From: Patescibacteria group bacterium
Lineage (GTDB): Bacteria; Patescibacteriota; JABMPQ01; JAQVVF01
Assembly (NCBI GenBank): GCA_041662665.1
Contig: JBAZSC010000003.1
Coordinates: forward strand, 76,333 to 140,332
DNA length: 64,000 nucleotides
Direction: 5' to 3'
In this document: in pieces, positions 1-64,000 of the stretch
How positions within the stretch are numbered: position 1 is the first letter of the stretch
How the letters are laid out: each line of letters opens with the position of its first letter
The notes under the pieces: model-generated
Databases searched by the model: none
Seen by the model: the letters and a program-made list of their open reading frames with translations, nothing else
What the model was told of the DNA's origin: nothing
Made by a program: the position numbers and the translations under genes

Positions 1-138
1 TTAATACTGTTGCAGAACTTCCTCAAGATAATAATGATTCGTCTGATAAGACAAATATGGAAAAATGGTGGAATTATTTCTTTTCAAACAATTAACAATT
101 AACTTTTAACAGTTAACACTAACAAATCATAAAAATAT

Positions 139-1236
139 ATGGAACAAAATTTTGAGAATCCTATCATGGAAAAACCAGTTGAAGAAAAAAAAGATGAAAT
201 GTTTTCGCAAATTCCAAAGCGTAAAACTAAAAAGATTTGGATTGTTTTGGGAGTTATTTTAGTTGTTGCTCTTTTAGGTTTTTTGGTTTGGAAATTTGGG
301 TTGTCTGGAAATATAGGTGGAAGAATTTCAAAAGTATTGCCAATACCAGCTGCGAGAGTAAATGGTGGATTTGTAATGTCGTCAAAATTAGATAAAAATT
401 ATCAAGCATTGAAATTTTTTTATGATTCTCAACAAGGACAAACAGAAGAAAAAATCAGTGATTTAGATATTAAGAAGATGGCGCTAGATCGTTTAATCGA
501 AGATGAAATGGTTAGTCAATTGTCAGAAAAATATGATATCAAAATTTCTAATGAAGATATTGATAAAGAATACAAATTAGTTTTGGAAGATTATGATTCT
601 GAGAATGAATTAAAAAAAGAAATAAAAAGTTTGTATGATATGGATATTACAGAATTTAAACAAGAAGTTTTAAAGCCTTCTTTAATGTATGATAAATTAC
701 AAAAGTCATATTTAATGGATGACAAGATTGATAAAGATCGAAAATCAAAAAGCGATGAAGCAAAGAAAAAAGCAGAAGATGCTTTGGCAAAATTGAAAAG
801 TGGAAAAGATTTTGCTGAATTAGCGAAAGAGATTAGTGAAGATAAATCAACAAAGAAAAATGGTGGTGATTTAGGTTTTTTTGGTAAGGATGAGATGGAG
901 CTAGAATTTGAAACAGCATCTTTTAAATTAAATGTTGGTGAGACAAGTGAAATTATTAGAACTATTGAAGGATTTCATATTATAAAAGTTGATAAGAAAA
1001 AAGGTTCTGGAGATGATGAACAAGTCAAAGCTTCGCATATCTTTTTTAAAGTGAAAGATGATTTTGATCAATGGTTTTTAGATCAAAAAAAGAAATTGAA
1101 AGTCAAGATTTATGTTAAAGATATAAAATGGAATAAAGAGCAGTCAACGATTGAAGGATTGGAACAACAAGGTACAGAAGATGTTTCTGCTGATGATGTT
1201 GAGATTGAAAACGTGGAAGTGGAGCCAGTCAAGTAA
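139..1236 (+). CDS. Membrane-anchored parvulin-type peptidyl-prolyl cis-trans isomerase (PrsA/SurA-like foldase)
   Basis: N-terminal TM segment; PpiC/parvulin domain motif GGDLGFFGKDEM...FHIIKV; acidic C-terminal tail. Confidence 0.75.
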   Translation: MEQNFENPIMEKPVEEKKDEMFSQIPKRKTKKIWIVLGVILVVALLGFLVWKFGLSGNIGGRISKVLPIPAARVNGGFVMSSKLDKNYQALKFFYDSQQGQTEEKISDLDIKKMALDRLIEDEMVSQLSEKYDIKISNEDIDKEYKLVLEDYDSENELKKEIKSLYDMDITEFKQEVLKPSLMYDKLQKSYLMDDKIDKDRKSKSDEAKKKAEDALAKLKSGKDFAELAKEISEDKSTKKNGGDLGFFGKDEMELEFETASFKLNVGETSEIIRTIEGFHIIKVDKKKGSGDDEQVKASHIFFKVKDDFDQWFLDQKKKLKVKIYVKDIKWNKEQSTIEGLEQQGTEDVSADDVEIENVEVEPVK

Positions 1237-1272
1237 AATAACAAAAATAACTAAATTATAAATAACAAAAAT

Positions 1273-1297
1273 AAAATCCGTCTGAATGACGGATTTT
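1273..1297 (+). terminator. Rho-independent terminator hairpin (aaaatccgtctgaatgacggatttt)
   Basis: GC-containing inverted repeat followed by a T-run directly after the stop at 1236. Confidence 0.6.
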
Positions 1298-1302
1298 GTG
1301 TT

Positions 1303-1353
1303 TCTACCTGGCTTTAGCCAAGGGGTCGTAGAGCTTTAGCTCTAGTTCGAAGG
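1303..1353 (+). repeat. Two-hairpin intergenic element, copy 1 (TCTACC-cctggc/ttta/gccaagg-GGT ... tagagc/ttta/gctcta)
   Basis: About 85% identical to 3437-3489; related copies at 34636, 57566 and 59907 have compensatory stem changes. Confidence 0.6.
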
Positions 1354-1426
1354 ATATTTGTAAATTAAGAAAAAAAATATAATTGATGTAATATTTTGTG
1401 CTCCTTATTTTTATCTGTGGATAACT

Positions 1427-1469
1427 TTCTTCTTCTTCTTCTTCTTCTTCTTCTTCTTCTTCTTCTTCT
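1427..1469 (+). repeat. (TTC)14 microsatellite directly upstream of an extended -10 element (TGgTATAAT) of the 1528 gene
   Basis: Perfect trinucleotide repeat of about 43 nt ending about 2 nt before 'tggttgTGgTATAATat'. Confidence 0.9.
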
Positions 1470-1470
1470 T

Positions 1471-1487
1471 TGGTTGTGGTATAATAT
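1471..1487 (+). promoter_or_regulatory. Putative extended -10 promoter (TGgTATAAT) for the 1528 surface-protein gene
   Basis: TGnTATAAT-like hexamer about 40 nt upstream of the ATG; no canonical -35 because the SSR occupies that position. Confidence 0.4.
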
Positions 1488-1527
1488 AATTAACTAAAAT
1501 TTTTTATACAATAATAAAATAAAAAAA

Positions 1528-3330
1528 ATGAAAAAATTAATCCGAAGAAACAGTTTAATGTTTTTAAGCGCTGTTTTTGTATTGGTACTTTCTTGCTTTG
1601 TTTTTTTGCAGAAAAATGTTCAGGCAGCAACTTGGCAGATTGAGACTGTGGATAATAGTTCGGATAATGTAGGTTCAGATAGTTCTTTGGCTTTGGATTC
1701 TTTTGGTAATCCAAGAATTAGTTATTTTGAAAATGAAAATAAAGCTCTTAAATATGCTTTTTGGAATGGATCTGCTTGGAATATACAAACGGTTGATGAT
1801 ACAGGTAGCGTTGGTCAATATACTTCTTTAGCATTAGATTCTTCTAACAATCCAAGGATTGCTTATCAAGATCTTTCGAATTATAGTCTCAAATACGCTT
1901 CTTGGAATGGCTCTGCTTGGGATATGCAGGCAGTTGATGAGACACATATTATTGCTCGCAGTATTTCTTTAGCATTGGATTCTTCTAACAATCCGAGAAT
2001 TAGTTATTATGATTGGTTTAATGATGATCTTAAATATGCTTCATGGGATGGTTTCGTGTGGGATATTCAGATAATTGATGTTGGTCAGCATCCTTCTCTA
2101 GCTCTAGATTCTTTTAATAACCCACATATTAGTTATTATGATGCTACTCTTGATGATCTCAAATATGCATCATGGAATGGATCTGCTTGGGTTATAGAGA
2201 CGATTGATTCAACAGGTGATGTTGGCGGAGATAATTCTTTAGCTTTGGATTCTTCTAATCACCCACATATTAGTTATTATGATGCTACTCTTGATGATCT
2301 CAAATATGAATCATGGAATGGATCTGCTTGGGTTATAGAGACGATTGATTCAACAGGTGATGTTGGCGGAGATAATTCTTTAGCTTTGGATTCTTCTAAT
2401 AACCCACATATTAGTTATTATGATGCTACTCTTGATGATCTTAAATATGCATCATGGAATGGATCTGCTTGGGTTATAGAAACAGTTGATTCAACAGGTG
2501 ATGTTGGCGGAGATAATTCTTTAGCTTTGGATTCTTCTAATAACCCACATATTAGTTATTATGATGCTACAAATGGTAATCTTAAATATGCTTTTGCTGA
2601 TGTTACTGCACCAATTACAACTGCAAGTCCAGCAGGTGGCATATATTCTTCAACACAATCAGTGGTATTAACAGCTGTTGATGATTCTGCATTTACAACA
2701 TATTATACAACTGACGGATCAGAGCCAACAACTTCTTCAACACAATATACTGTTCTAATTAGTATTTCTTCAGATACAACATTAAAATTCTTTTCCGTTG
2801 ATATTTATGGTAATGTTGAGAATGTAGAAACTGAAATTTATGAATTTGATCGTATTATTTTAACTTCAGAATTAAATAATCAAGCTGTCACTAGTTGTGG
2901 TTTAAAATTCAAGTTTAAGAAATTGCCTACAAAGTTAACTAAAGATAAAAAATACTGGATTAAATGTAAAAAGACTAAGAAGTATCCTAGAAAATGGCAG
3001 AATGCAAAAAAGACTGCCTTGAAGAAATATTGGAAGATAACTACTAATCTCAGAAAATACAAAGTTAAAAAATCTTCACAGAAATTTAAGATTAAAGTAG
3101 CTTTTAAGTATACTAAAGCAGAATTTAAGAAGTTGAGGAAAAGAAATAGATTGGCAAAAGAAAATAATTTGTTTTTGAAATTCAAGATTAAAAAAGGAAC
3201 TTGGAAATCATTATCTGATGTTTGGACTAATGCAAAGATCAAGCGTAATGTGAAAACGAATAGGTTCACTGTCACATATTTTACAAAGTTTCCTAAAAAG
3301 ATTTATTATTTTGGGATTGGATTGAAATAA
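1528..3330 (+). CDS. Secreted modular repeat protein: signal peptide, ~10 beta-propeller-type repeats (…SLALDSxNNPxISYYD…LKYASWNGSAW), chitobiase/beta-hexosaminidase C-terminal-like domain, lysine-rich C-terminal domain
   Basis: N-terminal hydrophobic signal; ~47-aa repeats; 'YYTTDGSEPTTSS…TLKFFSVDIYGN' CHB_HEX_C-like motif; about 160-aa tail with >30% Lys/Arg. Confidence 0.7.
   Translation: MKKLIRRNSLMFLSAVFVLVLSCFVFLQKNVQAATWQIETVDNSSDNVGSDSSLALDSFGNPRISYFENENKALKYAFWNGSAWNIQTVDDTGSVGQYTSLALDSSNNPRIAYQDLSNYSLKYASWNGSAWDMQAVDETHIIARSISLALDSSNNPRISYYDWFNDDLKYASWDGFVWDIQIIDVGQHPSLALDSFNNPHISYYDATLDDLKYASWNGSAWVIETIDSTGDVGGDNSLALDSSNHPHISYYDATLDDLKYESWNGSAWVIETIDSTGDVGGDNSLALDSSNNPHISYYDATLDDLKYASWNGSAWVIETVDSTGDVGGDNSLALDSSNNPHISYYDATNGNLKYAFADVTAPITTASPAGGIYSSTQSVVLTAVDDSAFTTYYTTDGSEPTTSSTQYTVLISISSDTTLKFFSVDIYGNVENVETEIYEFDRIILTSELNNQAVTSCGLKFKFKKLPTKLTKDKKYWIKCKKTKKYPRKWQNAKKTALKKYWKITTNLRKYKVKKSSQKFKIKVAFKYTKAEFKKLRKRNRLAKENNLFLKFKIKKGTWKSLSDVWTNAKIKRNVKTNRFTVTYFTKFPKKIYYFGIGLK
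2121..2575 (+). repeat. Intragenic 141-bp tandem repeat, about 3.2 near-identical copies (encodes 47-aa propeller repeats)
   Basis: Repeat starts at 2121, 2262, 2403 and 2544, giving a period of 141 bp; copies are almost identical at DNA level, unlike the upstream divergent repeats. Confidence 0.85.
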
Positions 3331-3407
3331 CTTTTCTCTAATATTAAAAATTTTGTATTCCAAGATTTTTAATTCTCTAATCGGCTTTTCGAATGTTATC
3401 TTTAATA

Positions 3408-3431
3408 AAAACCCGTCGAGTGACGGGTTTT
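3408..3431 (+). terminator. Rho-independent terminator hairpin (aaaacccgtcgagtgacgggtttt)
   Basis: Inverted repeat plus T-run after the stop at 3330. Confidence 0.6.
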
Positions 3432-3436
3432 GTGAT

Positions 3437-3489
3437 TTCTACCTGGCTTCAGCCAAGTGGTCGGAAAACTTTAGTTTTTAGTTCGAGAG
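3437..3489 (+). repeat. Two-hairpin intergenic element, copy 2
   Basis: TCTACC-cctggc/ttca/gccaagt-GGT…aaaac/tttag/tttt; paralogous to 1303-1353. Confidence 0.6.
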
Positions 3490-3509
3490 ATATTTAGATA
3501 TTGGATATT

Positions 3510-3582
3510 AGCCACTTCCCGGGATCGAACCGGGGACCTTTGCTTTACGAAAGCACTGCTCTACCAACTGAGCTAAAGTGGC
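3510..3582 (-). tRNA. tRNA-Thr (anticodon CGU)
   Basis: Reverse complement folds as a cloverleaf: acceptor GCCACTT/AAGTGGC, D-arm GCTC…GAGC, anticodon loop TTCGTAA, T-arm CCCGG-TTCGATC-CCGGG. Confidence 0.8.
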
Positions 3583-3584
3583 AT

Positions 3585-3655
3585 AGCGGGTAATGAGAAT
3601 CGAACTCACATATCTTGCTTGGGAAGCAAGCGCACTACCACTGTGCTATACTCGC
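3585..3655 (-). tRNA. tRNA-Gly (anticodon CCC)
   Basis: Reverse complement: D-arm GCAC…GTGC, anticodon stem CTTGC/GCAAG with loop TTCCCAA, T-loop TTCGATT, acceptor with one A-C mismatch. Confidence 0.75.
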
Positions 3656-3735
3656 TCATGATTCATTATTCTTAATTCATTATTCTTTAAGATTATACTT
3701 GATTTTTAAAATTTTGTAAATCATGCTAAAATGTA

Positions 3736-3801
3736 ACTAGTGAATAGTAATTAGTAACTAGATTCGACGTACTAATTACTAGTTACTTATTACTAGTTAA
3801 C
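3736..3801 (+). promoter_or_regulatory. Large imperfect palindrome (tagtaattagtaactag … ctagttacttattacta) immediately upstream of the 3812 gene; candidate operator
   Basis: About 16-nt arms around centre attcgacgtac, with iterated TAGTAA/TTACTA half-sites. Confidence 0.4.
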
Positions 3802-3811
3802 AAAAAATATT

Positions 3812-4894
3812 ATGTTGCAAAATAAAGACGTAACCAAACTTAACCGCTTACAAAGTGATAAAGAAGATGTTGTGACAATTTATTTGAATTGCGATCAAAG
3901 AAGATACAAGCCAGAAGAAATAGAAGAAAAATTAAAAGATTTATTGAAAATTGTTGGAGAAAAATTAGGTGCTGAAGAAACAAAGAAAATTGAAGAATGG
4001 ATTGATTTAAGATTAGATAAAAAAGTTAAAGGCATGGCATTTTATGCTAGTCCGTCTAAAAATTTTTGGTCGATTTATAAATTTCCTTGTCCAATTAAAA
4101 CAGGAGCTTATGTTGAAAAGAATGTTCATATCGAACAATTATTGCAAGTCTTGGATGAATTAGAAAGGTATTGTGTTGTAGTTTGTGACAAGGAAAAAGC
4201 AAAAATATTTACAGTTTTTTTGGGTGTCATTCAAGATTTTAGTTATATTTTTGATGAGTTTCCAGGAAAGCATGATCAAGGTGGATTAGCGCAACAAAAT
4301 CAGGCTTCGCATACTGAAGAACATGTTCGTCAGCATTTGAAAAAAATTAATGAACAATTATTTAAGTTCTGGAAAGAAAAAGGATTTGATAGATTAATTC
4401 TAGCTGGATCAAAAGAGGTCTTGCCGGAATTAAAAAAAGTTTTGCATACGGAATTAAAAAATAGAGTAGTCGGTGAATTTTTTACAGAATTATTTAAGCC
4501 TAACGAACATTTTTTGGAGCAGTCTTTAGTAGTTCAAGAAAAAGTAGAAAGACAGAATGAAAAAAAATTAGTTGATGAATTAAATAACAGCTTGAACGGT
4601 CAATTAGCAGTTGCTGGTTTGAAAAAAGTTTTAGATGCAATTCAAGAAAGAGATATAAAAGCTTTATTAGTGGATTCTAAATTAAGTACAACCGGCAAGA
4701 AATGTCCAAATTGTGATTTTTTGGGATTGGATGAAGTTGTTTGTCCTTATTGCAGTTTTAAAACTGAAGATGTGAAAGATGTTGTTGATGAATTAGTTCA
4801 AAAAGCATATAGCCATCGCGCGAAAATAGAGTTTGTTGAAAATAATGAAGTATTAGCGGGAATGGGTGGGATTGGAGCGATGCTACGGTTCTAG
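3812..4894 (+). CDS. Bacterial eRF1/Pelota-superfamily protein (baeRF1-like) with inserted zinc ribbon
   Basis: C-terminal 'LAGMGGIGAMLRF' matches the Pelota/eRF1 domain-3 ending (…GGIAAILRY); three-domain length of about 360 aa; CPNC…CPYC zinc-ribbon insert; 'HDQGG' in the central domain. Confidence 0.55.
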   Translation: MLQNKDVTKLNRLQSDKEDVVTIYLNCDQRRYKPEEIEEKLKDLLKIVGEKLGAEETKKIEEWIDLRLDKKVKGMAFYASPSKNFWSIYKFPCPIKTGAYVEKNVHIEQLLQVLDELERYCVVVCDKEKAKIFTVFLGVIQDFSYIFDEFPGKHDQGGLAQQNQASHTEEHVRQHLKKINEQLFKFWKEKGFDRLILAGSKEVLPELKKVLHTELKNRVVGEFFTELFKPNEHFLEQSLVVQEKVERQNEKKLVDELNNSLNGQLAVAGLKKVLDAIQERDIKALLVDSKLSTTGKKCPNCDFLGLDEVVCPYCSFKTEDVKDVVDELVQKAYSHRAKIEFVENNEVLAGMGGIGAMLRF

Positions 4895-5000
4895 TACTAA
4901 AGTTATAAAGTTTTTAAAGTTCATAAAGTAAAATTGTTAATTGCTAAATTGTTAGAATTATTTAACAATGGAACAATGGAACAATAAAACAATTTCGACT

Positions 5001-5900
5001 ATGAAACCTATCGAGCAAGATAAATTATTATTTCCAGAAATTCTAGCTCCCAGACCAAAAGAAGCTCACAAAAAATCTGTTGGCAGTGTGATGATTGTTG
5101 CTGGATCTGATGGGATGTCTGGAGCAGCAACTTTATGTTCTGAAGCAACAATGCGTGCTGGAGCTGGAATTGTGCTTTTGGCATTTCCAAAAAGTTTGTC
5201 TGAAATTTATACAAAATTAATTCCAGAAGTTTTGACATTGCCTTGCGATGAGACAAAAGAAAAAACTTTGGCATTGTCATCTTTAGATAAAATTTTGGAA
5301 GAAGCAAAAAAATACGATGTGATTTTGATTGGTCCAGGATTATCTCAAAATAATGAAACAAGAAAATTGATTTGTGAATTGTTTAAAAATCTAAAAAATT
5401 TGCATAAAAATGTGGTTTTAGATGCTGATGGATTAAACGCTATTGCTGGTCAAATAGAATTATTAGAAAAATTAGGTGATAACAAAACTATTTTATTGCC
5501 TCATGCTGGTGAGATGGCGAGATTAACAAATAAAGATGTTGATAATATTCAAAGAGATCGAGAATGGCTAGTTAGAAAAAAGGCAAAAGAATGGAAATGT
5601 GTTTTAGTGATAAAAGGTTATGAAACAGTTATTTCTGATGGTGAAAGAGTAATAATTAATAAATCTGGCGGACCGGAATTAGCAACTGCTGGAACTGGCG
5701 ATGCTTTGGCGGGCATGGTCGCTGCTCACTTTGCAGGAAATGTTAATCTGCCTTTTGAAGCAACTGCAACTGCTGTATATTTGCATGGTTTGGCTGGAGA
5801 TATGGTTAGCAAAAAGTTAGGTGAACGTTCTGTTTTGGCGACTGATGTGATAAATATGTTGCCTGAGGTAATAAAGAAAGTGTTAAATAAGTTAGACTAG
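5001..5900 (+). CDS. nnrD: ADP-dependent NAD(P)H-hydrate dehydratase (YjeF C-terminal / Nnr2 family)
   Basis: GSVMIVAGSDGMSGAA…GPGL…DADGLN…GGPELATAGTGDALAGMVAA motifs. The start is placed at an internal ATG (MKPIEQ) because the upstream part of the ORF overlaps an AACAATGG repeat array. Confidence 0.75.
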   Translation: MKPIEQDKLLFPEILAPRPKEAHKKSVGSVMIVAGSDGMSGAATLCSEATMRAGAGIVLLAFPKSLSEIYTKLIPEVLTLPCDETKEKTLALSSLDKILEEAKKYDVILIGPGLSQNNETRKLICELFKNLKNLHKNVVLDADGLNAIAGQIELLEKLGDNKTILLPHAGEMARLTNKDVDNIQRDREWLVRKKAKEWKCVLVIKGYETVISDGERVIINKSGGPELATAGTGDALAGMVAAHFAGNVNLPFEATATAVYLHGLAGDMVSKKLGERSVLATDVINMLPEVIKKVLNKLD

Positions 5901-5947
5901 TTAGATTGGTTAGACTTGTTATTAGTTAAATTGCTAAATTGTTAAAC
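5891..5947 (+). repeat. 9-bp-period GTTAGAYNN tandem array followed by an 8-bp ATTGYTAA array in the 3' intergenic region
   Basis: gttagacta gttagattg gttagactt gtta… attgctaa attgttaa. Confidence 0.7.
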
Positions 5948-5989
5948 TATTTTTTTGTTTCAATGTTTTAGTGTTTAAGTGTTTCTGTA

Positions 5990-6817
5990 ATGGCAAAGTT
6001 TTCAAAAACATTTTTTATTTATGAAGCTGTTTTATTTTTGATAACGCAGTTTTTGGGTTTGTATCTTGGCTGGCGGCTTTTTCAAATTGAAGAAGTAAAA
6101 GAATTAGTAGCGAAGCAGTCATATTCATTATGGCAATTTTTAATTGCATTTGCTGTTGGAACTGTAGTTGTTTTATTTGTAATAAAATATGCAAAAAGCA
6201 GAATAATATTTTCTGGCTTTTTTTATATTTTGATATTTTTGGGTTGTGTTGCTTTTTTTGATGTTTTTGCTTTAGGATATTTAGGATTGGGTTTGGCTTT
6301 GTTGGTTGTAATATTGCGAAGATTTATGCCTTCTGTTTTGACACATAATCTGGCAATTATTTTAGCAATTTCTGGAATTAGTTCGTATATTGGTTTGTCA
6401 TTTTTGCCTTTGCAAATAATTATTATGCTTGTTATTCTATCTATTTATGATTTTATTGCAGTTTTCAAAACTAAACATATGGTTTTGATGTTTAAAAAAA
6501 TGATGGAAAATGGCGCTAATTTGTCAATTATTGTACCTAATAAATTGATCGGTTTTTTGGCTGGAATGGATAAAGCAAAGCCAGGTCAAGATTTTATTTT
6601 TCTTGGAACTGGAGATTTGGCTTTTCCAATTATATTTGCTGTTTCAGTTTTAAGAAATAGTTTGTTAAGTTCGATTTTAGTGATTGCTGGAGCTTTGTTG
6701 GGAGTGATGGCAATAAATATCTATTTTTATTTTAAGAAAGAGAGAACTGCTTTTCCGGCATTGCCACCAATAACAATTGGCTGTATAATTGGATATCTGG
6801 TTTCATTATTTTTTTAG
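5990..6817 (+). CDS. Presenilin/signal-peptide-peptidase-like intramembrane aspartyl protease (A22 family homolog)
   Basis: Polytopic membrane protein with 'YD' (SIYDFIAV), 'GxGD' (LGTGDLAFP) and 'PAL' (FPALPPI) motifs in the canonical order and spacing (about 50 aa apart). Confidence 0.55.
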   Translation: MAKFSKTFFIYEAVLFLITQFLGLYLGWRLFQIEEVKELVAKQSYSLWQFLIAFAVGTVVVLFVIKYAKSRIIFSGFFYILIFLGCVAFFDVFALGYLGLGLALLVVILRRFMPSVLTHNLAIILAISGISSYIGLSFLPLQIIIMLVILSIYDFIAVFKTKHMVLMFKKMMENGANLSIIVPNKLIGFLAGMDKAKPGQDFIFLGTGDLAFPIIFAVSVLRNSLLSSILVIAGALLGVMAINIYFYFKKERTAFPALPPITIGCIIGYLVSLFF

Positions 6818-6826
6818 CTAAAAAAT

Positions 6827-7423
6827 ATGTTGAGAAAAATGCCTAGTTTGTTGCAGATAAAAAGCTTTATGAAGAAAGTGGCGAAAGAAAATGGAATTTC
6901 GGAACAAGTTGATGAAACTTGGGATCATGAGACTCGAGTTTGGAAATTTGCAGAAAAAATTGCAAAATTAGCAATTAAAAATGGCAATAAAGTTGATTTG
7001 GATTTTTTGAAGATTGCTTGTTATACTCATGATTTGGGCAGAATGGTTTCTGGAAGCAAAGCTTCAAAGGAATTAGAGCCAGCAATTTTTCATGGAATGC
7101 GAGGTTATAAATTGGCGAAAGAGCAAGGTTGGCCAGAGAAATTGGCAAGGGTTTGCATTCGGCATATGGGAGGTATCGGACAGACAAAGGAAGTGAATAA
7201 AAAAATAGGATTAGGAAACAAAGATACTTTGGCAAAAACAATTGAAGAAAAGATTTTAGCTTATGCTGATTGTCGGACTTTTTTTAATGTAGAAAAAGGT
7301 AGGGCAGACATTTATCCTTTTGATGTAACTTATCGCAGATTTAAAGTTTATCCTAGAGCAGGAGAATTATTGTTAAAAAATAAAAAGTTTATTGATAAAA
7401 TAACTGGTGGAAAATTGGATTAA
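6827..7423 (+). CDS. HD-domain phosphohydrolase
   Basis: H…HD motif (CYTHDLGR), downstream His (IRHMGGIG) and Asp. Confidence 0.55.
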   Translation: MLRKMPSLLQIKSFMKKVAKENGISEQVDETWDHETRVWKFAEKIAKLAIKNGNKVDLDFLKIACYTHDLGRMVSGSKASKELEPAIFHGMRGYKLAKEQGWPEKLARVCIRHMGGIGQTKEVNKKIGLGNKDTLAKTIEEKILAYADCRTFFNVEKGRADIYPFDVTYRRFKVYPRAGELLLKNKKFIDKITGGKLD

Positions 7424-7572
7424 AATGCGATAATATAAATGCGAGTTAAATAGATTAGACTGATTTGATAAAAAATAAAATTAATAAAATGTTTGATTGC
7501 TAGATTGTTGAATTGTTAAATTGTTAATAATTTAACAATGAAATAATTTAATAATTTATTGTAAATAATAAA

Positions 7573-9684
7573 ATGACAAAATTTAACAAAATTTTTATTT
7601 GGAGCGTTGTTTTTGTGTTAACAATTTTTGGCTTGGCTAATTTTAGCCAAGCTAGAACATGGACGCAAAGCGGGACAGATGGATTAGGAGATACAGCTAA
7701 TTGGAATTTCTATGGTTTTCAGACAATTGGCAATTCACTTTTTACGGGATCTTTGTATGTGGGTCCTGCTAATGGCGCTCAAGCTTTTACAACGTCAGAT
7801 GGATCAACTTGGGTTTCAGTTGATGCAACTGGTTTTGGAGATGGCAACAATTATTCTTATGGAGGCGGAAATACAACATTTAACAATAATGTTTATTTTT
7901 GTTTGAGAAATATTACAACTGGAGCAGAGGTTTGGTCAACATCAAATACTGGCGTTTTGTCTGCTTCACAAGTTAATGTGGATGGTTTTGGAGCTGGCAA
8001 TCAAAATGCTGATTGTTATTTCTTGAAAGAATATAAGGGTATTTTGTATGGCGGAACGGAAAATACAACTGCAGGAGGTCAAGTTTATGCTTATTCTAAT
8101 GGAACAACTTGGACACAAACAAATACTAATGGTTTTGGCAGTATTAATAACGATATTTTTTATTCAGGTGAGGTTTTTAAAAACTACTTATATGTTGGAA
8201 CACGCAATGCTACAACTGGCGGACAGATTTGGCGGACAGATGGAAGTACTTGGTCGCAGGTAACTGGCGATGCATTTGGAGTTGGCAATGCTAGTTATGG
8301 AATTATGACTCTGCAAACTTTTGGTAATTATCTTTATGCTGGTATTGCTAACAATGGCGGTGCGCAAATTTGGCGAACTAGCGATGGTGTTAACTGGACA
8401 AATACTGGTTTTAGCAGCACTTTTAGCTTGAGTATTCAAGGTATGTATGCAACTGACAATTTATTGTTTGCTGGGACCTCAAATCTTGGCAGTGGAGCAG
8501 GTGTTTTTGAAACAAGCGATGGTACAAATTGGATTCAAAATAATGTTGGAGGTTTTGGTACAAGCGGTATTATGGGCAATATTATAGTAAGGGGTATGGG
8601 GTTATTTGGCGATTATTTGTATGCTGGCGCATTTAAAGCTAATGGAGGTACAATTTGGAAAACCGATATAATTCCTCCGATTGTGACAGCTAGCCCAGAT
8701 AATAAAGCTTCTAGAAAAAAGATTAAAGTGACATTATCAAGCAATGACAGTTCAGGATCAATTTATTACACAACTGATGGTTCAATACCGACAACTGGAT
8801 CAAATTTGTATACTGGACAGATAACTTTTAAAAAGACTAAAATTTTAAAATTTATTGGTGTTGATACTGAAGGCAATGTGAGTTCAGTTCAAACGAAACA
8901 TTATGTTGTAACAAGCTATCCATATTTATATAATACTAACAAAGAATTGCGCGAGAAGAATGGGACAATAAAATTTTATAATATTTCAACTTCTAAATAT
9001 GGCAAGAAATTTAAGCCGTTTTCTTCTGGTTTGAAATATTTTACGGTTGCTGATCCAAATCAAGATAATAAGACAGAAATTATTGCAAATAATGGAAATG
9101 AAATTAAGTTTTATAATTCTAAAAGAAAGCTAAGATATACTTTGAAAAGTGCGAATGATTATTTAACATTTGGTGATATTAATAATAGCAAAAAAGAAAA
9201 AACTTTGATTGCAAAAGCTAAGACTTTAAAAATTTATAACAAGACAAGTTTAGAGAAAACATTTAATTTTTCAGAAAATATAAAAAGTATTGCAGTCGGC
9301 AGAGTATTGAAATATGATCAGCCTTTGATAATTGTTGGTTTTGATGATCAGATTAAATTATATAAATATAAAAATAAAAGTTTAGTTTTGAAAAAAACAA
9401 AGTCATTAAACTACAGTAAATTATTGGCTTATGATTTGGATACTAATGGAACTGATAACATTATTTATTCTAAAAACAAAAAAGTTTATGTATTAAATAA
9501 GAAGTTGAAGAAAAAGTTTTCTTTTAGCGCTGGCGGAAGTTTTTTAGCAGTAGCAGATGTCAATGATGACTATTTATTAGAAATTTTAGCAAGTACTGGA
9601 AAGAAATTAAAAACTTATTCAAATGAAGGAATTTTGTTGAATAGCAAAAAAGATAGCGGGAAATGGATTGGAGCAAGATTTTAA
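7573..9684 (+). CDS. Secreted modular repeat protein: signal peptide, Thr/Gly/Trp-rich beta-propeller-like repeats (…GGQIWRTxDGxxWTQ…GFG…), CHB_HEX_C-like domain, Lys-rich C-terminal region
   Basis: Signal peptide; iterated ~45-aa repeats; 'IYYTTDGSIPTTGSNLYTGQI…LKFIGVDTEGN' motif; basic C-terminal 300 aa. Confidence 0.65.
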   Translation: MTKFNKIFIWSVVFVLTIFGLANFSQARTWTQSGTDGLGDTANWNFYGFQTIGNSLFTGSLYVGPANGAQAFTTSDGSTWVSVDATGFGDGNNYSYGGGNTTFNNNVYFCLRNITTGAEVWSTSNTGVLSASQVNVDGFGAGNQNADCYFLKEYKGILYGGTENTTAGGQVYAYSNGTTWTQTNTNGFGSINNDIFYSGEVFKNYLYVGTRNATTGGQIWRTDGSTWSQVTGDAFGVGNASYGIMTLQTFGNYLYAGIANNGGAQIWRTSDGVNWTNTGFSSTFSLSIQGMYATDNLLFAGTSNLGSGAGVFETSDGTNWIQNNVGGFGTSGIMGNIIVRGMGLFGDYLYAGAFKANGGTIWKTDIIPPIVTASPDNKASRKKIKVTLSSNDSSGSIYYTTDGSIPTTGSNLYTGQITFKKTKILKFIGVDTEGNVSSVQTKHYVVTSYPYLYNTNKELREKNGTIKFYNISTSKYGKKFKPFSSGLKYFTVADPNQDNKTEIIANNGNEIKFYNSKRKLRYTLKSANDYLTFGDINNSKKEKTLIAKAKTLKIYNKTSLEKTFNFSENIKSIAVGRVLKYDQPLIIVGFDDQIKLYKYKNKSLVLKKTKSLNYSKLLAYDLDTNGTDNIIYSKNKKVYVLNKKLKKKFSFSAGGSFLAVADVNDDYLLEILASTGKKLKTYSNEGILLNSKKDSGKWIGARF

Positions 9685-9716
9685 GGAGTTATTAGTTTTT
9701 TGAGATTTATGAGAAT

Positions 9717-9741
9717 TAAAAGAGTACGAGAGTACTCTTTT
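9717..9741 (+). terminator. Terminator hairpin aaaagagtacgagagtactctttt
   Basis: Perfect 10-bp stem with flanking A/T runs after the stop at 9684. Confidence 0.55.
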
Positions 9742-9834
9742 AAAAATATTTAATTATATAATTGACAATAATGATTTAAAGATTTAAGATACTTTGAGAT
9801 GTTTTCCCCAGATTGGGAAGGAGAGGAGGGAGAA

Positions 9835-10845
9835 ATGACAGACAGAAAACAGGTAGTTCTTTCAGGAATTAGAGCGACAGGACAAATGCATTTGGGCAAT
9901 TACCTTGGAGCAATGCGTCATTTTGTGGAATTAAGCAGAGATCCTAGCAAGCGATGTTTTTTCTTTGTGGCTGATTTGCACACATTGACGACTTTGAAAG
10001 ATCGGCAACAAATGGCAAAGCATTTGCCAAATATCGTTTTGGATTATTTGGCTGCTGGAATTGATCCTAGGGTTGCAACTTTGTATGCTCAGTCATCTGT
10101 GCCAGAAATTTCCGAGCTTTTTTGGCTATTGTGCAATTTTATGCCAGTTGCTGATTTGTTGCTTTGTCCGTCTTACAAGGATAAGGCGTCCAAGAATCCT
10201 CAAATTGCTGGTTTGTTGAATTATCCAATTCTGATGGCTGCTGATATTTTGGCTCCCAGAGGCGAATTGATTCCTGTCGGCCATGATCAAATTCCGCACG
10301 TTGAAATGGCAAGACAGATTGCTCGTGATTTTAATCGAGAGGTTGAAGAAGAGCTTTTTGTAATTCCAGAACATTTGGGTGGCGAATCAATTACTGTGAA
10401 GGGGTTGCATGGTGAAGGAAAGATGGGTAAAAGTGAAAAGCCGGATTCAACTATTTTCTTGACTGATAGCTATGATATTGTTTGGGGTAAATTGCGGACA
10501 GCAACTACTGATCCAGATAGGAAAAGAAGAAATGATCCAGGAAATCCAGCAGTTTGCAATGTATTTACTTTGCACACACTTTTGTCTCCAGATGAGAAAT
10601 TCCGAGAAATGGCCGAAGGTTGTCGAACTGCTTCGATTGGATGCATTGATTGTAAGAAAGAATTGATGATTCATTTGTGGAAATTGTTGGCTGAATTTCA
10701 AGCAAATCGCCAGCGAATTTTGCAGAATGGAGGCATTGATTATGTTAGGAATGTTCTGATTGAAGGTGGAAAAAATGCAAGGTCTGTGATTCAGTTTACT
10801 GTGCAAAGAGCACAAGAATTGATGGGTGTAGCAACTTATCTTTGA
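9835..10845 (+). CDS. trpS: Tryptophanyl-tRNA synthetase
   Basis: Class-I aaRS motifs HLGNYLGA (HIGH-like) and KMGKS (KMSKS). Strong SD GGAGAGGAGGG upstream of ATG 9835. G+C visibly higher than flanking genes. Confidence 0.9.
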   Translation: MTDRKQVVLSGIRATGQMHLGNYLGAMRHFVELSRDPSKRCFFFVADLHTLTTLKDRQQMAKHLPNIVLDYLAAGIDPRVATLYAQSSVPEISELFWLLCNFMPVADLLLCPSYKDKASKNPQIAGLLNYPILMAADILAPRGELIPVGHDQIPHVEMARQIARDFNREVEEELFVIPEHLGGESITVKGLHGEGKMGKSEKPDSTIFLTDSYDIVWGKLRTATTDPDRKRRNDPGNPAVCNVFTLHTLLSPDEKFREMAEGCRTASIGCIDCKKELMIHLWKLLAEFQANRQRILQNGGIDYVRNVLIEGGKNARSVIQFTVQRAQELMGVATYL

Positions 10846-10857
10846 TCTTTTTTTAAA

Positions 10858-10884
10858 GCGTATACACGCTTTTTTTATTGACTA
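10858..10884 (+). terminator. Terminator hairpin (agcgtatacacgct + T7) fused to a TTGACT -35 box
   Basis: 'gcgtatacacgctttttttattgact'; the same terminator-TTTTTTTATTGACT arrangement recurs at 11957-11984. Confidence 0.6.
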
Positions 10885-10953
10885 AAAAAGCAGATAATAA
10901 TAGACTTAAATATAAAGTTGTACTTTGACAACCCGAAAAGGGAGGGAAGAGAA

Positions 10954-11622
10954 ATGCAAGAAGAAGCCGCGAAGTTTTATCAGCATTTGGAATATTTGAA
11001 CGTTTTTAAGCCTTATCTTGACGCGAAAGCATACAATGATGTTGTTAGTCAAGCATTAAGAAAAACTTTGGCTGATCCATTTTTTCATGGTAGAAGAATC
11101 AGAGTTTTGGATTGTGGAACTGGTACAGGAAGAGGATTGATTAGATTGATTAAAGATGGCTTTTTGAGGAATGCATATATTGAAGCTTTTGATGTAGACA
11201 GAGATTTGTTGATGGGTATGCCTCGCTTGTTTGAAGAGCATGCTGTTTTGAATGGTTGGTCATACAAGCCTTTAGATTGTAAGGACCCAGCTAATTTTCA
11301 GTTCAGTATTACTTGTGAAAAAGAAGGTATTGATATTGTAGTGCATGGTTTTGTTTGTTCTGTTTATGATATTGGGTCAGAAATACTGCTTGAGGAAGTG
11401 GATTTGGTAATTGGTCAGGCTTTTATTGAACATGTTAATTCTCAGCTTGCTTATGGCAGACTATTAGGATTGCTGAAAAGCGGTGGGTTTGTCTATTTTT
11501 CTATGAACTGTGATGGATGGTTTTGTTATACTCCTTGTCCTCGTGGTTCTGAAGATAGAGATACTAAAATTATGAATTTGTTTAATGATTTGGCAATGAA
11601 TGATCAGAACTATGGTAATTAA
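10954..11622 (+). CDS. Class I SAM-dependent methyltransferase
   Basis: Glycine-rich SAM motif VLDCGTGTGRG; strong SD AAAGGGAGGGAAG. Confidence 0.55.
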   Translation: MQEEAAKFYQHLEYLNVFKPYLDAKAYNDVVSQALRKTLADPFFHGRRIRVLDCGTGTGRGLIRLIKDGFLRNAYIEAFDVDRDLLMGMPRLFEEHAVLNGWSYKPLDCKDPANFQFSITCEKEGIDIVVHGFVCSVYDIGSEILLEEVDLVIGQAFIEHVNSQLAYGRLLGLLKSGGFVYFSMNCDGWFCYTPCPRGSEDRDTKIMNLFNDLAMNDQNYGN

Positions 11623-11664
11623 TCTGGTGCAATCTATGGTGGTAGAGCATTTTGCGGTCGAAAT

Positions 11665-11952
11665 TTGCCTTATGATTTTAAAAGAAGAGGTTTAAAAACT
11701 TTGGCTTATGGACCATCAGATTGGGTTGTAACTCCATATGATCAAGTAGATCAGGAATTGGGATTTTTGAGGCATACTTTGGCAGAAATAAAAGATATTT
11801 GTATTTCAGAAAAAGCATTGGAAATGAGGTCAAAGTGGAATGTTAGCGTTTCAGAAATTTTAGAATGGTATTTGGAAAAGTTTGCAGCAATTTCTGATAA
11901 AAGTATTGGTTTTACTTGCGTTCAGAAAGATATTTTAGGGAGGAAGATTTAG
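11665..11952 (+). other. ORF in the same frame as the upstream methyltransferase, separated from it by a single TAA (11620-11622); either a C-terminal continuation (pseudogene or recoding) or a separate small protein
   Basis: 10954 and 11665 are both in frame 1; the frame is open from 11623; there is no SD in front of ATG 11665. Confidence 0.3.
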
Positions 11953-12054
11953 TTCTTAGCGTGTGAATTGCACGCTTTTTTTATTGACTTGTTAAAATGA
12001 ATATACTAAATTAACTTAATGTTCTTTATTCCAACCAGAAAAGGAGGGAAGGAA

Positions 12055-12630
12055 ATGGGAGCTGTAAATAAAAATTTATTTGATGAAGCAGTTAGAAGAG
12101 CAAAATTGATTGCTCAAAATTGTTCTTCTGTTAATTTGATTTTTTTGGATCAATGGCGAAGATCAAGAGAAGAAGATAAATGGAGGTTGACATATTTAGG
12201 TGATGACATTGGTTGTTGTTCTAGTGATTGTTTAAATTGCCCTATCTTTTGGAGTTGTGGAGGAATGGATGATCCTTTTGATGAAAACAAACTTGTAACA
12301 ACTTTGGTCTTGGCAACGAAATCTGATTTACGAAATTATGATGGAAGACAAGTCTATCTTAATTGTAAATCGTTAGATCAATATGTTATTTCTTTTGTTA
12401 ATTGCTTTGTTGGAAGTTGTCATAATCGAGTAACAATGCTTGATGAATTAGATTATGTTGCGGGATTTAAAGTTGTTTATTCTCGAGACGAGATTGATTT
12501 AACAACTCTTGAAATGAGAATAAAGGAAAGAATTATAAAGGGATGTTTATTAAGATATTCAGAAAAAGAAAAAGAAATTTTTTCAGCTGCAGTGTTAGAG
12601 ATTGGATTTCCTAAATATTTTGTAATTTGA
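12055..12630 (+). CDS. Cys-rich hypothetical protein (CSSDCLNCPIFWSCGG…CFVGSCHN)
   Basis: Strong SD AAAAGGAGGGAAGG; own promoter (TTGACT) and terminator; no recognisable family. Confidence 0.45.
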   Translation: MGAVNKNLFDEAVRRAKLIAQNCSSVNLIFLDQWRRSREEDKWRLTYLGDDIGCCSSDCLNCPIFWSCGGMDDPFDENKLVTTLVLATKSDLRNYDGRQVYLNCKSLDQYVISFVNCFVGSCHNRVTMLDELDYVAGFKVVYSRDEIDLTTLEMRIKERIIKGCLLRYSEKEKEIFSAAVLEIGFPKYFVI

Positions 12631-12637
12631 ACATTGT

Positions 12638-12668
12638 GATCATACATGGATTGTATGATTTTTTTTAT
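12638..12668 (+). terminator. Terminator hairpin gatcatacatggattgtatgatc + T8
   Basis: Stem-loop plus T-run, followed by TTGACT(12677)…TATAAT(about 12703) promoter. Confidence 0.55.
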
Positions 12669-12711
12669 TTTCTCTTGACTTTAAAAATATTTTTGATAAT
12701 ATAATAAGTGA

Positions 12712-13093
12712 AACTTAAAACTTTAAAAATCGTTGACCTGGAAAAAGTAAGTTAGTTATTTTTAAAAGTCTGCTTTCGCTAAAGCTACAGCAGACGAAGC
12801 GAATAAGGGATAGTGAGAGCCTTATAAAAATACTAGCTGAAAATGGATCCAGCGAGATGATAAGTTAAATACTTATCCGGTTGCCTCCGTAACCATAGGC
12901 TAACTGATATCTTGAATCCACCTTTGCTAAAGCTTCGGTGGACAAAGGAGTCAGTAAGTGATCAGTGTTTTTGCACTGATAAACAAGGTGGTAACACGGG
13001 AAGACTTCTCGTCCTTGAATACTTTTTAGAAGTATTTTAGGATGAGAAGTTTTTTGTTATGATCGATCTTTCACAACGCAAGGAGGAGAGAAG
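12712..13093 (+). promoter_or_regulatory. About 380-nt structured 5' leader of the RPH-like gene, containing two copies of the CCGCC-hairpin element and several other stem-loops
   Basis: Promoter TTGACT-N17/18-TATAAT at 12677-12708. Hairpins at 12769-12801, 12858-12882 and 12916-12950; a weak terminator-like hairpin at 13018-13040; SD AAGGAGGAG at 13080. Confidence 0.45.
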
Positions 13094-15619
13094 ATGAAAG
13101 TTCTATACCTGAGAAATCTGATGGGTTTGGAAGTGTCGCAGATTGGTGGCAAAGCATTTAATTTGGGCAAGTTAATTATGGCTGGATTTAATGTACCAAG
13201 TAGAGGTTTTGTGTTAGATGTGGATGTTTTGGACAGTTGGCCAAGTGGACGTGAAGAAGTAGCAGATTTTTTTGTAGATTATTTTGGTGGACAAGTCGTA
13301 GCTGTGAGAAGTTCAGCAGTAGCAGAAGATTCTGGATCAGCTTCTTTTGCTGGTCAGTACAAAACTACCTTGCATGTTAGGACTAGGGAAGAATTTTTGC
13401 GAGCAGTTGATGATTTCGTTGCTGGTTTGCTTGATGATGGCATTCAAGCATATCAGACAGTAGTTAAGCAGAAAGATTCAGGTCGACGGCAGGCAGCTTT
13501 GATTGTTCAGGAAATGGTTGAAGCAGAAATTGCTGGTGTGCTTTTTACGGTTAACCCACTCGATGGTTTGGACGAGATGATGATTACAGCAGCTTCTGGT
13601 ATTGGTGAGGCATTGGTATCTGGTCAGGTGACTGGAGATACATATGTTGTTGATAGAGATGGGATGCTCAAAAAGATGGTTATCGGCGGTGTAAAAAAAG
13701 ATTTGCGAGATGGTGTTGGCTTGATGACAAATAGAGATGTTGCTGAGAGAATTTTGGATGATAGTTTGCTGATGTATTTAGTAAAAATTGGCAAGCGGGT
13801 TGAAGAACTATTCCAATGTCCGCAAGATATCGAATGGGCAATTGTTGGTTCGCAGATTTTTTTGCTGCAAGCTCGACCAATTACGGCAATGTCTACTTTG
13901 GGTTTGCAGCGTCAAAAAGTTATTGATGATCTTGGAAATTCTTTTGAAAAAGAGAGAGCGAGATTGGAAGAGTTAGGTGTTGTATTGGCAACTGATTGTT
14001 TTTCTGATCAAAATATTGCTGAGCTTTTGACTCGTCATCCTACGCCAATGGCTTTTGGAGCATTCTGTTATATTTTTGCTGATGGCGAAGCTGGAATCCG
14101 GCTTGGTCGCAATCAAATGGGTTATGAGATTGGGTCAGAACTTGATCATGGTTTTTTCAGATTAGTTGGTGGTCAACCTCGTTGTAGTATTGTTCATGAT
14201 GCTTTTACTTATCGGATTGCTGGAATTCCGTTGTCGGATTATGCGATTTTGGTGAGATATTATTTGGAGAAAATTGCTGAAGATTCTAAAATGGCAAATT
14301 ATCCAGAAGTAGTGCTCTATAAGCAAGATCCGAGTTTGGAATTTCTGACAGAATTGTTTGGAGCAGAAAAAGCACAGTTCTATCGAGTGGCTTTTGATCG
14401 ATTTTTTACTGGATTAGCAGTGTTGATTGAGCAAACGGTGTTGGAGATGAAGACATTCGAAGATGATTTTAGGGCTTATATTGCAAGAGAGAAAGTCAAG
14501 ATGGAAAGTTTGGACATGAATCTTCAAGCTAATATTGCTCTATGCATGGAAATGTTTGATCATCTGCGAACTGTTGCTTGTGTGATGTTTGTTAAAGTTG
14601 CACGTTTGGGATTTTTTGCTTATGCACGACTTCGAGAAAAAATGGCATTGCATTATGGTAAAGAAAAGGGCGAGCAGTTGTTAGCAACATTAACTAGTGG
14701 ATTGGATAATGATCCGTCTTTGCATTTCAATGTTTGTTTGGCACAGTATCGTGATGGTCAAATCACTTTTTCTGAACTTTTGGAAAGATATGGTCATTTG
14801 GGTGCGAATGAACTAGAGGTTTCAGGATTGCGTTATCATGAAGATTCAAGTTTGTTGGAGCGTTACGCAGAACAGATTGCTGGAGATCCTCGTGTTGAAT
14901 TGGCACGCAGAAAGGCAGAATGTGATAAGGTTCGTGCAACTGTGGCAACGGAATTGGGAGAAGAAGTGGCTAGCTGGGTTGAGGTAGCGCGACAGTATTT
15001 GGCTGGTAGAGAATTAATCAAATATCTTTATTTGATGGAATATGATTTAGTTCGGCAAATGTTACTTAGAATCGAAAAGATTTTACATTGGGAAGATGAT
15101 TTGGTCTTCTGTCTTTATCCAGGAGAGATTCCAATGTTGCAATATGATAGCGAACGTATCCATAGAAAAGCAGTTGCGCGTTTGCAGCGTAGGCGTGAGC
15201 AAATGAATATCTATGTTCCGCCAGTAATTTTCTCTGATGATTTGGAGAGGATCGGTCAATCTCCATATCAAGCATCTGATAAGATTTTGACTGGCTTTGG
15301 AGTGACAGATCAGGTGGTGACTGGAGAGGTAGTTAAAGTGGCTGATCCAAGGGATAGAAAACAAATTGCCAAGCTTTTTGCAGGTTGTGTTCTAGTGACA
15401 ATGACAACTGATCCTTCTTGGGCCCCATTGATTGCAGCGATTGGTAGTAACGGTGGTTTGGTGACTGAGATTGGAGGTCCTTTGGCGCATGGGGCAATTG
15501 TAGCTAGAGAATTGGGAATTGGCGCTGTCTTGGATGTTACTGGAGCAATGCAGATTTTGCAGGATGGAATGAGAGTAGAGGTTAATGGTCCTTTGGGAGT
15601 TGTGAAGATTTTGGATTGA
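13094..15619 (+). CDS. PEP-utilising-enzyme family protein with PPDK-N ATP-grasp domain and C-terminal swivelling His domain (rifampin-phosphotransferase / PEP-synthase-like)
   Basis: N-terminus 'QIGGKAFNLGKL…GFNVPSRGFVL'; C-terminus 'LVTEIGGPLAHGAIVARELGIGAVL' (PEP-utilisers mobile-domain His); no PEP-binding TIM barrel; about 840 aa like the Rph family. Confidence 0.7.
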   Translation: MKVLYLRNLMGLEVSQIGGKAFNLGKLIMAGFNVPSRGFVLDVDVLDSWPSGREEVADFFVDYFGGQVVAVRSSAVAEDSGSASFAGQYKTTLHVRTREEFLRAVDDFVAGLLDDGIQAYQTVVKQKDSGRRQAALIVQEMVEAEIAGVLFTVNPLDGLDEMMITAASGIGEALVSGQVTGDTYVVDRDGMLKKMVIGGVKKDLRDGVGLMTNRDVAERILDDSLLMYLVKIGKRVEELFQCPQDIEWAIVGSQIFLLQARPITAMSTLGLQRQKVIDDLGNSFEKERARLEELGVVLATDCFSDQNIAELLTRHPTPMAFGAFCYIFADGEAGIRLGRNQMGYEIGSELDHGFFRLVGGQPRCSIVHDAFTYRIAGIPLSDYAILVRYYLEKIAEDSKMANYPEVVLYKQDPSLEFLTELFGAEKAQFYRVAFDRFFTGLAVLIEQTVLEMKTFEDDFRAYIAREKVKMESLDMNLQANIALCMEMFDHLRTVACVMFVKVARLGFFAYARLREKMALHYGKEKGEQLLATLTSGLDNDPSLHFNVCLAQYRDGQITFSELLERYGHLGANELEVSGLRYHEDSSLLERYAEQIAGDPRVELARRKAECDKVRATVATELGEEVASWVEVARQYLAGRELIKYLYLMEYDLVRQMLLRIEKILHWEDDLVFCLYPGEIPMLQYDSERIHRKAVARLQRRREQMNIYVPPVIFSDDLERIGQSPYQASDKILTGFGVTDQVVTGEVVKVADPRDRKQIAKLFAGCVLVTMTTDPSWAPLIAAIGSNGGLVTEIGGPLAHGAIVARELGIGAVLDVTGAMQILQDGMRVEVNGPLGVVKILD

Positions 15620-15703
15620 TCTTTTTTGCGAGCAAGCAGATTTATCTGCTTTCTTTTTCTGTTTTGTTTTATTAAGATAATACAAAAGAGAAGAGGAAAT
15701 ATT

Positions 15704-16243
15704 ATGAAGAAAAAAATAATTTTATTTGTTTGTTCTGGAAACATGTTTCGGTCACCAATTGCTGAGGCATATTTTGATATGCTTTTAAAAAAGAATAACG
15801 ATCATAAATTTTTTGTTGCAAAATCAGCAGGAATTCAAGGTACTGGTGGAAAGATAAAATTAAAAGGACAAAATCCTCCAAAATTTAAAAATTTAAGAAA
15901 TTATGAATTAGAATGGAAGCATTCTGAGCCATTGTTAAAGTCGGCAAATATTGATATTTCTAAACATAATTTTGTTGCTATTAATAAGAAAATTATTTTA
16001 GAATCAAGTTTGATTATTGCAATGAGTAAAGATATATATCAAACAAGAACTAACTCTTTATTAAATCAATTTTTAGAAAACAAAGACAAGATTTTTTTAT
16101 TAAGCAATATAATAAACAAAAAAAGAGGAATACCTGATGTTTTTGGAAAAAGAAAAAGGAGAATGTATAAAGTTGCAATTGGACAAATACAAAATTATTT
16201 GGATTCTGGTTATAAGAAAATTATTAAATTAGCTAAAAACTAA
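15704..16243 (+). CDS. Low-molecular-weight protein-tyrosine-phosphatase / ArsC-like (LMWPc) protein
   Basis: P-loop CSGNMFRS (C-X5-R) at the N-terminus after ATG 15704. Confidence 0.65.
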   Translation: MKKKIILFVCSGNMFRSPIAEAYFDMLLKKNNDHKFFVAKSAGIQGTGGKIKLKGQNPPKFKNLRNYELEWKHSEPLLKSANIDISKHNFVAINKKIILESSLIIAMSKDIYQTRTNSLLNQFLENKDKIFLLSNIINKKRGIPDVFGKRKRRMYKVAIGQIQNYLDSGYKKIIKLAKN

Positions 16244-16295
16244 TAATATTTTGTTAAAAAACTGAACTTATTAGTTCGGTTTTTTTGTACAAAAA

Positions 16296-16320
16296 AAGAC
16301 CTCTCAGAGAGAAGGTCTAA
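16296..16320 (-). terminator. Terminator of tRNA-Trp (gaccttctctctgagaggtc + T7 on the minus strand)
   Basis: Hairpin plus T-run immediately 3' of the tRNA on the minus strand; convergent with the plus-strand terminator at 16244-16280. Confidence 0.5.
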
Positions 16321-16325
16321 AGGGG

Positions 16326-16398
16326 CGGGCCAGGAGGGATTCGAACCCACAGCATTCGGTTTTGGAGACCGACGCTCTACCATTAGAGCTACTGGCCC
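16326..16398 (-). tRNA. tRNA-Trp (anticodon CCA)
   Basis: Reverse-complement cloverleaf: acceptor GGGCCAG/CTGGCCC, D-arm GCTC-TAATGGTA-GAGC, anticodon stem TCGGT/ACCGA with loop CTCCAAA, T-loop TTCGAAT. Confidence 0.8.
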
Positions 16399-16482
16399 GC
16401 AAGGTGCAAGAAAAGTAAAGAACGTGTATTTATGATGTCATCATATATCTTTGATTTTGCTTTGTCAAATTTGACTTGTGGA

Positions 16483-17907
16483 TTACTGGTGAGCTTTTTT
16501 CCATTCTTGGTCAGCTAGGTCAAGATCAGAAACAAAACGTTTGATGAAAGGAATAGTGTGGGGCATAATACAAATCTTGTAGACAATCAATGGACAACTG
16601 AGTGGATCTAACGTATTTTTTGGAAAATAATCAGAACGAAGATGATAAGGCTGAAGAATTCCATGTTCTAGGATTTGTTTGGGGATTTCTCCACCTTCAA
16701 TGTCAATGACCATTGGAGCAAAGTTGACATGAGGTGAATACGGCATAATTTTGATCCAATTTAGATTAGCATTTTCCTTAATCAATCTAACTAGCTCATT
16801 TCTTGTTTCAAGACATTGTTGGACATATTTTCGTTGTCCATTCTGTCCTTCTGCCTGAAAGAGATATCGAGCTAAAACAGGAGAGAGGCAAGATCGTGAT
16901 CCAGAAACAGTGTCATGATCATGACCTCGGACGTATTGAACACGTCGAGCAACAAGTCTCATCAAATCTTTGCGACAGAGAAAAACTCCAGCAGGATAAG
17001 GTAGTCTTCCCATTTTGTCGCCGTCAATGGTTACTGACATGACATTAGGAACATTGAATCCAATTTTAGGTGCATTAATGTTGCAAAAAGGAATTGTAAA
17101 ACCGCCAAAGCTAGCATCAACATGCAAATAAAATCGGACATCTTGAGTAGTGTTGCGATCAATGAAATTACTGATCGCTTCGATTGGATCAATTGAGCCA
17201 AGTACAGTTGTTCCAGCTGTTGCAATAATCAGAAATCTTCTGAAGCCTTCATGGATTTTTTGGTTAACAATTTCTTGTAATGATCCAATATCCATTTCGC
17301 CTCGTTCGTTCATGCCAACAAGATTGAGTCCGCAACCGCGATGATCTGGTGTAAACAGATGATCTTTGCTACAGTGAACGCAATGTAACCATTGCGGTTC
17401 GCCAAAATCGAGCATTTCTAAAGCTTGAGAAATAGAGAAGTGCTGCAAAGGAGTTGCTAATGCGACAATTCCGCGATTATTAGGATCTGGACATTGGCGC
17501 AAATATTGTCTGCCGATCCAGAGTCCTTCAATATTGGCTTCAGTACCACCTCCGCAAAAATATCCTTCGGTTGTTGCTGGTGTGCCACCGATAACTGATG
17601 CAAGCATCCAGATTGCTTCAGCTTCCATTCTTTGAACAACTTCAAAACCGCCTTCACCATCTTGGAATTTCAAATTTCCATTATCGTCAATTTCAATGTG
17701 GGTATGACTGCCAATAGCATTGATTTGTTTAGCGAGCAGACTTTTTGCACGACCAAGTACGCCTTTTGGCAGAGTTGTACCAGGATAACAAAATGGCGGA
17801 ATCTCTTGTTCATATGGTGAAGAAATGCTGGCTACGATTTTGGCAATACCTTGTTGATCATGTCCATTTTCTGGCCATTCCCAATCTTGTCTTTTGTTGA
17901 CGTTCAT
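16483..17907 (-). CDS. PLP-dependent group II amino-acid decarboxylase (glutamate/tyrosine decarboxylase-like)
   Basis: 'LHVDASFGGF' (compare GAD 'HVDAASGGF'), 'GTTVLGSIDPI', and Lys in 'IDGDKMG'; SD AAGGGAGGGAAAA upstream of ATG at 17907. Confidence 0.65.
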   Translation of the reverse strand: MNVNKRQDWEWPENGHDQQGIAKIVASISSPYEQEIPPFCYPGTTLPKGVLGRAKSLLAKQINAIGSHTHIEIDDNGNLKFQDGEGGFEVVQRMEAEAIWMLASVIGGTPATTEGYFCGGGTEANIEGLWIGRQYLRQCPDPNNRGIVALATPLQHFSISQALEMLDFGEPQWLHCVHCSKDHLFTPDHRGCGLNLVGMNERGEMDIGSLQEIVNQKIHEGFRRFLIIATAGTTVLGSIDPIEAISNFIDRNTTQDVRFYLHVDASFGGFTIPFCNINAPKIGFNVPNVMSVTIDGDKMGRLPYPAGVFLCRKDLMRLVARRVQYVRGHDHDTVSGSRSCLSPVLARYLFQAEGQNGQRKYVQQCLETRNELVRLIKENANLNWIKIMPYSPHVNFAPMVIDIEGGEIPKQILEHGILQPYHLRSDYFPKNTLDPLSCPLIVYKICIMPHTIPFIKRFVSDLDLADQEWKKAHQ

Positions 17908-18078
17908 TTTCTTTTTTCCCTCCCTTGTTGTGAAGGTGCTTCTGCGAAGTTTATAACAATAATTTGATTTTGGCAAGGGCAGGATTTATTTAAATGATAA
18001 TTTTGTTTTTGTCAAGATGTTCATAACTGCATTGACAAATATATTTAAGACGCTATTATTAGATAAACACTTAAATTT

Positions 18079-19014
18079 ATGATTAAGGTAGAAAATCTTA
18101 CAAAGTCATACGCAAATTTTAAAGCACTAGATGGTGTTTCTTTCGAGGTGCAAAAGGGCGAAATTATCGGTTTTCTAGGTCCTAATGGCGCTGGAAAGAC
18201 GACAACAATGAGGATTTTGACAGGTTTTTTTCCTCCAACATCAGGAAAAGTCGAAATCGATGGTTTTGATATTTTTAATGATTCGATTGAAGTTCGAAAG
18301 AGAATCGGCTATTTGCCAGAAAATACTCCATTATATCAAGACATGGAAGTTTATGCATTTTTACGATATATGGCAGAATTGAAGGATGTTGAGCCAGAAA
18401 AGAAAAATCAGCATATCAAGAATATTATGAAGCGTTGCGGAATTGAGCACATGAAAAATGAGATTATTTCTCGTCTTTCAAAAGGCTATAAACAAAGAGT
18501 TGGATTAGCCCAAGCTTTAATTGGTGATCCAAAAGTATTAATTTTGGATGAGCCAACTATTGGTTTGGATCCAAAACAGATTATTGAAATTAGGAATTTG
18601 ATTAAAGAATTAGGCAAAGAAAAAACAATTATTTTATCAACTCATATTTTACCAGAAGTAGCTGTGACTTGTACTAGAGTTATAATTATTAATGAAGGAA
18701 AGATTGTTGCTGAAGATACACCAGATAATTTGGAGAATAAAGTTTCAGGTGTTGCAAAAGTAATTGTAACTGTTCGAGGCGGATCTCCTGATTTGATAAA
18801 ATCAAGATTGGAAGGCGTACAGGGTGTCAGCAATGTAACTGTTTTGAAAAATCATGCTGGATTTACTGATTTAAGTATTCAATCTGAAAAAGATGTTGAT
18901 GTCAGAGATAAAGTTTCTTCAATTATAGTTCAAAATAATTGGGGATTGATTGAAATGCATCGCGAAACTTTAGGATTAGAGGAAATTTTCTTAAAACTTA
19001 CTAAAAAGGGTTAA
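18079..19014 (+). CDS. ABC transporter ATP-binding protein (GldA-like, ABC-2 subfamily)
   Basis: Walker A GPNGAGKTT, signature LSKGYKQRV, Walker B LILDEPT. Confidence 0.85.
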   Translation: MIKVENLTKSYANFKALDGVSFEVQKGEIIGFLGPNGAGKTTTMRILTGFFPPTSGKVEIDGFDIFNDSIEVRKRIGYLPENTPLYQDMEVYAFLRYMAELKDVEPEKKNQHIKNIMKRCGIEHMKNEIISRLSKGYKQRVGLAQALIGDPKVLILDEPTIGLDPKQIIEIRNLIKELGKEKTIILSTHILPEVAVTCTRVIIINEGKIVAEDTPDNLENKVSGVAKVIVTVRGGSPDLIKSRLEGVQGVSNVTVLKNHAGFTDLSIQSEKDVDVRDKVSSIIVQNNWGLIEMHRETLGLEEIFLKLTKKG

Positions 19015-19110
19015 TTTTCTCGAATAAAATCTCTAATAAAACTAATGTAACTCGAATTTGGGATTTATTAGAGAAAGAGTATTAGAAATAGTATTAGAGA
19101 AATCAATGTT

Positions 19111-19821
19111 ATGCATAATATTTTAACAATTGCGAAAAAAGAATTAAGATCATATTTTCTATCATCGATTGCTTATGTAGTATTTGCAATGTTTTTGCTT
19201 TTGGCAGGATATTTTTTCACAGTAATTTTGCTATATACTCAAGAAGCTTCATTACAAGGAGCAGCTTATAATATTGTAATTACTTTATTATTTTTGATTC
19301 CATTATTAACAATGAAATCATTTGCTGAAGAAAGACGACAAGGTACATTGGAATTGTTGATGACAAAACCAGTAACTGATTTAGAAGTTGCATTAGGCAA
19401 GTTCTTTGCAGCAGCAGGAATGTATTTGATAATGTTGTTATCAACAGTTGTGTACGTATTTATTTTAATTAAATATGGTAATCCTGATATGGGTCCAATT
19501 TATTCTGCCTATATTGGTTTGATTTTGGTTGGATTTGCTTTTATTGCTTTAGGAGTTTTTGCTTCAACTTTGACTGAAAATCAAATTGTTGCTGCAGTAA
19601 TTGGCTTTGCAATGATTTTATTATTATGGGTTTTGTCTTGGGCTTCTTCTCAATTTACAGGAAATATGGCTGAAATTATTTCGTATTTATCTTTATCTGG
19701 GCATTATGATAATTTCGTAAAAGGCGTTATTGATTTGAAGGACGTAGTTTACTATTTGAGTTTTATTATTTTCTGGTTGTTTGTAACTGTAAAATCAATT
19801 GAGGTTAGACGATGGAAGTAA
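19111..19821 (+). CDS. ABC-2 type transporter permease (GldF-like)
   Basis: Six predicted TM helices; positioned after the ATPase. Confidence 0.65.
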   Translation: MHNILTIAKKELRSYFLSSIAYVVFAMFLLLAGYFFTVILLYTQEASLQGAAYNIVITLLFLIPLLTMKSFAEERRQGTLELLMTKPVTDLEVALGKFFAAAGMYLIMLLSTVVYVFILIKYGNPDMGPIYSAYIGLILVGFAFIALGVFASTLTENQIVAAVIGFAMILLLWVLSWASSQFTGNMAEIISYLSLSGHYDNFVKGVIDLKDVVYYLSFIIFWLFVTVKSIEVRRWK

Positions 19822-19868
19822 ATAAGTTCTAAAGTTTATAAAGTTATAAAGTTCATAAAGTAAATATA

Positions 19869-21323
19869 ATGAAATTTGATAAGAAAAAAATTAGTGAAAA
19901 GATCAAAGGTGCAAGCAAAAAAGCTAGCAATGTTTTAGGTGCAAGACAAACAAAATTTGGCAGCAATACTTTAGTATTGATTTTGGCTTTGCTTGGTATT
20001 TTAATTCTTGTTAATTATATTGTTAGAAAAGAATCTGGAACTTTGCGATATGATATGACAAAGAACAAACAGTTTACTTTGTCTGATCAAACAAAAAAAG
20101 TTTTGCAGAATGTTAATGATGATGTAAATATTACAATTTTTTATCAGACTGATAATCCATCTCGTGCTCAATTGCAAAATTTATTATCTGAATATCAAGC
20201 GAAAAATTCTCGTATTAAATTTGAATTTGTTGATCCAGATAAAAATCCAACAAAGGCCAGAGAATTTGGAATTACAAGATATGGAACAATTATATTCAAA
20301 AAAGGAGATAAAACAGAACAAACGACTGGTTTTTCAGAAAGTGATATAACTTCAAGTATTTTAAAATTAAGCAAAGATGGCAAAAAAGTTGTTTACTTTA
20401 TGATTGGTCATAAAGAAAAAGATTTAAGCTTGACCTCAGAAAAAGGTTATAGCAGTATTAAAAATACTTTGGAAAAAGAAAATTTTGAAATAAAAAATTT
20501 AAATTTAACGACAGTTAGTAAAGTTCCTGATGATGCATCTGTTGTAATTTTGGCTGGACCGCAGAAAGCGCTTTTAGATAAAGAAAAAGAATCTTTAAAG
20601 AAATATTTGGATGAAAAAGATGGAAAACTATTTGCGTTGATTGATCCAAGAAAAGAAATAAAAGAAGACGTAAAAGTAAATGATCTTTTGAATAATTATG
20701 GAATTAATTTAACAGATGGCTTAGTAATTGATCCGACAAAAGCTTTTTTTGGCGATGTTGCTGCACCAGTTGTTGAAAAATGGGAAAGCCATCAAATTAC
20801 TGAAGGCTTGTCTGCTGCATTTTTTCCTGGTGTGCAGATGGTTTCTAAAGGAGACAAAACACCAGAAAATATTTTGGTCAATGATTTAGGAAAAAGCAGC
20901 AATGATTCTTGGTTAGAAAATAATTTAGATACTGAAAAAGTAAAATATGATGCAGGATCTGATAAAAAAGGACCAATTTCAATTGGTACTGCTGCTCATC
21001 AAACTAAAAAAGTAAAAGAAGGCGATCAGGAAGTTGCAAAAGAAGGATTGAGAATTGTTGTTATTGGAGATTCAGATTTTGCAGTAAATGGATATGAAAC
21101 TTTCTTAGGCAATCAAGATCTATTTGTTAATTCATTGCATTGGTTAGCTTCTGAAGAAGAATTAATTTCTATTCGTCCAAAAGAAGAAGAACAAAGAACT
21201 GTTGCTTTGACAGGTTCACAAGGCAGAATTATATTTTATTTGACTGTTGTTATTATGCCATTAACTGCAATTGGTGTTGGCATATATGTTTGGTCACGAA
21301 GAAGAAAAACAAGACGACAATAA
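19869..21323 (+). CDS. GldG-like ABC-transport auxiliary component
   Basis: N-terminal TM, large periplasmic domain, C-terminal TM plus basic tail; gene order follows the ATPase and permease. Confidence 0.55.
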   Translation: MKFDKKKISEKIKGASKKASNVLGARQTKFGSNTLVLILALLGILILVNYIVRKESGTLRYDMTKNKQFTLSDQTKKVLQNVNDDVNITIFYQTDNPSRAQLQNLLSEYQAKNSRIKFEFVDPDKNPTKAREFGITRYGTIIFKKGDKTEQTTGFSESDITSSILKLSKDGKKVVYFMIGHKEKDLSLTSEKGYSSIKNTLEKENFEIKNLNLTTVSKVPDDASVVILAGPQKALLDKEKESLKKYLDEKDGKLFALIDPRKEIKEDVKVNDLLNNYGINLTDGLVIDPTKAFFGDVAAPVVEKWESHQITEGLSAAFFPGVQMVSKGDKTPENILVNDLGKSSNDSWLENNLDTEKVKYDAGSDKKGPISIGTAAHQTKKVKEGDQEVAKEGLRIVVIGDSDFAVNGYETFLGNQDLFVNSLHWLASEEELISIRPKEEEQRTVALTGSQGRIIFYLTVVIMPLTAIGVGIYVWSRRRKTRRQ

Positions 21324-21405
21324 TTTGTATTAACGCAGAATCGAACGCAGAAAATGCAGAATTATACGAGAAAATTGTTTCAGAAATTATATTAAAAATA
21401 GTGAT

Positions 21406-21981
21406 ATGAAAAAACTTTGGGAAAAAATAATGAATTTCAGATTTAAAGGTGCATTTATTTTGACATTAATATTTATTTTATTGTTAGTTTTTGTTTTAGT
21501 ATTTGAACGAAATCGAGAAGTAAAATTGGATGAAGCTGGTCAAGAAACTTTTACAGTTTTGGATATTAAAAAAGATGATGTGCAAAAAGTTACATTTAAT
21601 AATGATGGCGAGAAATTAGTTTTGAATAAACAGGATGACGGATCTTGGAAAGGCAAGAAAGAAGTTATGAAAGATAATAAGAAAAGCACTGACTATTTCA
21701 AAGTTGATAGCACAAAACTTGATCCTATTTTAGATGAAATGATAAAAATTGAGGCAGCAGAAAAGATTGAAAATCCTAATCTAAAAGATTATGGTTTAGA
21801 GAATGCAAAATATTCTGCAATATTTGAATTAAAAAATAATAAGAAAAAAGAATTATTTGTTGGAGACAAAAATCCTGATGGATCTTCAGTTTATGCAAAA
21901 ATTTCTGATGAAGATTATGTTTTTTTAGCTCAAACTTCAATAAAAGCAAAAATTCAGACTAAAGAAAGCGATTTGAAATAA
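21406..21981 (+). CDS. Membrane-anchored hypothetical protein (DUF4340-like position after gldG)
   Basis: N-terminal TM; synteny. Confidence 0.35.
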   Translation: MKKLWEKIMNFRFKGAFILTLIFILLLVFVLVFERNREVKLDEAGQETFTVLDIKKDDVQKVTFNNDGEKLVLNKQDDGSWKGKKEVMKDNKKSTDYFKVDSTKLDPILDEMIKIEAAEKIENPNLKDYGLENAKYSAIFELKNNKKKELFVGDKNPDGSSVYAKISDEDYVFLAQTSIKAKIQTKESDLK

Positions 21982-22019
21982 TCGCGAATTTGTACAAATT
22001 TATCACTAATTTCACAAAT

Positions 22020-22042
22020 ACGGCGAAAGCCGTTTTTTGGTG
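22020..22042 (+). terminator. Terminator hairpin acggcgaaagccgt + T6, followed by the conserved GGTGCCTCACTCTAATA motif
   Basis: Stem-loop plus T-run. Confidence 0.5.
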
Positions 22043-22182
22043 CCTCACTCTAATAACTTTTCTAATAGAAATAGATAGTGCATATTGAGAAGAGTTAAAA
22101 TTTTTTGTTGACAAAAGTTATTATTTTTTGTATTCTATCCTATTGTTCTTTATAAATATTGTAGCCAGAGGAGGAAGAGGAA

Positions 22183-22872
22183 ATGGCACTACCAGAGTTG
22201 GTTGTTACCAGAAGTAATACAAAAGAAAAGATTACAAATGTATTAGTTATAGGATCACCTATGTTTGATAGTTTCGAAGTTGATTTAATGGAGACAAAAG
22301 ATGGAATGTTGGTGGTTGGTCATCCCAGTATTTTTCAGGCTCGTGATTATACTTTGATAGAGGCAAGAGCGCAAAGAGGAGCTTTAACTATTGATGAAAT
22401 GGCAGAAATTGTTTTGATGAATAATCTTCATGTTTTTTTGGACTTGAAGTATGAAGATATGGGCGAATTAGCAGCAAGCGAGATTAGAAGAGTTGGCTTG
22501 CAAAATCATTCGGTGTTGATTTCTTGGGGTCAGCAGAATTTGGTAGCTGTCAGACGAGTTGATAAAGAGCTTAAGACTGGTTGGATATTTAATGGCGCCT
22601 TGGAAGATCCAGCAGGTGAGATGGAAAGGTTGGGATGTAATTATTTTGTGACTTGTTTTTATTACATGACGACTGAATTTTGGGTGAAAATGCGTAATTT
22701 GCGCAGAAAATCTAAAGTTGGGCTTTGTTTGAGAAAAACTACTCATAAAAATGATTTAAAAATAGCCGCACATGAAGATGTAGAATTTATTTTTGTTGAT
22801 CCAGAAGTTAATTTAAATGAAATGCTTGTTACTTTTGCTCACGTGACAACTGAATTGATAGACGAACTTTGA
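22183..22872 (+). CDS. GDPD-like (glycerophosphodiester phosphodiesterase fold) protein, probably catalytically divergent
   Basis: 'FEVDLMETKDGMLVVGHP' resembles GDPD 'iElDvqlTkDgvlVvlHD', but the N-terminal HRG motif is replaced (GSP); strong SD GAGGAGGAAGAGG; higher G+C. Confidence 0.3.
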   Translation: MALPELVVTRSNTKEKITNVLVIGSPMFDSFEVDLMETKDGMLVVGHPSIFQARDYTLIEARAQRGALTIDEMAEIVLMNNLHVFLDLKYEDMGELAASEIRRVGLQNHSVLISWGQQNLVAVRRVDKELKTGWIFNGALEDPAGEMERLGCNYFVTCFYYMTTEFWVKMRNLRRKSKVGLCLRKTTHKNDLKIAAHEDVEFIFVDPEVNLNEMLVTFAHVTTELIDEL

Positions 22873-22987
22873 TACAGGCTTAGCCTGTTTTTTTATGTCT
22901 CACTTTAATATTTTTTCGAATAGAATGAATTAGTATGCTATCAGTTATATTAGAAAATCTATTAGAATGATAACAAAAAAACAGGAA

Positions 22988-23962
22988 TTAGATTCCTGTA
23001 GAGTTTAGACGAAGGTTCAATATTGGTACAGTTGGTCCAGCTGTTATTCTGATCAACCTGATATCTTTTTTGCGGTTTGAGAAAACATCGCCATCAATAA
23101 TGATATCTTCGTCAGTTTTAAGAATCAATTCTTTGGCATTGCCATTGATGACTTTTCGAGAAATAAGATCTCTTTTTACTTCTTTGCCCCAGAGATATCG
23201 AAATACATGGCTTAGAAGTTCATAGGCATTGAGAGAAAAAATACCAAGAAGAAATTGACCTTTTTGGATTCTTCCAGACAATGGTCTGAATGTTAGGACA
23301 ACATCTTTAATATTAGCAGCGATGATTCCAGCAAATTTTGTTCTTTCAAATTGCTGATTGTCATATGTTACTTTAGCTTGAGCATAATGGTAAATTCTGA
23401 ATCTGCTAAAAACAGTTCCAAGAATACAATGAAAGATTAAGCAAATCGCTGCCCAAAGACCCTTGCTTGTTTTTTCGTAATATTTCAAATAATCAACAAC
23501 AACTCCAATTGAAAAGAAAAATCCATAATAGATTTTTCCAGCATCATCAATTTGAATTAGCTCTTTTTGATAAATTGGATAATCTGGCTGAGATCTGATT
23601 TTTAAAACAGTTGCAAGATTTTCATGCGGATCTTTTTTGAAACCGAGAGCTTTGGCAACCATGGACATTGATCCGCCACCGATATGAGCGATAACTGGTA
23701 ATGCTTGCGTGCCATAAATTTTGAGAGTTTCTTGAATGATGTGGCGCAAAGCTCCATCTCCACCACAACAACAGATATAACGAACTTTTGCTTTTTTTAA
23801 CTTGCGAATAATACTTCTGACTTGTTCAGGACTTTGAGTAATAAAAACTTGGACATTTTCAACACTTGAGGCAACTTTTTTTATTCGATTGATGTATTTT
23901 AGTCCTTTTCTTCTAATCAGCATTGCATTGAGATTGATGATGACAGCAACTGGTGGTAGCAT
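22988..23962 (-). CDS. Diacylglycerol/lipid kinase catalytic-domain protein (YegS/BmrU family)
   Basis: DAGK_cat motif 'CCCGGDGALRHI'. Confidence 0.65.
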   Translation of the reverse strand: MLPPVAVIINLNAMLIRRKGLKYINRIKKVASSVENVQVFITQSPEQVRSIIRKLKKAKVRYICCCGGDGALRHIIQETLKIYGTQALPVIAHIGGGSMSMVAKALGFKKDPHENLATVLKIRSQPDYPIYQKELIQIDDAGKIYYGFFFSIGVVVDYLKYYEKTSKGLWAAICLIFHCILGTVFSRFRIYHYAQAKVTYDNQQFERTKFAGIIAANIKDVVLTFRPLSGRIQKGQFLLGIFSLNAYELLSHVFRYLWGKEVKRDLISRKVINGNAKELILKTDEDIIIDGDVFSNRKKDIRLIRITAGPTVPILNLRLNSTGI

Positions 23963-24199
23963 TTTGTCCTCCGTCTTTGTTTGTTAGGGTGCAATTTAGC
24001 TTAAATTAGCATAAAAATAAGTTATGCACAACAAAATTATTGATGTTTGGTTTTTGTTGTCCGTCACGCTAATGTTTTTGCGAATGACACTAATAAAAAC
24101 ACTAATAATTTGTTTATCCACAGCTTAAAGTATTGTTGTTTGGTTTTTGTTCGGTTATAATATAAATAACAAAATAACTAAATTATAAATAACAAAATT

Positions 24200-24811
24200 A
24201 TGAAAAAGCTAACAAAAAAACAAAAGATTTTATTAGATTTTTTGGCTAATTTTGAACAAGATAATGGCTATATGCCTTCGTATCAGGAAATCACAAGAGA
24301 GATGGGATTAAAATCAAAAGCAACTGTTTGGGAGCATTTGAAAAATTTGAAAGATAAAGGTTATTTGGATTTTGTAAAAGGAGCAGCTCGAGCGATAAAG
24401 TTAGAAGAAAAATTTAGATTATTTGCAAAAGCAGTCCAAGTACCTTTAGTTGGATTAATCGCAGCAGGCGAGCCAATAGAGGCCATAGAAGATAGAGAGA
24501 TGATGGATGTGCCAATTGGTTTTGTGAATGGCAAAAGAGTAGAAGATTGCTTTGCTTTGAAGGTAAGGGGTGATTCAATGATTGAAGATGGAATTTTAGA
24601 TGGCGATTATGTAATGGTGGAAAAAAATTATTATCCTAGTAATGGAGATGTCGTTGTAGCTTTATTAGGAAATGAATATGCAACTTTAAAAAGATATTAT
24701 CGAGAAAAAAAGCGAATTAGATTGCAACCAGCGAATTCAACGATGAAACCAATTTATGCAATTAATCCGGCGATACAAGGAGTGGTGAGGGCGGTGTTGA
24801 GAAAGTTCTAA
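24200..24811 (+). CDS. lexA: LexA repressor
   Basis: N-terminal wHTH; C-terminal S24 peptidase motifs 'VRGDSMIEDGILDGDYVMV', with Ala-Gly cleavage site and Lys in 'KRYYREKKRIRLQ'. Confidence 0.85.
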   Translation: MKKLTKKQKILLDFLANFEQDNGYMPSYQEITREMGLKSKATVWEHLKNLKDKGYLDFVKGAARAIKLEEKFRLFAKAVQVPLVGLIAAGEPIEAIEDREMMDVPIGFVNGKRVEDCFALKVRGDSMIEDGILDGDYVMVEKNYYPSNGDVVVALLGNEYATLKRYYREKKRIRLQPANSTMKPIYAINPAIQGVVRAVLRKF

Positions 24812-24998
24812 CTAATTTTCAATTTCTAATTTCTAATTTCTATTAAATTCTTAATGCTTAAATTTTCAAACCTATCTTTTGTCGTCGATGTTTAGAAATT
24901 AGTTTATTGAAAATTTAATAGAGTTAAAAGCGACCTTAGAAGCTTTTAACGGGCAGTAGCCCTTAGAAATTATTAATTAGAAATTTTTTTGTAAATTT

Positions 24999-25244
24999 AT
25001 GTACGAGCAAATAAATGATCCAATCGAAGTTTTAGCGGGTTTTAAAAGAGGACAAATAATTCCTTATCGTTTTAAATGGGGAATGCATCAATATGATGTA
25101 AAAAAGGTTAATTTAGTGCATGGAGAAATGCGAGGTAGGGATATGTTATATTATTTTTCTGTTTCCGATGAAGCGAATTATTTTAAATTATGTTTTGATG
25201 CTGGACGGATGGCTTGGAAGTTAGAAGAAATGATGGAAGCGTAA
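24999..25244 (+). CDS. Small hypothetical protein (81 aa) between lexA and dinB
   Basis: ORF with its own ATG and conserved-looking aromatic-rich sequence; location in an SOS cassette. Confidence 0.35.
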   Translation: MYEQINDPIEVLAGFKRGQIIPYRFKWGMHQYDVKKVNLVHGEMRGRDMLYYFSVSDEANYFKLCFDAGRMAWKLEEMMEA

Positions 25245-25294
25245 AAAATAAAAATTTAAAAATCAAAATGTAAAATGATAATTTAAAATTTAAA

Positions 25295-26647
25295 ATGAAT
25301 AAGATTATTCTGCATATTGATATGAATTCATATTTTGCGACTTGTGAACAACAAGCAAATCCTTTTTTACGTGGAAAACCAATTGCAGTCGGCGGCCCGC
25401 CTTCGTCTAGCACTTTTGCGAAAAGTTGCTGGACTTCGGCGGGTAAATCTGGTGGAGAATTTTCACGTAGGAATTTGCTTATTGTAGCTGCATCTAAAGA
25501 GGCGAAGCTAAGAGGTGTTAAATCAGTAATGCCATCTTGGGAGGCGGTAAAGATTTGTCCAGAATTAATTTTTGTACCAGGAGATCATATAAAATACAAA
25601 TGGATTACGGATAAATTTTTAGAAATATTTAAATCATATTCGCCAATTTTAGAAATTTTTAGTATTGATGAAGTCTTTTTAGAGCTCACGAATTTGCACG
25701 AATGCCTTACGGACACGAATTGCACGAATGAAGATAATGTTGATTGTGCGGTTAAAATTGCTAAAGAAATTAAATTAAGATTAAAAAAAGAGATTGGTGA
25801 ATGGATGACTTGTTCAATTGGAATTGCAAAAAATAAATTACTGGCAAAGTTGGCTTCGGATTTAAAAAAGCCAGATGGATTAATTATTATTAATGATGAA
25901 AATAAAGAGAAAATTTTAAATTCGATAGAGCTAACTGATTTTTGCGGAATTGGCAAGAGGATTGAAGCAAGATTAAATGGAATGGGAATTTTTACAGTAA
26001 AGCAACTTAAAAGTTGTTCATATATTAATTTAACTAAACAATTCAAATCTTATGGTCATAAATTATATTTGATGGCCCGAGGAGAAGATAATTCAGAAGT
26101 TTTACCTTATTATTTATTGCCAGACGAAAAATCAATGGGTCATAATTTTACTTTGCCAAAAGATGTTTGGGATTTGAAAGAAATAAAAAATGTGATTTTG
26201 CAGTTATCGGAAAAATTAGGTAGACGTTTAAGGCGAAAAAATTTTGTTGCGAAATGTGTAACGTTATTGTTGAGATACTCTTTTTATGAAAAAAATTCTG
26301 GATATGCTAGTTTTCATCATTTTCATAAGCAAAAAAAAGTCAGCTATTGGATTAATGATGGTTATGAAATTTATAAAGTTGCGGAAAAAATTTTAGAAAG
26401 TTGGAAAGATAATCAATCAGTTAGAATGATTGGCGTTTCAGTTTCTTGCCTTTCAAAAATGGATCAGATTTCATGTTTAGAAAAAGATAATAAATTAAAA
26501 AATGTTTTAAAAGCTTCGGATAAAATAAATAATAAATTTGGAGAAAATACAATTTTTCGTGGCGGTTATTTGCAAGCTGAAAAATCAAGAATTTTAATGC
26601 CAAAAGCTTTAAAATCTCCAGTAAGCTTTATGCGACGAAATGATTAA
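25295..26647 (+). CDS. dinB: Y-family translesion DNA polymerase IV (DinB-like) with internal insertions
   Basis: 'ILHIDMNSYFATCEQQANPFLRGKPIAVGG' motif I; 'SIDEVFLE' motif; about 450 aa with low-complexity inserts. Confidence 0.8.
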   Translation: MNKIILHIDMNSYFATCEQQANPFLRGKPIAVGGPPSSSTFAKSCWTSAGKSGGEFSRRNLLIVAASKEAKLRGVKSVMPSWEAVKICPELIFVPGDHIKYKWITDKFLEIFKSYSPILEIFSIDEVFLELTNLHECLTDTNCTNEDNVDCAVKIAKEIKLRLKKEIGEWMTCSIGIAKNKLLAKLASDLKKPDGLIIINDENKEKILNSIELTDFCGIGKRIEARLNGMGIFTVKQLKSCSYINLTKQFKSYGHKLYLMARGEDNSEVLPYYLLPDEKSMGHNFTLPKDVWDLKEIKNVILQLSEKLGRRLRRKNFVAKCVTLLLRYSFYEKNSGYASFHHFHKQKKVSYWINDGYEIYKVAEKILESWKDNQSVRMIGVSVSCLSKMDQISCLEKDNKLKNVLKASDKINNKFGENTIFRGGYLQAEKSRILMPKALKSPVSFMRRND

Positions 26648-26759
26648 AAATAAAAAAATTTAGTTTTAAAATAGCTACTTTTTTGGCTTGACGAAATTAT
26701 TGATTATGTTAAACTTGAAACTTGCTGCCCCAAAGGACAAAGGGGCTTGGAGGAAAAGG

Positions 26760-27389
26760 ATGAGAGGGACGAGAATGAGTGCTTTGTGTTTGATGCTGGT
26801 TCTTTGTGCATGTTCTGCAAATCCATTTGAAGGCAGGCATAATGTAAATTCAGGTAATGGCAATATTGATGGCAAGAAGGCGATCACAACAGACATGCAA
26901 TTTTCTGTTGGCGAGGTTGATCCGTTTGATGAAGGAAATTTGGAAGTTTTGGATATGTCTGGTCGTGAGATTTTGCGTGTTGATGCTGTTGCTAATGACA
27001 CAAAACGACAGTTGAAGGCACTGTCTTGGTCTAAGGATTCTTCCAGATTTGCTGCTCTTTATAGTGATTATCAAGGAACCGAAGCCATTGTACACTGTAC
27101 TAATGATGCTTCTTATCCTTGTGGAAGAGCTGAATTCAAGAACATCAAGGAAACTAATTTTCACTATTTGACATTTAGCAATAATTTGGGATTTGTCTTG
27201 ATTTCGACTGATGGAAGTGCTGTTGAAGAGTTGCCAATTATTCCAATTTCTCCCGCTGTAATTGTTTCGCCTCCTATTGTTAATGAAGTAGAACTTGATG
27301 GTGGGACTGTAGTCAGTGATTCTGAAATTGTTCCACAGGAAATGGATGGATTAGTAATTGAAGTAGATTCTTCAACCTTGAAAAATTAA
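26760..27389 (+). CDS. Secreted or lipoprotein hypothetical protein
   Basis: SD GGAGG 6 nt upstream of ATG 26760; signal-like 'MSALCLMLVLCACSANP'. Confidence 0.45.
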   Translation: MRGTRMSALCLMLVLCACSANPFEGRHNVNSGNGNIDGKKAITTDMQFSVGEVDPFDEGNLEVLDMSGREILRVDAVANDTKRQLKALSWSKDSSRFAALYSDYQGTEAIVHCTNDASYPCGRAEFKNIKETNFHYLTFSNNLGFVLISTDGSAVEELPIIPISPAVIVSPPIVNEVELDGGTVVSDSEIVPQEMDGLVIEVDSSTLKN

Positions 27390-27992
27390 TTGCACCTTTT
27401 TTAAAACCAATTCTGTTTGGTTTTTTTTATTTTTTTTAAAATTTTCTTGACAAATATTTTTTTAATAATATTATATAAGCTATGTTGTTCTTTTTTTAAA
27501 AATGCAAAGGTAATTGTGGAGTGAACATTTTTTTAAGCGCTCGTGCGCGTTTTTTGAAGCTTTGGCTTTTTATATTTTGGCCGCGAGGCCAAACAGCGGG
27601 AAGGATTGATTCAATATTAAAAATGCTAGCTTAGAAAAATGCTTTGTTGAAGAATTTTTTTTGATACAAAGTCAGAACATCATTTTTTTTATAATATTCT
27701 TGCTAAAATTCTCCCTCATTCTTATGACGGATTTTAGCTGGCTCCCATAACTTTGCCGGCAGATATCTTTGGAGGTTACGGCCTCTGAGGACTACCGTGA
27801 AACAGTCAAGTTTCATGCCATGTAATTTAACCACATTGATTTTCTTTAGATTCTTTTTTTCTCTTGATTCTCGATGTGGTTGTTTTATTTTTGTTGAATT
27901 TTTTAGATAATTGTATTATAATATATTAAAATATTTTGATTGTTCTTTGAAATTTAAGTAGTTATTTTAATAAAAAACGGGAGGAGAGAAAC

Positions 27993-28121
27993 ATGAAACT
28001 GATTTGGAACATTGTTTGTTTTCCATTTCGGTCTTTGAAATTTTGGTTGGATTTTTTTATTTCATTGTATAAAATTGCGAGAATTAGCAAAGAATTGGCT
28101 ATTCTAGTAATAGAAATTTGA
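27993..28121 (+). CDS. Small ORF (42 aa, hydrophobic: MKLIWNIVCFPFRSLKFWLDFFISLYKIARISKELAILVIEI) with strong SD
   Basis: ACGGGAGGAGAGAAAC-ATG; not in the ORF track (<60 aa); sits inside an otherwise ORF-free 0.8-kb region. Confidence 0.3.
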   Translation: MKLIWNIVCFPFRSLKFWLDFFISLYKIARISKELAILVIEI

Positions 28122-28198
28122 GATTATGTTTTTCATCTTGATTAATTCAAAATGTTGATGTATGCTTTGATGTTTACCTCAAGCAAGAGGAGGGGAGA

Positions 28199-28606
28199 AT
28201 GGAAGGACAGCAAATTGGAAAAAAGAATTGGATTAAGGTAAATTCTGGTTGGACAACTTTGAGTGTTTTTTGTCTTTTGACTGGTTTAGGAATTCTCTCT
28301 AATCTTCTTTTTGAATTCTGTGGCAATGTTTTTCTTGCTTGTCTTGCAACATATGGACTTGTAATTTGTGTGATCTGGTGGTTTGCTGGATTGGGTAGTT
28401 TCGTAATGATTGGCAAGAAGACTTGGAGTCGTGCACTTTTTGCATTGGTTGCAATTGTAGTTTGGGGTGGTGTTGGTATTGTTGTCTACTATATTTGGAA
28501 AGATCTTTTTTGGGCAATTTTCAGTGTTCCTATTGCATATTGCTTTATTGCTCTTTATGTTGATTCGATTGCTAATGCAAGCAAGGAACAGTTGCAGTGG
28601 GGATGA
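28199..28606 (+). CDS. Small integral membrane protein (4 predicted TM helices)
   Basis: SD GAGGAGGGGAGA; hydrophobic helices. Confidence 0.45.
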   Translation: MEGQQIGKKNWIKVNSGWTTLSVFCLLTGLGILSNLLFEFCGNVFLACLATYGLVICVIWWFAGLGSFVMIGKKTWSRALFALVAIVVWGGVGIVVYYIWKDLFWAIFSVPIAYCFIALYVDSIANASKEQLQWG

Positions 28607-29029
28607 TCTTTTTGGATTCTTAATTGAATCCTTTTTTATTTTAAAAAAAATAATAAACTTGAATTTTATGATTGAAAAGGTAAAATAAGAGTATTAGAAT
28701 TATTTAAATCTTTGTCATATATTTTTTTAGATGACAGTTATTACAAAATAATTAAAAATATAATTGTTGAAGAAAGTCCACTTTTTCCGTAAAACAAAAC
28801 CTCATACGTTGTTTTCGAGCAACCCTGCGGAAGCCCACGTATGAGGATTTACTTGTATTTTTAGCGTAGCATATTTTTAAAATTATTACAAATGTTATCT
28901 AGAATTTGTAATGGCGCTGTGTGGTTGAAAAAAATATAATAGATTCTATGTTCTTCGCAGCCTGGCTTTACTTATTATTTAGAAAGAATATAATATATTT
29001 TTCGTACCCTAGAAAAGGAGGGAAGGGAA

Positions 29030-29395
29030 ATGGGATTAGTCTGGATTCCAATTGTGAAAAAAGATGTTGATGGAAGAAGTGAAAGCTTTTTTGAAACTCC
29101 GAATTTTATGAATTTGGCGCAATTTGTTAAGATTTTTCTAATTGATGTTGGGGCAAGAGAATTAAAAAAGTTTACTGAGGGTTTTGAAACTCCGCATTGG
29201 AAATTGGATGAGGAAATTAAGCCTGGTGCAATTTTGAAACTTACTACTTCTCCTTATTCTCATGTTGATCATGTTGTTGTAGTTGCTGTGAGGGATGATC
29301 GAGCCGATTTTCTTATCGGCAATACTTTAGAGAGGGCAAGAGCTGAATCTGAGCAACTCAAAAAATGGAAGCTTGATAGAGTTCGAAAAGTTTAG
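29030..29395 (+). CDS. Hypothetical protein (121 aa)
   Basis: SD AAAAGGAGGGAAGGG; own terminator at 29406-29429. Confidence 0.4.
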   Translation: MGLVWIPIVKKDVDGRSESFFETPNFMNLAQFVKIFLIDVGARELKKFTEGFETPHWKLDEEIKPGAILKLTTSPYSHVDHVVVVAVRDDRADFLIGNTLERARAESEQLKKWKLDRVRKV

Positions 29396-29527
29396 TACTT
29401 TTTATAACCGAAGATATTTCGGTTTTTTTATGGTCTCACACTAATATCTCGCTAATAGCGCTAATGTGTCGCTAATAAATTGTTTTATTAAAATTTTTGT
29501 TGTAAGATATTAGTTAATAAGAATATT

Positions 29528-29746
29528 ATGTTGATAAAAGTAAAAGTATTTCCGAATGAAAAAAAAGATGAGATAATAAAGAAGTCAGAAGATAGCTTTA
29601 TTATAAAGGTAAAAGAAAAGGCAGAATTGGGTCAGGCAAATAGGGCTGTGATTTGGCTATTGTCTTTGTATTTTCAAATTCCAGGAAATAAATTCAGAAT
29701 AATCAAGGGAGGAAGAGAGAGAAACAAGATAATTGAAATATTATAA
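29528..29746 (+). CDS. DUF167/YggU (UPF0235) family protein
   Basis: 'KVKVFPNEKKDEI…LGQANRAVIWLLSLYFQIPGNKFRIIKGGRERNKIIEI' matches the YggU family signature. Confidence 0.55.
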   Translation: MLIKVKVFPNEKKDEIIKKSEDSFIIKVKEKAELGQANRAVIWLLSLYFQIPGNKFRIIKGGRERNKIIEIL

Positions 29747-29761
29747 TCTGTAATTATCAAA

Positions 29762-30919
29762 TTGGTTAAACAGATTAAAATTAAAATCATGCCTGTAAAT
29801 AAAATGAAAATTTTGATTAGCAGTATTTCGGCTACTCCAAGCCCTTTTTATTTGTTGCGAGAAATGATGTCGCGAAAATTTAAATCTTTGCAATTTTTGC
29901 AAAAAAAGAATATAGCTTTAAAAGAATTAAATAGCAAATTTTGGAATGAAGAATCATACGATGGTTTGGAGCTAAATTTTCCTGGTTTGGGTTTTTTTGA
30001 TGAAAATTGGAATATCAAAAAAGATAGAGTTATGGAATATAAAAAAAGCAATTATCCATTTTACTCATTTCATGGTTGTTTTGATTCCTTCCCAAAAAAT
30101 TTTAGAGGACTGTATTTAAATTTAGCATCTTCTGATAATTATATCGCAAAAGCTTTAAACTCGCAGATTGATGTTGCTGCTCGGCTAAGCAAAGATACTC
30201 CAATTTTAGTTTTGCATCCAGGCTTTGCTGATCGTTGCAGTAAGGAAAGAGCATTAGACAATTTACTTTTTAATTTGGAAGGTGCATTACCATATGCAAG
30301 AAGGAGAAATGTGATTTTGACATTGGAGAATATGAATTGGAATCCAGACAGAATGAATTTAGGATATCTTGCTGATGACTTTGATTATGTTTTTAGAAGA
30401 ATAGATGATCCAAATTTAAAAGTAACATTTGATATTGGGCACATGAATACTCAAGTTTTGAATAGAAAATTTAGAGTAAGTCATAATATTGAAAATCAGG
30501 CACATATATTAGAATTTATTGATAGAATGTCAAAGAAAATCATTCATGCTCATCTTCATTATAATAATTGTCATCGTTATTTTGATAATGTGTCAGGAAT
30601 GTTGAAACAAAGTATTTCAGCATGGTTCTATTTAGGTTTTATGACATGGATGAAAATTAATAGATCGATAATAACGAATAAAAACGACTTATTGGATGAA
30701 CATTTGCCTCTTAATAAAGCAGATAAAATGACAATGGATGCAATAAAAAATTTATTAGAAAAGACAGCTATAAAAGAATATGGAAAATTAACTTTTGAAT
30801 TTACGCCTAAAAAAATTTTTAAATTTGTGGCAATAAAAAATGGTGCTGAAATGAAAGATCATCTTGCTAGTTTAGAAATAATGAGAAATATATTGAAACC
30901 AAAAATATTAAATCTTTAA
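29762..30919 (+). CDS. Xylose-isomerase-like TIM-barrel (sugar phosphate isomerase/epimerase / AP-endonuclease-2 fold) protein
   Basis: 'LTLENMNW…FDIGHMNTQ…HAHLHYNN' metal-ligand pattern. Confidence 0.45.
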   Translation: MVKQIKIKIMPVNKMKILISSISATPSPFYLLREMMSRKFKSLQFLQKKNIALKELNSKFWNEESYDGLELNFPGLGFFDENWNIKKDRVMEYKKSNYPFYSFHGCFDSFPKNFRGLYLNLASSDNYIAKALNSQIDVAARLSKDTPILVLHPGFADRCSKERALDNLLFNLEGALPYARRRNVILTLENMNWNPDRMNLGYLADDFDYVFRRIDDPNLKVTFDIGHMNTQVLNRKFRVSHNIENQAHILEFIDRMSKKIIHAHLHYNNCHRYFDNVSGMLKQSISAWFYLGFMTWMKINRSIITNKNDLLDEHLPLNKADKMTMDAIKNLLEKTAIKEYGKLTFEFTPKKIFKFVAIKNGAEMKDHLASLEIMRNILKPKILNL

Positions 30920-30941
30920 ATTTATTAATTAAATAAAAATT

Positions 30942-31175
30942 ATGGCAAAAGTAAAAGTTTTTAGTACTCCAACTTGTCCTTATTGCGTTCAGGCAAAAGA
31001 ATATTTAAAAAGCAAGGGTGTTGAATATGAAGAAGTTGATGTTGCAGCTGATGAGGCAGGAAGAAATGAAATGGTAGAAAAAACAGAACAAATGGGAGTA
31101 CCTGTAATTTTGATTGGCGATGAATATATTGTTGGATTTGATCGTGCAAAAATTGACGAATTGCTTGCGAAATAA
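30942..31175 (+). CDS. Glutaredoxin-like small redox protein
   Basis: CPYC active site in 'VKVFSTPTCPYCVQAKEYL', 77 aa. Confidence 0.7.
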   Translation: MAKVKVFSTPTCPYCVQAKEYLKSKGVEYEEVDVAADEAGRNEMVEKTEQMGVPVILIGDEYIVGFDRAKIDELLAK

Positions 31176-31279
31176 TAAGTATCCTGAAAATCTAAGTTTG
31201 AGGTATTGAATACGAGTTAGACTAGTTAGATATGTTAGACTAGTTTTATATTTTTAGGTTTTTATATTTTTATGAAACG

Positions 31280-32164
31280 ATGAGTAAGATTTTGTTATTA
31301 TTGGCATTGTTAGCAGCTCAAATATCACCATTGTCTGGTGGAAGTTTTGATGTCCAAAAAAAGGTTGATGATTTAGGGCCAGTCAAAAAAACAGAAAGTT
31401 TAGGAATGCAGATAACTTCCAAATCAGCAATTGTTGTAGATAGAAAAACAAAGAAAGTTTTATATGAAAAAAATCCAAATCAAAGAATGGCAATGGCGAG
31501 TATGACAAAATTAATGACTGCAATTGTTTTTTTAGAAGAAAGCAAAAAGAATCTTAATGATCGTTTTTTAGTGCCATATGAAATTACAGTTTTAGATGGT
31601 GCTGGAATTGGTTTAGAATCAGGTGAAGAAATAACATATAAAGATTTACTTTGGGGTGCTTTGATTGGATCTGGAAATGATGCGGCAGAAGGATTAGCGT
31701 TAACGTTAGATAATCGTAAAGAATTTATTGATAAAATGAATGAAAAGGCAAAAGAATTAGGGTTATTAGATACTCATTTTGCTTGTGCTTCAGGACTTGA
31801 TACTGAAAATCATTATTCTACAGCTTCTGATATGGCAAAAATTTTGGATTATGCATTAGGTTTGAAGGAGATTAAAGAAGCAATAAAAGTTAAAGAATTT
31901 GATGTGAATTCTTTGAACACAGATCTTGTTCATCATATTTTGAATACAAATAGGCTATTAAGGTATGATTATCCGAAGATGGTTGGTGGTAAAACTGGTT
32001 ATACTGATGCTGCTGGTTTTTGTTTAGCTTCATTATCTTCTGATGAAAAAAATAATGATATTCTTACAGTTGTTATGAATTCTGATTTAGATGGAAATCA
32101 ATTTCAAGATACAAAGGCATTGGTTGATTGGACGTATAAGAATTATAAATGGGCAAAGCTCTAA
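31280..32164 (+). CDS. D-alanyl-D-alanine carboxypeptidase (S11, PBP5-like)
   Basis: Signal peptide; SxxK (ASMTK), SxN (GSGND), KTG (GGKTGYT). Confidence 0.8.
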   Translation: MSKILLLLALLAAQISPLSGGSFDVQKKVDDLGPVKKTESLGMQITSKSAIVVDRKTKKVLYEKNPNQRMAMASMTKLMTAIVFLEESKKNLNDRFLVPYEITVLDGAGIGLESGEEITYKDLLWGALIGSGNDAAEGLALTLDNRKEFIDKMNEKAKELGLLDTHFACASGLDTENHYSTASDMAKILDYALGLKEIKEAIKVKEFDVNSLNTDLVHHILNTNRLLRYDYPKMVGGKTGYTDAAGFCLASLSSDEKNNDILTVVMNSDLDGNQFQDTKALVDWTYKNYKWAKL

Positions 32165-32301
32165 ACTCTAAATTCTAAACTCTAAACAAATTCGAAATAC
32201 AAATGACTAAAATTTAAAAATAACGAAGTGTTTTGAAAATTTGAATTTTAAGCATTTAGATTTGTTTAGATTTTAGAATTTAGTGTTTAGGATTTTCTGA
32301 C

Positions 32302-33396
32302 TTGATTTTAAGTCGGAAACATTTTATTATAAATAATATGGAACACATCCAAGATATAAATTTAGTGACAAATGCAGCAAAAGTTTTGATTATGACAGCA
32401 ATAGCTTTTGTGACTGCAATTTTGTTGACTCCTGTTTTAACTCATTTCTTGTATAAATACAAAATGGGCAAAAGTATCAGAACTTCTGGAGCTCCAGTTT
32501 ATACAAAAATGCATAAAGGCAAGGAAGGAACGCCAACAATGGGCGGAATTTTAGTTTGGTTGACTGTATTAATTTTGGCTTTGCTTTTTTTGATTTTAAG
32601 TACTTTTTTTAACAATTACTTTGGTTGGATGAATTTTTTATCTAGATCGGAAACTTGGTTGCCTTTGTTTGCATTAGTTGTTACTGCTTTGATCGGACTT
32701 GTTGATGATATAATGAATGTTTTCAAAATTGGTCCAAATGGCGGAGGTTTGAGAATGAGATCTCGATTGTTGGTTTACACTATTATTGCGACTGTTGGTG
32801 CTTGGTGGTTTTATTTTAAATTAGGTTGGGATTCAATTCATATTCCTGGAGTTGGAGATTTCACGATTGGCTGGTGGTATTTTCCATTATTTATTTTAGT
32901 AATTGTGGCAACATCTTTTTCGGTTAATGAATCAGATGGATTGGATGGATTAGCTGGTGGAATTCTTTTAACTTGTTTTAGCGCATTTGCGGTTATTGCA
33001 TTTATGCAAGGTCAAGTTGATCTTGCAACTTTTTGTGGTGCAATTGTTGGCGCATTGTTAGCTTTTTTGTGGTTTAATATTTATCCTGCTAGATTTTTTA
33101 TGGGAGATACCGGAGCAATGGCTCTTGGTACTACTCTTGGAATTGTAGCAATGCTGACTAATTCCGTTTTCGTTTTGCCAATCATTGGATTGCCATTAGT
33201 AATGGAATCTGCGTCAGTACTAATTCAAGTATTTTCGAAAAAAGTTTTAAAACGAAAAGTTTTTATTTCAACTCCGATTCATCATCATTTTGAAGCTTTG
33301 GGTTGGCCAGAAACAAAAGTAACAATGAGATTTTGGATTATTGCTATTATATCAGCAGGGTTGGGGTTGATTATAGGACTGATTGGAAGAGGTTAA
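32302..33396 (+). CDS. mraY: Phospho-N-acetylmuramoyl-pentapeptide transferase
   Basis: 'GTPTMGGI', 'DDIMN', 'NESDGLDGLAGG' MraY motifs; 10 TM helices; the true start may be the ATG at 32338. Confidence 0.85.
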   Translation: MILSRKHFIINNMEHIQDINLVTNAAKVLIMTAIAFVTAILLTPVLTHFLYKYKMGKSIRTSGAPVYTKMHKGKEGTPTMGGILVWLTVLILALLFLILSTFFNNYFGWMNFLSRSETWLPLFALVVTALIGLVDDIMNVFKIGPNGGGLRMRSRLLVYTIIATVGAWWFYFKLGWDSIHIPGVGDFTIGWWYFPLFILVIVATSFSVNESDGLDGLAGGILLTCFSAFAVIAFMQGQVDLATFCGAIVGALLAFLWFNIYPARFFMGDTGAMALGTTLGIVAMLTNSVFVLPIIGLPLVMESASVLIQVFSKKVLKRKVFISTPIHHHFEALGWPETKVTMRFWIIAIISAGLGLIIGLIGRG

Positions 33397-33400
33397 AATT

Positions 33401-33505
33401 ACAAATCCCAAAATACAAACAAATCCCAAATTACAAATTGCAAACATTAAATATTCATTGTGTTTTGTAAATTGTAATTTGTTTGGGATTTGGAATTTGT
33501 TTTTT
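33401..33505 (+). repeat. About 100-bp intergenic palindrome built from ACAAATCCCAAA direct and inverted repeats
   Basis: acaaatcccaaaatacaaacaaatcccaaattacaaattgcaaac … gttttgtaaattgtaatttgtttgggatttgg. Confidence 0.6.
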
Positions 33506-33524
33506 TGGTAGTTTAAAATAAATT

Positions 33525-34634
33525 ATGCAAAAATTGACAATTGGTGTTTTATTTGGTGGCAGATCTGGTGAACATGAAGTTTCTTTGGTATCAGCGACTT
33601 CAGTAATTGAAAAACTAGATAAAGAAAAATATAATGTAGTAATGATTGGTATTTCTAAAGAGGGTCACTTTATTTCTGGTGAAAATGCAATGAAAAGATT
33701 AAAAAATAATGATAAAATTTCGGAAAGTGAAGTGATGATTTCTGCTGATCCTTTAGATTTTGGATTGATTGATTTGAAAAATCAAAAAAGGATTAAAATT
33801 GATTGCTTCTTTCCAGTTTTACATGGAACATATGGCGAGGATGGAACAATGCAAGGATTGTTGGATTTGAGCGGTGTTGCTTATGTTGGCGCAGGAATAA
33901 TTGGATCATCATGTGGAATGGATAAGGTTGTAATGAAAAGATTGTTTCGTGAAGCTGGCTTGAAAATCGTTAAAGATTTATATACTACAAAAAGAGAAAT
34001 TGATTTAGATAAACAATCTTTTGTTGAAAAGGTTGAAGCAGAAATTGGTTATCCAAATTTTATAAAGCCAGCAAATATGGGTTCAAGTGTTGGAATCAAT
34101 AAAGCACATAATAAAAAAGAATTAGAAAAATTTATTGATGAAGCTTTGATGTATGATAATAAAATTCTTGTTGAGCAAGGTGTTGAAAAGCCTCATGAAA
34201 TTGAATGTGCAGTATTAGGAAATGATGATTTGAAAGCATCAGTATTGGGTGAGGTTTTTCCAAATGAAGAATTTTATAGCTATGTAGCAAAATATGTTTC
34301 GGAATCAAAAACAGAAGCACCAGCAAAATTGCCAGAAAATATTGCAGAGGAAATTAAAAAACAAGCAATGGACGGTTTTAAAGCTGTTGATTGCAAGGGG
34401 TTAGCTCGTGTTGATTTTTTAATTAGTCAAGATCTATCAGAAATTTATATAAATGAAATAAATACTTTGCCTGGGTTTACATCTATTTCAATGTATCCAA
34501 AATTATGGGAGAAAACTGGATTAAGTTATACAAAATTGCTTGATGAATTGATTAAATTGGCAATTGATAGAAATAATGAAAAAAAGAGTTTGAAGACTAG
34601 CTTTGAAGAAGCAGGAACGTGGCATAAGAAGTGA
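33525..34634 (+). CDS. ddl: D-alanine--D-alanine ligase
   Basis: ATP-grasp; 'FPVLHGTYGEDGTMQGLLDL', 'GSSVGI', 'EINTLPGFT'. Confidence 0.9.
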   Translation: MQKLTIGVLFGGRSGEHEVSLVSATSVIEKLDKEKYNVVMIGISKEGHFISGENAMKRLKNNDKISESEVMISADPLDFGLIDLKNQKRIKIDCFFPVLHGTYGEDGTMQGLLDLSGVAYVGAGIIGSSCGMDKVVMKRLFREAGLKIVKDLYTTKREIDLDKQSFVEKVEAEIGYPNFIKPANMGSSVGINKAHNKKELEKFIDEALMYDNKILVEQGVEKPHEIECAVLGNDDLKASVLGEVFPNEEFYSYVAKYVSESKTEAPAKLPENIAEEIKKQAMDGFKAVDCKGLARVDFLISQDLSEIYINEINTLPGFTSISMYPKLWEKTGLSYTKLLDELIKLAIDRNNEKKSLKTSFEEAGTWHKK

Positions 34635-34635
34635 G

Positions 34636-34688
34636 TTAGGACCCAACTTTAAGTTGGGGTTCGAAGAACTTTAGTTCTAGTAGTAAGG
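34636..34688 (+). repeat. Two-hairpin intergenic element, copy 3 (…acccaac/ttta/gttgggGTtcgaag gaac/ttta/gttc)
   Basis: Same architecture as 1303 and 3437, with compensatory stem sequences. Confidence 0.55.
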
Positions 34689-34714
34689 TTTGTGATAAAA
34701 TAAAAAATAAATAA

Positions 34715-35401
34715 ATGCTGAGTGCTGAAATGGGTGGAAATTTGCAAAAAGATATTTCAGGTTCTGAAAAAGAAAAGCAGAAGCCTGGTTTGGAATTGGT
34801 GAAGGGTGAAGAGTTGGATAATGTTGCTAAGGCAATTGATGATTTATCAGGAAAAATTGAAGGTGATAAAAAAGTTACTGGTGATGATGTTCTGAAATTG
34901 GATGAGGCGTTGGGAAAAGTGAAAGTTGATTTTTATGGTGATGAAATGACTGTTGATGAAATAAAGAAAATTCCTGATTTGAAAGAAAACATGAAGCTAT
35001 GGAAGGGAATAGAGAAAGGTGAAGATAATACAAGTAAAGTTACTTATATTACGAAAAATATTGCGAGAAAACTTATGATAAAAGCGACGAGTAATTTTTA
35101 TAATAGTGCTATACGTTTTGATAAGTTAAAAATTTTACCTGATGATGTTGCTGAAGTAATAGCTGGTTTGACTCATAGATTTTTTAGTATGTATTTCAAT
35201 AGTCTGGATTTTTTGTCTGATAAAGCGATAGAATCTTTATGTTCATCAGAAGCTAAGGTATTGGGTTTAAAGTTTGTTAATAATTTATCTGAAAATGCAA
35301 TAAAAATGTTAGCTGAAAAAATGTTAGCTGAAGATGATAAAACTTTTTTACTTTCCGATGAAACTAAAAAAAGAGTTGAAGAATATTGGGCGAAAAAATA
35401 A
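34715..35401 (+). CDS. Acidic hypothetical protein (228 aa)
   Basis: Long ORF in the dcw region; no recognisable motifs. Confidence 0.4.
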   Translation: MLSAEMGGNLQKDISGSEKEKQKPGLELVKGEELDNVAKAIDDLSGKIEGDKKVTGDDVLKLDEALGKVKVDFYGDEMTVDEIKKIPDLKENMKLWKGIEKGEDNTSKVTYITKNIARKLMIKATSNFYNSAIRFDKLKILPDDVAEVIAGLTHRFFSMYFNSLDFLSDKAIESLCSSEAKVLGLKFVNNLSENAIKMLAEKMLAEDDKTFLLSDETKKRVEEYWAKK

Positions 35402-35486
35402 AAAATAAGTAGAAAAACAGTTGCTCAGCGCATCAGCGTAAGATCTGCGTTGGCATCAGTGTTTAATCTGCTTCTAAGAAATAAAA

Positions 35487-36362
35487 ATGCCGAATTTGGG
35501 AGGATATTATTATTCAAAAAAACGTGATAAAGGACTTTCGTCTTACGCAAAAAAAATGCGCAAGTCGAAAAAAAAGTCTGTACAAAGTTTAGGTAAAACT
35601 AAAACTAATTTTGGCGTTTCTTTGAGAGGTAAATCAACTTTGATCGTCTTGTTGATTGCAGCGATTATTTGCGCAGGAATATTATTTTTCAGCAATTTTT
35701 TTTCAGTAAAGAAAGCGGTATTAGTTGGAAATAATAATATTAAAAGCGAGGAAATAGAAAATATTTTAAAAGATGCAATTTCTGGAAAAAGATTTTTTAT
35801 TTTTCAAGCAAGCAATATTATATTGATTAATGATGGCATGATTAAAAATAAAATTATGGAGGAGATGCCATTGATTGATAAAATTGAGATAAAAAGAATG
35901 TTGCCAAATACTTTAAAATTAAATATTTCAGAAAGAGATCCATTTGCTGTTTGGGAGACAGGAGGAAAAAGATATCTTGTTGATTCAAGAGGAAAGGTTT
36001 GTTATGAAATTAAAGATGATGCTAAAATGGACTTGCCAACAATTTATGATAAACAAAATAAATCAGTAGAAGTGAAGGGCGAGGCAACTTTTCCTCAACA
36101 GATAAATATAATTAGAAACATTTTAAATTCGTTGAGAGATAAAACAAAATTAGAAGTTGAATCTGTTTCTTTGCCGAATTCATTAGGTTTTGAAGTTGAT
36201 GTAAAAACAAAAGATGGATTTATGATATACTTTAATACAGAGAGAAGTGTTGATTCGCAAATCAGAGATTTGAAAAGTGTTTTAGATAAACAAGTTGCTG
36301 ACCAAAAAGGATCTTTGCAGTATATTGATTTGCGAGTTGAGAATTGGGTTTACTACAAGTAG
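35487..36362 (+). CDS. ftsQ: Cell-division protein FtsQ/DivIB-like (POTRA)
   Basis: Basic N-terminus, single TM, POTRA-like domain; synteny after ddl. Confidence 0.65.
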   Translation: MPNLGGYYYSKKRDKGLSSYAKKMRKSKKKSVQSLGKTKTNFGVSLRGKSTLIVLLIAAIICAGILFFSNFFSVKKAVLVGNNNIKSEEIENILKDAISGKRFFIFQASNIILINDGMIKNKIMEEMPLIDKIEIKRMLPNTLKLNISERDPFAVWETGGKRYLVDSRGKVCYEIKDDAKMDLPTIYDKQNKSVEVKGEATFPQQINIIRNILNSLRDKTKLEVESVSLPNSLGFEVDVKTKDGFMIYFNTERSVDSQIRDLKSVLDKQVADQKGSLQYIDLRVENWVYYK

Positions 36363-36381
36363 TTATAAAGTTTTTAAAGTT

Positions 36382-36423
36382 ATCCGCCTTCGCTTCTGCT
36401 GAAGCTACGGCGGACAAGTAAAG
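36382..36423 (+). repeat. CCGCC-hairpin element (ATCCGCCTTCGC-ttctgctgaagctac-GGCGGACAAGTAAAG) inserted in a TAAAGTTNN 9-bp array
   Basis: Stem CCGCC/GGCGG; paralogs at 12769, 12916 and 41447 with covarying stems. Confidence 0.6.
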
Positions 36424-36434
36424 TTCATAAAGTT

Positions 36435-36809
36435 GTGAAAATTAAAGAAAAAATTAGAATATTCAAACAACATCCATACTTCAGATCTAAATTTAGTATT
36501 ATTATGCTTTTTAATAGTTTGCTCTTGAATTTTGCTCTGTGGATGTTATTATATTTTAGAATAAAGCCTTCTAATTTTCCCATACCTTTGCATTATTCAG
36601 TTTATTTTGGAATTGATAATATAGATTATTGGTACAAAGTATTTTTTGTACCTGGAATTGGAATAGCTTTTTTGCTATTGAATTTGTTCTTATGTATTTG
36701 GTTTTATAATAAAGAAAGATTTATTACTCATTTTTTGACAATTAATAATTTTGTCATTCAGCTGATTTTATTTGGGTTTGTTGTGCCATTGGTATTTATG
36801 CAGACATAA
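36435..36809 (+). CDS. Small membrane protein (hypothetical)
   Basis: 3-4 TM helices; the start is uncertain (alternative ATG at about 36504). Confidence 0.3.
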   Translation: MKIKEKIRIFKQHPYFRSKFSIIMLFNSLLLNFALWMLLYFRIKPSNFPIPLHYSVYFGIDNIDYWYKVFFVPGIGIAFLLLNLFLCIWFYNKERFITHFLTINNFVIQLILFGFVVPLVFMQT

Positions 36810-36938
36810 TACAAATATACGAATTTATACAAATCTACGAATATGCGAATTAGCGAATTCGTACATTAGTATATTTGTAAAGTGGCATTAATTTGTTTCT
36901 AAGGTCACAAATTAATTTTGTAGATTGGTATCATATTT

Positions 36939-38516
36939 ATGCGGGCAGATCAAATTAAGAATAGAAAAGATAGAACTATTTATAGATTACTGGAAATATT
37001 GCCGGGCTTTTTGTCTTGGGGAGTTTTATTAGGAAGTACTATCTTGTCTTTTGTTGAGCCTGTTTGGGTAGCAATTTTTATTATTTGTTTTGATGTCTAT
37101 TGGTTAATAAAAGTACTTTATTTAGCAGTATATTTATTGGTTTCTTATCGCAGATTAAAAAAGAATGAAAAAGAGCCATGGCTTAAAAATTGTAATAAAA
37201 TTAAAGTTACAGATCTACCTTCGTCTTCTGACTCCGGTAGACAAAGCAGGCCGAAATTTGAAGAGATTCATCATTTGGTAATTATACCGATGGTTTTTGA
37301 AGATGTTGATATTGTAAGACAGACTTTTCAAGCATTAATTAATTCTAATTATCCGAAAGATAAAATGATTGTTGTTTTAGCAACTGAAGAAAGAGCTGGA
37401 GTTTGGGCAGAAAAAGTTGCTGATCAAATTCGTGGTGAGTTTGGTGATAAATTTTTTCATTTTGCAGTGACTAAGCATCCTGATAATATTGTTGGCGAAT
37501 TAAAGGGTAAGGGCTCTAATGAAACTTGGGCAGCAAAAGAAATTAGGAAATTTATTGATGAAAAAGGATTTACATACGAAAGCGTTATTACTTCAGTTTT
37601 TGATGTTGATACTTGTGTTCATCCTGAATATTTTGGTATATTAACTTATAAATTTTTGACTGTCGAAGATCATTTGCATGCTTCTTTTCAGCCTGTGCCG
37701 ATGTTTTTTAATAATCTTTGGGATTCTCCAGCTTTAATGAGAATTGTGGCAATGAGCACGACTTTTTGGATGTTAATGGAACAAGGTAGGCCAGAGAAAT
37801 TATATACGTTTTCTAGCCATAGCATGAATTTTAAAACTCTTGTTGAAGTTGGTTATTGGGAGACTGATGTTGTTTCTGAAGATTCAAGAATTTTTTGGCA
37901 ATGCTTTAATTTTTATAATGGCAATTATCGTTGTGAGCCTTTGTTGATTCCTGTTTATATGGATACTGTTTTGGCTGGAACTTTTTGGCAAAGTGTAGTT
38001 AATCAATACAAGCAACAGCGAAGATGGGCTTATGGAGCAGAAAATATTCCTTATGTATTAACGAGATTCGCAAAGAATAAAAAGATGTCTTTTTTTAAAA
38101 AGATTGATCATGGTTTTTGGGTAGTTGAAGGCATGCTTTCTTGGGCAACAAATTCAATAATAATTTTCTTGGCTGGCTGGTTGCCTTTGTTTGTTGGCGG
38201 AGAAGCTTTTTCAAAATCTTTATTAGCACAAAATTTGCCATATGTAACGCAGATATTAATGACATTAGCAATGTTGGGAATGATTGTTTCAGCAACTTTA
38301 AGTATGTTCATGTTGCCACCAAGACCAAAAAGACATGGTCAGCACAAAATATTGTTTATGCTTTTGCAATGGATCTTATTGCCTATTTCAACAATTTGCT
38401 TAGGTTCTTTTCCGGCATTAGATGCGCAAACAAGATTAATGTTTGGAAAATATATGGGATTTTGGGTGACTGAGAAGGCGAGGAAGCGCGACGATGATGT
38501 TAAAAAACAAAATTAA
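36939..38516 (+). CDS. Membrane-embedded processive family-2 glycosyltransferase (cellulose/chitin-synthase-like)
   Basis: N- and C-terminal TM bundles; D, DxD and 'QQRRW' (QxxRW) motifs. Confidence 0.6.
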   Translation: MRADQIKNRKDRTIYRLLEILPGFLSWGVLLGSTILSFVEPVWVAIFIICFDVYWLIKVLYLAVYLLVSYRRLKKNEKEPWLKNCNKIKVTDLPSSSDSGRQSRPKFEEIHHLVIIPMVFEDVDIVRQTFQALINSNYPKDKMIVVLATEERAGVWAEKVADQIRGEFGDKFFHFAVTKHPDNIVGELKGKGSNETWAAKEIRKFIDEKGFTYESVITSVFDVDTCVHPEYFGILTYKFLTVEDHLHASFQPVPMFFNNLWDSPALMRIVAMSTTFWMLMEQGRPEKLYTFSSHSMNFKTLVEVGYWETDVVSEDSRIFWQCFNFYNGNYRCEPLLIPVYMDTVLAGTFWQSVVNQYKQQRRWAYGAENIPYVLTRFAKNKKMSFFKKIDHGFWVVEGMLSWATNSIIIFLAGWLPLFVGGEAFSKSLLAQNLPYVTQILMTLAMLGMIVSATLSMFMLPPRPKRHGQHKILFMLLQWILLPISTICLGSFPALDAQTRLMFGKYMGFWVTEKARKRDDDVKKQN

Positions 38517-38545
38517 AAATTGTGGTTTTGAAGGTGAGTTAAATA

Positions 38546-38605
38546 GGTTAGATAAGTTAGACTGGTTAGATTTGTTAACGCTAACTAGTTTAACTTATCT
38601 AACTA
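38546..38605 (+). repeat. GTTAGAYNN 9-bp array forming an inverted repeat (ggttagataagttagactgg … ctagtttaacttatctaac)
   Basis: Tandem heptamer cores plus a 19-nt palindromic arm. Confidence 0.6.
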
Positions 38606-38620
38606 ATTTAATTAATTTCT

Positions 38621-40264
38621 ATGTTTGATATTATTATTAAAAATGGCACAATTGTCGATGGTACTGGCAAAGAAAAATATCAGGCTGATATTGGAATTAA
38701 TCGAGATACAATTTCAGAAATTGGAAATTTAGAAAATGCCAAAGCTTTAAAACAAATTGATGCTAAAGGTTTTTTTGTTTGTCCTGGATTTGTTGATGTC
38801 TTAAATCATTCTGACAGCTATTTTAAAATTTTTTCAAATCCGACTTTAGATAGTTTGGCTTTGCAAGGAATTACAACTATAATTGGAGGAAATTGTGGAG
38901 CATCTTTGGCACCTTTGGCTTCTAGTTTTACAATGTCTGATTTAAATAAGAGAATGGGTTTTAAAGCAAATGTAATCACAAATCCATCAAAAAGTGAGAC
39001 ATTATTAAAGTCAATGAGAAAATGGATTGATGTTTCAGGTATTAATATTAATTGGTCTACTTTGGATGAGTTTCTAGATGTTTTAGGCACTCAAGGAATT
39101 TCTTTAAATTTTGGGACTTTGATTGGTCATAGTTCAATGAGGCGAAATTTAGTTGGTGAGAGAATTTCTGATTTAACTTCTGACGAGATGACTTTTTTTA
39201 AAGAAATGATTGCTGATTCAATGCAACAAGGCGCTTTGGGAATGTCTTGCGGACTTTCTTTTAGCCATGAAAATTTTGTTGAAACAAGCGAGCTTTTAGA
39301 TTTAGCTTCTGTTTTGCATGATAGTGATTCGATAATGGCTTTTCATCTGAGAAATGAATCAGGAAAAATTATTGAATCAGTGGCTGAAGTGATTGAAATT
39401 GCAAAAAGAAGCGGAGTGCGAATTGAAATTTCTCATTTCAAAATTAATGGCAAGGAAAACTGGAATAAAATTAATGAAGCCTTTTCTTTAATTGAAAAAG
39501 CTAATGAAAAAGGATTGGAAATTAATTTTGATTTTTATCCTTATGATTTTGGATGGACAGTTTTTTATCAATTTTTGCCAAGCTCATTATATATCGGTGG
39601 CAGAGAAAAAATGTTAAAAAGATTAATGGATGAAAAAGAAAAGCCAGAAATTTTGAAATCTCTCCAAAAAATTTCAGCAAGAGTTTCAGAAATGATAATT
39701 GCTTATAGCCCATTTAATAAATCTTTTGTTGGCAGGAGTTTTACTGATATTGCCCAATCTCAAGGTATTAGTTTGGAAGAAGCAATTATGATGGCGCTGA
39801 TTGGCTCTCGCGGACATTTGATTTGTTTTGATAAAAATTTAGATGAAAAGAATATTGTAAGACAAATTAAACATCCATTAGGAATTTTATCATCTGATGG
39901 AAGCGGTTTTTATGAAGAAGAAAGTAGAAATGGACAATTAGTTCACCCTAGATGTTTCGGTGCTTTTACGCGTTTTCTAGGAAAATATATTAGAGAAGGA
40001 AAATTCTTGGAATGGGAAAAAGCAATTCAAAAAATTACTTCAATGCCAGCTTTAAAATATGGAATCAATAATCGTGGTTTTTTGCAAGCTGGATTAAAAG
40101 CTGATATTACAATTTTTGATCCAAATAAAATTGCTGGTTTAGCAACAATTGATAATCCATTTCAATATTCTCGTGGTGTAAAATATGTTTTGGTAAACGG
40201 AAAGTTTGTTGTTAATGATTCTAAGCATACAAAAGAACTTGCTGGAGAAATAATTAGAAAATAA
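38621..40264 (+). CDS. Amidohydrolase-3 family, N-acyl-D-amino-acid deacylase (D-aminoacylase)-like
   Basis: 'MFDIIIKNGTIVDGTGKEKYQADIGI…IDAKGFFVCPGFVDVLNHSD' N-terminal signature. Confidence 0.7.
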   Translation: MFDIIIKNGTIVDGTGKEKYQADIGINRDTISEIGNLENAKALKQIDAKGFFVCPGFVDVLNHSDSYFKIFSNPTLDSLALQGITTIIGGNCGASLAPLASSFTMSDLNKRMGFKANVITNPSKSETLLKSMRKWIDVSGININWSTLDEFLDVLGTQGISLNFGTLIGHSSMRRNLVGERISDLTSDEMTFFKEMIADSMQQGALGMSCGLSFSHENFVETSELLDLASVLHDSDSIMAFHLRNESGKIIESVAEVIEIAKRSGVRIEISHFKINGKENWNKINEAFSLIEKANEKGLEINFDFYPYDFGWTVFYQFLPSSLYIGGREKMLKRLMDEKEKPEILKSLQKISARVSEMIIAYSPFNKSFVGRSFTDIAQSQGISLEEAIMMALIGSRGHLICFDKNLDEKNIVRQIKHPLGILSSDGSGFYEEESRNGQLVHPRCFGAFTRFLGKYIREGKFLEWEKAIQKITSMPALKYGINNRGFLQAGLKADITIFDPNKIAGLATIDNPFQYSRGVKYVLVNGKFVVNDSKHTKELAGEIIRK

Positions 40265-40267
40265 ATT

Positions 40268-40345
40268 AGTTAGATTTGTTAGACTGGTTAGATAAGTTAG
40301 GCTAGTTAAACGATTGTAAAATTGATAAAATTGATAAAATTCTTA
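40268..40345 (+). repeat. GTTAGAYNN (five copies) then AATTGATAA arrays
   Basis: gttagattt gttagactg gttagataa gttaggcta gttaaac … attgtaaa attgataa aattgataa. Confidence 0.65.
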
Positions 40346-40376
40346 CCCTGCACTTAGCAGGGATTTTGGCAAAAAT

Positions 40377-41150
40377 ATGCAGAAAGTTGTATCTCAAAAA
40401 TTAAGTAAACATAATAATTTGATTCAAGGCTTGGCTATTGGTGATTTTGGGCATTTAAAATTTGGAGATGATGGGAGTGAAAATAATATTGAAAAAGTTG
40501 TTGAAAATAGAAAAAAATATTTTGATATTTTTGGGATTGATTTGAAAAAAGTTGTAATGCAAAATCAAGTTCATGGAACACATATTTCTTTAGTTTCAAA
40601 AAAAGATTGTGGGAAAGGAGTTTTTAGTCCGGATTCTTATATTGATAATAGCGATGGCTTAGTTACAAAAGATAAAAATGTATTTTTAGTTTGCTATACT
40701 GCTGATTGTTTGCCAGTAACTTTTTTTGATCCAAAATTAAAAATTTGTGGAATTGCTCATTCTGGCTGGAAAGGAACTTTGGGAAATATTTCTGGTAAAA
40801 TGATTGGTGAATTTAAGAAAATGGGTAGTAATGTTTTAGACATTATTGTTTATATCGGTCCAGCAATTGGTAAATGCTGTTACGAAGTAAGTGAAGCAAA
40901 AGATGACAGGATTAAACTTTTTGAAAATTTGGCGAAAGAATTTAAAGCTGATAATTTTGTCGTAAAAGAAAATGATAAAATTTATTTGGATTTAAAAAGG
41001 ATAGTAAAAACGGAATTGTTGGATTCTGGTGTTAAAAATGAAAACATTGAGATTTCAAAAATTTGTACAAGTTGTGATGATAAATTTCCGTCATATCATA
41101 GAGATAAAGATTTTAAGTCTGATTTGTTAAGCGTAATAGGTATGAAATAG
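40377..41150 (+). CDS. pgeF: Peptidoglycan editing factor PgeF (YfiH/DUF152 purine-nucleoside-phosphorylase-like)
   Basis: 'HSGWKGT', 'CYTADC', 'CTSC' conserved Cys/His pattern. Confidence 0.75.
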   Translation: MQKVVSQKLSKHNNLIQGLAIGDFGHLKFGDDGSENNIEKVVENRKKYFDIFGIDLKKVVMQNQVHGTHISLVSKKDCGKGVFSPDSYIDNSDGLVTKDKNVFLVCYTADCLPVTFFDPKLKICGIAHSGWKGTLGNISGKMIGEFKKMGSNVLDIIVYIGPAIGKCCYEVSEAKDDRIKLFENLAKEFKADNFVVKENDKIYLDLKRIVKTELLDSGVKNENIEISKICTSCDDKFPSYHRDKDFKSDLLSVIGMK

Positions 41151-41221
41151 CTTGCGAAAAGCTTGATATTCGGATATTATGATATTAAGCGGAAAGTTGT
41201 TTTTGTGTTTTTAGTGTTTAA

Positions 41222-42721
41222 GTGTTCGAGTGTTTTATGACAATAGAAGATCTAAAAAAGAAAAATATTCATGTCTTAGGCGTTTCTGGAGCTGAAGGAA
41301 GCGCGGTTTTGGAATTTTTGGCTGATAATGGAGTTAAAAATATTACTGCTCATGATTTTTGCGATCAAGATAAATTTAAAGAAAGTTTTTTTTCTTTTCA
41401 TGACAAAATGACAAAAAAAGAAAAAGAAGAAACATATAATGAGATTATCCGCCTTCGCCAAGGCTCCGGCGGACAAGGAAAGGTTAAGTTTAATTATAAA
41501 GATACTTATCTTGACCAAATTGAAAAGGCAGATTTGATTTTTGTGCCTCAATCTTGGTTTAGATATGCGCAAAATGATTTATTGAACCAGCATAAAGGAA
41601 AAATCGAATTTTCTAATATTACAAAATTATATTTTCAATTTTGCAAAGGCAAAATAATTGCAATAACTGGAACATCTGGAAAATCAACGACTTCAGCATT
41701 AGTAAATGATATAATGAAGCGAGGATATAAATTAGGCAAGGTCTATTTTACTGGCAATGATCGTGAGAATGTACAGATTCTAAAAAATATTTTTGAAATT
41801 AAAGAAAATGATATTTTAGTTGTTGAAGTAAGCAACAGGCAATTAATGATTGATTTGAAAAAAAGTCCGTATATTGGCATTATTACGAATATCTCGCCGA
41901 ATCACATGGATGATCATAAGACTTTTACTGATTATATTACAACAAAGAGAAGTTTGATCAGATATCAAAAAAAAGGTGATTTTGCAATTTTGAATTTTGA
42001 TAATGATATTACAAAGGATATTGGCTTAGATATTGATTCAACAGTTTATTATTTTTCTAGAAAAGGCAGAGTTGATCGAGGCGCTTATGTAAAATTCAAT
42101 GAAATAATAATTCAAGATTTTGAAAGAGAAAGAAAAATTTGTTCAGTTTTGGATTTAAAAATTCCTGGACCACATAACATTGAAAATGCTTTGGCAGCAA
42201 GTTTGGCTGGATATTTGATGAAAATTAATACGAAAGATATCAGAGAAGCATTGTTAAATTTTAAGGGTATAAAATCGAGATTAGAATTAGTAAGAGAAGT
42301 TGATGGCGTTTCATATATTGAAGATTCTTCAGCTTGCAATCCTGATGGGACTGCTGTTGCTGTTTCATCATTTAAAAAACCAATGATTTTAATTGCTGGA
42401 GGATCAAGGAAAAAACCATATCCAGGAGAATTCGATAGAATGGCTGATTCAATAATAAATTCAAAAGTAAAAATTGTTTTTTTGATTGGAGAGAGAGCAG
42501 AAACAATTAAATTAGCTTTAAAAAATTCGAGTATAAGATTTCAAAAAACTAGTCCAATAATTAAAATATCTGAAAATTTGGAGGATGCAGTTATTTCTGC
42601 CAATAAATCAGCAAAAAGAGGTGATATCGTAATTTTATCGCCTGGTTGTGAAAGCTTTGGTCTCTTTATTGATTATCGCGATCGAGCGAGACAGTTTAAA
42701 AAATTAGTGAAAAGTTTATAA
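41222..42721 (+). CDS. murD: UDP-N-acetylmuramoylalanine--D-glutamate ligase carrying an in-frame CCGCC-hairpin element insertion
   Basis: 'HVLGVSGAEGSA', 'GTSGKSTT' Mur-ligase motifs; element at 41447-41482 encodes 'RLRQGSGGQGKV'. Confidence 0.75.
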   Translation: MFECFMTIEDLKKKNIHVLGVSGAEGSAVLEFLADNGVKNITAHDFCDQDKFKESFFSFHDKMTKKEKEETYNEIIRLRQGSGGQGKVKFNYKDTYLDQIEKADLIFVPQSWFRYAQNDLLNQHKGKIEFSNITKLYFQFCKGKIIAITGTSGKSTTSALVNDIMKRGYKLGKVYFTGNDRENVQILKNIFEIKENDILVVEVSNRQLMIDLKKSPYIGIITNISPNHMDDHKTFTDYITTKRSLIRYQKKGDFAILNFDNDITKDIGLDIDSTVYYFSRKGRVDRGAYVKFNEIIIQDFERERKICSVLDLKIPGPHNIENALAASLAGYLMKINTKDIREALLNFKGIKSRLELVREVDGVSYIEDSSACNPDGTAVAVSSFKKPMILIAGGSRKKPYPGEFDRMADSIINSKVKIVFLIGERAETIKLALKNSSIRFQKTSPIIKISENLEDAVISANKSAKRGDIVILSPGCESFGLFIDYRDRARQFKKLVKSL

Positions 42722-42740
42722 TGTATAAACGCGATTAATT

Positions 42741-43877
42741 GTGTTTATACTAAATTATTATAAAGTGGCTTTAAAACAAAAACCAGATTATGTATTTTTA
42801 GTTGTGACTTTAATTCTTGTTGTTTTTGGATTAATTATGTTATCTTCAGCAAGTGTTGTTTTGTCGTACCAAAATTTTGCGAATAATTATTATTATTTTA
42901 CACACCAACTATTATTTGGAGTACTGATTGGTTTAGTAGCGATGTTTGTTTGCTACAAAATTGATTATCATAATTGGAAAAAATTTGCAGCATTAATGTT
43001 AGTTTTAACTTTAGTCTTGTTGGTCCTAGTTTTTATTCCTGGACTTGGCTTTGAGTATGGAGGTGCAAAAAGGTGGGTTAATCTTGGTCCGTTAGGCACA
43101 ATTCAGCCTACAGAAATTGCAAAATTGACTTTTCTTTTATATTTAGCAACATGGCTAGACAAAAGGTCTCAAGGTATAAAAGATTGGAAATATAGTTTTG
43201 CACCATTTTTATTTATGTTGGCTGTTGTCGGAACTTTGACAGTGTTGCAACCTGATGTTGGGACGATGTCAGTAATTATGTTGATGTCGATAATTGTTTA
43301 TTTTGTGGCAGGTGGAAAATTAACGCATCTGGGAATTTTGGGAGTTGGCGCTGTTTTGATGATGATGCTTTTAATAAAAATAGCGCCATATAGAATGTCT
43401 CGTTTTACAGTATTTTTGAATCCTGAATTGGATCCACAAGGAATTGGCTATCAAATTAATCAATCTTTGCTGGCAGTTGGATCTGGTGGAATTTTGGGAC
43501 GAGGTTTAGGCAAGAGTATTCAGAAACACAATTATCTCCCAGAAGCATCAGGTGATTCGATTTTTGCTGTTATTGCTGAAGAAATGGGTTTTGTGAGAAT
43601 TATCTTTTTGTTATTGTTATTTTTATTTTTTGCCTATCTTGGATTTAGAATTGCGAAGAGAGCGCCAGATATGTATGGAAAATTAATTGCAACAGGAATT
43701 ACATCTTGGGTGATTTTGCAAGCTTTAATTAATATTTCAGCAATGATTTCTTTAATTCCTCTAACTGGTATTCCTTTACCTTTTATATCATATGGCGGTT
43801 CGGCAATTATCGCTTTGCTGGCTGCTTGTGGGATCATGCTAAATATTTCAAAACAATCTCTAATTAAAAATGACTGA
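42741..43877 (+). CDS. ftsW: SEDS-family peptidoglycan glycosyltransferase (FtsW-like)
   Basis: 10 TM helices; 'PEASGDSIFAVIAEE', 'GGSAII' SEDS motifs; dcw synteny after murD. Confidence 0.8.
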   Translation: MFILNYYKVALKQKPDYVFLVVTLILVVFGLIMLSSASVVLSYQNFANNYYYFTHQLLFGVLIGLVAMFVCYKIDYHNWKKFAALMLVLTLVLLVLVFIPGLGFEYGGAKRWVNLGPLGTIQPTEIAKLTFLLYLATWLDKRSQGIKDWKYSFAPFLFMLAVVGTLTVLQPDVGTMSVIMLMSIIVYFVAGGKLTHLGILGVGAVLMMMLLIKIAPYRMSRFTVFLNPELDPQGIGYQINQSLLAVGSGGILGRGLGKSIQKHNYLPEASGDSIFAVIAEEMGFVRIIFLLLLFLFFAYLGFRIAKRAPDMYGKLIATGITSWVILQALINISAMISLIPLTGIPLPFISYGGSAIIALLAACGIMLNISKQSLIKND

Positions 43878-43905
43878 TATTCTATTTGATTTAATATAAA
43901 AATAC

Positions 43906-46860
43906 ATGAAAAAAATATTTGTATTTGGAGCAGTATTTATTGCTTTAATTTTGTTTTGTTTTTTTAATTTCATACCTATTAAAAATGTATTGGCTTCGGA
44001 ATCATGGAAAGCAATGGATGGTGGTACAAACAATGAAATAACTTCTTTTGCTGTTTATAATAACGAATTGTACGTTGGAGGAAGTTTTACAGAAGTTGGT
44101 GGAATTAGTGCAGATTATATTGCCAAATGGAATGGTTCAACTTGGAGTGATGTAGGGGGTGGAACGGATAGTGATGTTTTAGCAATGGCTGTTTATAATG
44201 GCGAACTTTACGTAGGTGGTTATTTTTCAGTGGTAGGAAGTGTTAGTGCTAATTATATAGCAAAATGGGATGGCAACACTTGGAGCGCTATTGGTACTGA
44301 ATCGATGGATAGCAATGTGTATGCTCTTACAGTGTTCAATAATAAACTTTATGTAGGCGGAGATTTTACTACAATTGATGGGGTAAATCCTGTATTATAT
44401 ATTGCATATTGGGATGGTAATACTTGGAGTGCTGTTGGAGCTGGAGTAGACTATGATATTTATGTTTTGGCTGTATATAATAATGAGTTGTATGCTGGAG
44501 GAGATTTTTTGAATGCTGGTGGGGCTAGCGCAAATTATATTGCAAAATGGGATGGTAATACTTGGAGTGCTATTGGTACTGGAACTGATAATACAGTTTA
44601 TACAATGGCAGAATATGATGGAGAACTTTATGTAGGCGGGAGATTTGATACAGCTGGTGGAGTGAGTGCCGCAAAAATTGCAAAGTGGGATGGCAATACT
44701 TGGAGTGTTGTTAGTACTGGTTTTGACAACACTGTACTAGTGCTTTCTGTTTATAATAATAAGCTTTATGCAGGAGGATATTTTAAAAATGCTGGTGGTG
44801 CTAATGCTAATTATGTTGCAAAATGGGATGGTGATGCTTGGAGCGGAGTCGGAACAGGTATGAATAGCTACATAAATGCATTTGTTATTTTTAACAATGC
44901 TTTATATGCTGGAGGTAATTTTGAGTTTATTAATGTTTTAAAAGCTGATTTTGTTGCAAAATGGGATAGTGATACTGCTGATTGGAGCTCAGTTGGTACA
45001 GGTATGAATGGTGCTATATATGATTTTGTTGTATATAATGCTGAGCTTTATGCAGCTGGTACTTTTTCTAATGCTGGAGGCGTAGTTGCACATTATATTG
45101 CAAAATGGGATGGTAATACGTGGACTGCATTGGCTTCAGAGGTAAATAACATTGTTTATACGTTAGTTGTTTATAATAACGAGCTTTACGCTGGTGGATA
45201 TTTTACCCAAGCTGGTGGGGGTAGCGCAAATTATATTGCAAAATGGGATGGAAATTCTTGGAGTGCACTTGGAACAGGAATGAATCAATATGTATACACA
45301 ATGGCTGTTTATAATGACGAGCTTTATGCTGGTGGAACTTTTGCTACCGCTGGCGGAGTTAGTGTTAACTATATTGCAAAATGGGATGGTAATGCTTGGA
45401 GTGCGCTTGGAACAGGAATGAACAGTTATGGTTTCGTAAATACTTTGGCAGTTTATAATAGTGAACTTTATGCAGGAGGAAATTTTACTACTGCAGGCGG
45501 TATTAGTGCTTTGCGTATTGCAAAATGGGACGGTGATTCCTGGAGCGCACTTGGAGTCGCGGGTACTGGGATGAATTCTTCTGTTGGTGCTTTAATCGTT
45601 CATAACAATGAACTTTATATTGGAGGTTATTTTACTACCGCTGGAACTGTTAATCCAGCTAATCGTATTGTGAAATGGGATGGTAATAATTGGTTTGCTT
45701 TAGGAAGCGGGGTAGAAGGACAAGGCGGTGCTGGGGTATCTAATCTTGATATCTATAATGATCAACTTTATGTAGCAGGAAATTTTACTTCTGCAGGTGG
45801 TATTGATGCATTTCGTATTGCAAAATGGGACGGTAATTCCTGGAGCGCAGTTGGAAATGGAGCAACTGATAGTGTGGCAGCAATGACTGATTACGATGGA
45901 GAGCTTTATGTTGGTGGTTTGTTTTACTATGTTGATGGTGAATCGGTACTACATATTGCATATACTGATAGTATTGTCCCAGTTACGACTGCTACTCCAG
46001 CAGGTGGAACTTATGATGATTCTGTGTCAGTAACTTTGGCATCCGATGAGACAGCAACAACTTATTATACTATTGATGGGTCTACTCCAAGCACATCTTC
46101 TTTAGTTTATTCTGATCCAATTGTGATTTCTCAAGATACAACGCTTAAATTTTTTTCTGCAGATTCCTTTGGTAATGAAGAAGTTGTGAAAACAGAGAAT
46201 TATGTTATAAATATAACACCAACTCCTACTCCAGAGCCGACTCCTACACCAACGCCAACAATATTATTTAATGAAAAAATAAATTTAAAGAATATTACAT
46301 TAAATACTATTTATCGAAGCCCAATTGATAATGCTGATCTTTTATTTTATAGGTTGCCTAAACAAGGATCGATAAAAGATTTGTATATAAAATTGATTCG
46401 AAATAAAACAAAATATATTAATGGTTTTACAAAAAAGAATAGTCATCCAGGTTATTTAAAGTTGTTATCAAATATAGGTACAGTTGACAAAGCATATTAC
46501 AATAAAGTTGATAAGCATATTAAATTTAGAATTTCAATTCGTTATTCAAAAAATAAATTAAACAAAGCAAATATCAAAGAAAAAGATTTGAGACTATTTA
46601 TAAAAGATAGAGATAATAATTGGCGAGGACCATTTACGATATATCAAAATAGAACTACTCATATAATAAAATTTAAGATCAGAAATTATTTGGTTAAAAT
46701 TCCAAATACAGCTACTTTGGCAAATGAAAATAGGACTTTTGCTCCATGTTTTTATTTTAAGACAATTGAAAAAATAAAATTTGTGATTGCGAAGAAAAAT
46801 GCATTGTCTAAATTAAGCAAGCTTGAGACTGTAGAAGATAAAAATTTGATTTTTGAATAG
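43906..46860 (+). CDS. Giant secreted modular protein: signal peptide, ~17 'YIAKWDGNTWS…NELYAGG.F..AGG' beta-propeller repeats, CHB_HEX_C-like domain, (PT)n linker, Lys-rich C-terminal domain
   Basis: Repeats of about 50 aa; 'TTYYTIDGSTPSTSS…TLKFFSADSFGN'; 'PTPTPEPTPTPTPT'; basic C-terminal domain of about 200 aa. Confidence 0.7.
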   Translation: MKKIFVFGAVFIALILFCFFNFIPIKNVLASESWKAMDGGTNNEITSFAVYNNELYVGGSFTEVGGISADYIAKWNGSTWSDVGGGTDSDVLAMAVYNGELYVGGYFSVVGSVSANYIAKWDGNTWSAIGTESMDSNVYALTVFNNKLYVGGDFTTIDGVNPVLYIAYWDGNTWSAVGAGVDYDIYVLAVYNNELYAGGDFLNAGGASANYIAKWDGNTWSAIGTGTDNTVYTMAEYDGELYVGGRFDTAGGVSAAKIAKWDGNTWSVVSTGFDNTVLVLSVYNNKLYAGGYFKNAGGANANYVAKWDGDAWSGVGTGMNSYINAFVIFNNALYAGGNFEFINVLKADFVAKWDSDTADWSSVGTGMNGAIYDFVVYNAELYAAGTFSNAGGVVAHYIAKWDGNTWTALASEVNNIVYTLVVYNNELYAGGYFTQAGGGSANYIAKWDGNSWSALGTGMNQYVYTMAVYNDELYAGGTFATAGGVSVNYIAKWDGNAWSALGTGMNSYGFVNTLAVYNSELYAGGNFTTAGGISALRIAKWDGDSWSALGVAGTGMNSSVGALIVHNNELYIGGYFTTAGTVNPANRIVKWDGNNWFALGSGVEGQGGAGVSNLDIYNDQLYVAGNFTSAGGIDAFRIAKWDGNSWSAVGNGATDSVAAMTDYDGELYVGGLFYYVDGESVLHIAYTDSIVPVTTATPAGGTYDDSVSVTLASDETATTYYTIDGSTPSTSSLVYSDPIVISQDTTLKFFSADSFGNEEVVKTENYVINITPTPTPEPTPTPTPTILFNEKINLKNITLNTIYRSPIDNADLLFYRLPKQGSIKDLYIKLIRNKTKYINGFTKKNSHPGYLKLLSNIGTVDKAYYNKVDKHIKFRISIRYSKNKLNKANIKEKDLRLFIKDRDNNWRGPFTIYQNRTTHIIKFKIRNYLVKIPNTATLANENRTFAPCFYFKTIEKIKFVIAKKNALSKLSKLETVEDKNLIFE

Positions 46861-46950
46861 ATTATCATTCGTTTTATTTTTGATTTTTAGATTATTTTGT
46901 TATATATTTTAAGTAGGATGTTCTTTCCTAAAGAGGAGGAGGGAGACGAA

Positions 46951-47550
46951 ATGGATCAACAAGTTGGACTTTGTGTTGGAGATTTACATAGAATCATCAA
47001 AACAAGAAAAGAAAATATTGAGCAACGAGACAGAATTTTGAAAGAAAAAGAAGAGGCAGAAAGACTAGAAAGTGTTAGATTGCATGAAGAATTGAAAGCA
47101 AGAAGCATGCATTTCCTTGGTGACTTTTTTGTAAAAGCATTAGATGCGATTTTGTTAAGAGCTGCTAGAGCTGGAAAAATGGAAGTTGAAATGTTTGGAT
47201 GCGGTGGACTTAAAACTTCGCTAGGATATTATTTCCATACTAGTAGTGAAACGGAAATTGGAGTTTTTAAGGAAACCTGGAAAGACGTAGTAGTTCTTAG
47301 AAGTGGTTCTTGTTGTGTGTATCTTTTTGGTGATGGCGGATATGTATCTGAGGATCGTTTTTTGTTCGATATATCTCTGCCTAGATTTGCTGGTTCTACT
47401 GGATATCTTTTTCCTGGGTATCCTAATGAGGCATGCTATTGGACGACTTTGAAATGTTTTATGAGATCTGATGCAAGTGAAGCATTCAGAGATCTAGTGA
47501 ATGCAAAGGGTTTGACTTTGTCTAAAAATTTTTGCACTATAAGTTGGTAA
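46951..47550 (+). CDS. Hypothetical protein (200 aa), high-GC strong-SD orphan cassette
   Basis: SD AAGAGGAGGAGGGAG; own terminator 47549-47570. Confidence 0.4.
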   Translation: MDQQVGLCVGDLHRIIKTRKENIEQRDRILKEKEEAERLESVRLHEELKARSMHFLGDFFVKALDAILLRAARAGKMEVEMFGCGGLKTSLGYYFHTSSETEIGVFKETWKDVVVLRSGSCCVYLFGDGGYVSEDRFLFDISLPRFAGSTGYLFPGYPNEACYWTTLKCFMRSDASEAFRDLVNAKGLTLSKNFCTISW

Positions 47551-47675
47551 TCGCATAAGCGATTTTTTTTGACTTAAATTTTATTTATTCTCAAACAATA
47601 TGGTTTCTATTGATTCGATTGGTTATCTGTGATATTATTTTTTTGGACTAGAAAACAGAAGAAGAGGAGGACGGC

Positions 47676-48083
47676 ATGCTGTTTTTGAGACTTTTGATGG
47701 GTAAAGATTTAGCAGACTTGACTAATGGCGAAAGTTATATTGTTGGATTGGAGATTGCTTGTTCTAAGGGAGATTTGAGTGCGGTTGAAGAAAGCTGGGT
47801 TCTTAGACTAAAGAAAGAGATTGAAACGTACGCTGAATGCCAGCTTGGATATTTGAATGAAGATGATCCGACTCTTGATGATATCGGAAGATCTTCATTT
47901 GAAATGTCTGGATTTACGGATAAAGATTGTATTTTTGGAAAGTCGAAAAAAAGTAGAGAAGTTCTTTTATCTGTTTTTAGTGAGCACTTTGACAAGAATC
48001 ATATTAAAGGTATTGCTGCTGATGCGATTAGTGATTACAATGTATCAATGATGGGACAATGGTATATCGAACATTTGACATGA
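47676..48083 (+). CDS. Hypothetical protein (135 aa), high-GC strong-SD orphan cassette
   Basis: SD GAAGAGGAGGACGG; own terminator 48081-48104. Confidence 0.4.
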   Translation: MLFLRLLMGKDLADLTNGESYIVGLEIACSKGDLSAVEESWVLRLKKEIETYAECQLGYLNEDDPTLDDIGRSSFEMSGFTDKDCIFGKSKKSREVLLSVFSEHFDKNHIKGIAADAISDYNVSMMGQWYIEHLT

Positions 48084-48143
48084 CCTATTTCGGGTCTTTT
48101 TTTATTTTTTGACTTGAGTCTTTTTTTGTAGTATATTTGAGTC

Positions 48144-49751
48144 ATGAAAATACTTTTAGCAGGCGGAGGAACAGGTGGGCATATTATGCCTATTTTGGCT
48201 GTAGTAAAGCAAATTGTAAGATTAAATCTCGAAGCCCAATTTTTGTGGATTGGAACAAAAAAAGGTCCGGAAGCCAAAATTGCACGTGAGAATAAAATTG
48301 AATTTAAAGCTGTCTTAGCTGGAAAAATGAGACGGTATGTTTCGTTTTGGAATTTTGTTGATATGGTTAAATTGCCTCTTGGTGTTGTACAAGCTTATTT
48401 TAAAGTAAAAAAATTCAAGCCTGATGTTTGTTTCAGCAAAGGCGGATATGTCAGTGTGCCAACTGTTATAGTTTGCAATCATTTTAAAATTCCAGTTTTG
48501 TTGCATGAATCAGATGTGATTGCTGGCAAGGCAAATTTGTTTATGGCAAAATATGCAAGTAAAATTGCATTAGGATTTGAAGAAGGAAAAAATAGTTTTA
48601 AAGATTTTTCTGACAAAATAATCATTACAGGCAATCCTGTTCGCGAGGAAATTTTATTAGCAAAAAAAGAAGATGGCATTAAAGATTTAAATTTAAATAA
48701 TAAAAAACCTGTATTATTAATAATTGGTGGAAGCCAAGGAGCGCAAAAAATTAATGATTTGATTGGCTTAGTTCTCCATAAATTATTAGAAAAATGGCAG
48801 ATTATTCATGTTGTTGGGCCATCACATGGCAATCAGATTTTAGGTAATGTAAAAGCATTAGAAAATGATTATCATATATTCCAATTTTTGGATGGCAAGA
48901 AAATGGGCGAGGCATTGTCAGTTTCTGATTTAATTATTTCTCGAGCTGGAGCAAATAGCTTGGCTGAAATTTCAGCATTAGGCAAGCCAGCAATTTTGAT
49001 TCCTTATCCTTTTGCATCATCTGATCATCAAAAAGCTAATGCAGAAATTTATGCAAAAAATAATGCAGCTGTAATTATAAACGAAAAAGATTTGACTTCA
49101 GAAAAATTATTGACTGATATAACAAGTTTGCAAGCTGATAAAGAAAAATTAGAAACAATGCATTTGGCAATGCTTAAGATGTTCAATAAAGATGCAAATA
49201 ATAAATTAGCAACTGAAATTTTAGGTCTAGCAAAATCAAAAAATGTTTTTGCAAAGAAAAATAAAAAAATATTAGTATTTGTTGAAGGTACGATTTTGAT
49301 GCACAAAAAAGGTTTAGGCGAAAGTCAAGAAAAAATTGTTTTGCAAGTTAAAAATAATGAGCCATCTGTGAAAGACTTTGCTAATTATATTATGATTGGT
49401 CACGCAAATGAAAAGCTAAAAAAATGGCAAGAACAAGGTGCAAAAATTTTATATTTAACTTCAAGAATTTCAATGGATGAAGTGTCGCAGATTGGCGAGG
49501 TTTTGGCAAAAAATAATTTTCCAGAAGGTGATTTATATTATCGAAAAGAAAATCAAAAATATAATAATATTATAGAATATGTAAAGCCTGATATTTTGAT
49601 TGAAGATGATTGTGAGAGTAACGGAGGTCAGAAAGAGATGGCGATTACATTAGTTAAGCCAGAAATAAAGAATAGTATTAAGTCAATTGTTGTTAAAGAA
49701 TTTCAGGGAATTGATAGTTTGTCGGACGATGTTAAATTGTTGAATGGTTAA
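48144..49751 (+). CDS. murG: MurG glycosyltransferase fused to a ~170-aa C-terminal extension domain
   Basis: GT28 motifs (GGGTGGH, 'IGGSQGA'); typical MurG is about 360 aa but this ORF is 535 aa; TTGACT-N17-TATATT promoter ends 6 nt before the ATG. Confidence 0.8.
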   Translation: MKILLAGGGTGGHIMPILAVVKQIVRLNLEAQFLWIGTKKGPEAKIARENKIEFKAVLAGKMRRYVSFWNFVDMVKLPLGVVQAYFKVKKFKPDVCFSKGGYVSVPTVIVCNHFKIPVLLHESDVIAGKANLFMAKYASKIALGFEEGKNSFKDFSDKIIITGNPVREEILLAKKEDGIKDLNLNNKKPVLLIIGGSQGAQKINDLIGLVLHKLLEKWQIIHVVGPSHGNQILGNVKALENDYHIFQFLDGKKMGEALSVSDLIISRAGANSLAEISALGKPAILIPYPFASSDHQKANAEIYAKNNAAVIINEKDLTSEKLLTDITSLQADKEKLETMHLAMLKMFNKDANNKLATEILGLAKSKNVFAKKNKKILVFVEGTILMHKKGLGESQEKIVLQVKNNEPSVKDFANYIMIGHANEKLKKWQEQGAKILYLTSRISMDEVSQIGEVLAKNNFPEGDLYYRKENQKYNNIIEYVKPDILIEDDCESNGGQKEMAITLVKPEIKNSIKSIVVKEFQGIDSLSDDVKLLNG

Positions 49752-49823
49752 ATTGTTGCTAAACTGTTAGTTTTTAAAATTTGGGAAATAAAAAAATCCA
49801 CATTAGTAGTGGATGAAAATGAA

Positions 49824-50069
49824 CTATTCTTTTTCTGTTGGAACGAACTGAAGTTGTTCTCCTGAATCAGGATCTGGCAAACAGATTTTGATTTTTGTAG
49901 GAGTCGCGTATGTACCTTCTGGATCATTGACGCCTTGCATCACACCTTGAATTTCCGTAAGTGACCATTTGGGAGGACATTTTCTTTCTTCAGAATGTTT
50001 GACAATTTCTTGATTTGAGGCACATCCGAGCAATATGATTGATGCAACAACAAGAATTGTTCTTCTCAC
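49824..50069 (-). CDS. Small lipoprotein (lipobox LLGC)
   Basis: GTG start preceded by AAAGGAGGGAAAAG; signal 'MRRTILVVASIILLGCAS'. Confidence 0.45.
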   Translation of the reverse strand: MRRTILVVASIILLGCASNQEIVKHSEERKCPPKWSLTEIQGVMQGVNDPEGTYATPTKIKICLPDPDSGEQLQFVPTEKE

Positions 50070-50118
50070 TTTTCCCTCCTTTGTGGACGGTTTATTAGTA
50101 TAATAGAAATGTTATCTT

Positions 50119-51384
50119 ATGTCAATAAATTTACAAAAATTTAAAAAAGTATATTTTATTGGTATTGGTGGAATTGGTGTTTCTGCTGTTGCTAGAATTT
50201 TTTTGCAAAAAAATATTGAAGTTGTTGGATCTGATCTGGTTGAAAGTGTTGTGACAAAAGATTTAATTAAAAAAGGAGCAAAGATTTTTGTTGGCAAACA
50301 TGATGCAAAGAATTTGCCTGATGATGTTGATTTAGTTGTGCATACTGTTGCTGCAACATCCGATAATCCAGAATTAGTTAAGGCAAAGAAGTCGGGAATT
50401 AAGACGATGAGCTATCCTGAAGTTTTGGGTGAATTAACAAAAAATAAATATTTGATTGCAGTTTCTGGAACACATGGAAAGACAACAACAACAGCGATGA
50501 TTGGATTAATGTTAGTTGACGCTGGTCTTGATCCAACTGTGATTGTTGGATCTAACATTAAAGAATTTGATGGCAATGCAAGATTAGGAAAAAGCGATTA
50601 TTATGTTATTGAGGCAGATGAATATCGCCGAGCATTTTTAAATTATAAGCCAAAAATTGCAGTGGTATTAAATATTGAATTTGATCATCCGGATTGTTAT
50701 AAAGATTTAGATGATGTAAAAGATGCATTTAATCTTTTTATTGCTAGGGCAGATTATATTGTTGATCATCCAGAAAATTTGATGAATGATTTGAATTTAA
50801 AATTAAAAGTTCCAGGAAAAGGTTTTTTACTTGATGCTCTTGCTGCTCGAGAAGTTGGCAGAATTCTGGAAATTGATGATAAAATTATTAAAGAGAGCTT
50901 GGAAAATTATCAAGGATCTTGGCGGAGATTTGAAATAAAAGGAGAGATTAATGGAGTAATTGTCGTTGATGATTATGCTCATCATCCAACAGAAGTAAAA
51001 TCAACTTTGCAGGCAGCGAAAGAAAAATATCCTGATAAAAATATTGTTTGTGTTTTTCAACCGCATCATCAAGATAGATTTAATGCTTTGTTTGATGAAT
51101 TTGTCGGTGCTTTTAATGATTGTGATAGAGTGATTTTGACTGATGTGTATCATGTGGCTGGAAGAGAAGAAAACAGAAAACAGAAAACAGGAAACAGGAA
51201 AACTTCTGAGGATTTAGCAAAGAAAATTGGTCAAAAGGTAATCTATGTTGGTGGACTTGATGAAGCCTTTGAATGGCTGAAAAAAAATGTTAAACCTGGT
51301 GATGTGGTACTTACTATGGGAGCAGGGACAATAACAGAGGTAAGTGATAAATTGATTAAAAATTTAAAATTAAAAAATAAATAA
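50119..51384 (+). CDS. murC: UDP-N-acetylmuramate--L-alanine ligase
   Basis: 'YFIGIGGIGVSAVA', 'GTHGKTTTT'; contains the low-complexity insert at 51164-51204. Confidence 0.85.
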   Translation: MSINLQKFKKVYFIGIGGIGVSAVARIFLQKNIEVVGSDLVESVVTKDLIKKGAKIFVGKHDAKNLPDDVDLVVHTVAATSDNPELVKAKKSGIKTMSYPEVLGELTKNKYLIAVSGTHGKTTTTAMIGLMLVDAGLDPTVIVGSNIKEFDGNARLGKSDYYVIEADEYRRAFLNYKPKIAVVLNIEFDHPDCYKDLDDVKDAFNLFIARADYIVDHPENLMNDLNLKLKVPGKGFLLDALAAREVGRILEIDDKIIKESLENYQGSWRRFEIKGEINGVIVVDDYAHHPTEVKSTLQAAKEKYPDKNIVCVFQPHHQDRFNALFDEFVGAFNDCDRVILTDVYHVAGREENRKQKTGNRKTSEDLAKKIGQKVIYVGGLDEAFEWLKKNVKPGDVVLTMGAGTITEVSDKLIKNLKLKNK

Positions 51385-51391
51385 AAATAAA

Positions 51392-53218
51392 ATGAAAAAA
51401 CTATTTAGTTTGGGAGCGGTTTGTGGTGTGCTGGTATTTTTACTATTGGGACTAAATGTAAATGCAGCGACAATTCAGAATTATTTGAATGATTGGCAAT
51501 TTGATTTTGAGGCTTATGGTGATACGCGGACAGGTGATACTGCGCATCAAGAAGTGGTCAATCAAATGGTGCCATTAAATTCCGATTTCGTGCTGCACGT
51601 TGGAGATTTGGTCAATAGCGCTTCTTCATTACCTGAGTGGCAGACTTTTTTCAGTATCACAGCTAATTTAATGAATAAACCAATCAAAAATGGTTTGACT
51701 AGAAATTTCTATCCTGCAGTTGGTAATCATGAAGTGCCGGTGGCTGATTATCAAGCACAATTTAATAATATTCCGACTTATTATTCGTTTGATTATTTTG
51801 GTTGGCATTTTATATCGATTGATAATTATGAAGATTTTGCTACCGGCAGTACGCAGTATAATTGGCTAGTCAATGATTTGAGTGCTAATCAAAATAAAGA
51901 AATAATAGTTTGGTTTCATGAGCCGGCTTATAGCTCTGGTCATCATGGACCGAATGCTACTGTGCATGACTATTTGATTCCTTTATTTGAACAATATGGA
52001 GTAGCTGTTGTTTTCAATGGTCATGATCATATTTATGAACGAACTTATCCGATTTATCAAAATGCAGTTAATTATAATAATGGAATTGTTTATGTTGTGA
52101 CTGGTGGTGGGGGAGCACCATTGGGTAATTTTACAACTGGAAATTGGTGGACAGCGGCTGGAGGAAGTGAGTACGAATTTGTTTATTTACAAGCAACAAG
52201 TTCAAAGCTTTATGCTAATGTAGTAAATAATAATGGCACGCAGATAGATAATTTTACAGTTGATTTGAGAAAAAATAGCAAATATTTAATGACTTCTCTG
52301 GAACAGGATGGTCGAAAAAATATTAAGAAATTTAATACTTCAGGAAGTTTATTGAGTGATGGTTTTAAAGCTTATTCTAAAAAGGCTAAAAACGATGGAG
52401 TGAGAATCGCCAGCGGGGATGTAAATATGGATGGCAATGATGAATTAATTGTTGGTTCGGGTTCTAATTCTAAATCTTGGGTTAAAGTTTTTGATATAAA
52501 TGGAAATTTGTTGAAAAAAATTTATCCTTTTAAGAAAGATTATTTAGGAGGTGTTGATGTGGCAGCTGGTGATGTTAATGGTGATAATATTTCGGAAATT
52601 GCAGTGTCAAAATTTACAGGAGAAAGTTCAAAGGTTAAAATTTTTAAATATCTTGATAAATCAGTAATTTTTGATAGAATTATTTATCCAAAACTCGAGT
52701 CCGCAGTAGCCATAACTTTAGGTGATGTCGATAATGATTGGACTGATGAATTGATTACTGGGACAGGAACAGGTGTAAGATCAAAAATTAGATTTTATAA
52801 TATTCTGACGACTAATAAAAAGGGTTCGAAGATTGATAAAGAAATTAAACCGTTCAAGAAAGATATTGTGGATGGTTTAGATGTTGCTTGTGGCGATATA
52901 AATAATGATGGTAATTTGGATATCGGTGTATCAAAATTAGCTGGTGATAAAGGTAAGGTCAAGGTTTTTGAATATAGCACCAAAGATTTAATTGAGGAGA
53001 TTAATGTTTTTCGTAAGGAGCATGTAAGTGGAGCCAATCTAGAGATGTTCGATGTTAATTCTGATGGCAAAGCCGAAGTAATTGCTAGCCAAAGATTAGC
53101 AGAAGATAGTCGGCCAACAGTTAAGATTTATGATAATAATAAAAGTTTATTAGAAAAGTTTTCTGCTTATAGTAAAAAAACTAGTGGAGGAGTAGTGGTA
53201 GTAGGTGTAAATTATTAA
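51392..53218 (+). CDS. Secreted calcineurin-like metallophosphoesterase fused to C-terminal FG-GAP/VCBS repeats
   Basis: Signal peptide; 'LHVGDLVN', 'GNHE', 'GHDHIYER'; four 'GDVNxDxxxEI' FG-GAP-type repeats. Confidence 0.65.
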   Translation: MKKLFSLGAVCGVLVFLLLGLNVNAATIQNYLNDWQFDFEAYGDTRTGDTAHQEVVNQMVPLNSDFVLHVGDLVNSASSLPEWQTFFSITANLMNKPIKNGLTRNFYPAVGNHEVPVADYQAQFNNIPTYYSFDYFGWHFISIDNYEDFATGSTQYNWLVNDLSANQNKEIIVWFHEPAYSSGHHGPNATVHDYLIPLFEQYGVAVVFNGHDHIYERTYPIYQNAVNYNNGIVYVVTGGGGAPLGNFTTGNWWTAAGGSEYEFVYLQATSSKLYANVVNNNGTQIDNFTVDLRKNSKYLMTSLEQDGRKNIKKFNTSGSLLSDGFKAYSKKAKNDGVRIASGDVNMDGNDELIVGSGSNSKSWVKVFDINGNLLKKIYPFKKDYLGGVDVAAGDVNGDNISEIAVSKFTGESSKVKIFKYLDKSVIFDRIIYPKLESAVAITLGDVDNDWTDELITGTGTGVRSKIRFYNILTTNKKGSKIDKEIKPFKKDIVDGLDVACGDINNDGNLDIGVSKLAGDKGKVKVFEYSTKDLIEEINVFRKEHVSGANLEMFDVNSDGKAEVIASQRLAEDSRPTVKIYDNNKSLLEKFSAYSKKTSGGVVVVGVNY

Positions 53219-53236
53219 ATTTTCAGAAAATAGGTT

Positions 53237-54184
53237 ATGAATAATTTTTTTGAAAAATGTGAGCGCGATATTAATTTGGCTGATCATACGACTTTCAAAA
53301 TTGGCGGGCCTGCTGATTATTTTTATATTGCAAAAAATCAAGAGGATTTGATTGAAGCTTTGAAATCAGTAAAAGAAGAAGGGATAAAATATTATGTTTT
53401 AGGAGGAGGAAGCAATGTTTTGGTTTCTGATGAAGGTTTTAGAGGATTAGTAATAAAAATAGAGCTAGATAATTTGGATATTAAAGAAAATATTATAATT
53501 GTCGGTGCTGGTGTTTCAGTTGGCAAAATTGTAAGCAAGGCTTTGGATAACAATTTGACTGGAATGGAATTTTTTACTGGCGTGCCTGGAACAATTGGTG
53601 GTGCGATTTTTGGCAATGCTGGAGCCTATGGAAGTGATGCTAGTAAAATTTTGAAAAGTGTCTCTTATTATGATGTAAATGCAGATAAGATAATTAAAAA
53701 AGAAATTAATAATCTTGATTTTTCTTATCGTTCAAGTGAATTTAAAAATGATAAAAATAAAATTGTTTTATCATGCGAAATTGAATTAAAAAAATCAGAT
53801 AGAAATAAAATTATTGCTGAAATGTCAGATATTGCAAAACAAAGAGGAACAAAGATTCCAAATGAGCCTAGCGCCGGTTCAGTTTTTAAAAATGTAACAA
53901 AAGATTTAACACAGATACTCAACAAATTAGACACAGATAACACAGATAAAATTAAATTTAAAAAGTATGGAAAAATTCCGGCTGCTTTATTGATTGAAAA
54001 AAGTGGATTAAAAGGAAGACAAGTTGGCGGAGCAAAAGTATCAGAAAAGCATACTAATTTTATTGTAAATATAGGTTTCGCAAAGGCAAAAGATGTGCTA
54101 GACTTAGTTGAAATAGTGAAAACTCAAGTTAAAATTAAATTTGGCGTTGAGTTAGAATTAGAGAATATATTGGTCGGGTTCTAA
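53237..54184 (+). CDS. murB: UDP-N-acetylenolpyruvoylglucosamine reductase
   Basis: 'TFKIGGPADYF', FAD-binding PCMH domain, 'GGGSN'. Confidence 0.85.
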   Translation: MNNFFEKCERDINLADHTTFKIGGPADYFYIAKNQEDLIEALKSVKEEGIKYYVLGGGSNVLVSDEGFRGLVIKIELDNLDIKENIIIVGAGVSVGKIVSKALDNNLTGMEFFTGVPGTIGGAIFGNAGAYGSDASKILKSVSYYDVNADKIIKKEINNLDFSYRSSEFKNDKNKIVLSCEIELKKSDRNKIIAEMSDIAKQRGTKIPNEPSAGSVFKNVTKDLTQILNKLDTDNTDKIKFKKYGKIPAALLIEKSGLKGRQVGGAKVSEKHTNFIVNIGFAKAKDVLDLVEIVKTQVKIKFGVELELENILVGF

Positions 54185-54200
54185 ATGTTGCATTAAATAA

Positions 54201-54265
54201 GTTAGATTAGTTAGATAGGTTAGACTGGTTATTTATAAATTGTTCAATTGTTAAATTGTTAATAT
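54201..54265 (+). repeat. GTTAGATNN array followed by ATTGTTAA array
   Basis: gttagatta gttagatag gttagactg gtta … attgttca attgttaa attgttaa. Confidence 0.65.
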
Positions 54266-54308
54266 TAATTTTGACAATTTAGCATTTTAACAATTAAACA
54301 ATTAAGTT

Positions 54309-54632
54309 ATGAAAATCACAATTTACCACAAAAAAATTGAATTAACGGACAAGCTTTATGATTATGTTCAGGAAAAAGTTGGCGGTTTAGAGCAATATAT
54401 TGACAATGTGATTGAATGCTTTGTAGAGTTAGACGAAGATACATCAATGAAATCAGGCAAAAAATTCAGATGCGAAGTGCAAATGAAAGTTCCAAGATCT
54501 TCCATTAGAGCTGAAGAAATTGCCTATGATATTTTTGAAGCAATTGATCTTGTAATTCCAAAATTAACTAAACAAATTGAAAAATACAAAGGTACTAGAA
54601 GTCATCCGAGGGGAATAAAAAGTTTGAATTAG
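54309..54632 (+). CDS. hpf: Ribosome hibernation promoting factor / RaiA family
   Basis: 'MKITIYHKKIELTDKLYDYVQEKV…' S30AE-family signature. Confidence 0.75.
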   Translation: MKITIYHKKIELTDKLYDYVQEKVGGLEQYIDNVIECFVELDEDTSMKSGKKFRCEVQMKVPRSSIRAEEIAYDIFEAIDLVIPKLTKQIEKYKGTRSHPRGIKSLN

Positions 54633-54654
54633 TTTTTATAAAAATATTTTAATT

Positions 54655-54775
54655 TTGAGAATTTAGAATTTAGAATCTGGAATCTAGAATAGAATAGAGA
54701 ATTTGGAATAAAATAATTCTCATTTTACTTTCTAATTCTATTCAAAATTCTAGATTCAAGATTCTAGATTCTTAA
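54655..54775 (+). repeat. About 120-bp imperfect palindrome of 7-bp AATYTAG units (tagaatctggaatctagaatagaatag … ctattcaaaattctagattcaagattctagattc)
   Basis: Inverted arrays directly upstream of the secA ATG. Confidence 0.6.
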
Positions 54776-54779
54776 TTTT

Positions 54780-57536
54780 ATGGCATTTGATTTTTTTAAA
54801 AAAATATTTGGTGATCCAAATAAACGAGTTGTTGATCAGCTCGCTCCAATAGTTTCGCAAATTAATTCTTTGGAATCAGGTTTGAAAGATTTGTCAGCTG
54901 AAGAATTAAAATCTAGAACAAAAAAATTAAAAGATGAATTAAAAAATGGCAAGACTTTAGACGATATTTTGCCTGAGGCTTTTGCTTTAGTTCGAGAGGC
55001 TTCCAGAAGAACGACAAAAATGAGACATTTTGATGTTCAGCTTTTGGGTGGAATTGTTCTTCATCAAGGAAAAATATCAGAAATGAAAACTGGTGAAGGA
55101 AAAACTTTGGTGGCAACATTGCCATTATATTTGAATGCATTGTCAGGCAAAGGCTCTCATTTAATTACTGTTAATGATTATTTGGCAAGAAGAGATACAG
55201 TATGGATGGGGCAGATTTATGATGCTCTTGGATTAAGTGTTGGTTGTATTCAGCATGAACAGGCTTTTGTTTACGATTCTCAATATAGCAAAAAGAATAA
55301 TGAATCAGGAATAATGAATAATGAAGAACTTGATGAAGAAAGAGATGAAATGGGAAGTTTTAAAGTATTCCATGAATATCTAAGACCAGTTTCTAGAAAA
55401 GAAGCATATAATGCTGATATTACTTACGGAACAAATAATGAATATGGTTTTGATTATTTGAAAGATAATATGGTTGCAGAGCTTGCTGAAAAAGTTCAAA
55501 GAAATTTGAATTTTGCAATTGTTGATGAAGTTGACTCTATTTTGATTGATGAAGCAAGAACTCCGTTGATTATTTCTGCTCCAGCAGAAGAAGCAGTTGA
55601 TATGTATAATCAATTTGCAAGCTTGATTCCAAAATTAAAAGAAAATGAAGATTACAATATTGATGAAAAAATGCGGGCAGCAACTTTGACAGATAAAGGA
55701 ATCGCAAAGCTTGAAAAAATGTTGGGATTGCAGAATATTTATGAAGAAAAAGGAATAGAAATTGTCCATCATATTGAACAAGCTTTGAAAGCGCATACTT
55801 TGTTTAAAAGAGACAAAGATTATGTTGTAAAAAATAATGAAGTAATAATTGTTGATGAATTTACTGGCAGATTAATGCCTGGCCGTAGATTTTCTGAAGG
55901 TTTGCATCAAGCGTTGGAAGCAAAAGAAAACGTGGCGATTCAGCGAGAATCAAGAACATTAGCAACAATTACATTTCAAAATTATTTTAGAATTTATAAA
56001 AAATTAGCTGGCATGACTGGAACTGCGGCAACATCAGCTGAAGAATTTTCAAAAGTTTATAAATTGGATGTTGTTATAATTCCAACCAATAAACCATTAA
56101 TACGTGAGGATTTAAATGATTTGGTTTATAAATCAGAATTAGGAAAATATATTGCTGTAGTTAAAGATGTAAAAGAAAGAAATAAAAAAGGTCAGCCAGT
56201 TTTGATTGGTACGATTTCAATTGAAAAAAATGAGAGATTAGGACAAATGTTGCAAGACGAAGGAATTATATGCAATGTTTTAAATGCAAAGAACCATGAA
56301 AAAGAAGGCGAGATAATTGCTCAAGCTGGTAGATTAAATGGCGTGACAGTTGCAACAAACATGGCAGGTCGCGGTGTTGATATTATTTTGGGTGGAGTGC
56401 CTTTGAATAAAGAAGAAGCAGAAAAAATTAAACAATTAGGTGGTCTTCATGTTATTGGAACAGAAAGGCATGAAGCAAGAAGAATAGATAATCAGCTTCG
56501 AGGTAGAGCTGGACGTCAAGGCGATCCTGGTTCTTCACAATTTTTTGTGTCAATGGAAGATGATTTGATGAGAATTTTTGGTTCTGACAGAATGAAAAAA
56601 ATGATGGATACTTTGAAATTGCCAGAAGATCAGCCAATTGAACATGGATTAATCTCAAAATCAATTGAAGCAGCTCAAAATAAAGTTGAAGGAAATAATT
56701 ATGATATTAGAAAACATGTTTTGGAATATGATGATGTGATGAATAAACATCGGGAAGTCATTTATAAAAAGCGTAATGCGATACTTGATGCTTGGGAACG
56801 AGAAAAAAGGGAAATAGGAAACAGAAAACAGGAAACAGGAAAAGAAATGCAAACTTTGAAAAGTATTATTTTAGAATATATTGAAGATGAAATTGAGCAA
56901 ATTGTAACAAATCATACTGGTACAGAAGATGTTGAGAATTGGAATTGTGAAGAAATTTATGAATCTGTAAAAACTATTTTTCCAGTATCGCAAGATATTC
57001 ATCTTGAATTGGAAAATTTAGCAAAAAAAGCTGGCAATGAAAAAAATGGAGCTGAAGCAAGAACGATAATTATTGATTATCTTTTTGATTTGGCAAGGAA
57101 AGCTTATGATGCGAAAGAAAAAGAAAATGGTGAGGAAGGAATGAGGCAAATCGAAAGAGCTGTTTTGCTTCGAACTATTGATTCTTTGTGGATGGATCAT
57201 TTGGATGCAATGGAATATATGAGAGAGGGAATTGGCTTGCGAGGTTTTGGACAAAGAGATCCATTAGTTGAATATAAAAAAGAAGCATTTGGAATGTTTG
57301 GTGCTTTGTTGGCAGAAATTCAAAATAGAGTTGTTTATACTATTTATAAAGTTGGAATTGTGACACAACAAGTATCGCCAATGCAAAAAGCAAAACAACA
57401 AATGCAAACTTCAGGCGCGGAAAAAGGTGAAGATTCTAAAACTTTGCCAGAGCACTCTAGCAAAATTGGAAGAAATGATCCGTGTATTTGTGGAAGTGGG
57501 AAAAAATACAAGCACTGTTGCGGAAAAAACAAATAG
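54780..57536 (+). CDS. secA: Preprotein translocase ATPase SecA (with C-terminal zinc-binding tail)
   Basis: DEAD-like motor motifs, 'MAGRGVDI', C-terminal [14 protein letters not shown]; contains the low-complexity insert at 56815-56844. Confidence 0.95.
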
Positions 57537-57565
57537 AAATTCGGAAATTATGAAATTCGGAAATT

Positions 57566-57660
57566 TCTACCCAACTTCAGTTGGGGTTAGGTGAACTTTA
57601 GTTCACGGACGACGAAAAACTAAAGTTTTTTTGACCCCAACTGAAGTTGGGTAGGGTACT
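57566..57660 (+). repeat. MITE-like inverted-pair version of the two-hairpin element (ctacccaacttcagttggggt … accccaactgaagttgggtag); likely also the secA terminator
   Basis: 21-nt perfect terminal inverted repeats flanking gtgaac/ttta/gttcac and an A/T run. Confidence 0.65.
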
Positions 57661-57697
57661 CTAAAAATCAAAATAAAAAAACGAACGTGGAAGTTCG

Positions 57698-58039
57698 TTA
57701 TGCGGAAAGTGCTTTGAAGACAATTCTTGCGTAGTAAGAGCAGACGATTGTAGGTGGAATATCATCTGTGCCATCATTTTTTGTAATTCTGCTATATCTT
57801 TCAAGCTGAACAGTAAAATGATTGAAGGGTGGACTGGAAAGTAAATCATTTGCTGTAGATTGGACCAGATTGCTACATTTTTCTATTCCTCTATCAGATC
57901 GTTCCATAAAACAGATTTCTGCAACTACTCGATTATTTGCAGAACAATTCTTAGCGTGGTTGGCAATTTTTGCAGCAGTTTCCATGATACGCCAAATAGG
58001 CATACCTTCGCAAACAATATAAGTTTTTTCCTCTTGCAT
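57698..58039 (-). CDS. Hypothetical protein (113 aa), high-GC strong-SD orphan
   Basis: AAGGAGGAGAAAAAG upstream of the minus-strand ATG at 58039. Confidence 0.4.
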   Translation of the reverse strand: MQEEKTYIVCEGMPIWRIMETAAKIANHAKNCSANNRVVAEICFMERSDRGIEKCSNLVQSTANDLLSSPPFNHFTVQLERYSRITKNDGTDDIPPTIVCSYYARIVFKALSA

Positions 58040-58155
58040 TTTTCTTTTTCTCCTCCTTGTTGTCCTCTTTCGAGGAAGGTGCGAATAATTTAGTATATTA
58101 TTTTATTACGAAAAGACAAGAGATTTTAAAAATCTAAACAACAAAATTAATATTT

Positions 58156-59874
58156 ATGTCAATACATGATCGGATATTGCGGATATTAGATATTCGGATA
58201 TTAGGTGGTTTGATTTTGGTTGTTTTTTTGTTTTCTTGTTTCTTTGTTTTGAATGCAAATGCGTCCAACTACATTCAGCCAGAAATAAAAGTTTATTCTG
58301 ATTATGGAGATAAAATAGATGCTGATTTTTTGGCATTTGACAAGAATTTTAAAGGCGGAGCATATCCAGCAATTGGCGATATTAATAATGATGGAAAAGA
58401 TGAAATTGTGATTGGCGCTGGATATGGTGGCGGGCCGCAAGTTAGAATTTTTGATAAATTGGGAAATTCAACTGGCATTAATTTCTATGCATTTGAAAAA
58501 GAATATACTTCAGGTGTTGATGTTGCTGTTTGTAATTTAGATAATAAAGGTAGAAATGAAATTGTTGTTGGCAAAGCACTTGAAGATAGAAGCGATATTG
58601 CAATCTATAAAATTAGTAAAAAAAATAAAATTAATAAGCTGACTTCTTTTACGGCTTATGATGAAAGTTTTGAAGGTGGAGTGAATATTTCATGTTCGGA
58701 TTTAAACAATGATAAAAGAGATGAAATTGTTACTTCACCTGGACCTTCTGGTCGTAGTCATATCAGAACTTTTAAATATTTGGCAAAGAAAAAAGAAGTT
58801 GTTGATTTTGGATTATCTTTTTTTGCATTCAATGACGATTTTGAAGGCGGAGCAACTGTCAGTGCTTATAATGGCAAAATAATTGTTGGACAAGCGACAG
58901 GAGGAAATTTGGTTTATGTCTATGAAGTGAATCGCAAAGATGTAAGAAAGTTTTCAAAATTAGGAATGCTTGATAAGTTAGCGCCGAAATTTGTTAGAAA
59001 AATTAATGCATTTAAAAATTTTAAAGGAGGAGTTAATGTTTCAATTGGAAAATTGGATTCTGGCAAGGCAAAAATTTTGGTATCGCCAGCTTCTAATGGC
59101 GGTCCAACAATTCAAATTTTTAATTTAAAAGGAAAGCTATTAAAAAATTTTAGCGCCTATTCAGGTGATTTTAAAGGCGGCGTAAGAATTGCGAATCTCA
59201 CGAATGGCAAGCCCACAAATAACTCAAATGATAAACAGAAGGATTATGATTTTGTTGTTGCTCCAGGATTTAAATTGGGAATTAAATGTGAAAGAAATTG
59301 CGTGGCTTTAACTCTTGATGACGGCTATACTTCAGCAAGTGGATCGTTCGATCGAATTTTGGATACATTAAAATATAAAAAAGTTCATGCGACATTTTTT
59401 ATGCTAGGTACTGTAATGCAACAATATCCAGACAGGATGAAAAGATTAAGTGATGAAGGGCATCAACTAGCAAATCATAGTTTTTCACACGCTGATTTTA
59501 CAAGATTATCAAGCGCACAAATTATTAATGAAATTACTTATACTAATCAAATAGGTGAAAGTATAACTGGCAAGCCGACAAAACCTTATTTTCGTTATCC
59601 TGGTGGCAGTCATAATGCTTCAACTGATGCAATTGTAAAAAATTTAGGTTATAAGTATTTTGGATGGACAGCATCTGCAGGAGATACAGGATCAAATGTT
59701 ACAGTACAATCAGCAACCTTTGGCATGCTTTGGAATTTGCATGATGGTTCAATAATTCTGGGACACACAATGAAAGATGCAACTGCAGGAGCTTTGCCAA
59801 CTGTTATTGATGCAATCAGAAATGCTGGATTTACATTAGCGACTCTTGATGAAATGAGTTCATATTGGAAATGA
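58156..59874 (+). CDS. Secreted FG-GAP-repeat protein with C-terminal NodB-type polysaccharide deacetylase (CE4) domain
   Basis: N-terminal TM/signal; 'GDINNDGKDEIV' FG-GAP repeats; CE4 motifs 'LTLDDGY', 'HATFFMLG', 'GHQLANHSFSH'. Confidence 0.7.
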   Translation: MSIHDRILRILDIRILGGLILVVFLFSCFFVLNANASNYIQPEIKVYSDYGDKIDADFLAFDKNFKGGAYPAIGDINNDGKDEIVIGAGYGGGPQVRIFDKLGNSTGINFYAFEKEYTSGVDVAVCNLDNKGRNEIVVGKALEDRSDIAIYKISKKNKINKLTSFTAYDESFEGGVNISCSDLNNDKRDEIVTSPGPSGRSHIRTFKYLAKKKEVVDFGLSFFAFNDDFEGGATVSAYNGKIIVGQATGGNLVYVYEVNRKDVRKFSKLGMLDKLAPKFVRKINAFKNFKGGVNVSIGKLDSGKAKILVSPASNGGPTIQIFNLKGKLLKNFSAYSGDFKGGVRIANLTNGKPTNNSNDKQKDYDFVVAPGFKLGIKCERNCVALTLDDGYTSASGSFDRILDTLKYKKVHATFFMLGTVMQQYPDRMKRLSDEGHQLANHSFSHADFTRLSSAQIINEITYTNQIGESITGKPTKPYFRYPGGSHNASTDAIVKNLGYKYFGWTASAGDTGSNVTVQSATFGMLWNLHDGSIILGHTMKDATAGALPTVIDAIRNAGFTLATLDEMSSYWK

Positions 59875-59906
59875 GAAATGGGATATGGGAAGTGAGAAAA
59901 TAGATA

Positions 59907-59983
59907 TTCTACCCTGCCCATGGCAGGGGTACGTGAATTTTTTGTAGTAACTTTTAAAAACCCTTGCCGTGGGCAAGGTAGAA
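59907..59983 (+). repeat. Inverted-pair two-hairpin element (tctaccctgcccatggcagggg … cccttgccgtgggcaaggtaga)
   Basis: Terminal inverted repeats of about 22 nt, each itself a hairpin. Confidence 0.6.
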
Positions 59984-60109
59984 GCTAACTATTGAATACT
60001 GAATATTTTTGTGCTATTATGATATTGTAAGAAAAAAGTTAGACTAGTTAGACTAGTTAACTATTTTCTGTTTTCTATTTACTATAAATTAATTAAATTA
60101 TAAATAACT

Positions 60110-61513
60110 ATGAAAAAAGGAGCTTGGTTATTTGCGTTAGCGTTAATTTTTGGATGCGGTTTTTTTGTTTCCAATGCAAAAGCTGATTTTACGTCTCCAG
60201 AAGTTAAAGTTTATAAAGGAAAGGGACAGATTAGTAATAGTTTCTTAGCATTTGAAAGCGCATTTCAAGGTGGTGGTTTTATTTCTACTGGTGATGTAAA
60301 TGATGATGGATTAGATGAAATTGTAATTGGTGCTGGAGTTGGCGGAGGACCAAGAGTCAGAGTTTTTAAGAAAAGTGGAAAATGTATTTTAGATTTTATG
60401 GCTTTTGAATCAACTTTCAAAGGCGGTGTTGATGTTGCAATTGGTAATATTGATGGAATAGGAAAAGAAGAAATTATTGTAACGAAAGCAACAGGCGGAC
60501 AGGCTTGGGTTAAAGTTTTTAGAGGAAAAAAACAAATTAGGAACTTTTTGGCATTAACATCTTTGCATACTGGTGGAGCTTCTGTAGCTTCTGGCGATGT
60601 AGATTCCGATAAAAAAGATGAAATTATTGTAGGCTCAGGATTAGGATCAAGATCACACGTAAAAGTTTTTAGCGGCAGAGGAAAAGAATCAGATAAAATT
60701 TTCTGGCCATTTGAAAATTCCTATAAGGGTGGAGTTGACGTAGCTGTTGGAGATTATGATGGAGGCAAAGATGAGGAAATTGCTATTTCTAAAGCTAGAT
60801 TTTCTAATGCAAGATTAAAAATTTATAAATTCGATCAAGAAAAAACAATCTTAGGTCAATTTGATGCTTATCCAACTTCTCATCAAGAAGGTGCTAATGT
60901 TGATGCTGGCGATATTGATAATGATGGTTTGGATGAAATTATTACTGGTGCTAATGGACAAACTTCTGAAGTGCGTGCTTTTAAGGTTAATGGCAGACAG
61001 CTTAAAGTGAGTTTGAAGCCTTATGGTAATTATATTAGTGGAGGTGCAAGAGTTGCGGTCGGAAGATTTATTAAAGATGTAAAATCAGAAAGAATTACGA
61101 CTATTCCTGGAAAAAAATATTATAGCGGAAGAAATGAATATCGTTATATCGAAGTGAGTTTGGCTAAACAAAGATTATATGTATATGAGCAAGGAAGAGT
61201 TGTTAAAGAGATGTTGATTTCTTCTGGAATTTCCAAATATCCAACACCGACTGGCGATTATTTTATTCAAGCTAAAGTATTGTCAACTCGAATGAAGCAT
61301 GAATATGGACCTAATCATCCAGATAATTATGATATTCCTAATGTACCGTACGCAATGCCTTTTGATGGAGGTTATACTATACATGGCGCGTTTTGGCATA
61401 ATAATTTTGGTTATCCAATGAGTCATGGATGTGTGAATTTATCAGTACCAGATTCTAAATGGCTTTTTGAATGGGCGTATTTAGGAGAGAGTGTACATGT
61501 AACTCCTTGGTAA
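60110..61513 (+). CDS. Secreted FG-GAP-repeat protein with C-terminal L,D-transpeptidase (YkuD) domain
   Basis: Signal peptide; 'GDVNDDGLDEIV', 'GDVDSDKKDEII' repeats; catalytic 'SHGCVNLS'. Confidence 0.75.
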   Translation: MKKGAWLFALALIFGCGFFVSNAKADFTSPEVKVYKGKGQISNSFLAFESAFQGGGFISTGDVNDDGLDEIVIGAGVGGGPRVRVFKKSGKCILDFMAFESTFKGGVDVAIGNIDGIGKEEIIVTKATGGQAWVKVFRGKKQIRNFLALTSLHTGGASVASGDVDSDKKDEIIVGSGLGSRSHVKVFSGRGKESDKIFWPFENSYKGGVDVAVGDYDGGKDEEIAISKARFSNARLKIYKFDQEKTILGQFDAYPTSHQEGANVDAGDIDNDGLDEIITGANGQTSEVRAFKVNGRQLKVSLKPYGNYISGGARVAVGRFIKDVKSERITTIPGKKYYSGRNEYRYIEVSLAKQRLYVYEQGRVVKEMLISSGISKYPTPTGDYFIQAKVLSTRMKHEYGPNHPDNYDIPNVPYAMPFDGGYTIHGAFWHNNFGYPMSHGCVNLSVPDSKWLFEWAYLGESVHVTPW

Positions 61514-61577
61514 TTAGAAAATTAAAAATAACTTGTTATTCAGTTAGGTAAGTTAAATAAAAAATAAATTAAACAAA

Positions 61578-63101
61578 ATGTCTATTAGGAAAAAAGTCTG
61601 GTTATCATTTTTGGGTATTATAGTTTTATCAGTTTTAGCTGGTATTGTTGATTGGCCAAAGGGTCCGAATATTGATTTTACGATTGGCGGTAAAAAAATC
61701 TTTAGAGAATTAAAGGTTCATTTAGGTTTGGATTTGCAAGGAGGAACTCAATTGGTTTATCAAGCTGATTTGAAGAACGTTGAAAATAGTGAATATGAAA
61801 ATGCGATGTCAGGTGTTCGAGATGTTATTGAAAGAAGAGTCAATGGCTTAGGTGTTTCTGAGCCAGTTGTTCAAACTAATAAAGTTGATAATAATTGGAG
61901 GGTTATTGTTGAATTGCCTGGCGTAACAGATATTAATGAAGCAGTTAAAACAATTGGTGAAACTCCATCATTAGATTTTAGAGAATTGCCGCCAAGCACA
62001 CAGCCTGTAAAGGAACCAGCAAGTGGTGGAGCTGATAGTCTCATTAGCAAAAAAACTAAAGAATTAAAAAACAAAGCAACTACTAGTCAAGAAGTTATTG
62101 ATACGAATAGTTTAAAAATTGTTGGTGAGGGAAATGATGCAAAAGTAGTTGATGAAAGTGGTAAGGAAATTGACATTAATGCTTTAACAGAGCAATTAAA
62201 GCAACAAGAATCTGGTTTGGATTCTGGCAGTTGGGTAATGACAAAATTGACTGGAAGTCATTTGAAAAAAGCACAATTGCAATTTGATCCACAAACAAAT
62301 CAGCCAGTTGTGGCAATAGAATTTGATAATGAAGGCAAGAAATTATTTGCTGATATAACAGAAAAAAATGTTGGCAAGCGTTTAGCAATATTTTTAGATG
62401 GTCAAATGATTTCTGATCCAGTTGTTAATGAAAGAATAGGCGAAGGACAAGCTGTTATTTCTGGTAAATTTACTATTGATGAAGCAAAACAATTAGCAAT
62501 CAGATTAAATGCTGGAGCATTGCCTGTTCCTGTATCTTTGATTTCTCAAACTAACATTGGTCCTTCAATAGGAAAAATTGCAATTGAAAAAAGTTTTATC
62601 GCTGGATTATTTGGACTCTTACTTGTTGCATTATTCATGATAGTGATGTATCGCTTGCCTGGATTAGTTGCGATTATTGCATTATTTATTTATGCATTAT
62701 TATCTTTAGCGATATTTAAGCTTATTCCAGTAACAATGACTTTGGCAGGTGTCGCTGGTTTTATTATATCTATTGGTATGGCTCTTGATGCAAATATTTT
62801 GATTTTTGAAAGAATGAAAGAAGAGCTATATTCTGGCAAAAGCTTGGGAGTGGCGGTTGATGATGGATTTAAACACGCTTGGTTGTCGATTAGAGATTCT
62901 CAGGTTTCAACATTGATTACTTGTTTTATATTAGCTTGGTTTGGTACATCAATGATCAAAGGCTTTGCAATAACTTTAGGTATTGGAACTATATTAAGTT
63001 TATTTTCAGCCTTGACTGTAACAAGAACATTATTGAAATTAATTTTAATGATTAATGGTTTGAAAGATAAATTATGGTTATTTAATATAAGAAAATCTTA
63101 A
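61578..63101 (+). CDS. secD: Protein-export membrane protein SecD
   Basis: N-terminal TM, large periplasmic domain, C-terminal 6-TM bundle. Confidence 0.85.
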   Translation: MSIRKKVWLSFLGIIVLSVLAGIVDWPKGPNIDFTIGGKKIFRELKVHLGLDLQGGTQLVYQADLKNVENSEYENAMSGVRDVIERRVNGLGVSEPVVQTNKVDNNWRVIVELPGVTDINEAVKTIGETPSLDFRELPPSTQPVKEPASGGADSLISKKTKELKNKATTSQEVIDTNSLKIVGEGNDAKVVDESGKEIDINALTEQLKQQESGLDSGSWVMTKLTGSHLKKAQLQFDPQTNQPVVAIEFDNEGKKLFADITEKNVGKRLAIFLDGQMISDPVVNERIGEGQAVISGKFTIDEAKQLAIRLNAGALPVPVSLISQTNIGPSIGKIAIEKSFIAGLFGLLLVALFMIVMYRLPGLVAIIALFIYALLSLAIFKLIPVTMTLAGVAGFIISIGMALDANILIFERMKEELYSGKSLGVAVDDGFKHAWLSIRDSQVSTLITCFILAWFGTSMIKGFAITLGIGTILSLFSALTVTRTLLKLILMINGLKDKLWLFNIRKS

Positions 63102-63147
63102 ATTAATTTAAAAACAGCAGGATAATTAAACTAATAAACTAAATATA

Positions 63148-64000
63148 ATGATAAGAATTATAAAATACAGAAGAATATTTTTGACGATTTCAGCACTTTT
63201 AGTTTTGACATCAATTTTAAGTTTGATTTTTATTGGTTTTAAGCCAGGTATTGATTTTACTGGCGGTACATTGATGGAAATTGAATTTAAAAAAAGCAGA
63301 CCAGATATTGTTTTGATAAGAGAAAAATTAGATTCTTTAGATTTGGGTATTGCATCAGTTCAACCAGCTGCTGAAAAAGGAATAATAATAAGAGCAAAAG
63401 ATTTAAATAATGAACAGAGAAATAAGATTCTGAAAACTTTAGAGAAAGATTTTAAGGATACTGGCAAAGTTACAGAATTGCGTTTTGAATCAATCGGTCC
63501 AAGTGTTGGAAAAGATTTAAAAAATAAAGCAATCATTGCTGTTGTCCTCGCATCAATCTGCATGATTTTATATATTGCTTATGTTTTTAGAAAAATGTCG
63601 TCAACAGTTTCTTCTTGGAAAATGGCTGCTTGCGCAATTTTGGCTTTAGTTCATGATATTTTGATTGTCTGTGGTATTTTCGTACTTTTGGGATATTTTA
63701 TGGGCGTTGAAATTGATGTTCTATTTGTTTCTGCATTATTGGTTGTGTTAGGTTATTCAGTAAATGATACAATTGTGGTTTTTGATAGAATTAGAGATAA
63801 TGTTTTAAAAGATCCATCAATAGATTTGGAAGTTAATGCCGAATTAAGTATTAATCAAACCTTAGTTAGATCTTTGGCAACAGGTATGACGACCTTATTA
63901 GTTTTGTTGTCATTGTATCTATTTGGCGGTCAAACAATTCAATGGTTCATTTTTGCATTAATTATTGGTATTATAATTGGTTCTTATTCTTCAATTTTTG
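63148..64000 (+). CDS. secF: Protein-export membrane protein SecF (3' end beyond window)
   Basis: 'FKPGIDFTGGTLMEI', C-terminal TM bundle 'LVHDILIVCGIF'; ORF runs off the window. Confidence 0.8.
   Translation, partial: MIRIIKYRRIFLTISALLVLTSILSLIFIGFKPGIDFTGGTLMEIEFKKSRPDIVLIREKLDSLDLGIASVQPAAEKGIIIRAKDLNNEQRNKILKTLEKDFKDTGKVTELRFESIGPSVGKDLKNKAIIAVVLASICMILYIAYVFRKMSSTVSSWKMAACAILALVHDILIVCGIFVLLGYFMGVEIDVLFVSALLVVLGYSVNDTIVVFDRIRDNVLKDPSIDLEVNAELSINQTLVRSLATGMTTLLVLLSLYLFGGQTIQWFIFALIIGIIIGSYSSIF

Follow-up and report, generated by a model that had tools for sequence, protein, structure and literature searches.

The window, a 64,000-nucleotide stretch from an ultra-small bacterium of the Patescibacteria group, includes an 8.2-kb block that is likely a tryptophan-centred gene cluster typical of CPR/Patescibacteria, in which a T-box-controlled dikinase and a low-molecular-weight (LMW) phosphatase form a tryptophan-starvation module. 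The cluster comprises trpS, a tRNA-Trp gene, and the T-box/dikinase/LMW phosphatase unit, alongside a PLP decarboxylase, a now-disrupted methyltransferase, and a Cys-rich protein (Table 1). The six protein genes recognized in the initial annotation, including the Cys-rich orphan, were all recovered at their positions, and its proposal that the block is possibly tryptophan-related is supported.

Table 1. Features of the block and strong-SD genes elsewhere in the window.
Feature	Position	Strand	Details
trpS promoter-like site	9762..9790	+	TTGACA-17-TAAGAT, 10/12 matches; directly 3' of the upstream gene's terminator hairpin
trpS, tryptophan--tRNA ligase, 336 aa	9835..10845	+	TIGR00233, 262 bits (cut-off 176.75); PF00579
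Terminator hairpin (10855-10872) fused to promoter	10855..10906	+	TTGACT-17-TAGACT
SAM-methyltransferase-like gene, 332 codons	10954..11952	+	In-frame TAA at 11620-11622; weak Methyltransf_23 match, below gathering score
Terminator hairpin and promoter of Cys-rich gene	11958..12012	+	TTGACT-17-TAAATT
Cys-rich protein, 191 aa	12055..12630	+	Small uncharacterised family; CxxxCxxC nearly invariant, N-C-K invariant
T-box leader promoter	12675..12702	+	TTGACT-16-TAATAT with extended TG; directly after terminator hairpin 12640-12667
T-box riboswitch, tRNA-Trp-specific	12724..13058	+	RF00230, 99.8 bits (gathering score 93), E 9e-21
ATP-dependent dikinase, RPH architecture, 841 aa	13094..15619	+	PPDK_N and PEP-utilizers
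Weak terminator-like hairpin between dikinase and phosphatase genes	15634..15651	+	
LMW phosphatase, 179 aa	15704..16243	+	CSGNMFRS P-loop; PF01451, 45.7 bits
tRNA-Trp(CCA) gene (16323-16399) with own promoter and terminator	16297..16468	-	TTGACA-17-TATGAT
Group II PLP-dependent amino-acid decarboxylase, 474 aa	16483..17907	-	PF00282
Strong-SD genes outside the block (starts)	22183, 28199, 29030, 47676		
Strong-SD genes outside the block	22988-23962, 49824-50069, 57698-58039	-	

The structured leader of about 380 nt that had been noted before the PEP-utilising (dikinase) gene proved to be a T-box riboswitch. Its specifier is UGG (Trp; 12844-12846), followed by A, and its UGGU bulge (12989-12992) fits discriminator base G73 of the tRNA-Trp(CCA) gene 3.3 kb away, in which the CCA end is not encoded. 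A canonical antiterminator with a 7-nt bulge and a terminator helix (~12999-13052, followed by a U run; -33.7 kcal/mol, z -7.2) both fold as expected. Across eight related leaders the flanking helices covary and the UGG does not change; compensatory changes are seen in 31 of 48 consensus pairs. Rfam scores extend from the 99.8 bits of the window through 99.1 (L005), 97 (L065), 91 (L049), 87 (L040), 50 (L011), and 44 (L006) to 38 bits (L003). The T-box core GGUGGUACCGCG lies 100-330 nt 5' of the dikinase start in 16 loci and is also present in L065; in L018 it lies 5' of two further genes, a zinc-ribbon ORF and a TrpR gene, that precede the phosphatase and dikinase genes. Leaders of a long-Stem-I class all place UGG at the 3' end of the specifier loop, and those of a short-Stem-I class place it within a conserved GG(G/A)UUGGG element. 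The bulge reads UGGU in 12 leaders and UGGC in five, and G73 is present in all five neighbouring tRNA-Trp genes; this U:G pairing occurs in 46% of Trp T-boxes in TBDB (PMC7778990). Control of the dikinase by a Trp-specific T-box is thus a prediction well supported at the level of sequence.

Tryptophan sensing recurs across the 29 CPR dikinase loci that we surveyed. Dikinase and phosphatase genes were under a tryptophan sensor in all 26 evaluable loci: a T-box with a UGG specifier in 18, a TrpR-family repressor gene in seven (one of which also has a T-box), and a Trp-codon leader peptide with an attenuator in two. The TrpR-family gene (PF01371, 79.7 bits) is immediately 5' of the module and is accompanied by palindromes such as TTGTACTAGTACAA, while the leader peptides MKNESITLNIWSWGLQ, MKFKAFQNSVFNWSWTL, and MKYTSPYKLNNSTWWALHSRKVLG of L010 and L012 are each followed by hairpins and a terminator. 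The occurrence of the pair under a TrpR-type repressor or an attenuator in other CPR lineages suggests that it responds to tryptophan shortage. Because the dikinase itself was used to collect the loci, counts of neighbouring genes hold only for genomes that contain a dikinase: trpS is within 10 kb in nine loci (in L050, tblastn also shows a terminal trpS fragment), and tRNA-Trp and the decarboxylase are nearby in five loci each. A PepT-like M20 peptidase, AstE/AspA deacylases, and an amino-acid racemase also occur in or beside the dikinase unit.

The dikinase comprises an N-terminal ATP-grasp domain, a central helical substrate domain, and a C-terminal swivelling His domain (T-x-x-G-G-x-x-x-H799). 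Its earlier description as a rifampin-phosphotransferase-type enzyme stands for the RPH architecture, including a central domain that aligns with the RPH rifampin-binding domain, but the RPH equivalog model scores it at 227 bits, far below the cut-off of 999. The central domain is highly conserved among distant CPR lineages. The protein likened to LMW-PTP/ArsC is an LMW phosphatase; it has a single Cys and is therefore not an ArsC-type reductase. Phosphatases that follow the dikinase belong to His_Phos_1 in 18 loci and to LMW-PTP in eight, and in L066 dikinase and LMW-PTP are fused in one protein (P0084). In the genome studied here, co-transcription and co-regulation of the two genes are uncertain because of the weak hairpin between them.

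We propose that a promoter of its own drives the leader and that uncharged tRNA-Trp would pair at two sites, the CCA anticodon at the UGG specifier and the free 3' end (G73-CCA) at the UGGU bulge. The antiterminator would thereby be stabilized, and transcription would run through the -34 kcal/mol terminator and on into the dikinase gene. With charged tRNA-Trp, which would be unable to pair in this way, transcription would stop. By analogy with the chemistry of RPH-type dikinases (PMC12167813), the enzyme would transfer the beta-phosphate of ATP to His799 of the swivelling domain and then to an oxygen, hydroxyl or enol, of the substrate in the central domain, with AMP, Pi, and a phospho-substrate as predicted products, and the phosphatase, likewise judged from its family, may take this product, or an intermediate formed later, as its substrate. 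On paper, kinase and phosphatase in succession make a futile cycle, so a step is missing from this model. Most likely, though this is proposed with low certainty, the module serves to scavenge or salvage tryptophan or an indolic/aromatic precursor; CPR organisms are presumably tryptophan auxotrophs. Two observations sit uneasily with such a role. The dikinase of the window is only 61% identical to that of L065 when neighbouring genes are 85-96% identical, which is unusual for a housekeeping salvage enzyme, and the decarboxylase, if it acts on tryptophan, would consume rather than supply it. The decarboxylase scores below the cut-offs of the MfnA and histidine decarboxylase models, serine decarboxylase and MfnA are the closest to it among solved structures, and its homologues adjoin trpS in L005, L016, and L040.

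Upstream of the module, the TrpRS carries a C-x21-C-x6-C-x2-C motif that resembles the Fe-S TrpRS of Thermotoga, and its best PDB matches are 2EL7 and 2G36. The methyltransferase annotation is partly upheld: the match is present, weak as it is, but the gene is interrupted. After a first ORF (10954-11622) that ends at a single TAA, the frame runs on into a second (11665-11952); L065 has a single uninterrupted protein of 331 aa, to which each part is 84-85% identical, with GAA in place of the TAA codon. The same TAA is found in L001 and L002. Judged from this comparison, the gene is a putative recent pseudogene or split gene. As initially proposed, promoters are fused to preceding terminators: TTGAC(T/A) -35 boxes follow terminator hairpins within ~10 nt before trpS, the methyltransferase gene, the Cys-rich gene, and the leader, and the 19-nt terminator/promoter junction CACGCTTTTTTTATTGACT downstream of trpS recurs exactly at 11971.

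No other 8.2-kb stretch of the window is as G+C-rich as the block, although the difference (37.3% versus 31.6%) is smaller than the 40-45% versus 30% estimated by eye. The excess is patchy, with ~40.5% in trpS, the dikinase, and the decarboxylase, 36% in the methyltransferase gene, 30% in the Cys-rich gene, and 24% in the LMW phosphatase gene. All six block genes have very strong SD sites (duplex dG -9.8 to -17.5 kcal/mol, the latter for the long site of trpS), and 31 backbone genes have -6.1 kcal/mol or weaker; the strong SD is nonetheless not a mark of the block, as it is found in 13 of 44 window genes, seven of them outside. It is a realistic possibility that these properties reflect two gene classes found throughout the lineage, an A/T-rich SD-less leading-strand backbone and separately transcribed SD-led genes, with the block a native part of the second. 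The same split occurs in the relatives L070 and L071 (SecA 84% and 89% identical), including a syntenic SD-led gene of 77-81 aa between MurG-type (Glyco_transf_28) and MurC-type (Mur ligase) genes, and each of the window's four protein genes on the minus strand is led by an SD. Much of the G+C excess is at codon position 1 and therefore reflects amino-acid composition. Against a purely native class, GC3 is also raised (0.26-0.32 in the block versus ~0.21; 0.258 versus 0.207 in the comparison, p = 9e-4), and the contigs of the dikinase and TrpRS matches listed include no large contig with one of the closest SecA relatives. Behaviour as accessory DNA, with a dikinase module that is patchy among relatives, is supported; since the module is patchy and compositionally distinct, it probably moves between CPR genomes. 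The two-class reading is compatible with the functional model of tryptophan starvation.

As to function, it is improbable that the dikinase phosphorylates and inactivates a tryptophan antimetabolite or TrpRS inhibitor, as RPH does with rifampin, with the T-box as a damage sensor: a blocked TrpRS would leave tRNA-Trp uncharged and so induce the dikinase. Characterised TrpR-family members respond to free tryptophan, and under the TrpR control seen in seven loci the expected effect of a tryptophan analogue is repression of the module, not induction. To our knowledge, the TrpRS inhibitors indolmycin and chuangxinmycin lack an obvious hydroxyl for phosphorylation. Any inactivation would be reversed by the dedicated phosphatase of the operon, and the conservation of the central domain also argues against this role. 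The RPH architecture of a patchy, accessory, and fast-diverging enzyme, the close linkage of trpS, and the inclusion of antibiotic kinases in the family (PMC12167813) speak for it.

The initial annotation had instead proposed a horizontally acquired island integrated at tRNA-Trp, with a resistance-type second trpS and enzymes for the synthesis or inactivation of a (tryptophan-related) antibiotic. Distinct G+C and SD usage, the patchy module, a dikinase from the family that contains RPH, and a TrpRS match list that falls from 88% to 57% identity or less, whereas SecA relatives are listed at 89, 84, and 74%, are consistent with such an island, but we consider it very unlikely. The block does not end at the tRNA-Trp gene, which lies within it between the phosphatase and decarboxylase genes and is independently transcribed, and neither an integrase nor an att-like repeat was found. 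The closest TrpRS relatives are CPR enzymes (50-57% identity), from the taxonomic neighbourhood of SecA, rather than Firmicute or Actinobacterial resistance enzymes; the dikinase, like the backbone SecA, is also CPR-type. Horizontal acquisition is retained insofar as the block is accessory and patchy, but not as a one-off event, as L065 has the same cluster next to the same ABC operon and the cluster core recurs in many CPR lineages. The low RPH equivalog score, the strong-SD genes found elsewhere in the window and, in relatives, at syntenic positions, and a PADLOC search that found nothing relevant also weigh against it. A foreign antibiotic-resistance island was therefore rejected. Nothing tested supports metabolite biosynthesis or antibiotic inactivation; the regulation is that of a dikinase made when tryptophan or charged tRNA-Trp is short.

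Enzyme I-type swivel domains charge the phosphocarrier NPr. Another very unlikely reading is that dikinase and phosphatase have a protein, or the phospho-histidine of the enzyme itself, as their target, and form a regulatory phosphorelay or ATP-to-AMP sink that brakes growth in a stringent-response-like manner when tRNA-Trp is uncharged: both partner phosphatase families have protein-phosphatase members (LMW-PTPs act on phospho-Tyr and phospho-Arg, and SixA, a His_Phos_1 member, dephosphorylates NPr; PMC7948535) and the P0084 fusion recalls bifunctional regulatory enzymes, but characterised enzymes of full RPH architecture act on small molecules (PMC12167813), the large conserved central domain aligns with that which binds rifampin, and no candidate target protein is conserved near the dikinase in the surveyed CPR loci.

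A response to tryptophan shortage thus remains the preferred explanation of the module. We found no description in the literature of a module that joins a Trp sensor, a dikinase, and a phosphatase, and the presence of three types of Trp sensor on the same kinase points to an undescribed tryptophan-starvation response.

The six protein-coding genes that the initial annotation recognized between window positions 9760 and 17980 are all real and lie where it placed them, and the terminator and promoter junctions that it described between these genes are also real. The 19-nt terminator-tail/-35 cassette CACGCTTTTTTTATTGACT occurs in two identical copies, at 10865-10883 and 11971-11989. The window as a whole has a G+C content of ~32% and a strongly positive GC skew, with nearly all genes on the plus strand.

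Genes of the 9760-17980 block, with window positions and the matches or features that characterize them
Feature	Position	Strand	Match or feature
TrpRS gene (trpS)	9835-10845	+	TIGR00233, 262 bits (cut-off 176.75); class I W/Y catalytic domain PF00579
Methyltransferase-fold gene	10954-11622	+	Weak match
Cys-rich orphan gene	12055-12630	+	
PPDK_N + PEP-utilizers protein (dikinase), 841 aa	13094-15619	+	
LMW phosphatase	15704-16243	+	PF01451, 45.7 bits (cut-off 23.2); P-loop VCSGNMFRS, of the CX5R(S/T) form
tRNA-Trp(CCA)	16323-16399	-	Own promoter and terminator; within block
Group II PLP decarboxylase	16483-17907	-	

The dikinase gene is preceded by a leader that had been described as structured. 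This description is correct but incomplete, in that the specific identity of the leader is that of a Trp T-box, a tRNA-sensing riboswitch. The Rfam covariance model identified a full-length T-box (RF00230) at 12724-13019 (model positions 1-219), with a score of 99.8 bits (E 9e-21; gathering score, 93). The Stem I specifier loop reads GAA-AA-UGG-A at 12837-12847, immediately 5' of the closing helix. In 8 aligned leaders, the UGG does not vary and the lower and upper flanking helices exhibit compensatory changes; across the alignment of the eight long-Stem-I leaders, such changes occur at 31 of 48 consensus pairs. A MAFFT pair alignment of two leaders was too poor at the 5' end for model building. 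The antiterminator, when folded as an isolated 3' region, has a free energy of -10 kcal/mol and a 7-nt bulge (UGGUAAC), and the terminator (-33.7 kcal/mol, z -7.2), which folds once downstream sequence is included and is followed by a U run, reuses the 3' strand of the antiterminator. The cognate tRNA-Trp gene, with anticodon CCA and discriminator G73, is located 3.3 kb downstream of the leader. Seventeen leaders have UGGU or UGGC as the bulge, and each of the five linked tRNA-Trp genes has G73; a U opposite G73 is recorded for 46% of Trp T-boxes in TBDB (PMC7778990). Collectively, these features show the predicted anatomy of a transcriptional T-box that is matched to the neighboring tRNA-Trp.

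The leader resembles Trp T-boxes of Firmicutes in having a Stem I with a UGG specifier followed by a purine, Stem II and IIA/B, a bulge (UGGU) compatible with G73, and a terminator as the competing structure (PMC7778990). Trp-specific T-boxes of Firmicutes are found upstream of, for example, trpS, trp operons, the rtpA-ycbK operon, and the trpX transporter. In contrast, the host of the leader described here belongs to the Patescibacteria radiation (CPR), and the target gene, which encodes a dikinase of the rifampin phosphotransferase (RPH) type, is neither biosynthetic nor a gene for an aminoacyl-tRNA synthetase or a transporter. No T-box was detected upstream of trpS itself in the window.

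The dikinase comprises an N-terminal ATP-grasp (PPDK_N) domain, a central helical substrate domain at the position where a PEP/pyruvate TIM barrel would be, and a C-terminal swivelling domain (PF00391, 58 bits); no TIM barrel is present. The swivelling domain carries the sequence TEIGGPLAH799, with H799 invariant in 21 sequences, and this sequence agrees with the phospho-histidine motif of the superfamily, T/SxxGGxxxH (PMC12167813). A profile of 21 homologs matched Listeria RPH (5HV1/5FBS) with an E-value of 3e-102 through the ATP-grasp domain as well as the C-terminal third, at 25% identity, and with no sequence alignment over the initial portion of the central domain (profile positions 253-526). 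Unlike Listeria RPH, the dikinase gene is predicted to be Trp-regulated and is paired with a phosphatase gene. Scores against curated equivalogs (PEP synthase, RPH, PigC, and RedH) were all far under cut-off, and at the level of sequence score we rejected an assignment to rifampin phosphotransferase proper (NF041857, 227 bits against 999; NF000283, 155 bits against 1700). With no TIM barrel and equivalog scores far below cut-off, the enzyme is, as judged from its sequence, a member of a distinct subfamily of small-molecule dikinases.

Characterized members of this superfamily phosphorylate hydroxyl or phenolic groups with ATP, yielding AMP and Pi; among them, PpsAB (phenylphosphate synthase), CreHI, and HpeHI phosphorylate aromatic hydroxyls, and the prodigiosin ligases PigC and RedH also belong to the superfamily (PMC12167813). 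Each of these relatives either consists of two components or functions in a pathway of catabolism or pigment formation. The ATP-grasp domain of HpeI is 39% identical to that of the dikinase over the aligned core, and the PigC model scored 221 bits against a cut-off of 1300. PigC and RedH activate a carbonyl oxygen. To our knowledge, no regulation by Trp has been reported for PpsAB, CreHI, HpeHI, PigC, or RedH.

We surveyed 29 CPR loci that encode the dikinase, 26 of which were evaluable after exclusion of three that had no upstream sequence. A tryptophan sensor was identified at every evaluable locus (26/26). T-boxes were identified at 18 loci, with the core positioned 100-330 nt upstream of the dikinase start; at L018, the core lies ahead of a small operon that includes the dikinase. 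The T-boxes comprise two architectures, with a long Stem I at nine loci and a short Stem I at nine others (L003, L004, L006, L011, L018, L020, L021, L030, and L035). The specifier position is occupied by UGG, and the bulge by UGGU or UGGC, at all 18 loci. Long-Stem-I leaders read GAA-N0-2-UGG with A or C as the next base, and the UGG of short-Stem-I leaders is inside a conserved GG(G/A)UUGGG element that follows a small hairpin.

Short-Stem-I leaders scored between 38 and 50 bits with Rfam (L003, L006, and L011 only), and their Stem II to T-box region is intact. Because these scores are low, standard annotation would miss such leaders. T-boxes with an ultrashort Stem I are known from the actinobacterial ileS type, and the nine CPR loci resemble these in having a short Stem I with UGG in a small 3' bulge, a likeness of architecture. 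The short-Stem-I CPR leaders have nonetheless retained an intrinsic terminator, and control therefore looks transcriptional. A further short-Stem-I T-box was observed at ~3050-3420 of L020, upstream of a gene for a 214-aa protein without a Pfam match. It has GGGUUCGGG in place of the Trp-leader GGGUUGGGC, a UGGC bulge, and UCG or UUC in the specifier register.

Two other modes of control were identified. A gene of the TrpR family (PF01371, 79.7 bits) is located directly upstream at seven loci, together with palindromes such as TTGTACTAGTACAA, and L018 is both a TrpR and a T-box locus. The TrpR homologs score slightly under the TIGR01321 cut-off (58.5 against 67.25). At L010 and L012, short ORFs with Trp codons (MKNESITLNIWSWGLQ, MKFKAFQNSVFNWSWTL, MNYLTLKQSNSFGWRALLLCKVQC, and MKYTSPYKLNNSTWWALHSRKVLG) precede both an Asp/Glu-type racemase gene and the dikinase gene, with the Trp codons in the 5' arm of a hairpin whose formation competes with that of a terminator farther downstream. 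This leader-peptide arrangement is, in its predicted structure, that of classical attenuation. The regions concerned (8752-8890 and 9589-9760 in L010; 8915-9060 and 9763-9900 in L012) encode W-S-W/W-W peptides and contain 1:2/2:3/3:4-type hairpins and terminators, and they look like tandem attenuators in CPR bacteria. The two arrangements resemble the control of trp in E. coli by the TrpR repressor and by trpL leader-peptide attenuation, in that a TrpR gene with palindromic sites, or W-S-W/W-W ORFs with alternative hairpins and a terminator, precede the dikinase at these CPR loci. However, the targets here are the dikinase-phosphatase pair (and the racemase) rather than tryptophan biosynthesis.

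A phosphatase gene is found downstream of the dikinase gene, encoding His_Phos_1 at 18 loci and LMW-PTP at eight. Both are present at two loci, L018 and L066, the latter encoding an LMW-PTP fused to the dikinase (P0084). Neighbors among the surveyed loci include trpS (nine loci), tRNA-Trp (five), the decarboxylase (five), a fusion of a chorismate-mutase-like domain to a methyltransferase (five), and an EamA transporter (three); at L050, tblastn revealed a trpS fragment at the locus end. Further recurrent neighbors are AstE/AspA deacylases (L006 and L016), NUDIX proteins (L009 and L023), and an S9 peptidase (L016). The fusion, observed at 7947-9242 of L004 and as homologs in L007, L020, L021, and L030, joins CM_2 (borderline score) to a class I SAM methyltransferase and recurs between trpS and the T-box; the methyltransferase of the window has no significant similarity to it and was rejected as a homolog. 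Other features observed at these loci are a group I intron within the 16S rRNA gene of a Kaiserbacteria MAG (L020, 370-731), a 23S rRNA gene fragment ~1.4 kb from a trpS-decarboxylase-dikinase cluster (L040, 1-1230), and a LOOT RNA (L017, 1970-2095).

A separate clade of dikinases that are 30-33% identical was observed in MAGs of Proteobacteria, Methylomirabilota, and Acidobacteriota (L024-L060). By reading of the sequence, the dikinase there adjoins two or three paralogs that resemble the U32 'peptidase' family, together with a seeming aminotransferase, an SDR, and an FAH-family gene, a set that may represent an aromatic-compound pathway. U32-family proteins were judged to be the most common neighbors in the Proteobacteria/Methylomirabilota clade, which was left out of functional inference. 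No T-box core motif was found directly upstream of the dikinase in these loci.

The closest relative is L065, which also carries a T-box (97 bits), tRNA-Trp, and an extra PepT-like M20 peptidase. Identities between the window and L065 are 87.5% for trpS, 85% for the methyltransferase (intact in L065), 63% for the Cys-rich gene, 61% for the dikinase, 90% for LMW-PTP, 88% for the decarboxylase, and 96% for the ABC gene that flanks both. The lower amino acid identities of the dikinase and Cys-rich proteins, relative to 85-96% for their neighbors, reflect divergence that is even along their length, and the order of the Cys-rich and methyltransferase genes is reversed between the two loci. The methyltransferase-like gene is present in the window as had been proposed, but its reading frame resumes after a single in-frame TAA (11620-11622) into an ORF at 11665-11952. 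In L065, this codon is GAA (Glu) and the protein is an intact 331 aa. The part downstream of the TAA is still 84% identical to L065, and the codon is therefore a recent nonsense mutation or a read-through site; it is common to three assemblies. The Cys-rich protein belongs to a family with 68 cluster representatives that have CxxxCxxC and NCK motifs, and a PDB profile search with this family returned no match. The protein described initially as LMW-PTP/ArsC-like is of the LMW phosphatase family but, from its sequence, does not have the extra Cys pair of thioredoxin-coupled ArsC.

The initial annotation suggested that the block is a horizontally acquired island, in part on the basis of its higher G+C content and strong ribosome-binding sites (SD). 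The block has a G+C content of 37.3% compared to 31.6% in the rest of the window, and no other 8.2-kb stretch of the 64 kb is as rich (33.8% at most). The excess is nevertheless smaller than had been estimated and is unevenly distributed: G+C is ~40.5% in trpS, the dikinase gene, and the decarboxylase gene but 30% in the Cys-rich gene and 24% in the phosphatase gene, and much of the excess is at codon position 1. Strong SDs are present on all six block genes, with anti-SD pairing of -9.8 to -17.5 kcal/mol compared to -6.1 at best in 31 other genes, but the strong-SD class also includes seven genes dispersed across the window. GC3 is 0.258 in this class compared to 0.207 (p = 9e-4). The 44 genes of the window separate sharply into two classes: 13 have a very strong, long SD (dG of -9.5 or lower), slightly elevated GC3, and mostly their own promoter and terminator, and the remaining 31 are essentially without an SD and have a leader rich in A/T. 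The SD class includes each of the four protein genes on the minus strand. The relatives L070 and L071 (SecA 84% and 89% identical) show this split as well, and an SD-led gene of 77-81 aa is syntenic in relatives between MurG-type (Glyco_transf_28) and MurC-type (Mur ligase) genes. The two-class pattern is lineage-wide, includes syntenic conserved genes, and alone is no evidence of recent transfer. Elsewhere in the window, a bacterial archaeo-eukaryotic release factor family 10 (baeRF) protein is encoded at 3812-4894, adjoining tRNA-Thr and tRNA-Gly genes (3510-3656). The region 26700-29000 has low coding density, several promoter- or terminator-like signals, GC-rich hairpins, and small SD-led ORFs (e.g., 27995-28120, and 28199-28606, a predicted membrane protein), with no Rfam match.

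Several observations argue against a classical island targeted to tRNA-Trp. The tRNA gene, which had been regarded as the end of the block and its possible integration site, is internal; no integrase or other mobility gene was found among the block ORFs; and no att repeat was found, with no direct repeat of the 3' part of tRNA-Trp in 9000-19000. In addition, the cluster is shared with L065, and backbone and block genes are alike in taxonomic affinity. Relatives of SecA are 'Patescibacteria group' MAGs (89%, 84%, and 74% identity) and, at ~60%, Falkowbacteria, Magasanikbacteria, and Uhrbacteria; those of TrpRS (50-57%) are CPR proteins, and those of the dikinase are also CPR (37-44%; Kerfeld-, Buchanan-, Falkow-, Magasanik-, Wildermuth-, Kaiserbacteria, and others). 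What remains of the proposed acquisition is an accessory, patchy, and compositionally distinct block. Identities drop from 88% to at most 57% in the list of TrpRS matches and from 61% to at most 44% for the dikinase, whereas relatives of SecA occur at 84%, 74%, and 69%. The dikinase and TrpRS matches listed come from contigs other than the large ones (0.55-1.05 Mb) that carry these SecA relatives. These gaps and absences, together with the distinct G+C and GC3, argue for accessory status, and we interpret the module as patchy and probably exchanged among CPR genomes. Identical sequence is present in two other assemblies. A metagenome scan with the flanking 484-aa gene for relatives that lack the block was uninformative, yielding only a fragment of identical sequence and two distantly related loci (ABC 49% identical), the latter with no block genes within ~3 kb upstream. 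A defense-system reading was rejected, as PADLOC gave only a weak methyltransferase-fold match.

The suggestion that trpS encodes a resistance-type enzyme was not borne out. Among the best 120 matches, the closest relatives are ordinary CPR TrpRS rather than enzymes of antibiotic producers; the named matches, at 48-57% identity, are almost all from CPR or unclassified-bacterium MAGs, including Portnoybacteria, Falkowbacteria, and the Parcubacteria group, with one labeled Planctomycetota. As with the auxiliary TrpRS of indolmycin and chuangxinmycin clusters, trpS sits inside a cluster of modifying enzymes; unlike in those clusters, biosynthetic core genes are absent here and the TrpRS relatives are of CPR type. 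No second trpS was found within the 64-kb window, and the block copy may be a xenolog or, conceivably, a second copy. A C-x21-C-x6-C-x2-C motif was observed at 10556-10657, and the second-best PDB match is TrpRS of Thermotoga maritima (2G36), which binds a 4Fe-4S cluster via such a Cys motif. The motif and this match suggest that the TrpRS of the window is an Fe-S TrpRS.

The dikinase thus has the RPH architecture and an intact phospho-histidine motif, and across the loci it is consistently paired with a phosphatase and placed under one of three independent predicted Trp-sensing controls or, at L018, two. In the mechanism that we envisage, uncharged tRNA-Trp would induce the dikinase, which would phosphorylate an oxygen on a small substrate, probably aromatic or indolic; the phosphatase would act later in the same route, and the purpose would be relief of tryptophan shortage. 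The peptidase, deacylase, racemase, and transporter neighbors fit a scavenging theme. CPR bacteria are thought to depend on partners for amino acids. We put forward tentatively, and without regarding it as probable, that the pair represents an unrecognized route by which Trp-auxotrophic CPR raise their supply of tryptophan or Trp-tRNA. In one possible variant, the pair would activate an oxygen of a precursor or conjugate that is indolic or aromatic; more radically, it may act in a tRNA-Trp-linked pathway that involves the neighboring trpS, tRNA-Trp, and PLP enzyme. It is also possible that the dikinase inactivates a Trp antimetabolite, or that the dikinase and phosphatase form a regulatory device that acts at the protein level or as an ATP sink.

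T-boxes, TrpR, attenuation, and RPH-type dikinases are each known separately. We did not find a description of their combination, in which a dikinase-phosphatase module of CPR bacteria is under predicted Trp control and a T-box variant has a reduced Stem I, and the literature searched, which covers few subscription-journal papers, yielded no T-box paper on Patescibacteria/CPR, rifampin phosphotransferase, or PEP synthase; such absence is no proof. With these findings, the predicted range of T-box control takes in CPR bacteria and a new class of target gene. They also caution against the labels 'PEP synthase' and rifampin-resistance gene for this dikinase family in metagenome annotation. Comparative evidence of convergent sensors has earlier revealed missing genes of amino acid metabolism. 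Here, the convergence of three unrelated Trp sensors on one enzyme pair points to a large, well-conserved enzyme to which no substrate has been assigned. If the pair does raise the supply of tryptophan or Trp-tRNA, the dikinase would be the first RPH-family enzyme in amino acid homeostasis and would have been recruited independently under T-box, TrpR, and leader-peptide control.

Follow-up and report, generated by a model that had tools for sequence, protein, structure and literature searches.

The leader between a promoter and the start codon of an RPH-like dikinase gene at 13094 is very probably a tRNA-Trp-specific T-box riboswitch of class I, the transcription-attenuating class (coordinates refer to the window, the whole 64,000-nt stretch of DNA that was analysed). 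According to the Rfam covariance-model scan, positions 12724–13019 of the + strand match RF00230 over its full length (model positions 1–219 of 219) with 99.8 bits against a gathering score of 93 (E 8e-23), and the counterpart leader at locus L052 scores 97 bits. The K-turn, S-turn Specifier Loop, AG bulge/distal loop, Stem II, IIA/B pseudoknot, Stem III with its purine string and T-box sequence AAGGUGGUAACACG were all found in the order of the family. An earlier sequence-only reading had proposed a riboswitch or attenuator here and suggested an Rfam scan, RF00230 included, as a check. The scan is positive and, together with conservation at homologous loci, supports a cis-regulatory leader. 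The structured leader of about 380 nt described there is also confirmed, with many hairpins and a minimum free energy of −125.2 kcal/mol versus −84.9 ± 5.6 kcal/mol in shuffles (z = −7.2; 0 of 100 shuffles as low). Apart from RF00230, a sensitive scan of 12600–13200 returned only sub-threshold chance matches to miRNA and sRNA models (E ≥ 0.12), and other RNA families, including small-molecule riboswitches, were rejected for that reason.

The leader appears to be its own transcription unit, since a terminator-like hairpin read from the sequence (ATCATACA-TGGAT-TGTATGAT followed by T7; 12639–12666, +) would close the upstream trpS-side operon; L052 has a different hairpin and T-run at this position. 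It is followed by a sigma-70-type promoter (12675–12702, +) with −35 TTGACT at 12675–80, a 16-nt spacer, an extended −10 TG at 12694–5 and −10 TAATAT at 12697–702. The promoter reported earlier stands, but not its details: TTGACT had been placed at 12677, and the TATAAT chosen as −10 (12700–12705) would need a 19-nt spacer; TAATAT is the better candidate. The promoter region is 91% identical in L052, and the homologous leaders of L053, L056, L057, and L076 are preceded by TTGACA-17-TAnnnT promoters. The predicted transcription start is at about 12709–12712.

Stem I (12730–12858, +) aligns to the covariance model with high posterior probabilities and zero non-canonical pairs. Its K-turn/GA motif consists of GUUGAC 12732–37 and CGAGAU 12853–58 (UGA 12734–36 and GAG 12854–56), and the proximal helix CUGGA/UCCAG is followed by the Specifier Loop and the mid helix. 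The AG bulge AGCGA (12798–802) and the distal loop GAUAGUGAGAG (12809–19) align with high posterior probability to AGAGA and GgUUGGUGaaA of the model, respectively, and, judged by sequence, correspond to a distal platform for the tRNA elbow.

As for the next domains, Stem II is a simple hairpin in the model alignment (GAUAAGU-UAAAU-ACUUAUC, 12859–12877, +). The conserved UGCGUUAGUG-type loop of its relatives is absent from the window leader and a Stem II S-turn is not evident; a U-A pair of this stem is changed to C-G in L052, which is compensatory. The Stem IIA/B pseudoknot (12878–12900, +) combines the hairpin CGG-UUGCCU-CCG with pairing of its loop GCCU (12883–86) to AGGC (12897–900), and among 85 distinct leaders the bases next to CCU/AGG form U-A 64 times, G-C 19 times, and no pair twice. 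Between the pseudoknot and Stem III lies a linker helix, ACUGAUAUCUU / AAGGAGUCAGU (12903–12955, +). Its arms CUGAU/GUCAG are conserved in the subclass (CACG/CGUG in L056), and its apical part differs per lineage. Because the changes are mostly invariant or one-sided in a covariation test, the linker helix is to be regarded as conserved, not as proven by covariation. Stem III (12956–12984, +) is formed by AUCAGUGU-UUUU-GCACUGAU at 12961–80, with the purine string AAGUG on the 5′ side and AA on the 3′ side, corresponding to the RRRxG-Stem III-AA motif (PMC7583486).

The switch itself is made up of two alternative structures. The 14-nt T-box sequence AAGGUGGUAACACG (12985–98, +) opens the antiterminator (12985–13016, +), in which helix A1 (AAGG/CCUU) and helix A2 (ACGGG/CUCGU) enclose the 7-nt bulge UGGUAAC (12989–95, +); alone, it has −5.1 kcal/mol. 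UGGU at 12989–92 faces the tRNA 3′ end GCCA. The sequence-only reading had noticed a faint, incomplete T-box likeness in GGUGGUAAC at 12997; the likeness is real, but the stretch sits at 12987–12995 and belongs to a complete T-box. The intrinsic terminator (13000–13055, +) is a hairpin of about 25 bp (13000–13054; −29.7 kcal/mol) with the core CUUCUCGUCCU (13005–15) / AGGAUGAGAAG (13039–49) followed by U6 at 13050–55. What had been described as a weak terminator, aatacttt-ttag-aagtattt (13018–13037), is the apical part of this hairpin. The two structures are mutually exclusive because positions 13000–13016 serve both as terminator 5′ strand and as antiterminator 3′ strands. The terminator of L052 is identical, and equivalents are present in L053, L056, L057, L076, L161, and L164.

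Two further hairpins are inserted in this framework. The first, GUCUGC-UUUCGCUAAAGCUACA-GCAGAC (12768–12795, +), lies immediately ahead of the AG bulge on the 5′ side of Stem I, where it makes a three-way junction, and the second, UCCACC-UUUGCUAAAGCUUC-GGUGGA (12917–12942, +), caps the linker helix at its variable tip. These are the two copies of a "CCGCC-type" hairpin seen earlier, and their stems are indeed different and complementary. Both belong to a dispersed palindromic repeat, sit at structurally permissive sites, and are most likely passengers. The window contains at least 5 copies of this repeat, three of them outside the leader (36383, 37214, and 41448), and at least 15 other loci carry it, in either orientation and both within leaders and elsewhere; L088, L156, and L120 have copies outside leaders. 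Like REP/MITE-like small palindromic repeats, the copies are imperfect palindromes of about 30 nt, dispersed in both orientations in mostly non-coding DNA, with conserved loop and flank and variable stems. In the first hairpin, the insertion is also apparent relative to the Rfam model.

It is unlikely, though worth weighing, that the hairpins are functional parts tuning the switch, whether by tRNA or protein contacts, as pause or processing sites, or by kissing of AGCU/AAGCUU loops. L052 keeps both of them at the same two positions with fully compensated stems, copies recur within T-box leaders of the unrelated loci L059, L135, L120, L079, L129, and L160, and in L120 a copy itself forms Stem III; a review also notes unexplained insertions in every T-box domain (PMC7583486). 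The repeat is frequent inside T-box leaders of a sample that was, however, chosen for T-boxes. Against a role in the switch speak the copies outside leaders and the occurrence of both orientations at one T-box position, which indicates DNA-level insertion at permissive tips. In addition, the long Stem I T-boxes of L056 and L137 lack the first hairpin, both hairpins are the least conserved parts of the leader relative to L052 (53% and 72%), and the second hairpin of L052 is without the AGCU loop motif. A T-box-specific module was likewise considered and rejected: a strict pattern found copies in leaders only, but looser and profile searches found them elsewhere and in both orientations. The missing Stem II loop counts against the riboswitch reading, and so does a 28-nt hairpin in Stem I beside the tRNA-elbow platform, which could impair binding; the minimum free energy fold also includes a competing pairing of UUCGCU (12775–80) with AGCGAA (12798–803).

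The earlier objection that the hairpins might be inserted repeats only is probably right for these two hairpins but does not weaken the case for regulation, since they are add-ons to an otherwise complete T-box. It would be highly improbable for the leader to be a decayed T-box relic or a long UTR padded by repeats, free of regulatory effect. Such decay might be suspected from the two insertions, one of them inside Stem I, from the insertions for which structured RNAs of CPR genomes are known (PMC11665869), and from departures from the consensus: the bulge has AAC instead of ACC (UGGUAAC versus UGGNACC), and helix A2 opens with A-U, not with the usual G-U sensor pair. Both variants, however, are also present in other members of the subclass, all functional elements are intact, the score exceeds the curated Rfam threshold, and the terminator/antiterminator overlap is kept. 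Moreover, besides the tRNA, the T-box core is the best-conserved DNA of the region, with 95.1% identity to L052 across 266 nt and zero indels, in comparison with 66–89% for flanking coding sequences and 58–66% for other non-coding DNA; substitutions in its helices keep the pairing. This DNA baseline was used in place of a comparison of 90% identity for the leader with 61% for the protein, which is misleading as proof of selection because neighbouring proteins are 85–89% identical.

Homologous genes are preceded by conserved leaders too, a point that the sequence-only reading had made a test of its proposal. Of the 12 distinct CPR loci that were examined, at least 8 have a T-box in front of the homologous operon of RPH-like dikinase and phosphatase, among them L052, L053, L056, L057, L076, L161, and L164, and this mode of control is found again in lineages with as little as about 41–44% identity between the enzymes. 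No T-box was found at the CPR-clade loci L055, L001, and L162, and L163 has a Trp_repressor-family (TrpR-family) gene in its place. Among distant RPH-like homologues from other phyla, an upstream T-box was found in 0 of 52 loci.

Regarding the amino acid, the 3′ side of the Specifier Loop is GAAAAUGGA (12839–12847, +), with the Trp codon UGG at 12844–12846 followed by the conserved purine A12847, and the 5′ side is AAAAGUA (12743–49, +), which forms the S-turn AGUA/GAA. A supposed terminal loop, AAAAUGGAUC at 12840–12849, is in fact the 3′ side of this internal loop. The canonical frame of UGG plus purine holds once A12742 and U12848 are paired; it is not obvious from the window sequence by itself because 2 extra nucleotides separate GAA and UGG. 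The same codon and purine are conserved in L052 (identical) and in L056, where the specifier region reads GAAAUUGGGCC and the bulge UGGC. They also occur in 80 of 81 distinct leaders with the shared IIA/B motif, which precede trpS-, TrpB-, TrpD-, and GATase-like genes and have only U (39) or C (35) as the variable bulge base. A Phe T-box in L164 has UUC at the specifier slot.

The predicted effector is encoded nearby: a tRNA-Trp gene with anticodon CCA and discriminator G73 lies 700 nt downstream, at 16326–16398 on the − strand. Its anticodon matches the UGG specifier, and G73 opposite the bulge U gives a wobble pair, as in the 46% of Trp T-boxes that have U opposite G73 (TBDB). Such tRNA-Trp(CCA, G73) genes also adjoin the operon in L052, L056, and L162. 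The trpS gene for tryptophan-tRNA ligase (9799–10845, +; TIGR00233, 262 bits, cutoff 177) is syntenic with the operon, and both trpS and tRNA-Trp are so repeatedly; the Rfam scan found no T-box of its own for trpS.

A T-box for another amino acid has very little probability on these data. The loop GAAAAUGGAU also holds AAU (Asn), AUG (Met), GGA (Gly), and GAU (Asp), the 2 extra loop nucleotides make the frame ambiguous in the window alone, an A73 tRNA, for instance tRNA-Met, would be a perfect partner for UGGU, and the window has GGA where L056 has GGG, each of which codes for Gly. However, UGG is the only codon that the two leaders keep in register (AUG becomes UUG), and with GGA or GGG the next base would be a pyrimidine instead of the conserved purine. 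Bacterial tRNA-Gly has U73 and would therefore need UGGA in the bulge, while the restriction to U or C in 74 related leaders indicates G73. The regulon agrees with tryptophan as well: trpS and trpB- and trpD-like genes stand under related leaders, tRNA-Trp and trpS are syntenic, and the TrpR-family gene replaces the T-box in L163. Conserved register, the purine that has to follow, the base in the bulge, and the genes under control all led to the rejection of AAU, AUG, GGA, and GAU.

Translational control by a class-II T-box sequestering the Shine-Dalgarno sequence can be dismissed: many non-Firmicute T-boxes (actinobacterial ileS) are translational and a short Stem I, as is typical of class II, occurs in relatives of the leader, but the competing hairpin has U6 and ends 25 nt before the Shine-Dalgarno AAGGAGGAG (13080–88; with the ATG at 13094, 13080–13096, +), which lies outside the terminator and in neither alternative structure, and a hairpin with a U-run ends all homologous leaders examined.

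For the class-I riboswitch, the following mechanism is proposed. Transcription would begin at about 12710 from the sigma-70-type promoter, and Stem I would capture tRNA-Trp by pairing of its CCA anticodon with UGG, the tRNA elbow presumably stacking on the AG-bulge/distal-loop platform. An uncharged tRNA could then pair through its 3′ GCCA with UGGU, with the wobble at G73, and this pairing together with Stem III would stabilise the weak antiterminator, so that RNA polymerase may enter the dikinase gene (13094–15619) and then the LMW-phosphatase gene (to 16243). With charged tRNA-Trp the antiterminator would lack this stabilisation, the stronger terminator would form, and transcription would stop about 40 nt before the ATG.

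The RNA itself represents a textbook mechanism; it is of interest for its host and regulon, not as a new kind of RNA. It shares domain order, motifs, and terminator/antiterminator competition with a U-tract with the Trp-specific transcriptional T-boxes of Firmicutes (Bacillus subtilis rtpA (yczA-ycbK), the Lactococcus lactis trp operon, and trpS leaders), as well as UGG plus purine, UGGN read by a tRNA with NCCA, and the frequent U-G73 wobble. In contrast to these, it belongs to a Patescibacterium (CPR), controls a dikinase and a phosphatase instead of trpS, trp biosynthesis, a transporter, or anti-TRAP, and has 2 extra Specifier Loop nucleotides, a simple Stem II, a linker helix after the pseudoknot, AAC in the bulge, and the two repeat hairpins. 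T-boxes with a short Stem I, such as actinobacterial ileS (Mycobacterium/Nocardia), resemble the leaders of L053, L057, L161, and L164 and most of about 100 metagenomic Trp T-boxes with the pseudoknot motif CCUCCGUAAYCAURGG; all these close relatives of the window leader combine a minimal Stem I, devoid of the distal platform, with elaborate Stem II and IIA/B. The window leader differs from them in its long Stem I, AG bulge, and distal loop, and the short CPR forms differ from actinobacterial ileS in carrying UGG instead of an Ile codon and intrinsic terminators instead of helices that sequester the Shine-Dalgarno sequence.

The first regulated gene (13094–15619, +) encodes a dikinase with an N-terminal PPDK_N ATP-grasp domain and a C-terminal swivelling phosphohistidine domain (GGPLAH, His799), as in RPH of Listeria monocytogenes and PEP synthase. 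Its best solved-structure match is the Listeria RPH (PDB 5FBS/5HV1, E 3e-51), but PDB matches span residues ~68–267 and the C-terminal domain only, and the scores stay far below the NCBIfam cutoffs both for RPH (NF041857: 227 bits, cutoff 999) and for PEP synthase models (199–247 bits, cutoffs 740–976). Since equivalog cutoffs are not reached and only the two catalytic end domains resemble these enzymes in sequence, the protein is RPH-like in architecture and not an RPH. In contrast to RPH, the gene always has a phosphatase partner, to which it is fused in one case; tryptophan control is not expected of a rifamycin-resistance gene. The second gene (15626–16243, +; true start probably ATG 15704) encodes an LMW-PTP/ArsC-fold phosphatase with an intact CX5R(S) loop, CSGNMFRS, and is followed by a terminator hairpin with T7. 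The phosphatase fold varies between LMW-PTP and His_Phos_1. The pair repeatedly clusters with trpS, tRNA-Trp, a group-II PLP decarboxylase, a chorismate-mutase-domain/methyltransferase fusion, and M20 peptidases, and ORFs 10918–12630 of the window gave no significant BLAST match to the CM_2/methyltransferase fusions of L161, L162, and L164. Neither regulated gene has a known role in tryptophan metabolism, which counts against the riboswitch reading.

The host is an uncultivated Patescibacterium with an ultrasmall genome. For a T-box, this host, the two repeat hairpins, and the dikinase-phosphatase operon are unusual. Gene regulation in Patescibacteria/CPR has been described as virtually unknown (PMC11665869). 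A literature search found no paper linking T-boxes to these bacteria, and CPR names are absent from the text of TBDB and two of its supplementary files. Depending on the lineage, the dikinase-phosphatase pair would be controlled by a Trp T-box or has an adjacent TrpR-family gene. Tentatively, and at somewhat less than even chance, the T-box may mark a previously unrecognised tryptophan-starvation regulon of Patescibacteria with the RPH-like small-molecule dikinase and the phosphatase as its core, a module that would perform a step in tryptophan acquisition or salvage, or counter inhibitors of Trp-tRNA charging, in bacteria unable to make amino acids. If this is true, CPR genes that are counted under antibiotic resistance as "rph" would be mis-assigned; a widespread CPR enzyme family is listed as rifampin-resistance-like (PMC8651080). 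The leader could also serve as a natural cis-regulatory part where inducible expression is wanted in one of the few Patescibacteria that can be cultivated. As far as sequence evidence goes, it would offer a functional handle on the CPR dikinase family, which is linked with tryptophan status in 8 or more independent lineages and, in one further lineage, has a TrpR-family gene beside it, and such a sensor would be direct evidence that host-dependent, amino-acid-auxotrophic bacteria monitor tRNA-Trp charging.

According to the Rfam scan of the whole window, the sole cis-regulatory match is the T-box leader (RF00230), aligned full length at 12724-13019 (E ~1e-22) with 99.8 bits, over the gathering score of 93; no other Rfam family in the leader is above chance. 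Every element of the family is found there in order, and, judged from sequence, the leader is very probably a bona fide tryptophan-specific transcriptional T-box riboswitch. The family is very well known, and any Rfam-based annotation would catch the window copy.

The leader folds at −125.2 kcal/mol, versus −84.9 ± 5.6 kcal/mol for dinucleotide shuffles (z = −7.2), and the description of a long structured leader before the RPH-like gene in the sequence-only reading is essentially right. About 380 nt separate a sigma-70-type promoter found by sequence scan (TTGACT 12675-80, extended −10 TG, TAATAT 12697-702, + strand) from the strong SD (13080-88) and the ATG at 13094. TATAAT, previously taken as the −10, would leave a 19-nt spacer, and TAATAT is read instead. 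The elements named in that reading are real, with some positions 2-10 nt off; AAAAUGGAUC (12840-49), described as a terminal loop, is an internal one, and the "weak terminator" hairpin is just the apex of a far larger one. Upstream, a hairpin followed by T7 (12639-12666, +) lies behind the ORF ending at 12630.

All T-box elements are on the + strand. Alignment to the Rfam model places the K-turn (GUUGAC 12732-37 and CGAGAU 12853-58), the Specifier Loop with S-turn (AAAAGUA 12743-49 and GAAAAUGGA 12839-47), the AG bulge AGCGA (12798-802), the distal loop (12809-19), and Stem II (12859-77). These are followed by the Stem IIA/B pseudoknot (GCCU 12883-86 with AGGC 12897-900), Stem III (12961-80) with AAGUG...AA, the purine string described in PMC7583486, on either side, and the T-box sequence AAGGUGGUAACACG (12985-98), whose 7-nt bulge reads UGGUAAC. 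At 12985-13016 the antiterminator reaches just −5.1 kcal/mol; it has 13000-13016 in common with the terminator hairpin, which starts at 13000 (−29.7 kcal/mol) and is followed by U6 (13050-55). In the predicted fold this overlap is the classical T-box transcription-attenuation switch, and the SD lies 25 nt beyond U6, outside the switch.

As for tRNA specificity, the A12742-U12848 pair makes the Specifier Loop end in ...UGG-A, so that UGG (12844-46) stands in the canonical frame with the conserved purine next. A gene for tRNA-Trp(CCA), with G73 as its discriminator base, lies on the opposite strand 700 nt downstream of the operon, and trpS 2.2 kb upstream. The bulge UGGU would pair with tRNA GCCA via a U-G73 wobble, as present in 46% of Trp T-boxes (TBDB). 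The close relative L052 has an identical Specifier Loop and bulge with tRNA-Trp adjoining, and L056, where the enzyme is only 44% identical, has loop GAAAUUGGGCC, bulge UGGC, and an adjoining tRNA-Trp with G73. A metagenome scan with the common pseudoknot motif CCTCCGTAAYCATRGGMKAAC gave 102 leaders; UGG plus purine occurs in 80 of the 81 distinct ones having enough upstream sequence, mostly as GGGUUGGGCC, and the variable bulge base among these 81 is U (39) or C (35), never A or G. Because UGG with its purine, the U or C in the bulge, and the tRNA-Trp neighbours recur across related leaders, AUG, GGA, AAU, and GAU in the window's loop are rejected as specifiers, and this sequence comparison settles the frame as UGG (Trp).

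In the T stem of the tRNA-Trp gene itself (16326-16398, −), U50-U64 is mismatched where L052 has G-U; the 3' CCA is not encoded, and CCC comes next. The window trpS (9799-10845) encodes a C-x21-C-x6-C-x2-C motif at residues ~253-286, which resembles the motif for the Fe-S cluster in Thermotoga maritima TrpRS. Compared with the T-box-regulated trpS-like genes at other CPR loci, its product shows just 32% identity, so the group may have two TrpRS types.

The metagenome leaders (L059-L160) form a large Trp-specific subclass sharing the pseudoknot motif CCUCCGUAAYCAURGG. Most have a minimal Stem I that presents GGGUUGGGCC, and they end in intrinsic terminators. Genes behind them include trpS-like, TrpB-like, TrpD-like, and GATase, and besides trp genes a GCS2-like ligase (12 loci) and 145-aa and 309-aa proteins. 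The short forms score 29-45 bits, far under the gathering score, and would therefore be missed by standard annotation. A second T-box on the Kaiserbacteria contig L164 (2417-2583) has UUC (Phe) at the specifier slot before a 140-aa ORF.

Conservation was compared between the window and L052, whose neighbouring proteins are 85-89% identical. The T-box core minus two hairpins (266 nt, 0 indels) has 95.1% DNA identity, against 97.3% for tRNA-Trp, 91.1% for the promoter region 12668-12723, and 89.1%, 86.2%, 82.5%, 82.4%, and 73.1% for the LMWPc-like, MTase-like, PLP decarboxylase, trpS, and win_203/L052_191 coding sequences, respectively. Hairpin 2 (71.9%), the RPH-like CDS (66.0%), the intergenic region upstream of trpS (65.6%), the spacer from terminator to ATG (57.9%), and hairpin 1 (52.9%) are less similar. 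Helix substitutions keep pairing in Stem II (U-A to C-G) and Stem I (G-C to G-U, U-G to U-A), and across 85 leaders the pseudoknot covaries (U-A 64, G-C 19, non-pairs 2).

The RPH-like gene (13094-15619 vs. L052:4058-6538) is 61% identical in amino acids and 66% in DNA, unevenly so (40-85% per 60-aa block), versus mostly 85-89% (63% for one small ORF) and 73-89% for its neighbours, a sign that the regulated enzyme evolves fast or that its allele was replaced. At 11620-11622 an in-frame TAA interrupts what is one gene in L052, where the codon is GAA (Glu) and the product a single, weakly methyltransferase-like protein of 331 aa; the window has ORFs 10918-11622 and 11665-11952 instead. Conservation is high on either side of the stop, which indicates a recent nonsense mutation or else an error in sequencing.

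Relative to the Rfam model, the leader has two large insertions: a 28-nt hairpin in Stem I (hairpin 1, 12768-95), and ~53 nt past Stem IIA/B holding the second pseudoknot strand and a linker helix (12903-13/12945-55) tipped by hairpin 2 (12917-42). Both hairpins have a 6-bp stem, UUYGCUAAAGCUNC, the closing stem, and, on the 3' side, a CAARG-like flank; between the two hairpins the stems differ, each fully complementary. At least three further copies lie in the window (36383-36414, 37214-37241, 41448-41473, all +), and the true start of the murD ORF 41222-41480 is likeliest past the last one (41448-73), MurD homology beginning at residue 90. By profile search, many other CPR loci carry copies within and beyond T-box leaders, in either orientation. 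Non-leader copies (L088:78-104, L156:8576-8614, L120:9324-9356, L120:10681-10708) are ~30-nt palindromes UCCGCC-UUCGC..GCUNC-GGCGGA-CAARG with covarying stems and orientation varying across loci.

T-box copies are placed at helix tips or junctions: the linker-helix tip in either orientation (window, L052, L079, L129, L160), the Stem II loop (L135), or, reversed, as Stem III itself (L120). L056 and L137 have a long Stem I without the insertion. From the copies elsewhere, this placement, and the uninserted leaders, hairpins 1 and 2 are read as copies of a palindromic repeat landed at permissive sites, much like the insertions known from CPR rRNAs (PMC11665869), and the repeat appears to be a family of small dispersed repeats in Patescibacteria. 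The suspicion that the hairpins were inserted repeats is probably right; it leaves the regulatory character of the leader standing, the T-box being otherwise complete. That the repeats tune the switch has a modest probability.

SecA of the window shares 89% identity with a protein labelled "Patescibacteria group bacterium" and ~60% with proteins of Magasanikbacteria, Uhrbacteria, and Falkowbacteria. Among 12 distinct CPR loci encoding the dikinase, eight carry a Trp T-box immediately before it (window, L052, L053, L056, L057, L076, L161, L164) and three have none (L001, L055, L162). L163 has no space for a leader; its RPH-like and His_Phos_1 operon, without T-box, lies 55 nt from a divergent Trp_repressor (PF01371) family gene (4613-4945, −), an apparent regulator swap preserving the tryptophan link. 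In other phyla, 52 more distant homologues all lack a T-box core upstream. Nearby genes include trpS (window, L052, L161, L162, L164), tRNA-Trp (window, L052, L056, L162), group-II PLP decarboxylase (window, L052, L056), and M20 peptidases (L052, L163). A CM_2/SAM methyltransferase fusion lies between trpS and the RPH-like operon in L161 (3022-4266), L162 (1852-2988), and L164 (3465-4646, −), with no BLAST similarity detected to window ORFs at the equivalent place.

The RPH/PEP-synthase-like dikinase combines PPDK_N and swivel-His domains, and its GGPLAH motif is intact; its best PDB match is Listeria rifampin phosphotransferase, in the end domains only, scores are far under family cut-offs, and its closest homologues are nearly all CPR. 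The second gene encodes a phosphatase of the LMW-PTP/ArsC fold whose CX5R(S) loop is intact; the ORF start at 15626 is probably too far upstream, ATG 15704 being likelier, and the L052 alignment starts at residue 26. A phosphatase follows the dikinase at every locus where the downstream gene was inspected, either LMWPc or His_Phos_1; the one in L161 is an unannotated protein of 223 aa homologous to the His_Phos_1 proteins, and in P0084 dikinase and phosphatase are fused in one protein. CPR "rph" genes have been listed among antibiotic-resistance-like genes (PMC8651080); for this clade, control by tryptophan speaks against a primary role in rifamycin resistance. By T-box logic, the operon products would help when tRNA-Trp charging drops, and they may serve to acquire tryptophan or salvage it from a phosphorylatable precursor or conjugate, or to inactivate an inhibitor of Trp-tRNA charging. 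Regulation in Patescibacteria is essentially uncharacterised (PMC11665869), and what is non-routine about this T-box is its Patescibacteria host, the operon it would regulate, and its repeat insertions.

Follow-up and report, generated by a model that had tools for sequence, protein, structure and literature searches.

A hairpin with REP-type architecture and a CAAG tag in genes, a T-box leader and intergenic DNA of a Patescibacteria lineage

What kind of sequence is a short GC-rich hairpin that recurs between genes, in a leader RNA and, in frame, inside murD of a Patescibacteria group bacterium? We addressed this question in a 64-kb stretch of one 211-kb contig (64,000 nucleotides, hereafter the window) from a metagenome-assembled, symbiont-type genome of roughly 0.65 Mb and 32% GC. 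The first-pass annotation had listed four copies of the repeat and had compared the one in murD to Rickettsia palindromic elements (RPEs).

Hairpin copies in the window and their anatomy

Pattern search, a covariance model and orthologue alignment together identified six hairpin copies in the window, each 30-48 nt in length. The four listed earlier were all present at their sites (limits refined to 12769-12799, 12917-12947, 36383-36418 and 41448-41477), and their total needed correction. A loose pattern (5-nt stem, TTYGC, 2-24 nt, GCNNN and complementary stem) recovered these four, compared to a mean of 0.81 matches in dinucleotide shuffles, and a strict pattern gave 2 window matches versus 0.00 expected. 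The covariance model added matches at 37211-37248 (E=8e-5) and 25397-25442 (E=0.076, long tip). The six copies are listed here.

Copy 1: 12769-12799, + strand, T-box Stem I, 5' side, just before the AG bulge; T-CTGCT-TTC-GC-TAAA-GC-TAC-AGCAG-A-CGAAG.
Copy 2: 12917-12947, + strand, T-box linker between Stem IIA/B and Stem III; T-CCACC-TTT-GC-TAAA-GC-TTC-GGTGG-A-CAAAG.
Copy 3: 25396-25443, + strand, in frame in dinB (ORF 25295-26647), from the model and orthologue alignment; C-CCGCC-TTC-(30-nt AT-rich self-paired tip)-TTC-GGCGG-G, without the CAAG tail.
Copy 4: 36383-36418, + strand, intergenic, 21 nt past the ftsQ stop (covariance model E=5e-9); T-CCGCC-TTC-GCTTC-TGCT-GAAGC-TAC-GGCGG-A-CAAG.
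Copy 5: 37214-37246, + strand, in frame in a glycosyltransferase-like ORF (36939-38516; covariance model E=8e-5); T-CTACC-TTC-GTC-TTCT-GAC-TCC-GGTAG-A-CAAAG.
Copy 6: 41448-41477, + strand, in frame in murD (ORF 41237-42721), residues I71-G81; T-CCGCC-TTC-GC-CAAG-GC-TCC-GGCGG-A-CAAG.

Three of the six are coding, one is intergenic and the remaining two lie within the T-box; each stands alone, and all share one strand. A relative holds three copies in about 38 kb, and all nine copies of the lineage occupy the sense strand, which is the G-rich one.

The consensus, Y-CCGCC-TTC-GC-(variable self-paired tip)-GC-TWC-GGCGG-R-CAAG, describes an element of 30-54 nt with no coding capacity. Its GC-rich outer stem of 6 bp (YCCGCC/GGCGGR) leads to a conserved 3x3 mismatched internal loop, with TTC opposite TWC, beyond which lie a GC/GC inner stem and a tip that is free in sequence and length and always self-pairing; on the 3' side follows an unpaired tag, CAAG or CAAAG (CTTG on the other strand). 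The internal loop is real, given that 35 of 58 copies have no pair at its middle position. The compensatory stem variants reported by the first-pass annotation (CCGCC/GGCGG, CCACC/GGTGG and CTGCT/AGCAG) were confirmed and a further one, TCTACC/GGTAGA, was found in the copy at 37214-37246. The covariation proposed for the stems was upheld as well, with 99.1% of cells paired and double changes at five of the six outer pairs; this pairing and covariation was reached by none of 500 shuffles, and slid controls paired at 31-47%. T-A closes the stem in 86 copies and C-G in 28, and 9 are mispaired there. The first tip pair also covaries (CG 31, UA 20), leaving a 2-nt loop, and 48 of 57 distinct tips have complementary ends (shuffled mean 16.7). 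In 80% of copies the element is a multiple of three nucleotides long, and the sequence is stop-free in all six frames.

Insertions in protein genes and in the T-box leader

The first-pass annotation had proposed that the murD segment is an insertion rather than an ancestral feature, and the orthologues bear this out, since the peptide is lacking in 20 of 21 aligned MurD sequences. It occurs only in the window and its closest relative (P0001), and is missing from P0002-P0005, whose MurD is 80-90% identical, as from 16 others. The suggested size of 12 aa did not hold: 11 residues replace 3, for a net gain of 8 aa, and in the DNA 33 nt stand where L002 and L003 have 9 nt. An AlphaFold2 model places the insert at the end of helix 60-75 and in the coil 76-83, with a local pLDDT minimum of 74. 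Copy 5, present in the window only, reads in frame as LPSSSDSGRQS and, set against the L001 orthologue, is a clean insertion of exactly 33 nt (11 aa), the empty site being ACTGA/CAGGCC. The dinB copy, also restricted to the window, reads in frame as PPSSSTFAKSCWTSAG and folds at -30.2 kcal/mol; it was compared at the DNA level with L126. The window DinB exceeds its five closest relatives by 12 alignment columns (about 11 residues by direct count), and its Pfam IMS domain covers 182 residues over 148 profile positions. A different hairpin copy occupies a second dinB site in a relative, and a further copy lies in murC of L001 only.

At the two junctions that can be read cleanly, the inserted unit runs precisely from the closing Y through the CAAG tag, and target-site duplication is absent; no duplication was found at the glycosyltransferase-gene and murC junctions. 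A MITE, which requires terminal inverted repeats with such a duplication, was therefore rejected. Not every junction is clean, because the murD insertion replaces 9 native bases and the dinB insertion 18. Judged from the alignments, the inserts in the window genes are lineage-specific insertions, and the hairpin has been inserted repeatedly and recently in this Patescibacteria lineage.

The leader upstream of ORF 13094-15619 (PPDK_N/PEP-utilizers, Rph-like by Pfam) had been termed RPH-like, and is instead a T-box riboswitch.

T-box leader: 12724-13019, + strand, Rfam RF00230, 99.8 bits versus a gathering score of 93, holding copies 1 and 2.

Both hairpins align as insertions relative to the RF00230 consensus, copy 1 as a 31-nt insertion and copy 2 within one of 53 nt. 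Orthologous hairpins are found in L127 at the copy 1 site (different stem, independent model match at E=0.0026) and at the copy 2 site (stem TTCGCT/AGCGGA, model E=4e-4); being common to two lineages, the T-box copies are old. Their age, together with a plain GC hairpin (TCCCGCC-AAG-GCGGGA) at the second site of a distant T-box (L128), is what could be said for chance or ancestral similarity, by which the murD, dinB and glycosyltransferase-gene peptides would be old variable loops and the T-box hairpins native. We find this hardly credible, as the shuffle controls contradict chance, the orthologue alignments show the inserts absent from close orthologues, and one 23-base core occurs in unrelated genes and phyla.

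Copy 4 follows ftsQ, whose identity was established by Pfam (POTRA_1/FtsQ_DivIB_C). The TAAAGTT array said to be split by this copy is real, with two units on each side. It does not represent a target-site duplication, since no such duplication accompanies either of the two insertion sites that were resolved cleanly. We also rejected an intrinsic terminator, which the GC hairpin without a T-run does not make: no terminator-like site was detected in 36200-37000 and no T-run after copy 4, and the tails following the hairpin copies are ACAAGTAAAG, ACAAGGAAAG and similar.

Spread across bacteria and orientation

Many copies were found beyond the four noted at first. Exact matches to the 23-base core number at least 120 and come from species of at least 12 phyla, versus a chance expectation of at most about 7 even at 70% GC, and 25 further copies lie in loci already holding exact-core matches. 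Among the sites are conserved genes, tRNA spacers, an RNase P RNA and viral contigs; the motif is carried by 37 viral contigs. The element is hosted in several reading frames by genes for an ABC ATPase, Pyr_redox, RadA (in L086), ArgRS, a P-type ATPase, an RlmN-like protein, a serpin and glycosyltransferases. The base preceding it is T or A in 93 of 121 cases, with no longer motif fixed. Within genes of other phyla the element is sense in 9 and antisense in 8, and this mix of orientations and frames within bona fide genes points to an element that operates at the DNA level. Orientation showed no relation to local GC skew across 148 loci (81 vs 66, p=0.29).

These orientation data bear on whether the hairpin might instead be a functional RNA module (a site for a widely conserved RNA-binding protein or RNase, or a stabilizing or processing hairpin) that was spread by selection, with the coding copies as tolerated by-products. 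All six window copies and all three of the relative lie on the transcribed strand, and an RNA-level role may therefore hold here; copies reside in a T-box, in an RNase P RNA and beside tRNA genes, the orthologous T-box copies stay paired via compensatory changes, and some tips are UUCG- or GAAA-type loops. The near balance of antisense and sense copies in other phyla does not fit, however, and G-U-type closing pairs (3) are no commoner than C-A mismatches (5). In the commonest tip, pairing leaves a loop of 2 nt, an unfavorable size for RNA; the hairpin is not followed by a T-run, and Rfam 15 returned no family match at gathering score (two copies gave noise at E<=10). In-frame insertion in murD, murC, dinB and ArgRS would also be unexpected for an RNA-level need, and overall we regard this explanation as unlikely.

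Relation to known elements and a candidate mechanism

The parallel with RPEs that had been drawn earlier stands in one respect, an in-frame palindrome in an essential gene, and fails as to family membership. Like RPEs, the repeat lies in frame in housekeeping genes, where it is predicted to be read as an extra peptide (murD, dinB and the glycosyltransferase-like gene, and murC in L001), and also in RNA genes and intergenic DNA. RPE-1, in contrast, is 100-150 bp long and restricted to Rickettsia; a Rickettsia-type element was rejected on length (30-54 nt here) and on spread beyond one genus, to many phyla.

The architecture is of the REP type, with a CAAG tag in place of GTAG or CGTC. As in REP/RAYT systems, the element is a GC-rich imperfect palindrome of 20-50 nt repeated in the genome, with mismatches conserved within the stem (the TTC/TWC internal loop), an unpaired conserved tetranucleotide at one end and subfamilies of compensatory stem variants. 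The stem/loop layout is the same as that described by Di Nocera 2013 (PMC3733652), including tips that are GC-flanked 2-4 nt or longer and self-paired, as in GTAG-3 and GTAG-14, and in-frame REPs inside genes outside Rickettsia were already described there. Further similarities are the noncoding nature, the lack of target duplication and occasional in-frame residence in genes, notably those of DNA repair (here dinB, and radA in L086). IS200/IS605 subterminal hairpins and their solo derivatives likewise combine an imperfect hairpin with an adjacent guide tetranucleotide and insert without duplication, and the tetranucleotide and the required mismatch bulge have been described (Corneloup 2021, PMC8266576); those hairpins are read in single-stranded DNA, as the present hairpin would be. 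There is no IS body, tnpA or tnpB near the copies and no fixed target tetranucleotide.

In our view the copies probably form a family of REP-kind mobile DNA elements that are very small and non-autonomous. An enzyme acting in trans would cut and paste, or copy, the folded single strand; the best candidate is an HUH/Y1 transposase, either RAYT-like or of the IS200/IS605 type, because the substrate type fits (a hairpin with required mismatches and an adjacent guide tetranucleotide). Copies would survive only where little harm is done: between genes, in RNA genes that may tolerate a self-folding insert (the T-box, P12 of RNase P) and in proteins if the insert is 3n long, stop-free and lands in a loop. 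Once in a functional RNA, the hairpin would have its pairing kept by compensatory substitutions. Several observations count against assignment to the REP kind. The tag is neither GTAG nor CGTC; REPs are mainly extragenic and often form inverted dimers (BIME/REPIN), whereas the window copies do neither; and there is no link to GC skew. The core is near-identical across phyla, although REPs usually diverge with their own transposase, the murD and dinB junctions are not clean, and the nine lineage copies are all sense. No RAYT or other transposase/HUH protein was found among about 50 window ORFs, and the 121 ORFs next to copies in other genomes showed no enrichment of any transposase family.

The constancy of the core (internal loop and CAAG tag) from Patescibacteria to Bradyrhizobium is the premise of another possibility, one that we doubt: a pan-bacterial minimal mobile hairpin that uses a universally conserved host enzyme of replication, repair or recombination rather than a private transposase. 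If true, this would establish a new class of selfish DNA, one specialized for life inside genes. Quite improbable in our view is a recombination or binding site of a ubiquitous host DNA enzyme, attC-like (tyrosine recombinase on a folded single strand), with a putative partner and with spread as a side effect. Such a site would fit a core nearly constant in at least 12 phyla, which would suit a partner that is universally conserved itself, together with the 11-nt arms around a short center and the absence of an element-linked gene among the 121 flanking ORFs, and the layout resembles the R box, unpaired central spacer, L box and variable terminal structure of an attC folded as a single strand. 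The integron attC itself was rejected, as the RYYYAAC and GTTRRRY boxes are both absent from the consensus; the element is also much shorter, no cassette-like DNA lies between copies, and the center ranges from 4 to about 30 nt, a variation of which double-strand core sites are intolerant.

On the REP-kind reading, a palindromic element is active in even a small AT-rich symbiont-type genome, where it has altered a riboswitch and essential proteins (MurD, MurC, DinB); the element belongs to one sequence-conserved family found in at least 12 phyla and on viral contigs. The family offers a natural experiment on the tolerance of 10-aa or 30-nt insertions in proteins and structured RNAs, gives rise to spurious "hypothetical proteins" and to artifacts of annotation and alignment, and poses a puzzle for mobile-DNA biology, namely which enzyme recognizes one 30-nt hairpin across such different hosts.

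In Bradyrhizobium, the very same core sits at the apex of GTAG REPs (GTGGGCA..CTT-CCGCCTTCGC-tip-GCTACGGCGGACAAG-TCG..TGCCCAC-CCTAC), with a self-complementary tip, and it matches the "GCGG/CCGC-type loops" of GTAG-14 REPs, whose tips are likewise described as self-complementary. These loops have been treated as a Bradyrhizobium-only loop variant (Di Nocera 2013, PMC3733652), whereas here the core is a free-standing unit found in many phyla, with no surrounding GTAG REP in the AT-rich Patescibacteria genome.

Hairpin copies in the window and their architecture

The window has a GC content of 31-36%, and its GC skew stays between +0.17 and +0.32 over its whole length; nearly all of its genes lie on the + strand, and it holds a cell-division/cell-wall cluster (ddl, ftsQ, murD, ftsW, murG, murC, and murB). 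Four copies of a GC-rich hairpin had been claimed by the first-pass annotation (copies 1, 2, 4, and 6), and all four are present at the positions reported. These were recovered by a loose structural pattern for which shuffled sequences predict 0.81 matches, and a strict pattern gave 2 matches versus 0.00 expected; the shuffle controls thus rule out a chance origin. A covariance model trained on 60 copies and run unfiltered across the window revealed two further copies.

Copies of the hairpin in the window
12769-12799, copy 1, in the T-box leader
12917-12947, copy 2, in the T-box leader
25396-25443, copy 3, in dinB; CCCGCC/GGCGGG as outer stem, TTC on both strands of the loop, and an AT-rich tip of 30 nt that pairs with itself (model E = 0.076)
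36383-36418, copy 4, intergenic, after ftsQ
37214-37246, copy 5, in a glycosyltransferase-like ORF; stem TCTACC/GGTAGA, a fourth compensatory variant (model E = 8e-5)
41448-41477, copy 6, in murD

The predicted fold of copy 3 has an energy of -30.2 kcal/mol. Because copies 1 and 2 belong to the training set, their model scores are circular; their orthologues in L127, a locus of another genome outside that set, were the sole significant model matches there (E = 4e-4 and 0.0026). A weak match at 20804-20841 on the minus strand (E = 0.064) is probably due to chance and is a doubtful site, and inspection of partial matches at 48436, 20807, 23963, and 17505 led us to discard them as chance. Four TAAAGTT units with 9-nt spacing (36366-36436), two on either side of copy 4, lie upstream of a 124-aa ORF (36435-36809) lacking a Pfam match; the corresponding spacer in L001, the locus of the closest relative, could not be aligned. 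A reading of these units as a target-site duplication is unsupported, since the other junctions have none. A gene at 3812-4894 encodes a bacterial archaeo-eukaryotic release-factor-like protein (baeRF family 10/12 plus eRF1 domain 3) and adjoins tRNA-Thr and tRNA-Gly.

The element has the consensus Y-CCGCC-TTC-GC-(tip)-GC-TWC-GGCGG-R-CAAG, in which a pyrimidine always precedes CCGCC and has as its partner the purine that follows GGCGG (T-A, 86; C-G, 28; exceptions, 9). Pairing holds in 99.1% of cells over 125 copies, and both-sided changes are seen at five of the six outer pairs; none of 500 shuffles reached the observed values, and slid controls paired at 31-47%. The tip is free in length and sequence, with complementary ends in 48 of 57 distinct tips versus a shuffled mean of 16.7, and in its shortest form it leaves a 2-nt loop, closed by a pair that covaries (CG, 31; UA, 20). 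The middle of TTC/TWC has no pairing partner in 35 of 58 copies, indicating a genuine internal loop. A terminator reading was rejected, as no T-run follows the hairpin. The length is a multiple of three (30, 33, or 36 nt) in 128 of the 161 exact-pattern copies (80%), which may reflect adaptation to residence inside genes or simply dominant subfamilies, and direct reading found the element free of stops in all six frames. No Rfam family covers it. The 5' arm reads CCGCCTTCGCCA, which would be the reverse complement of a conserved 16S rRNA stretch, GGCGAAGGCGG, near position 720-731, probably by coincidence. Literature matches to GCGAAGGCGG were mostly amplicon or primer sequences.

Insertions in protein genes

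Alignments of MurD, MurC, the glycosyltransferase gene, and DinB ruled out the alternative that the encoded peptides are ancestral. The MurD insert is carried by the window protein (IIRLRQGSGGQGKV) and by that of its closest relative, P0001 (VFRLRQGFGGQGKI; 87% identical; GCA_964574655.1), and a three-residue turn takes its place in four relatives at 80-90% identity and in 16 more distant orthologues. With 20 orthologues possessing the turn instead, the murD copy is, as proposed earlier, an insertion and not a segment common to orthologues; the net gain is 8 aa, with 33 nt in place of 9 nt at the DNA level. Sequence-based placement of the insert on solved structures yielded no alignment, the N-terminal domain being too divergent. 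In an AlphaFold2 model (mean pLDDT 88.7), the insert occupies the last part of helix 60-75 and the coil (76-83) leading to strand 84-86, a local confidence minimum (pLDDT 74). This predicted position would fit a tolerated connection, putatively at the surface.

The glycosyltransferase-like ORF (36939-38516) is exactly 33 bases longer in the window than in L001; the extra bases (encoding LPSSSDSGRQS) span the closing T through the CAAAG tag, and the empty site in L001 reads ACTGA|CAGGCC, with no duplication. The murC gene of L001 in turn carries TRLRQGSGGQG (+30 nt), which is absent in the window and in L002, another genome's locus. Window DinB is longer than its five closest relatives by 12 alignment columns (∼11 residues by direct count), immediately after a conserved VGG. 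In the relative P0122 (locus L126), dinB has another copy at a second site, with stem CCTGCC/GGCAGG. This second variable site, near window residues 345-352 (L126:1380-1480, P0122; also P0124 and P0125), has 9-18 extra residues in relatives, including element-like peptides (PAFANASAGRSESRLRYG), which marks dinB as a repeated target. The dinB frame of GCA_964574655.1 (L124:9850-10001) contains an in-frame TAA upstream of the called start (..YFATCE*QANPF..), so that it is a pseudogene or else encodes an N-terminally truncated protein. Neither the murD nor the dinB junction is clean, the element having taken the place of 9 native bases in murD and 18 in dinB. Small deletions may have accompanied insertion, trimming may have followed it, or the dinB site may already have contained an older copy, now decayed.

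Insertions in structured RNAs

Relative to the Rfam T-box alignment, both leader hairpins (copies 1 and 2) are insertions, one on the 5' side of Stem I and the other in the linker before Stem III. The orthologous L127 leader (61% identity in the downstream protein) likewise has a hairpin at each of these two sites, with different stems (TCCACC/GGCGGA and TTCGCT/AGCGGA) and, in one case, a different tip. Both insertions are therefore old and have been kept paired through compensatory change. In the region 12724-16243, the genes under the T-box leader encode a PPDK_N/PEP-utilizers (Rph-like) protein and, after it, a low-molecular-weight phosphatase, not an aminoacyl-tRNA synthetase. TrpRS (9799-10845) and tRNA-Trp (16323-16399) lie close by. 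L127 is arranged alike, whereas in a third locus, L129, the upstream gene is a Trp_repressor. In the putative specifier region, AAU immediately follows GAA, and UGG begins two bases further on.

In another genome (L090:6080-6130), a class A RNase P RNA has a 35-nt insertion, relative to Rfam, at helix P12: a complete element either forms this helix or caps it. The native consensus there (ggcggGuAAGGGUGAAA) resembles the 3' end of the element, GGCGGRCAAG. Other copies abut or separate tRNA genes (L009:4127-4327; L035:864-977; L066:4226-4261). Two tRNAs in L009 are flanked by three copies of alternating orientation, and the CAAG tag in L035 ends exactly at tRNA position +1.

Distribution, relationship to REPs, and possible mobility

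When one genome per species (596 Gb) was scanned for 23 specified core bases, at least 120 places matched, compared with at most ∼7 expected even if all DNA were 70% GC, confirming that the element occurs beyond the window. Hosts among the matches listed include Planctomycetota, Verrucomicrobiota, Bacteroidota, Acidobacteriota, Elusimicrobia, Bdellovibrionota, Armatimonadetes, Nitrospiraceae, Alpha-, Beta-, and Gammaproteobacteria (with many Bradyrhizobium), Patescibacteria including Saccharibacteria, one Bifidobacterium MAG, and one Omnitrophota MAG. The covariance model detected 25 additional copies in the same loci, with stems including CCAGCC/GGCTGG, CCAACC/GGTTGG, and CCCTGC/GCAGGG. The exact core is present on 37 IMG/VR viral contigs, some with three copies; a blastn search of plasmid and phage record collections with a 37-mer gave no matches, which, given these exact matches, may be an artefact of filtering or of the short query. 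Ten matches that were checked lie within genes with clear Pfam domains, in both orientations and differing frames (ABC ATPase, pyridine-nucleotide disulphide oxidoreductase, RadA, ArgRS, P-type ATPase, RlmN-like radical-SAM enzyme, serpin, two glycosyltransferases, and a DUF255 protein). It was unexpected that one sequence-conserved 30-nt hairpin should be common to at least 12 phyla, and likewise that it should occupy in-frame sites in housekeeping proteins and sites within catalytic or regulatory RNAs. The Omnitrophota locus (L049:1-120) holds three 5' half-arms (CCGCCTTYGCCAAGGCTT) and then several 3' half-arms (CGGCGGACAAGT), a nested array of halves, and another locus (L087) has three whole copies in tandem.

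REPs comprise a short imperfect palindrome with transposase-required mismatches and a conserved tetranucleotide beside the hairpin, presumed to play the part that the guide sequence plays at IS200/IS605 ends (PMC8266576). In GTAG-3/GTAG-14, a stem is followed by non-complementary di- or trinucleotides and a GC-flanked loop that is 2-4 nt or longer and self-paired (PMC3733652). Our element matches the published REP layout part by part, and its core lies at the apex of Bradyrhizobium GTAG REPs, where it appears to be the 'GCGG/CCGC-type loop' reported in Bradyrhizobium only (PMC3733652). REPs are tagged GTAG or CGTC, whereas the tag here is CAAG/CTTG; also unlike described REPs, the element stands alone, has a large share of its copies inside genes and structured RNAs, and is nearly identical in its core across phyla. 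Open-access papers searched by sequence string and topic leave the family undescribed beyond the Bradyrhizobium loop variant. In-frame read-through of REPs is documented for genes in several species, with DNA-repair genes frequent among them (PMC3733652), so the phenomenon is not confined to Rickettsia. The first-pass annotation had likened the element to Rickettsia palindromic elements (RPEs); its central reading, a palindromic repeat inserted in frame in genes, is upheld by the orthologue alignments. The element is not an RPE, and its best classification is as a new, CAAG-tagged variant among the REP-like palindromic mobile elements.

Precise units have been gained in closely related genomes without target duplication, and the element has no coding capacity and is under selection for pairing. 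We infer that it would move in the form of a folded single strand on which an HUH/Y1-type enzyme acts in trans. Three results count against this reading or give it no support: no such gene was found in the window, a Pfam scan of 121 ORFs flanking copies in other genomes showed no enriched transposase, and, across 148 loci, orientation had no significant link to local GC skew (81 versus 66, p = 0.29). The wide sharing could stem either from a dedicated transposase that has itself spread widely by transfer or from reliance on a universal host enzyme. All nine copies in the window's lineage are on the G-rich, transcribed strand, a placement compatible with a mechanism acting on single-stranded DNA and also with a constraint at the RNA level.
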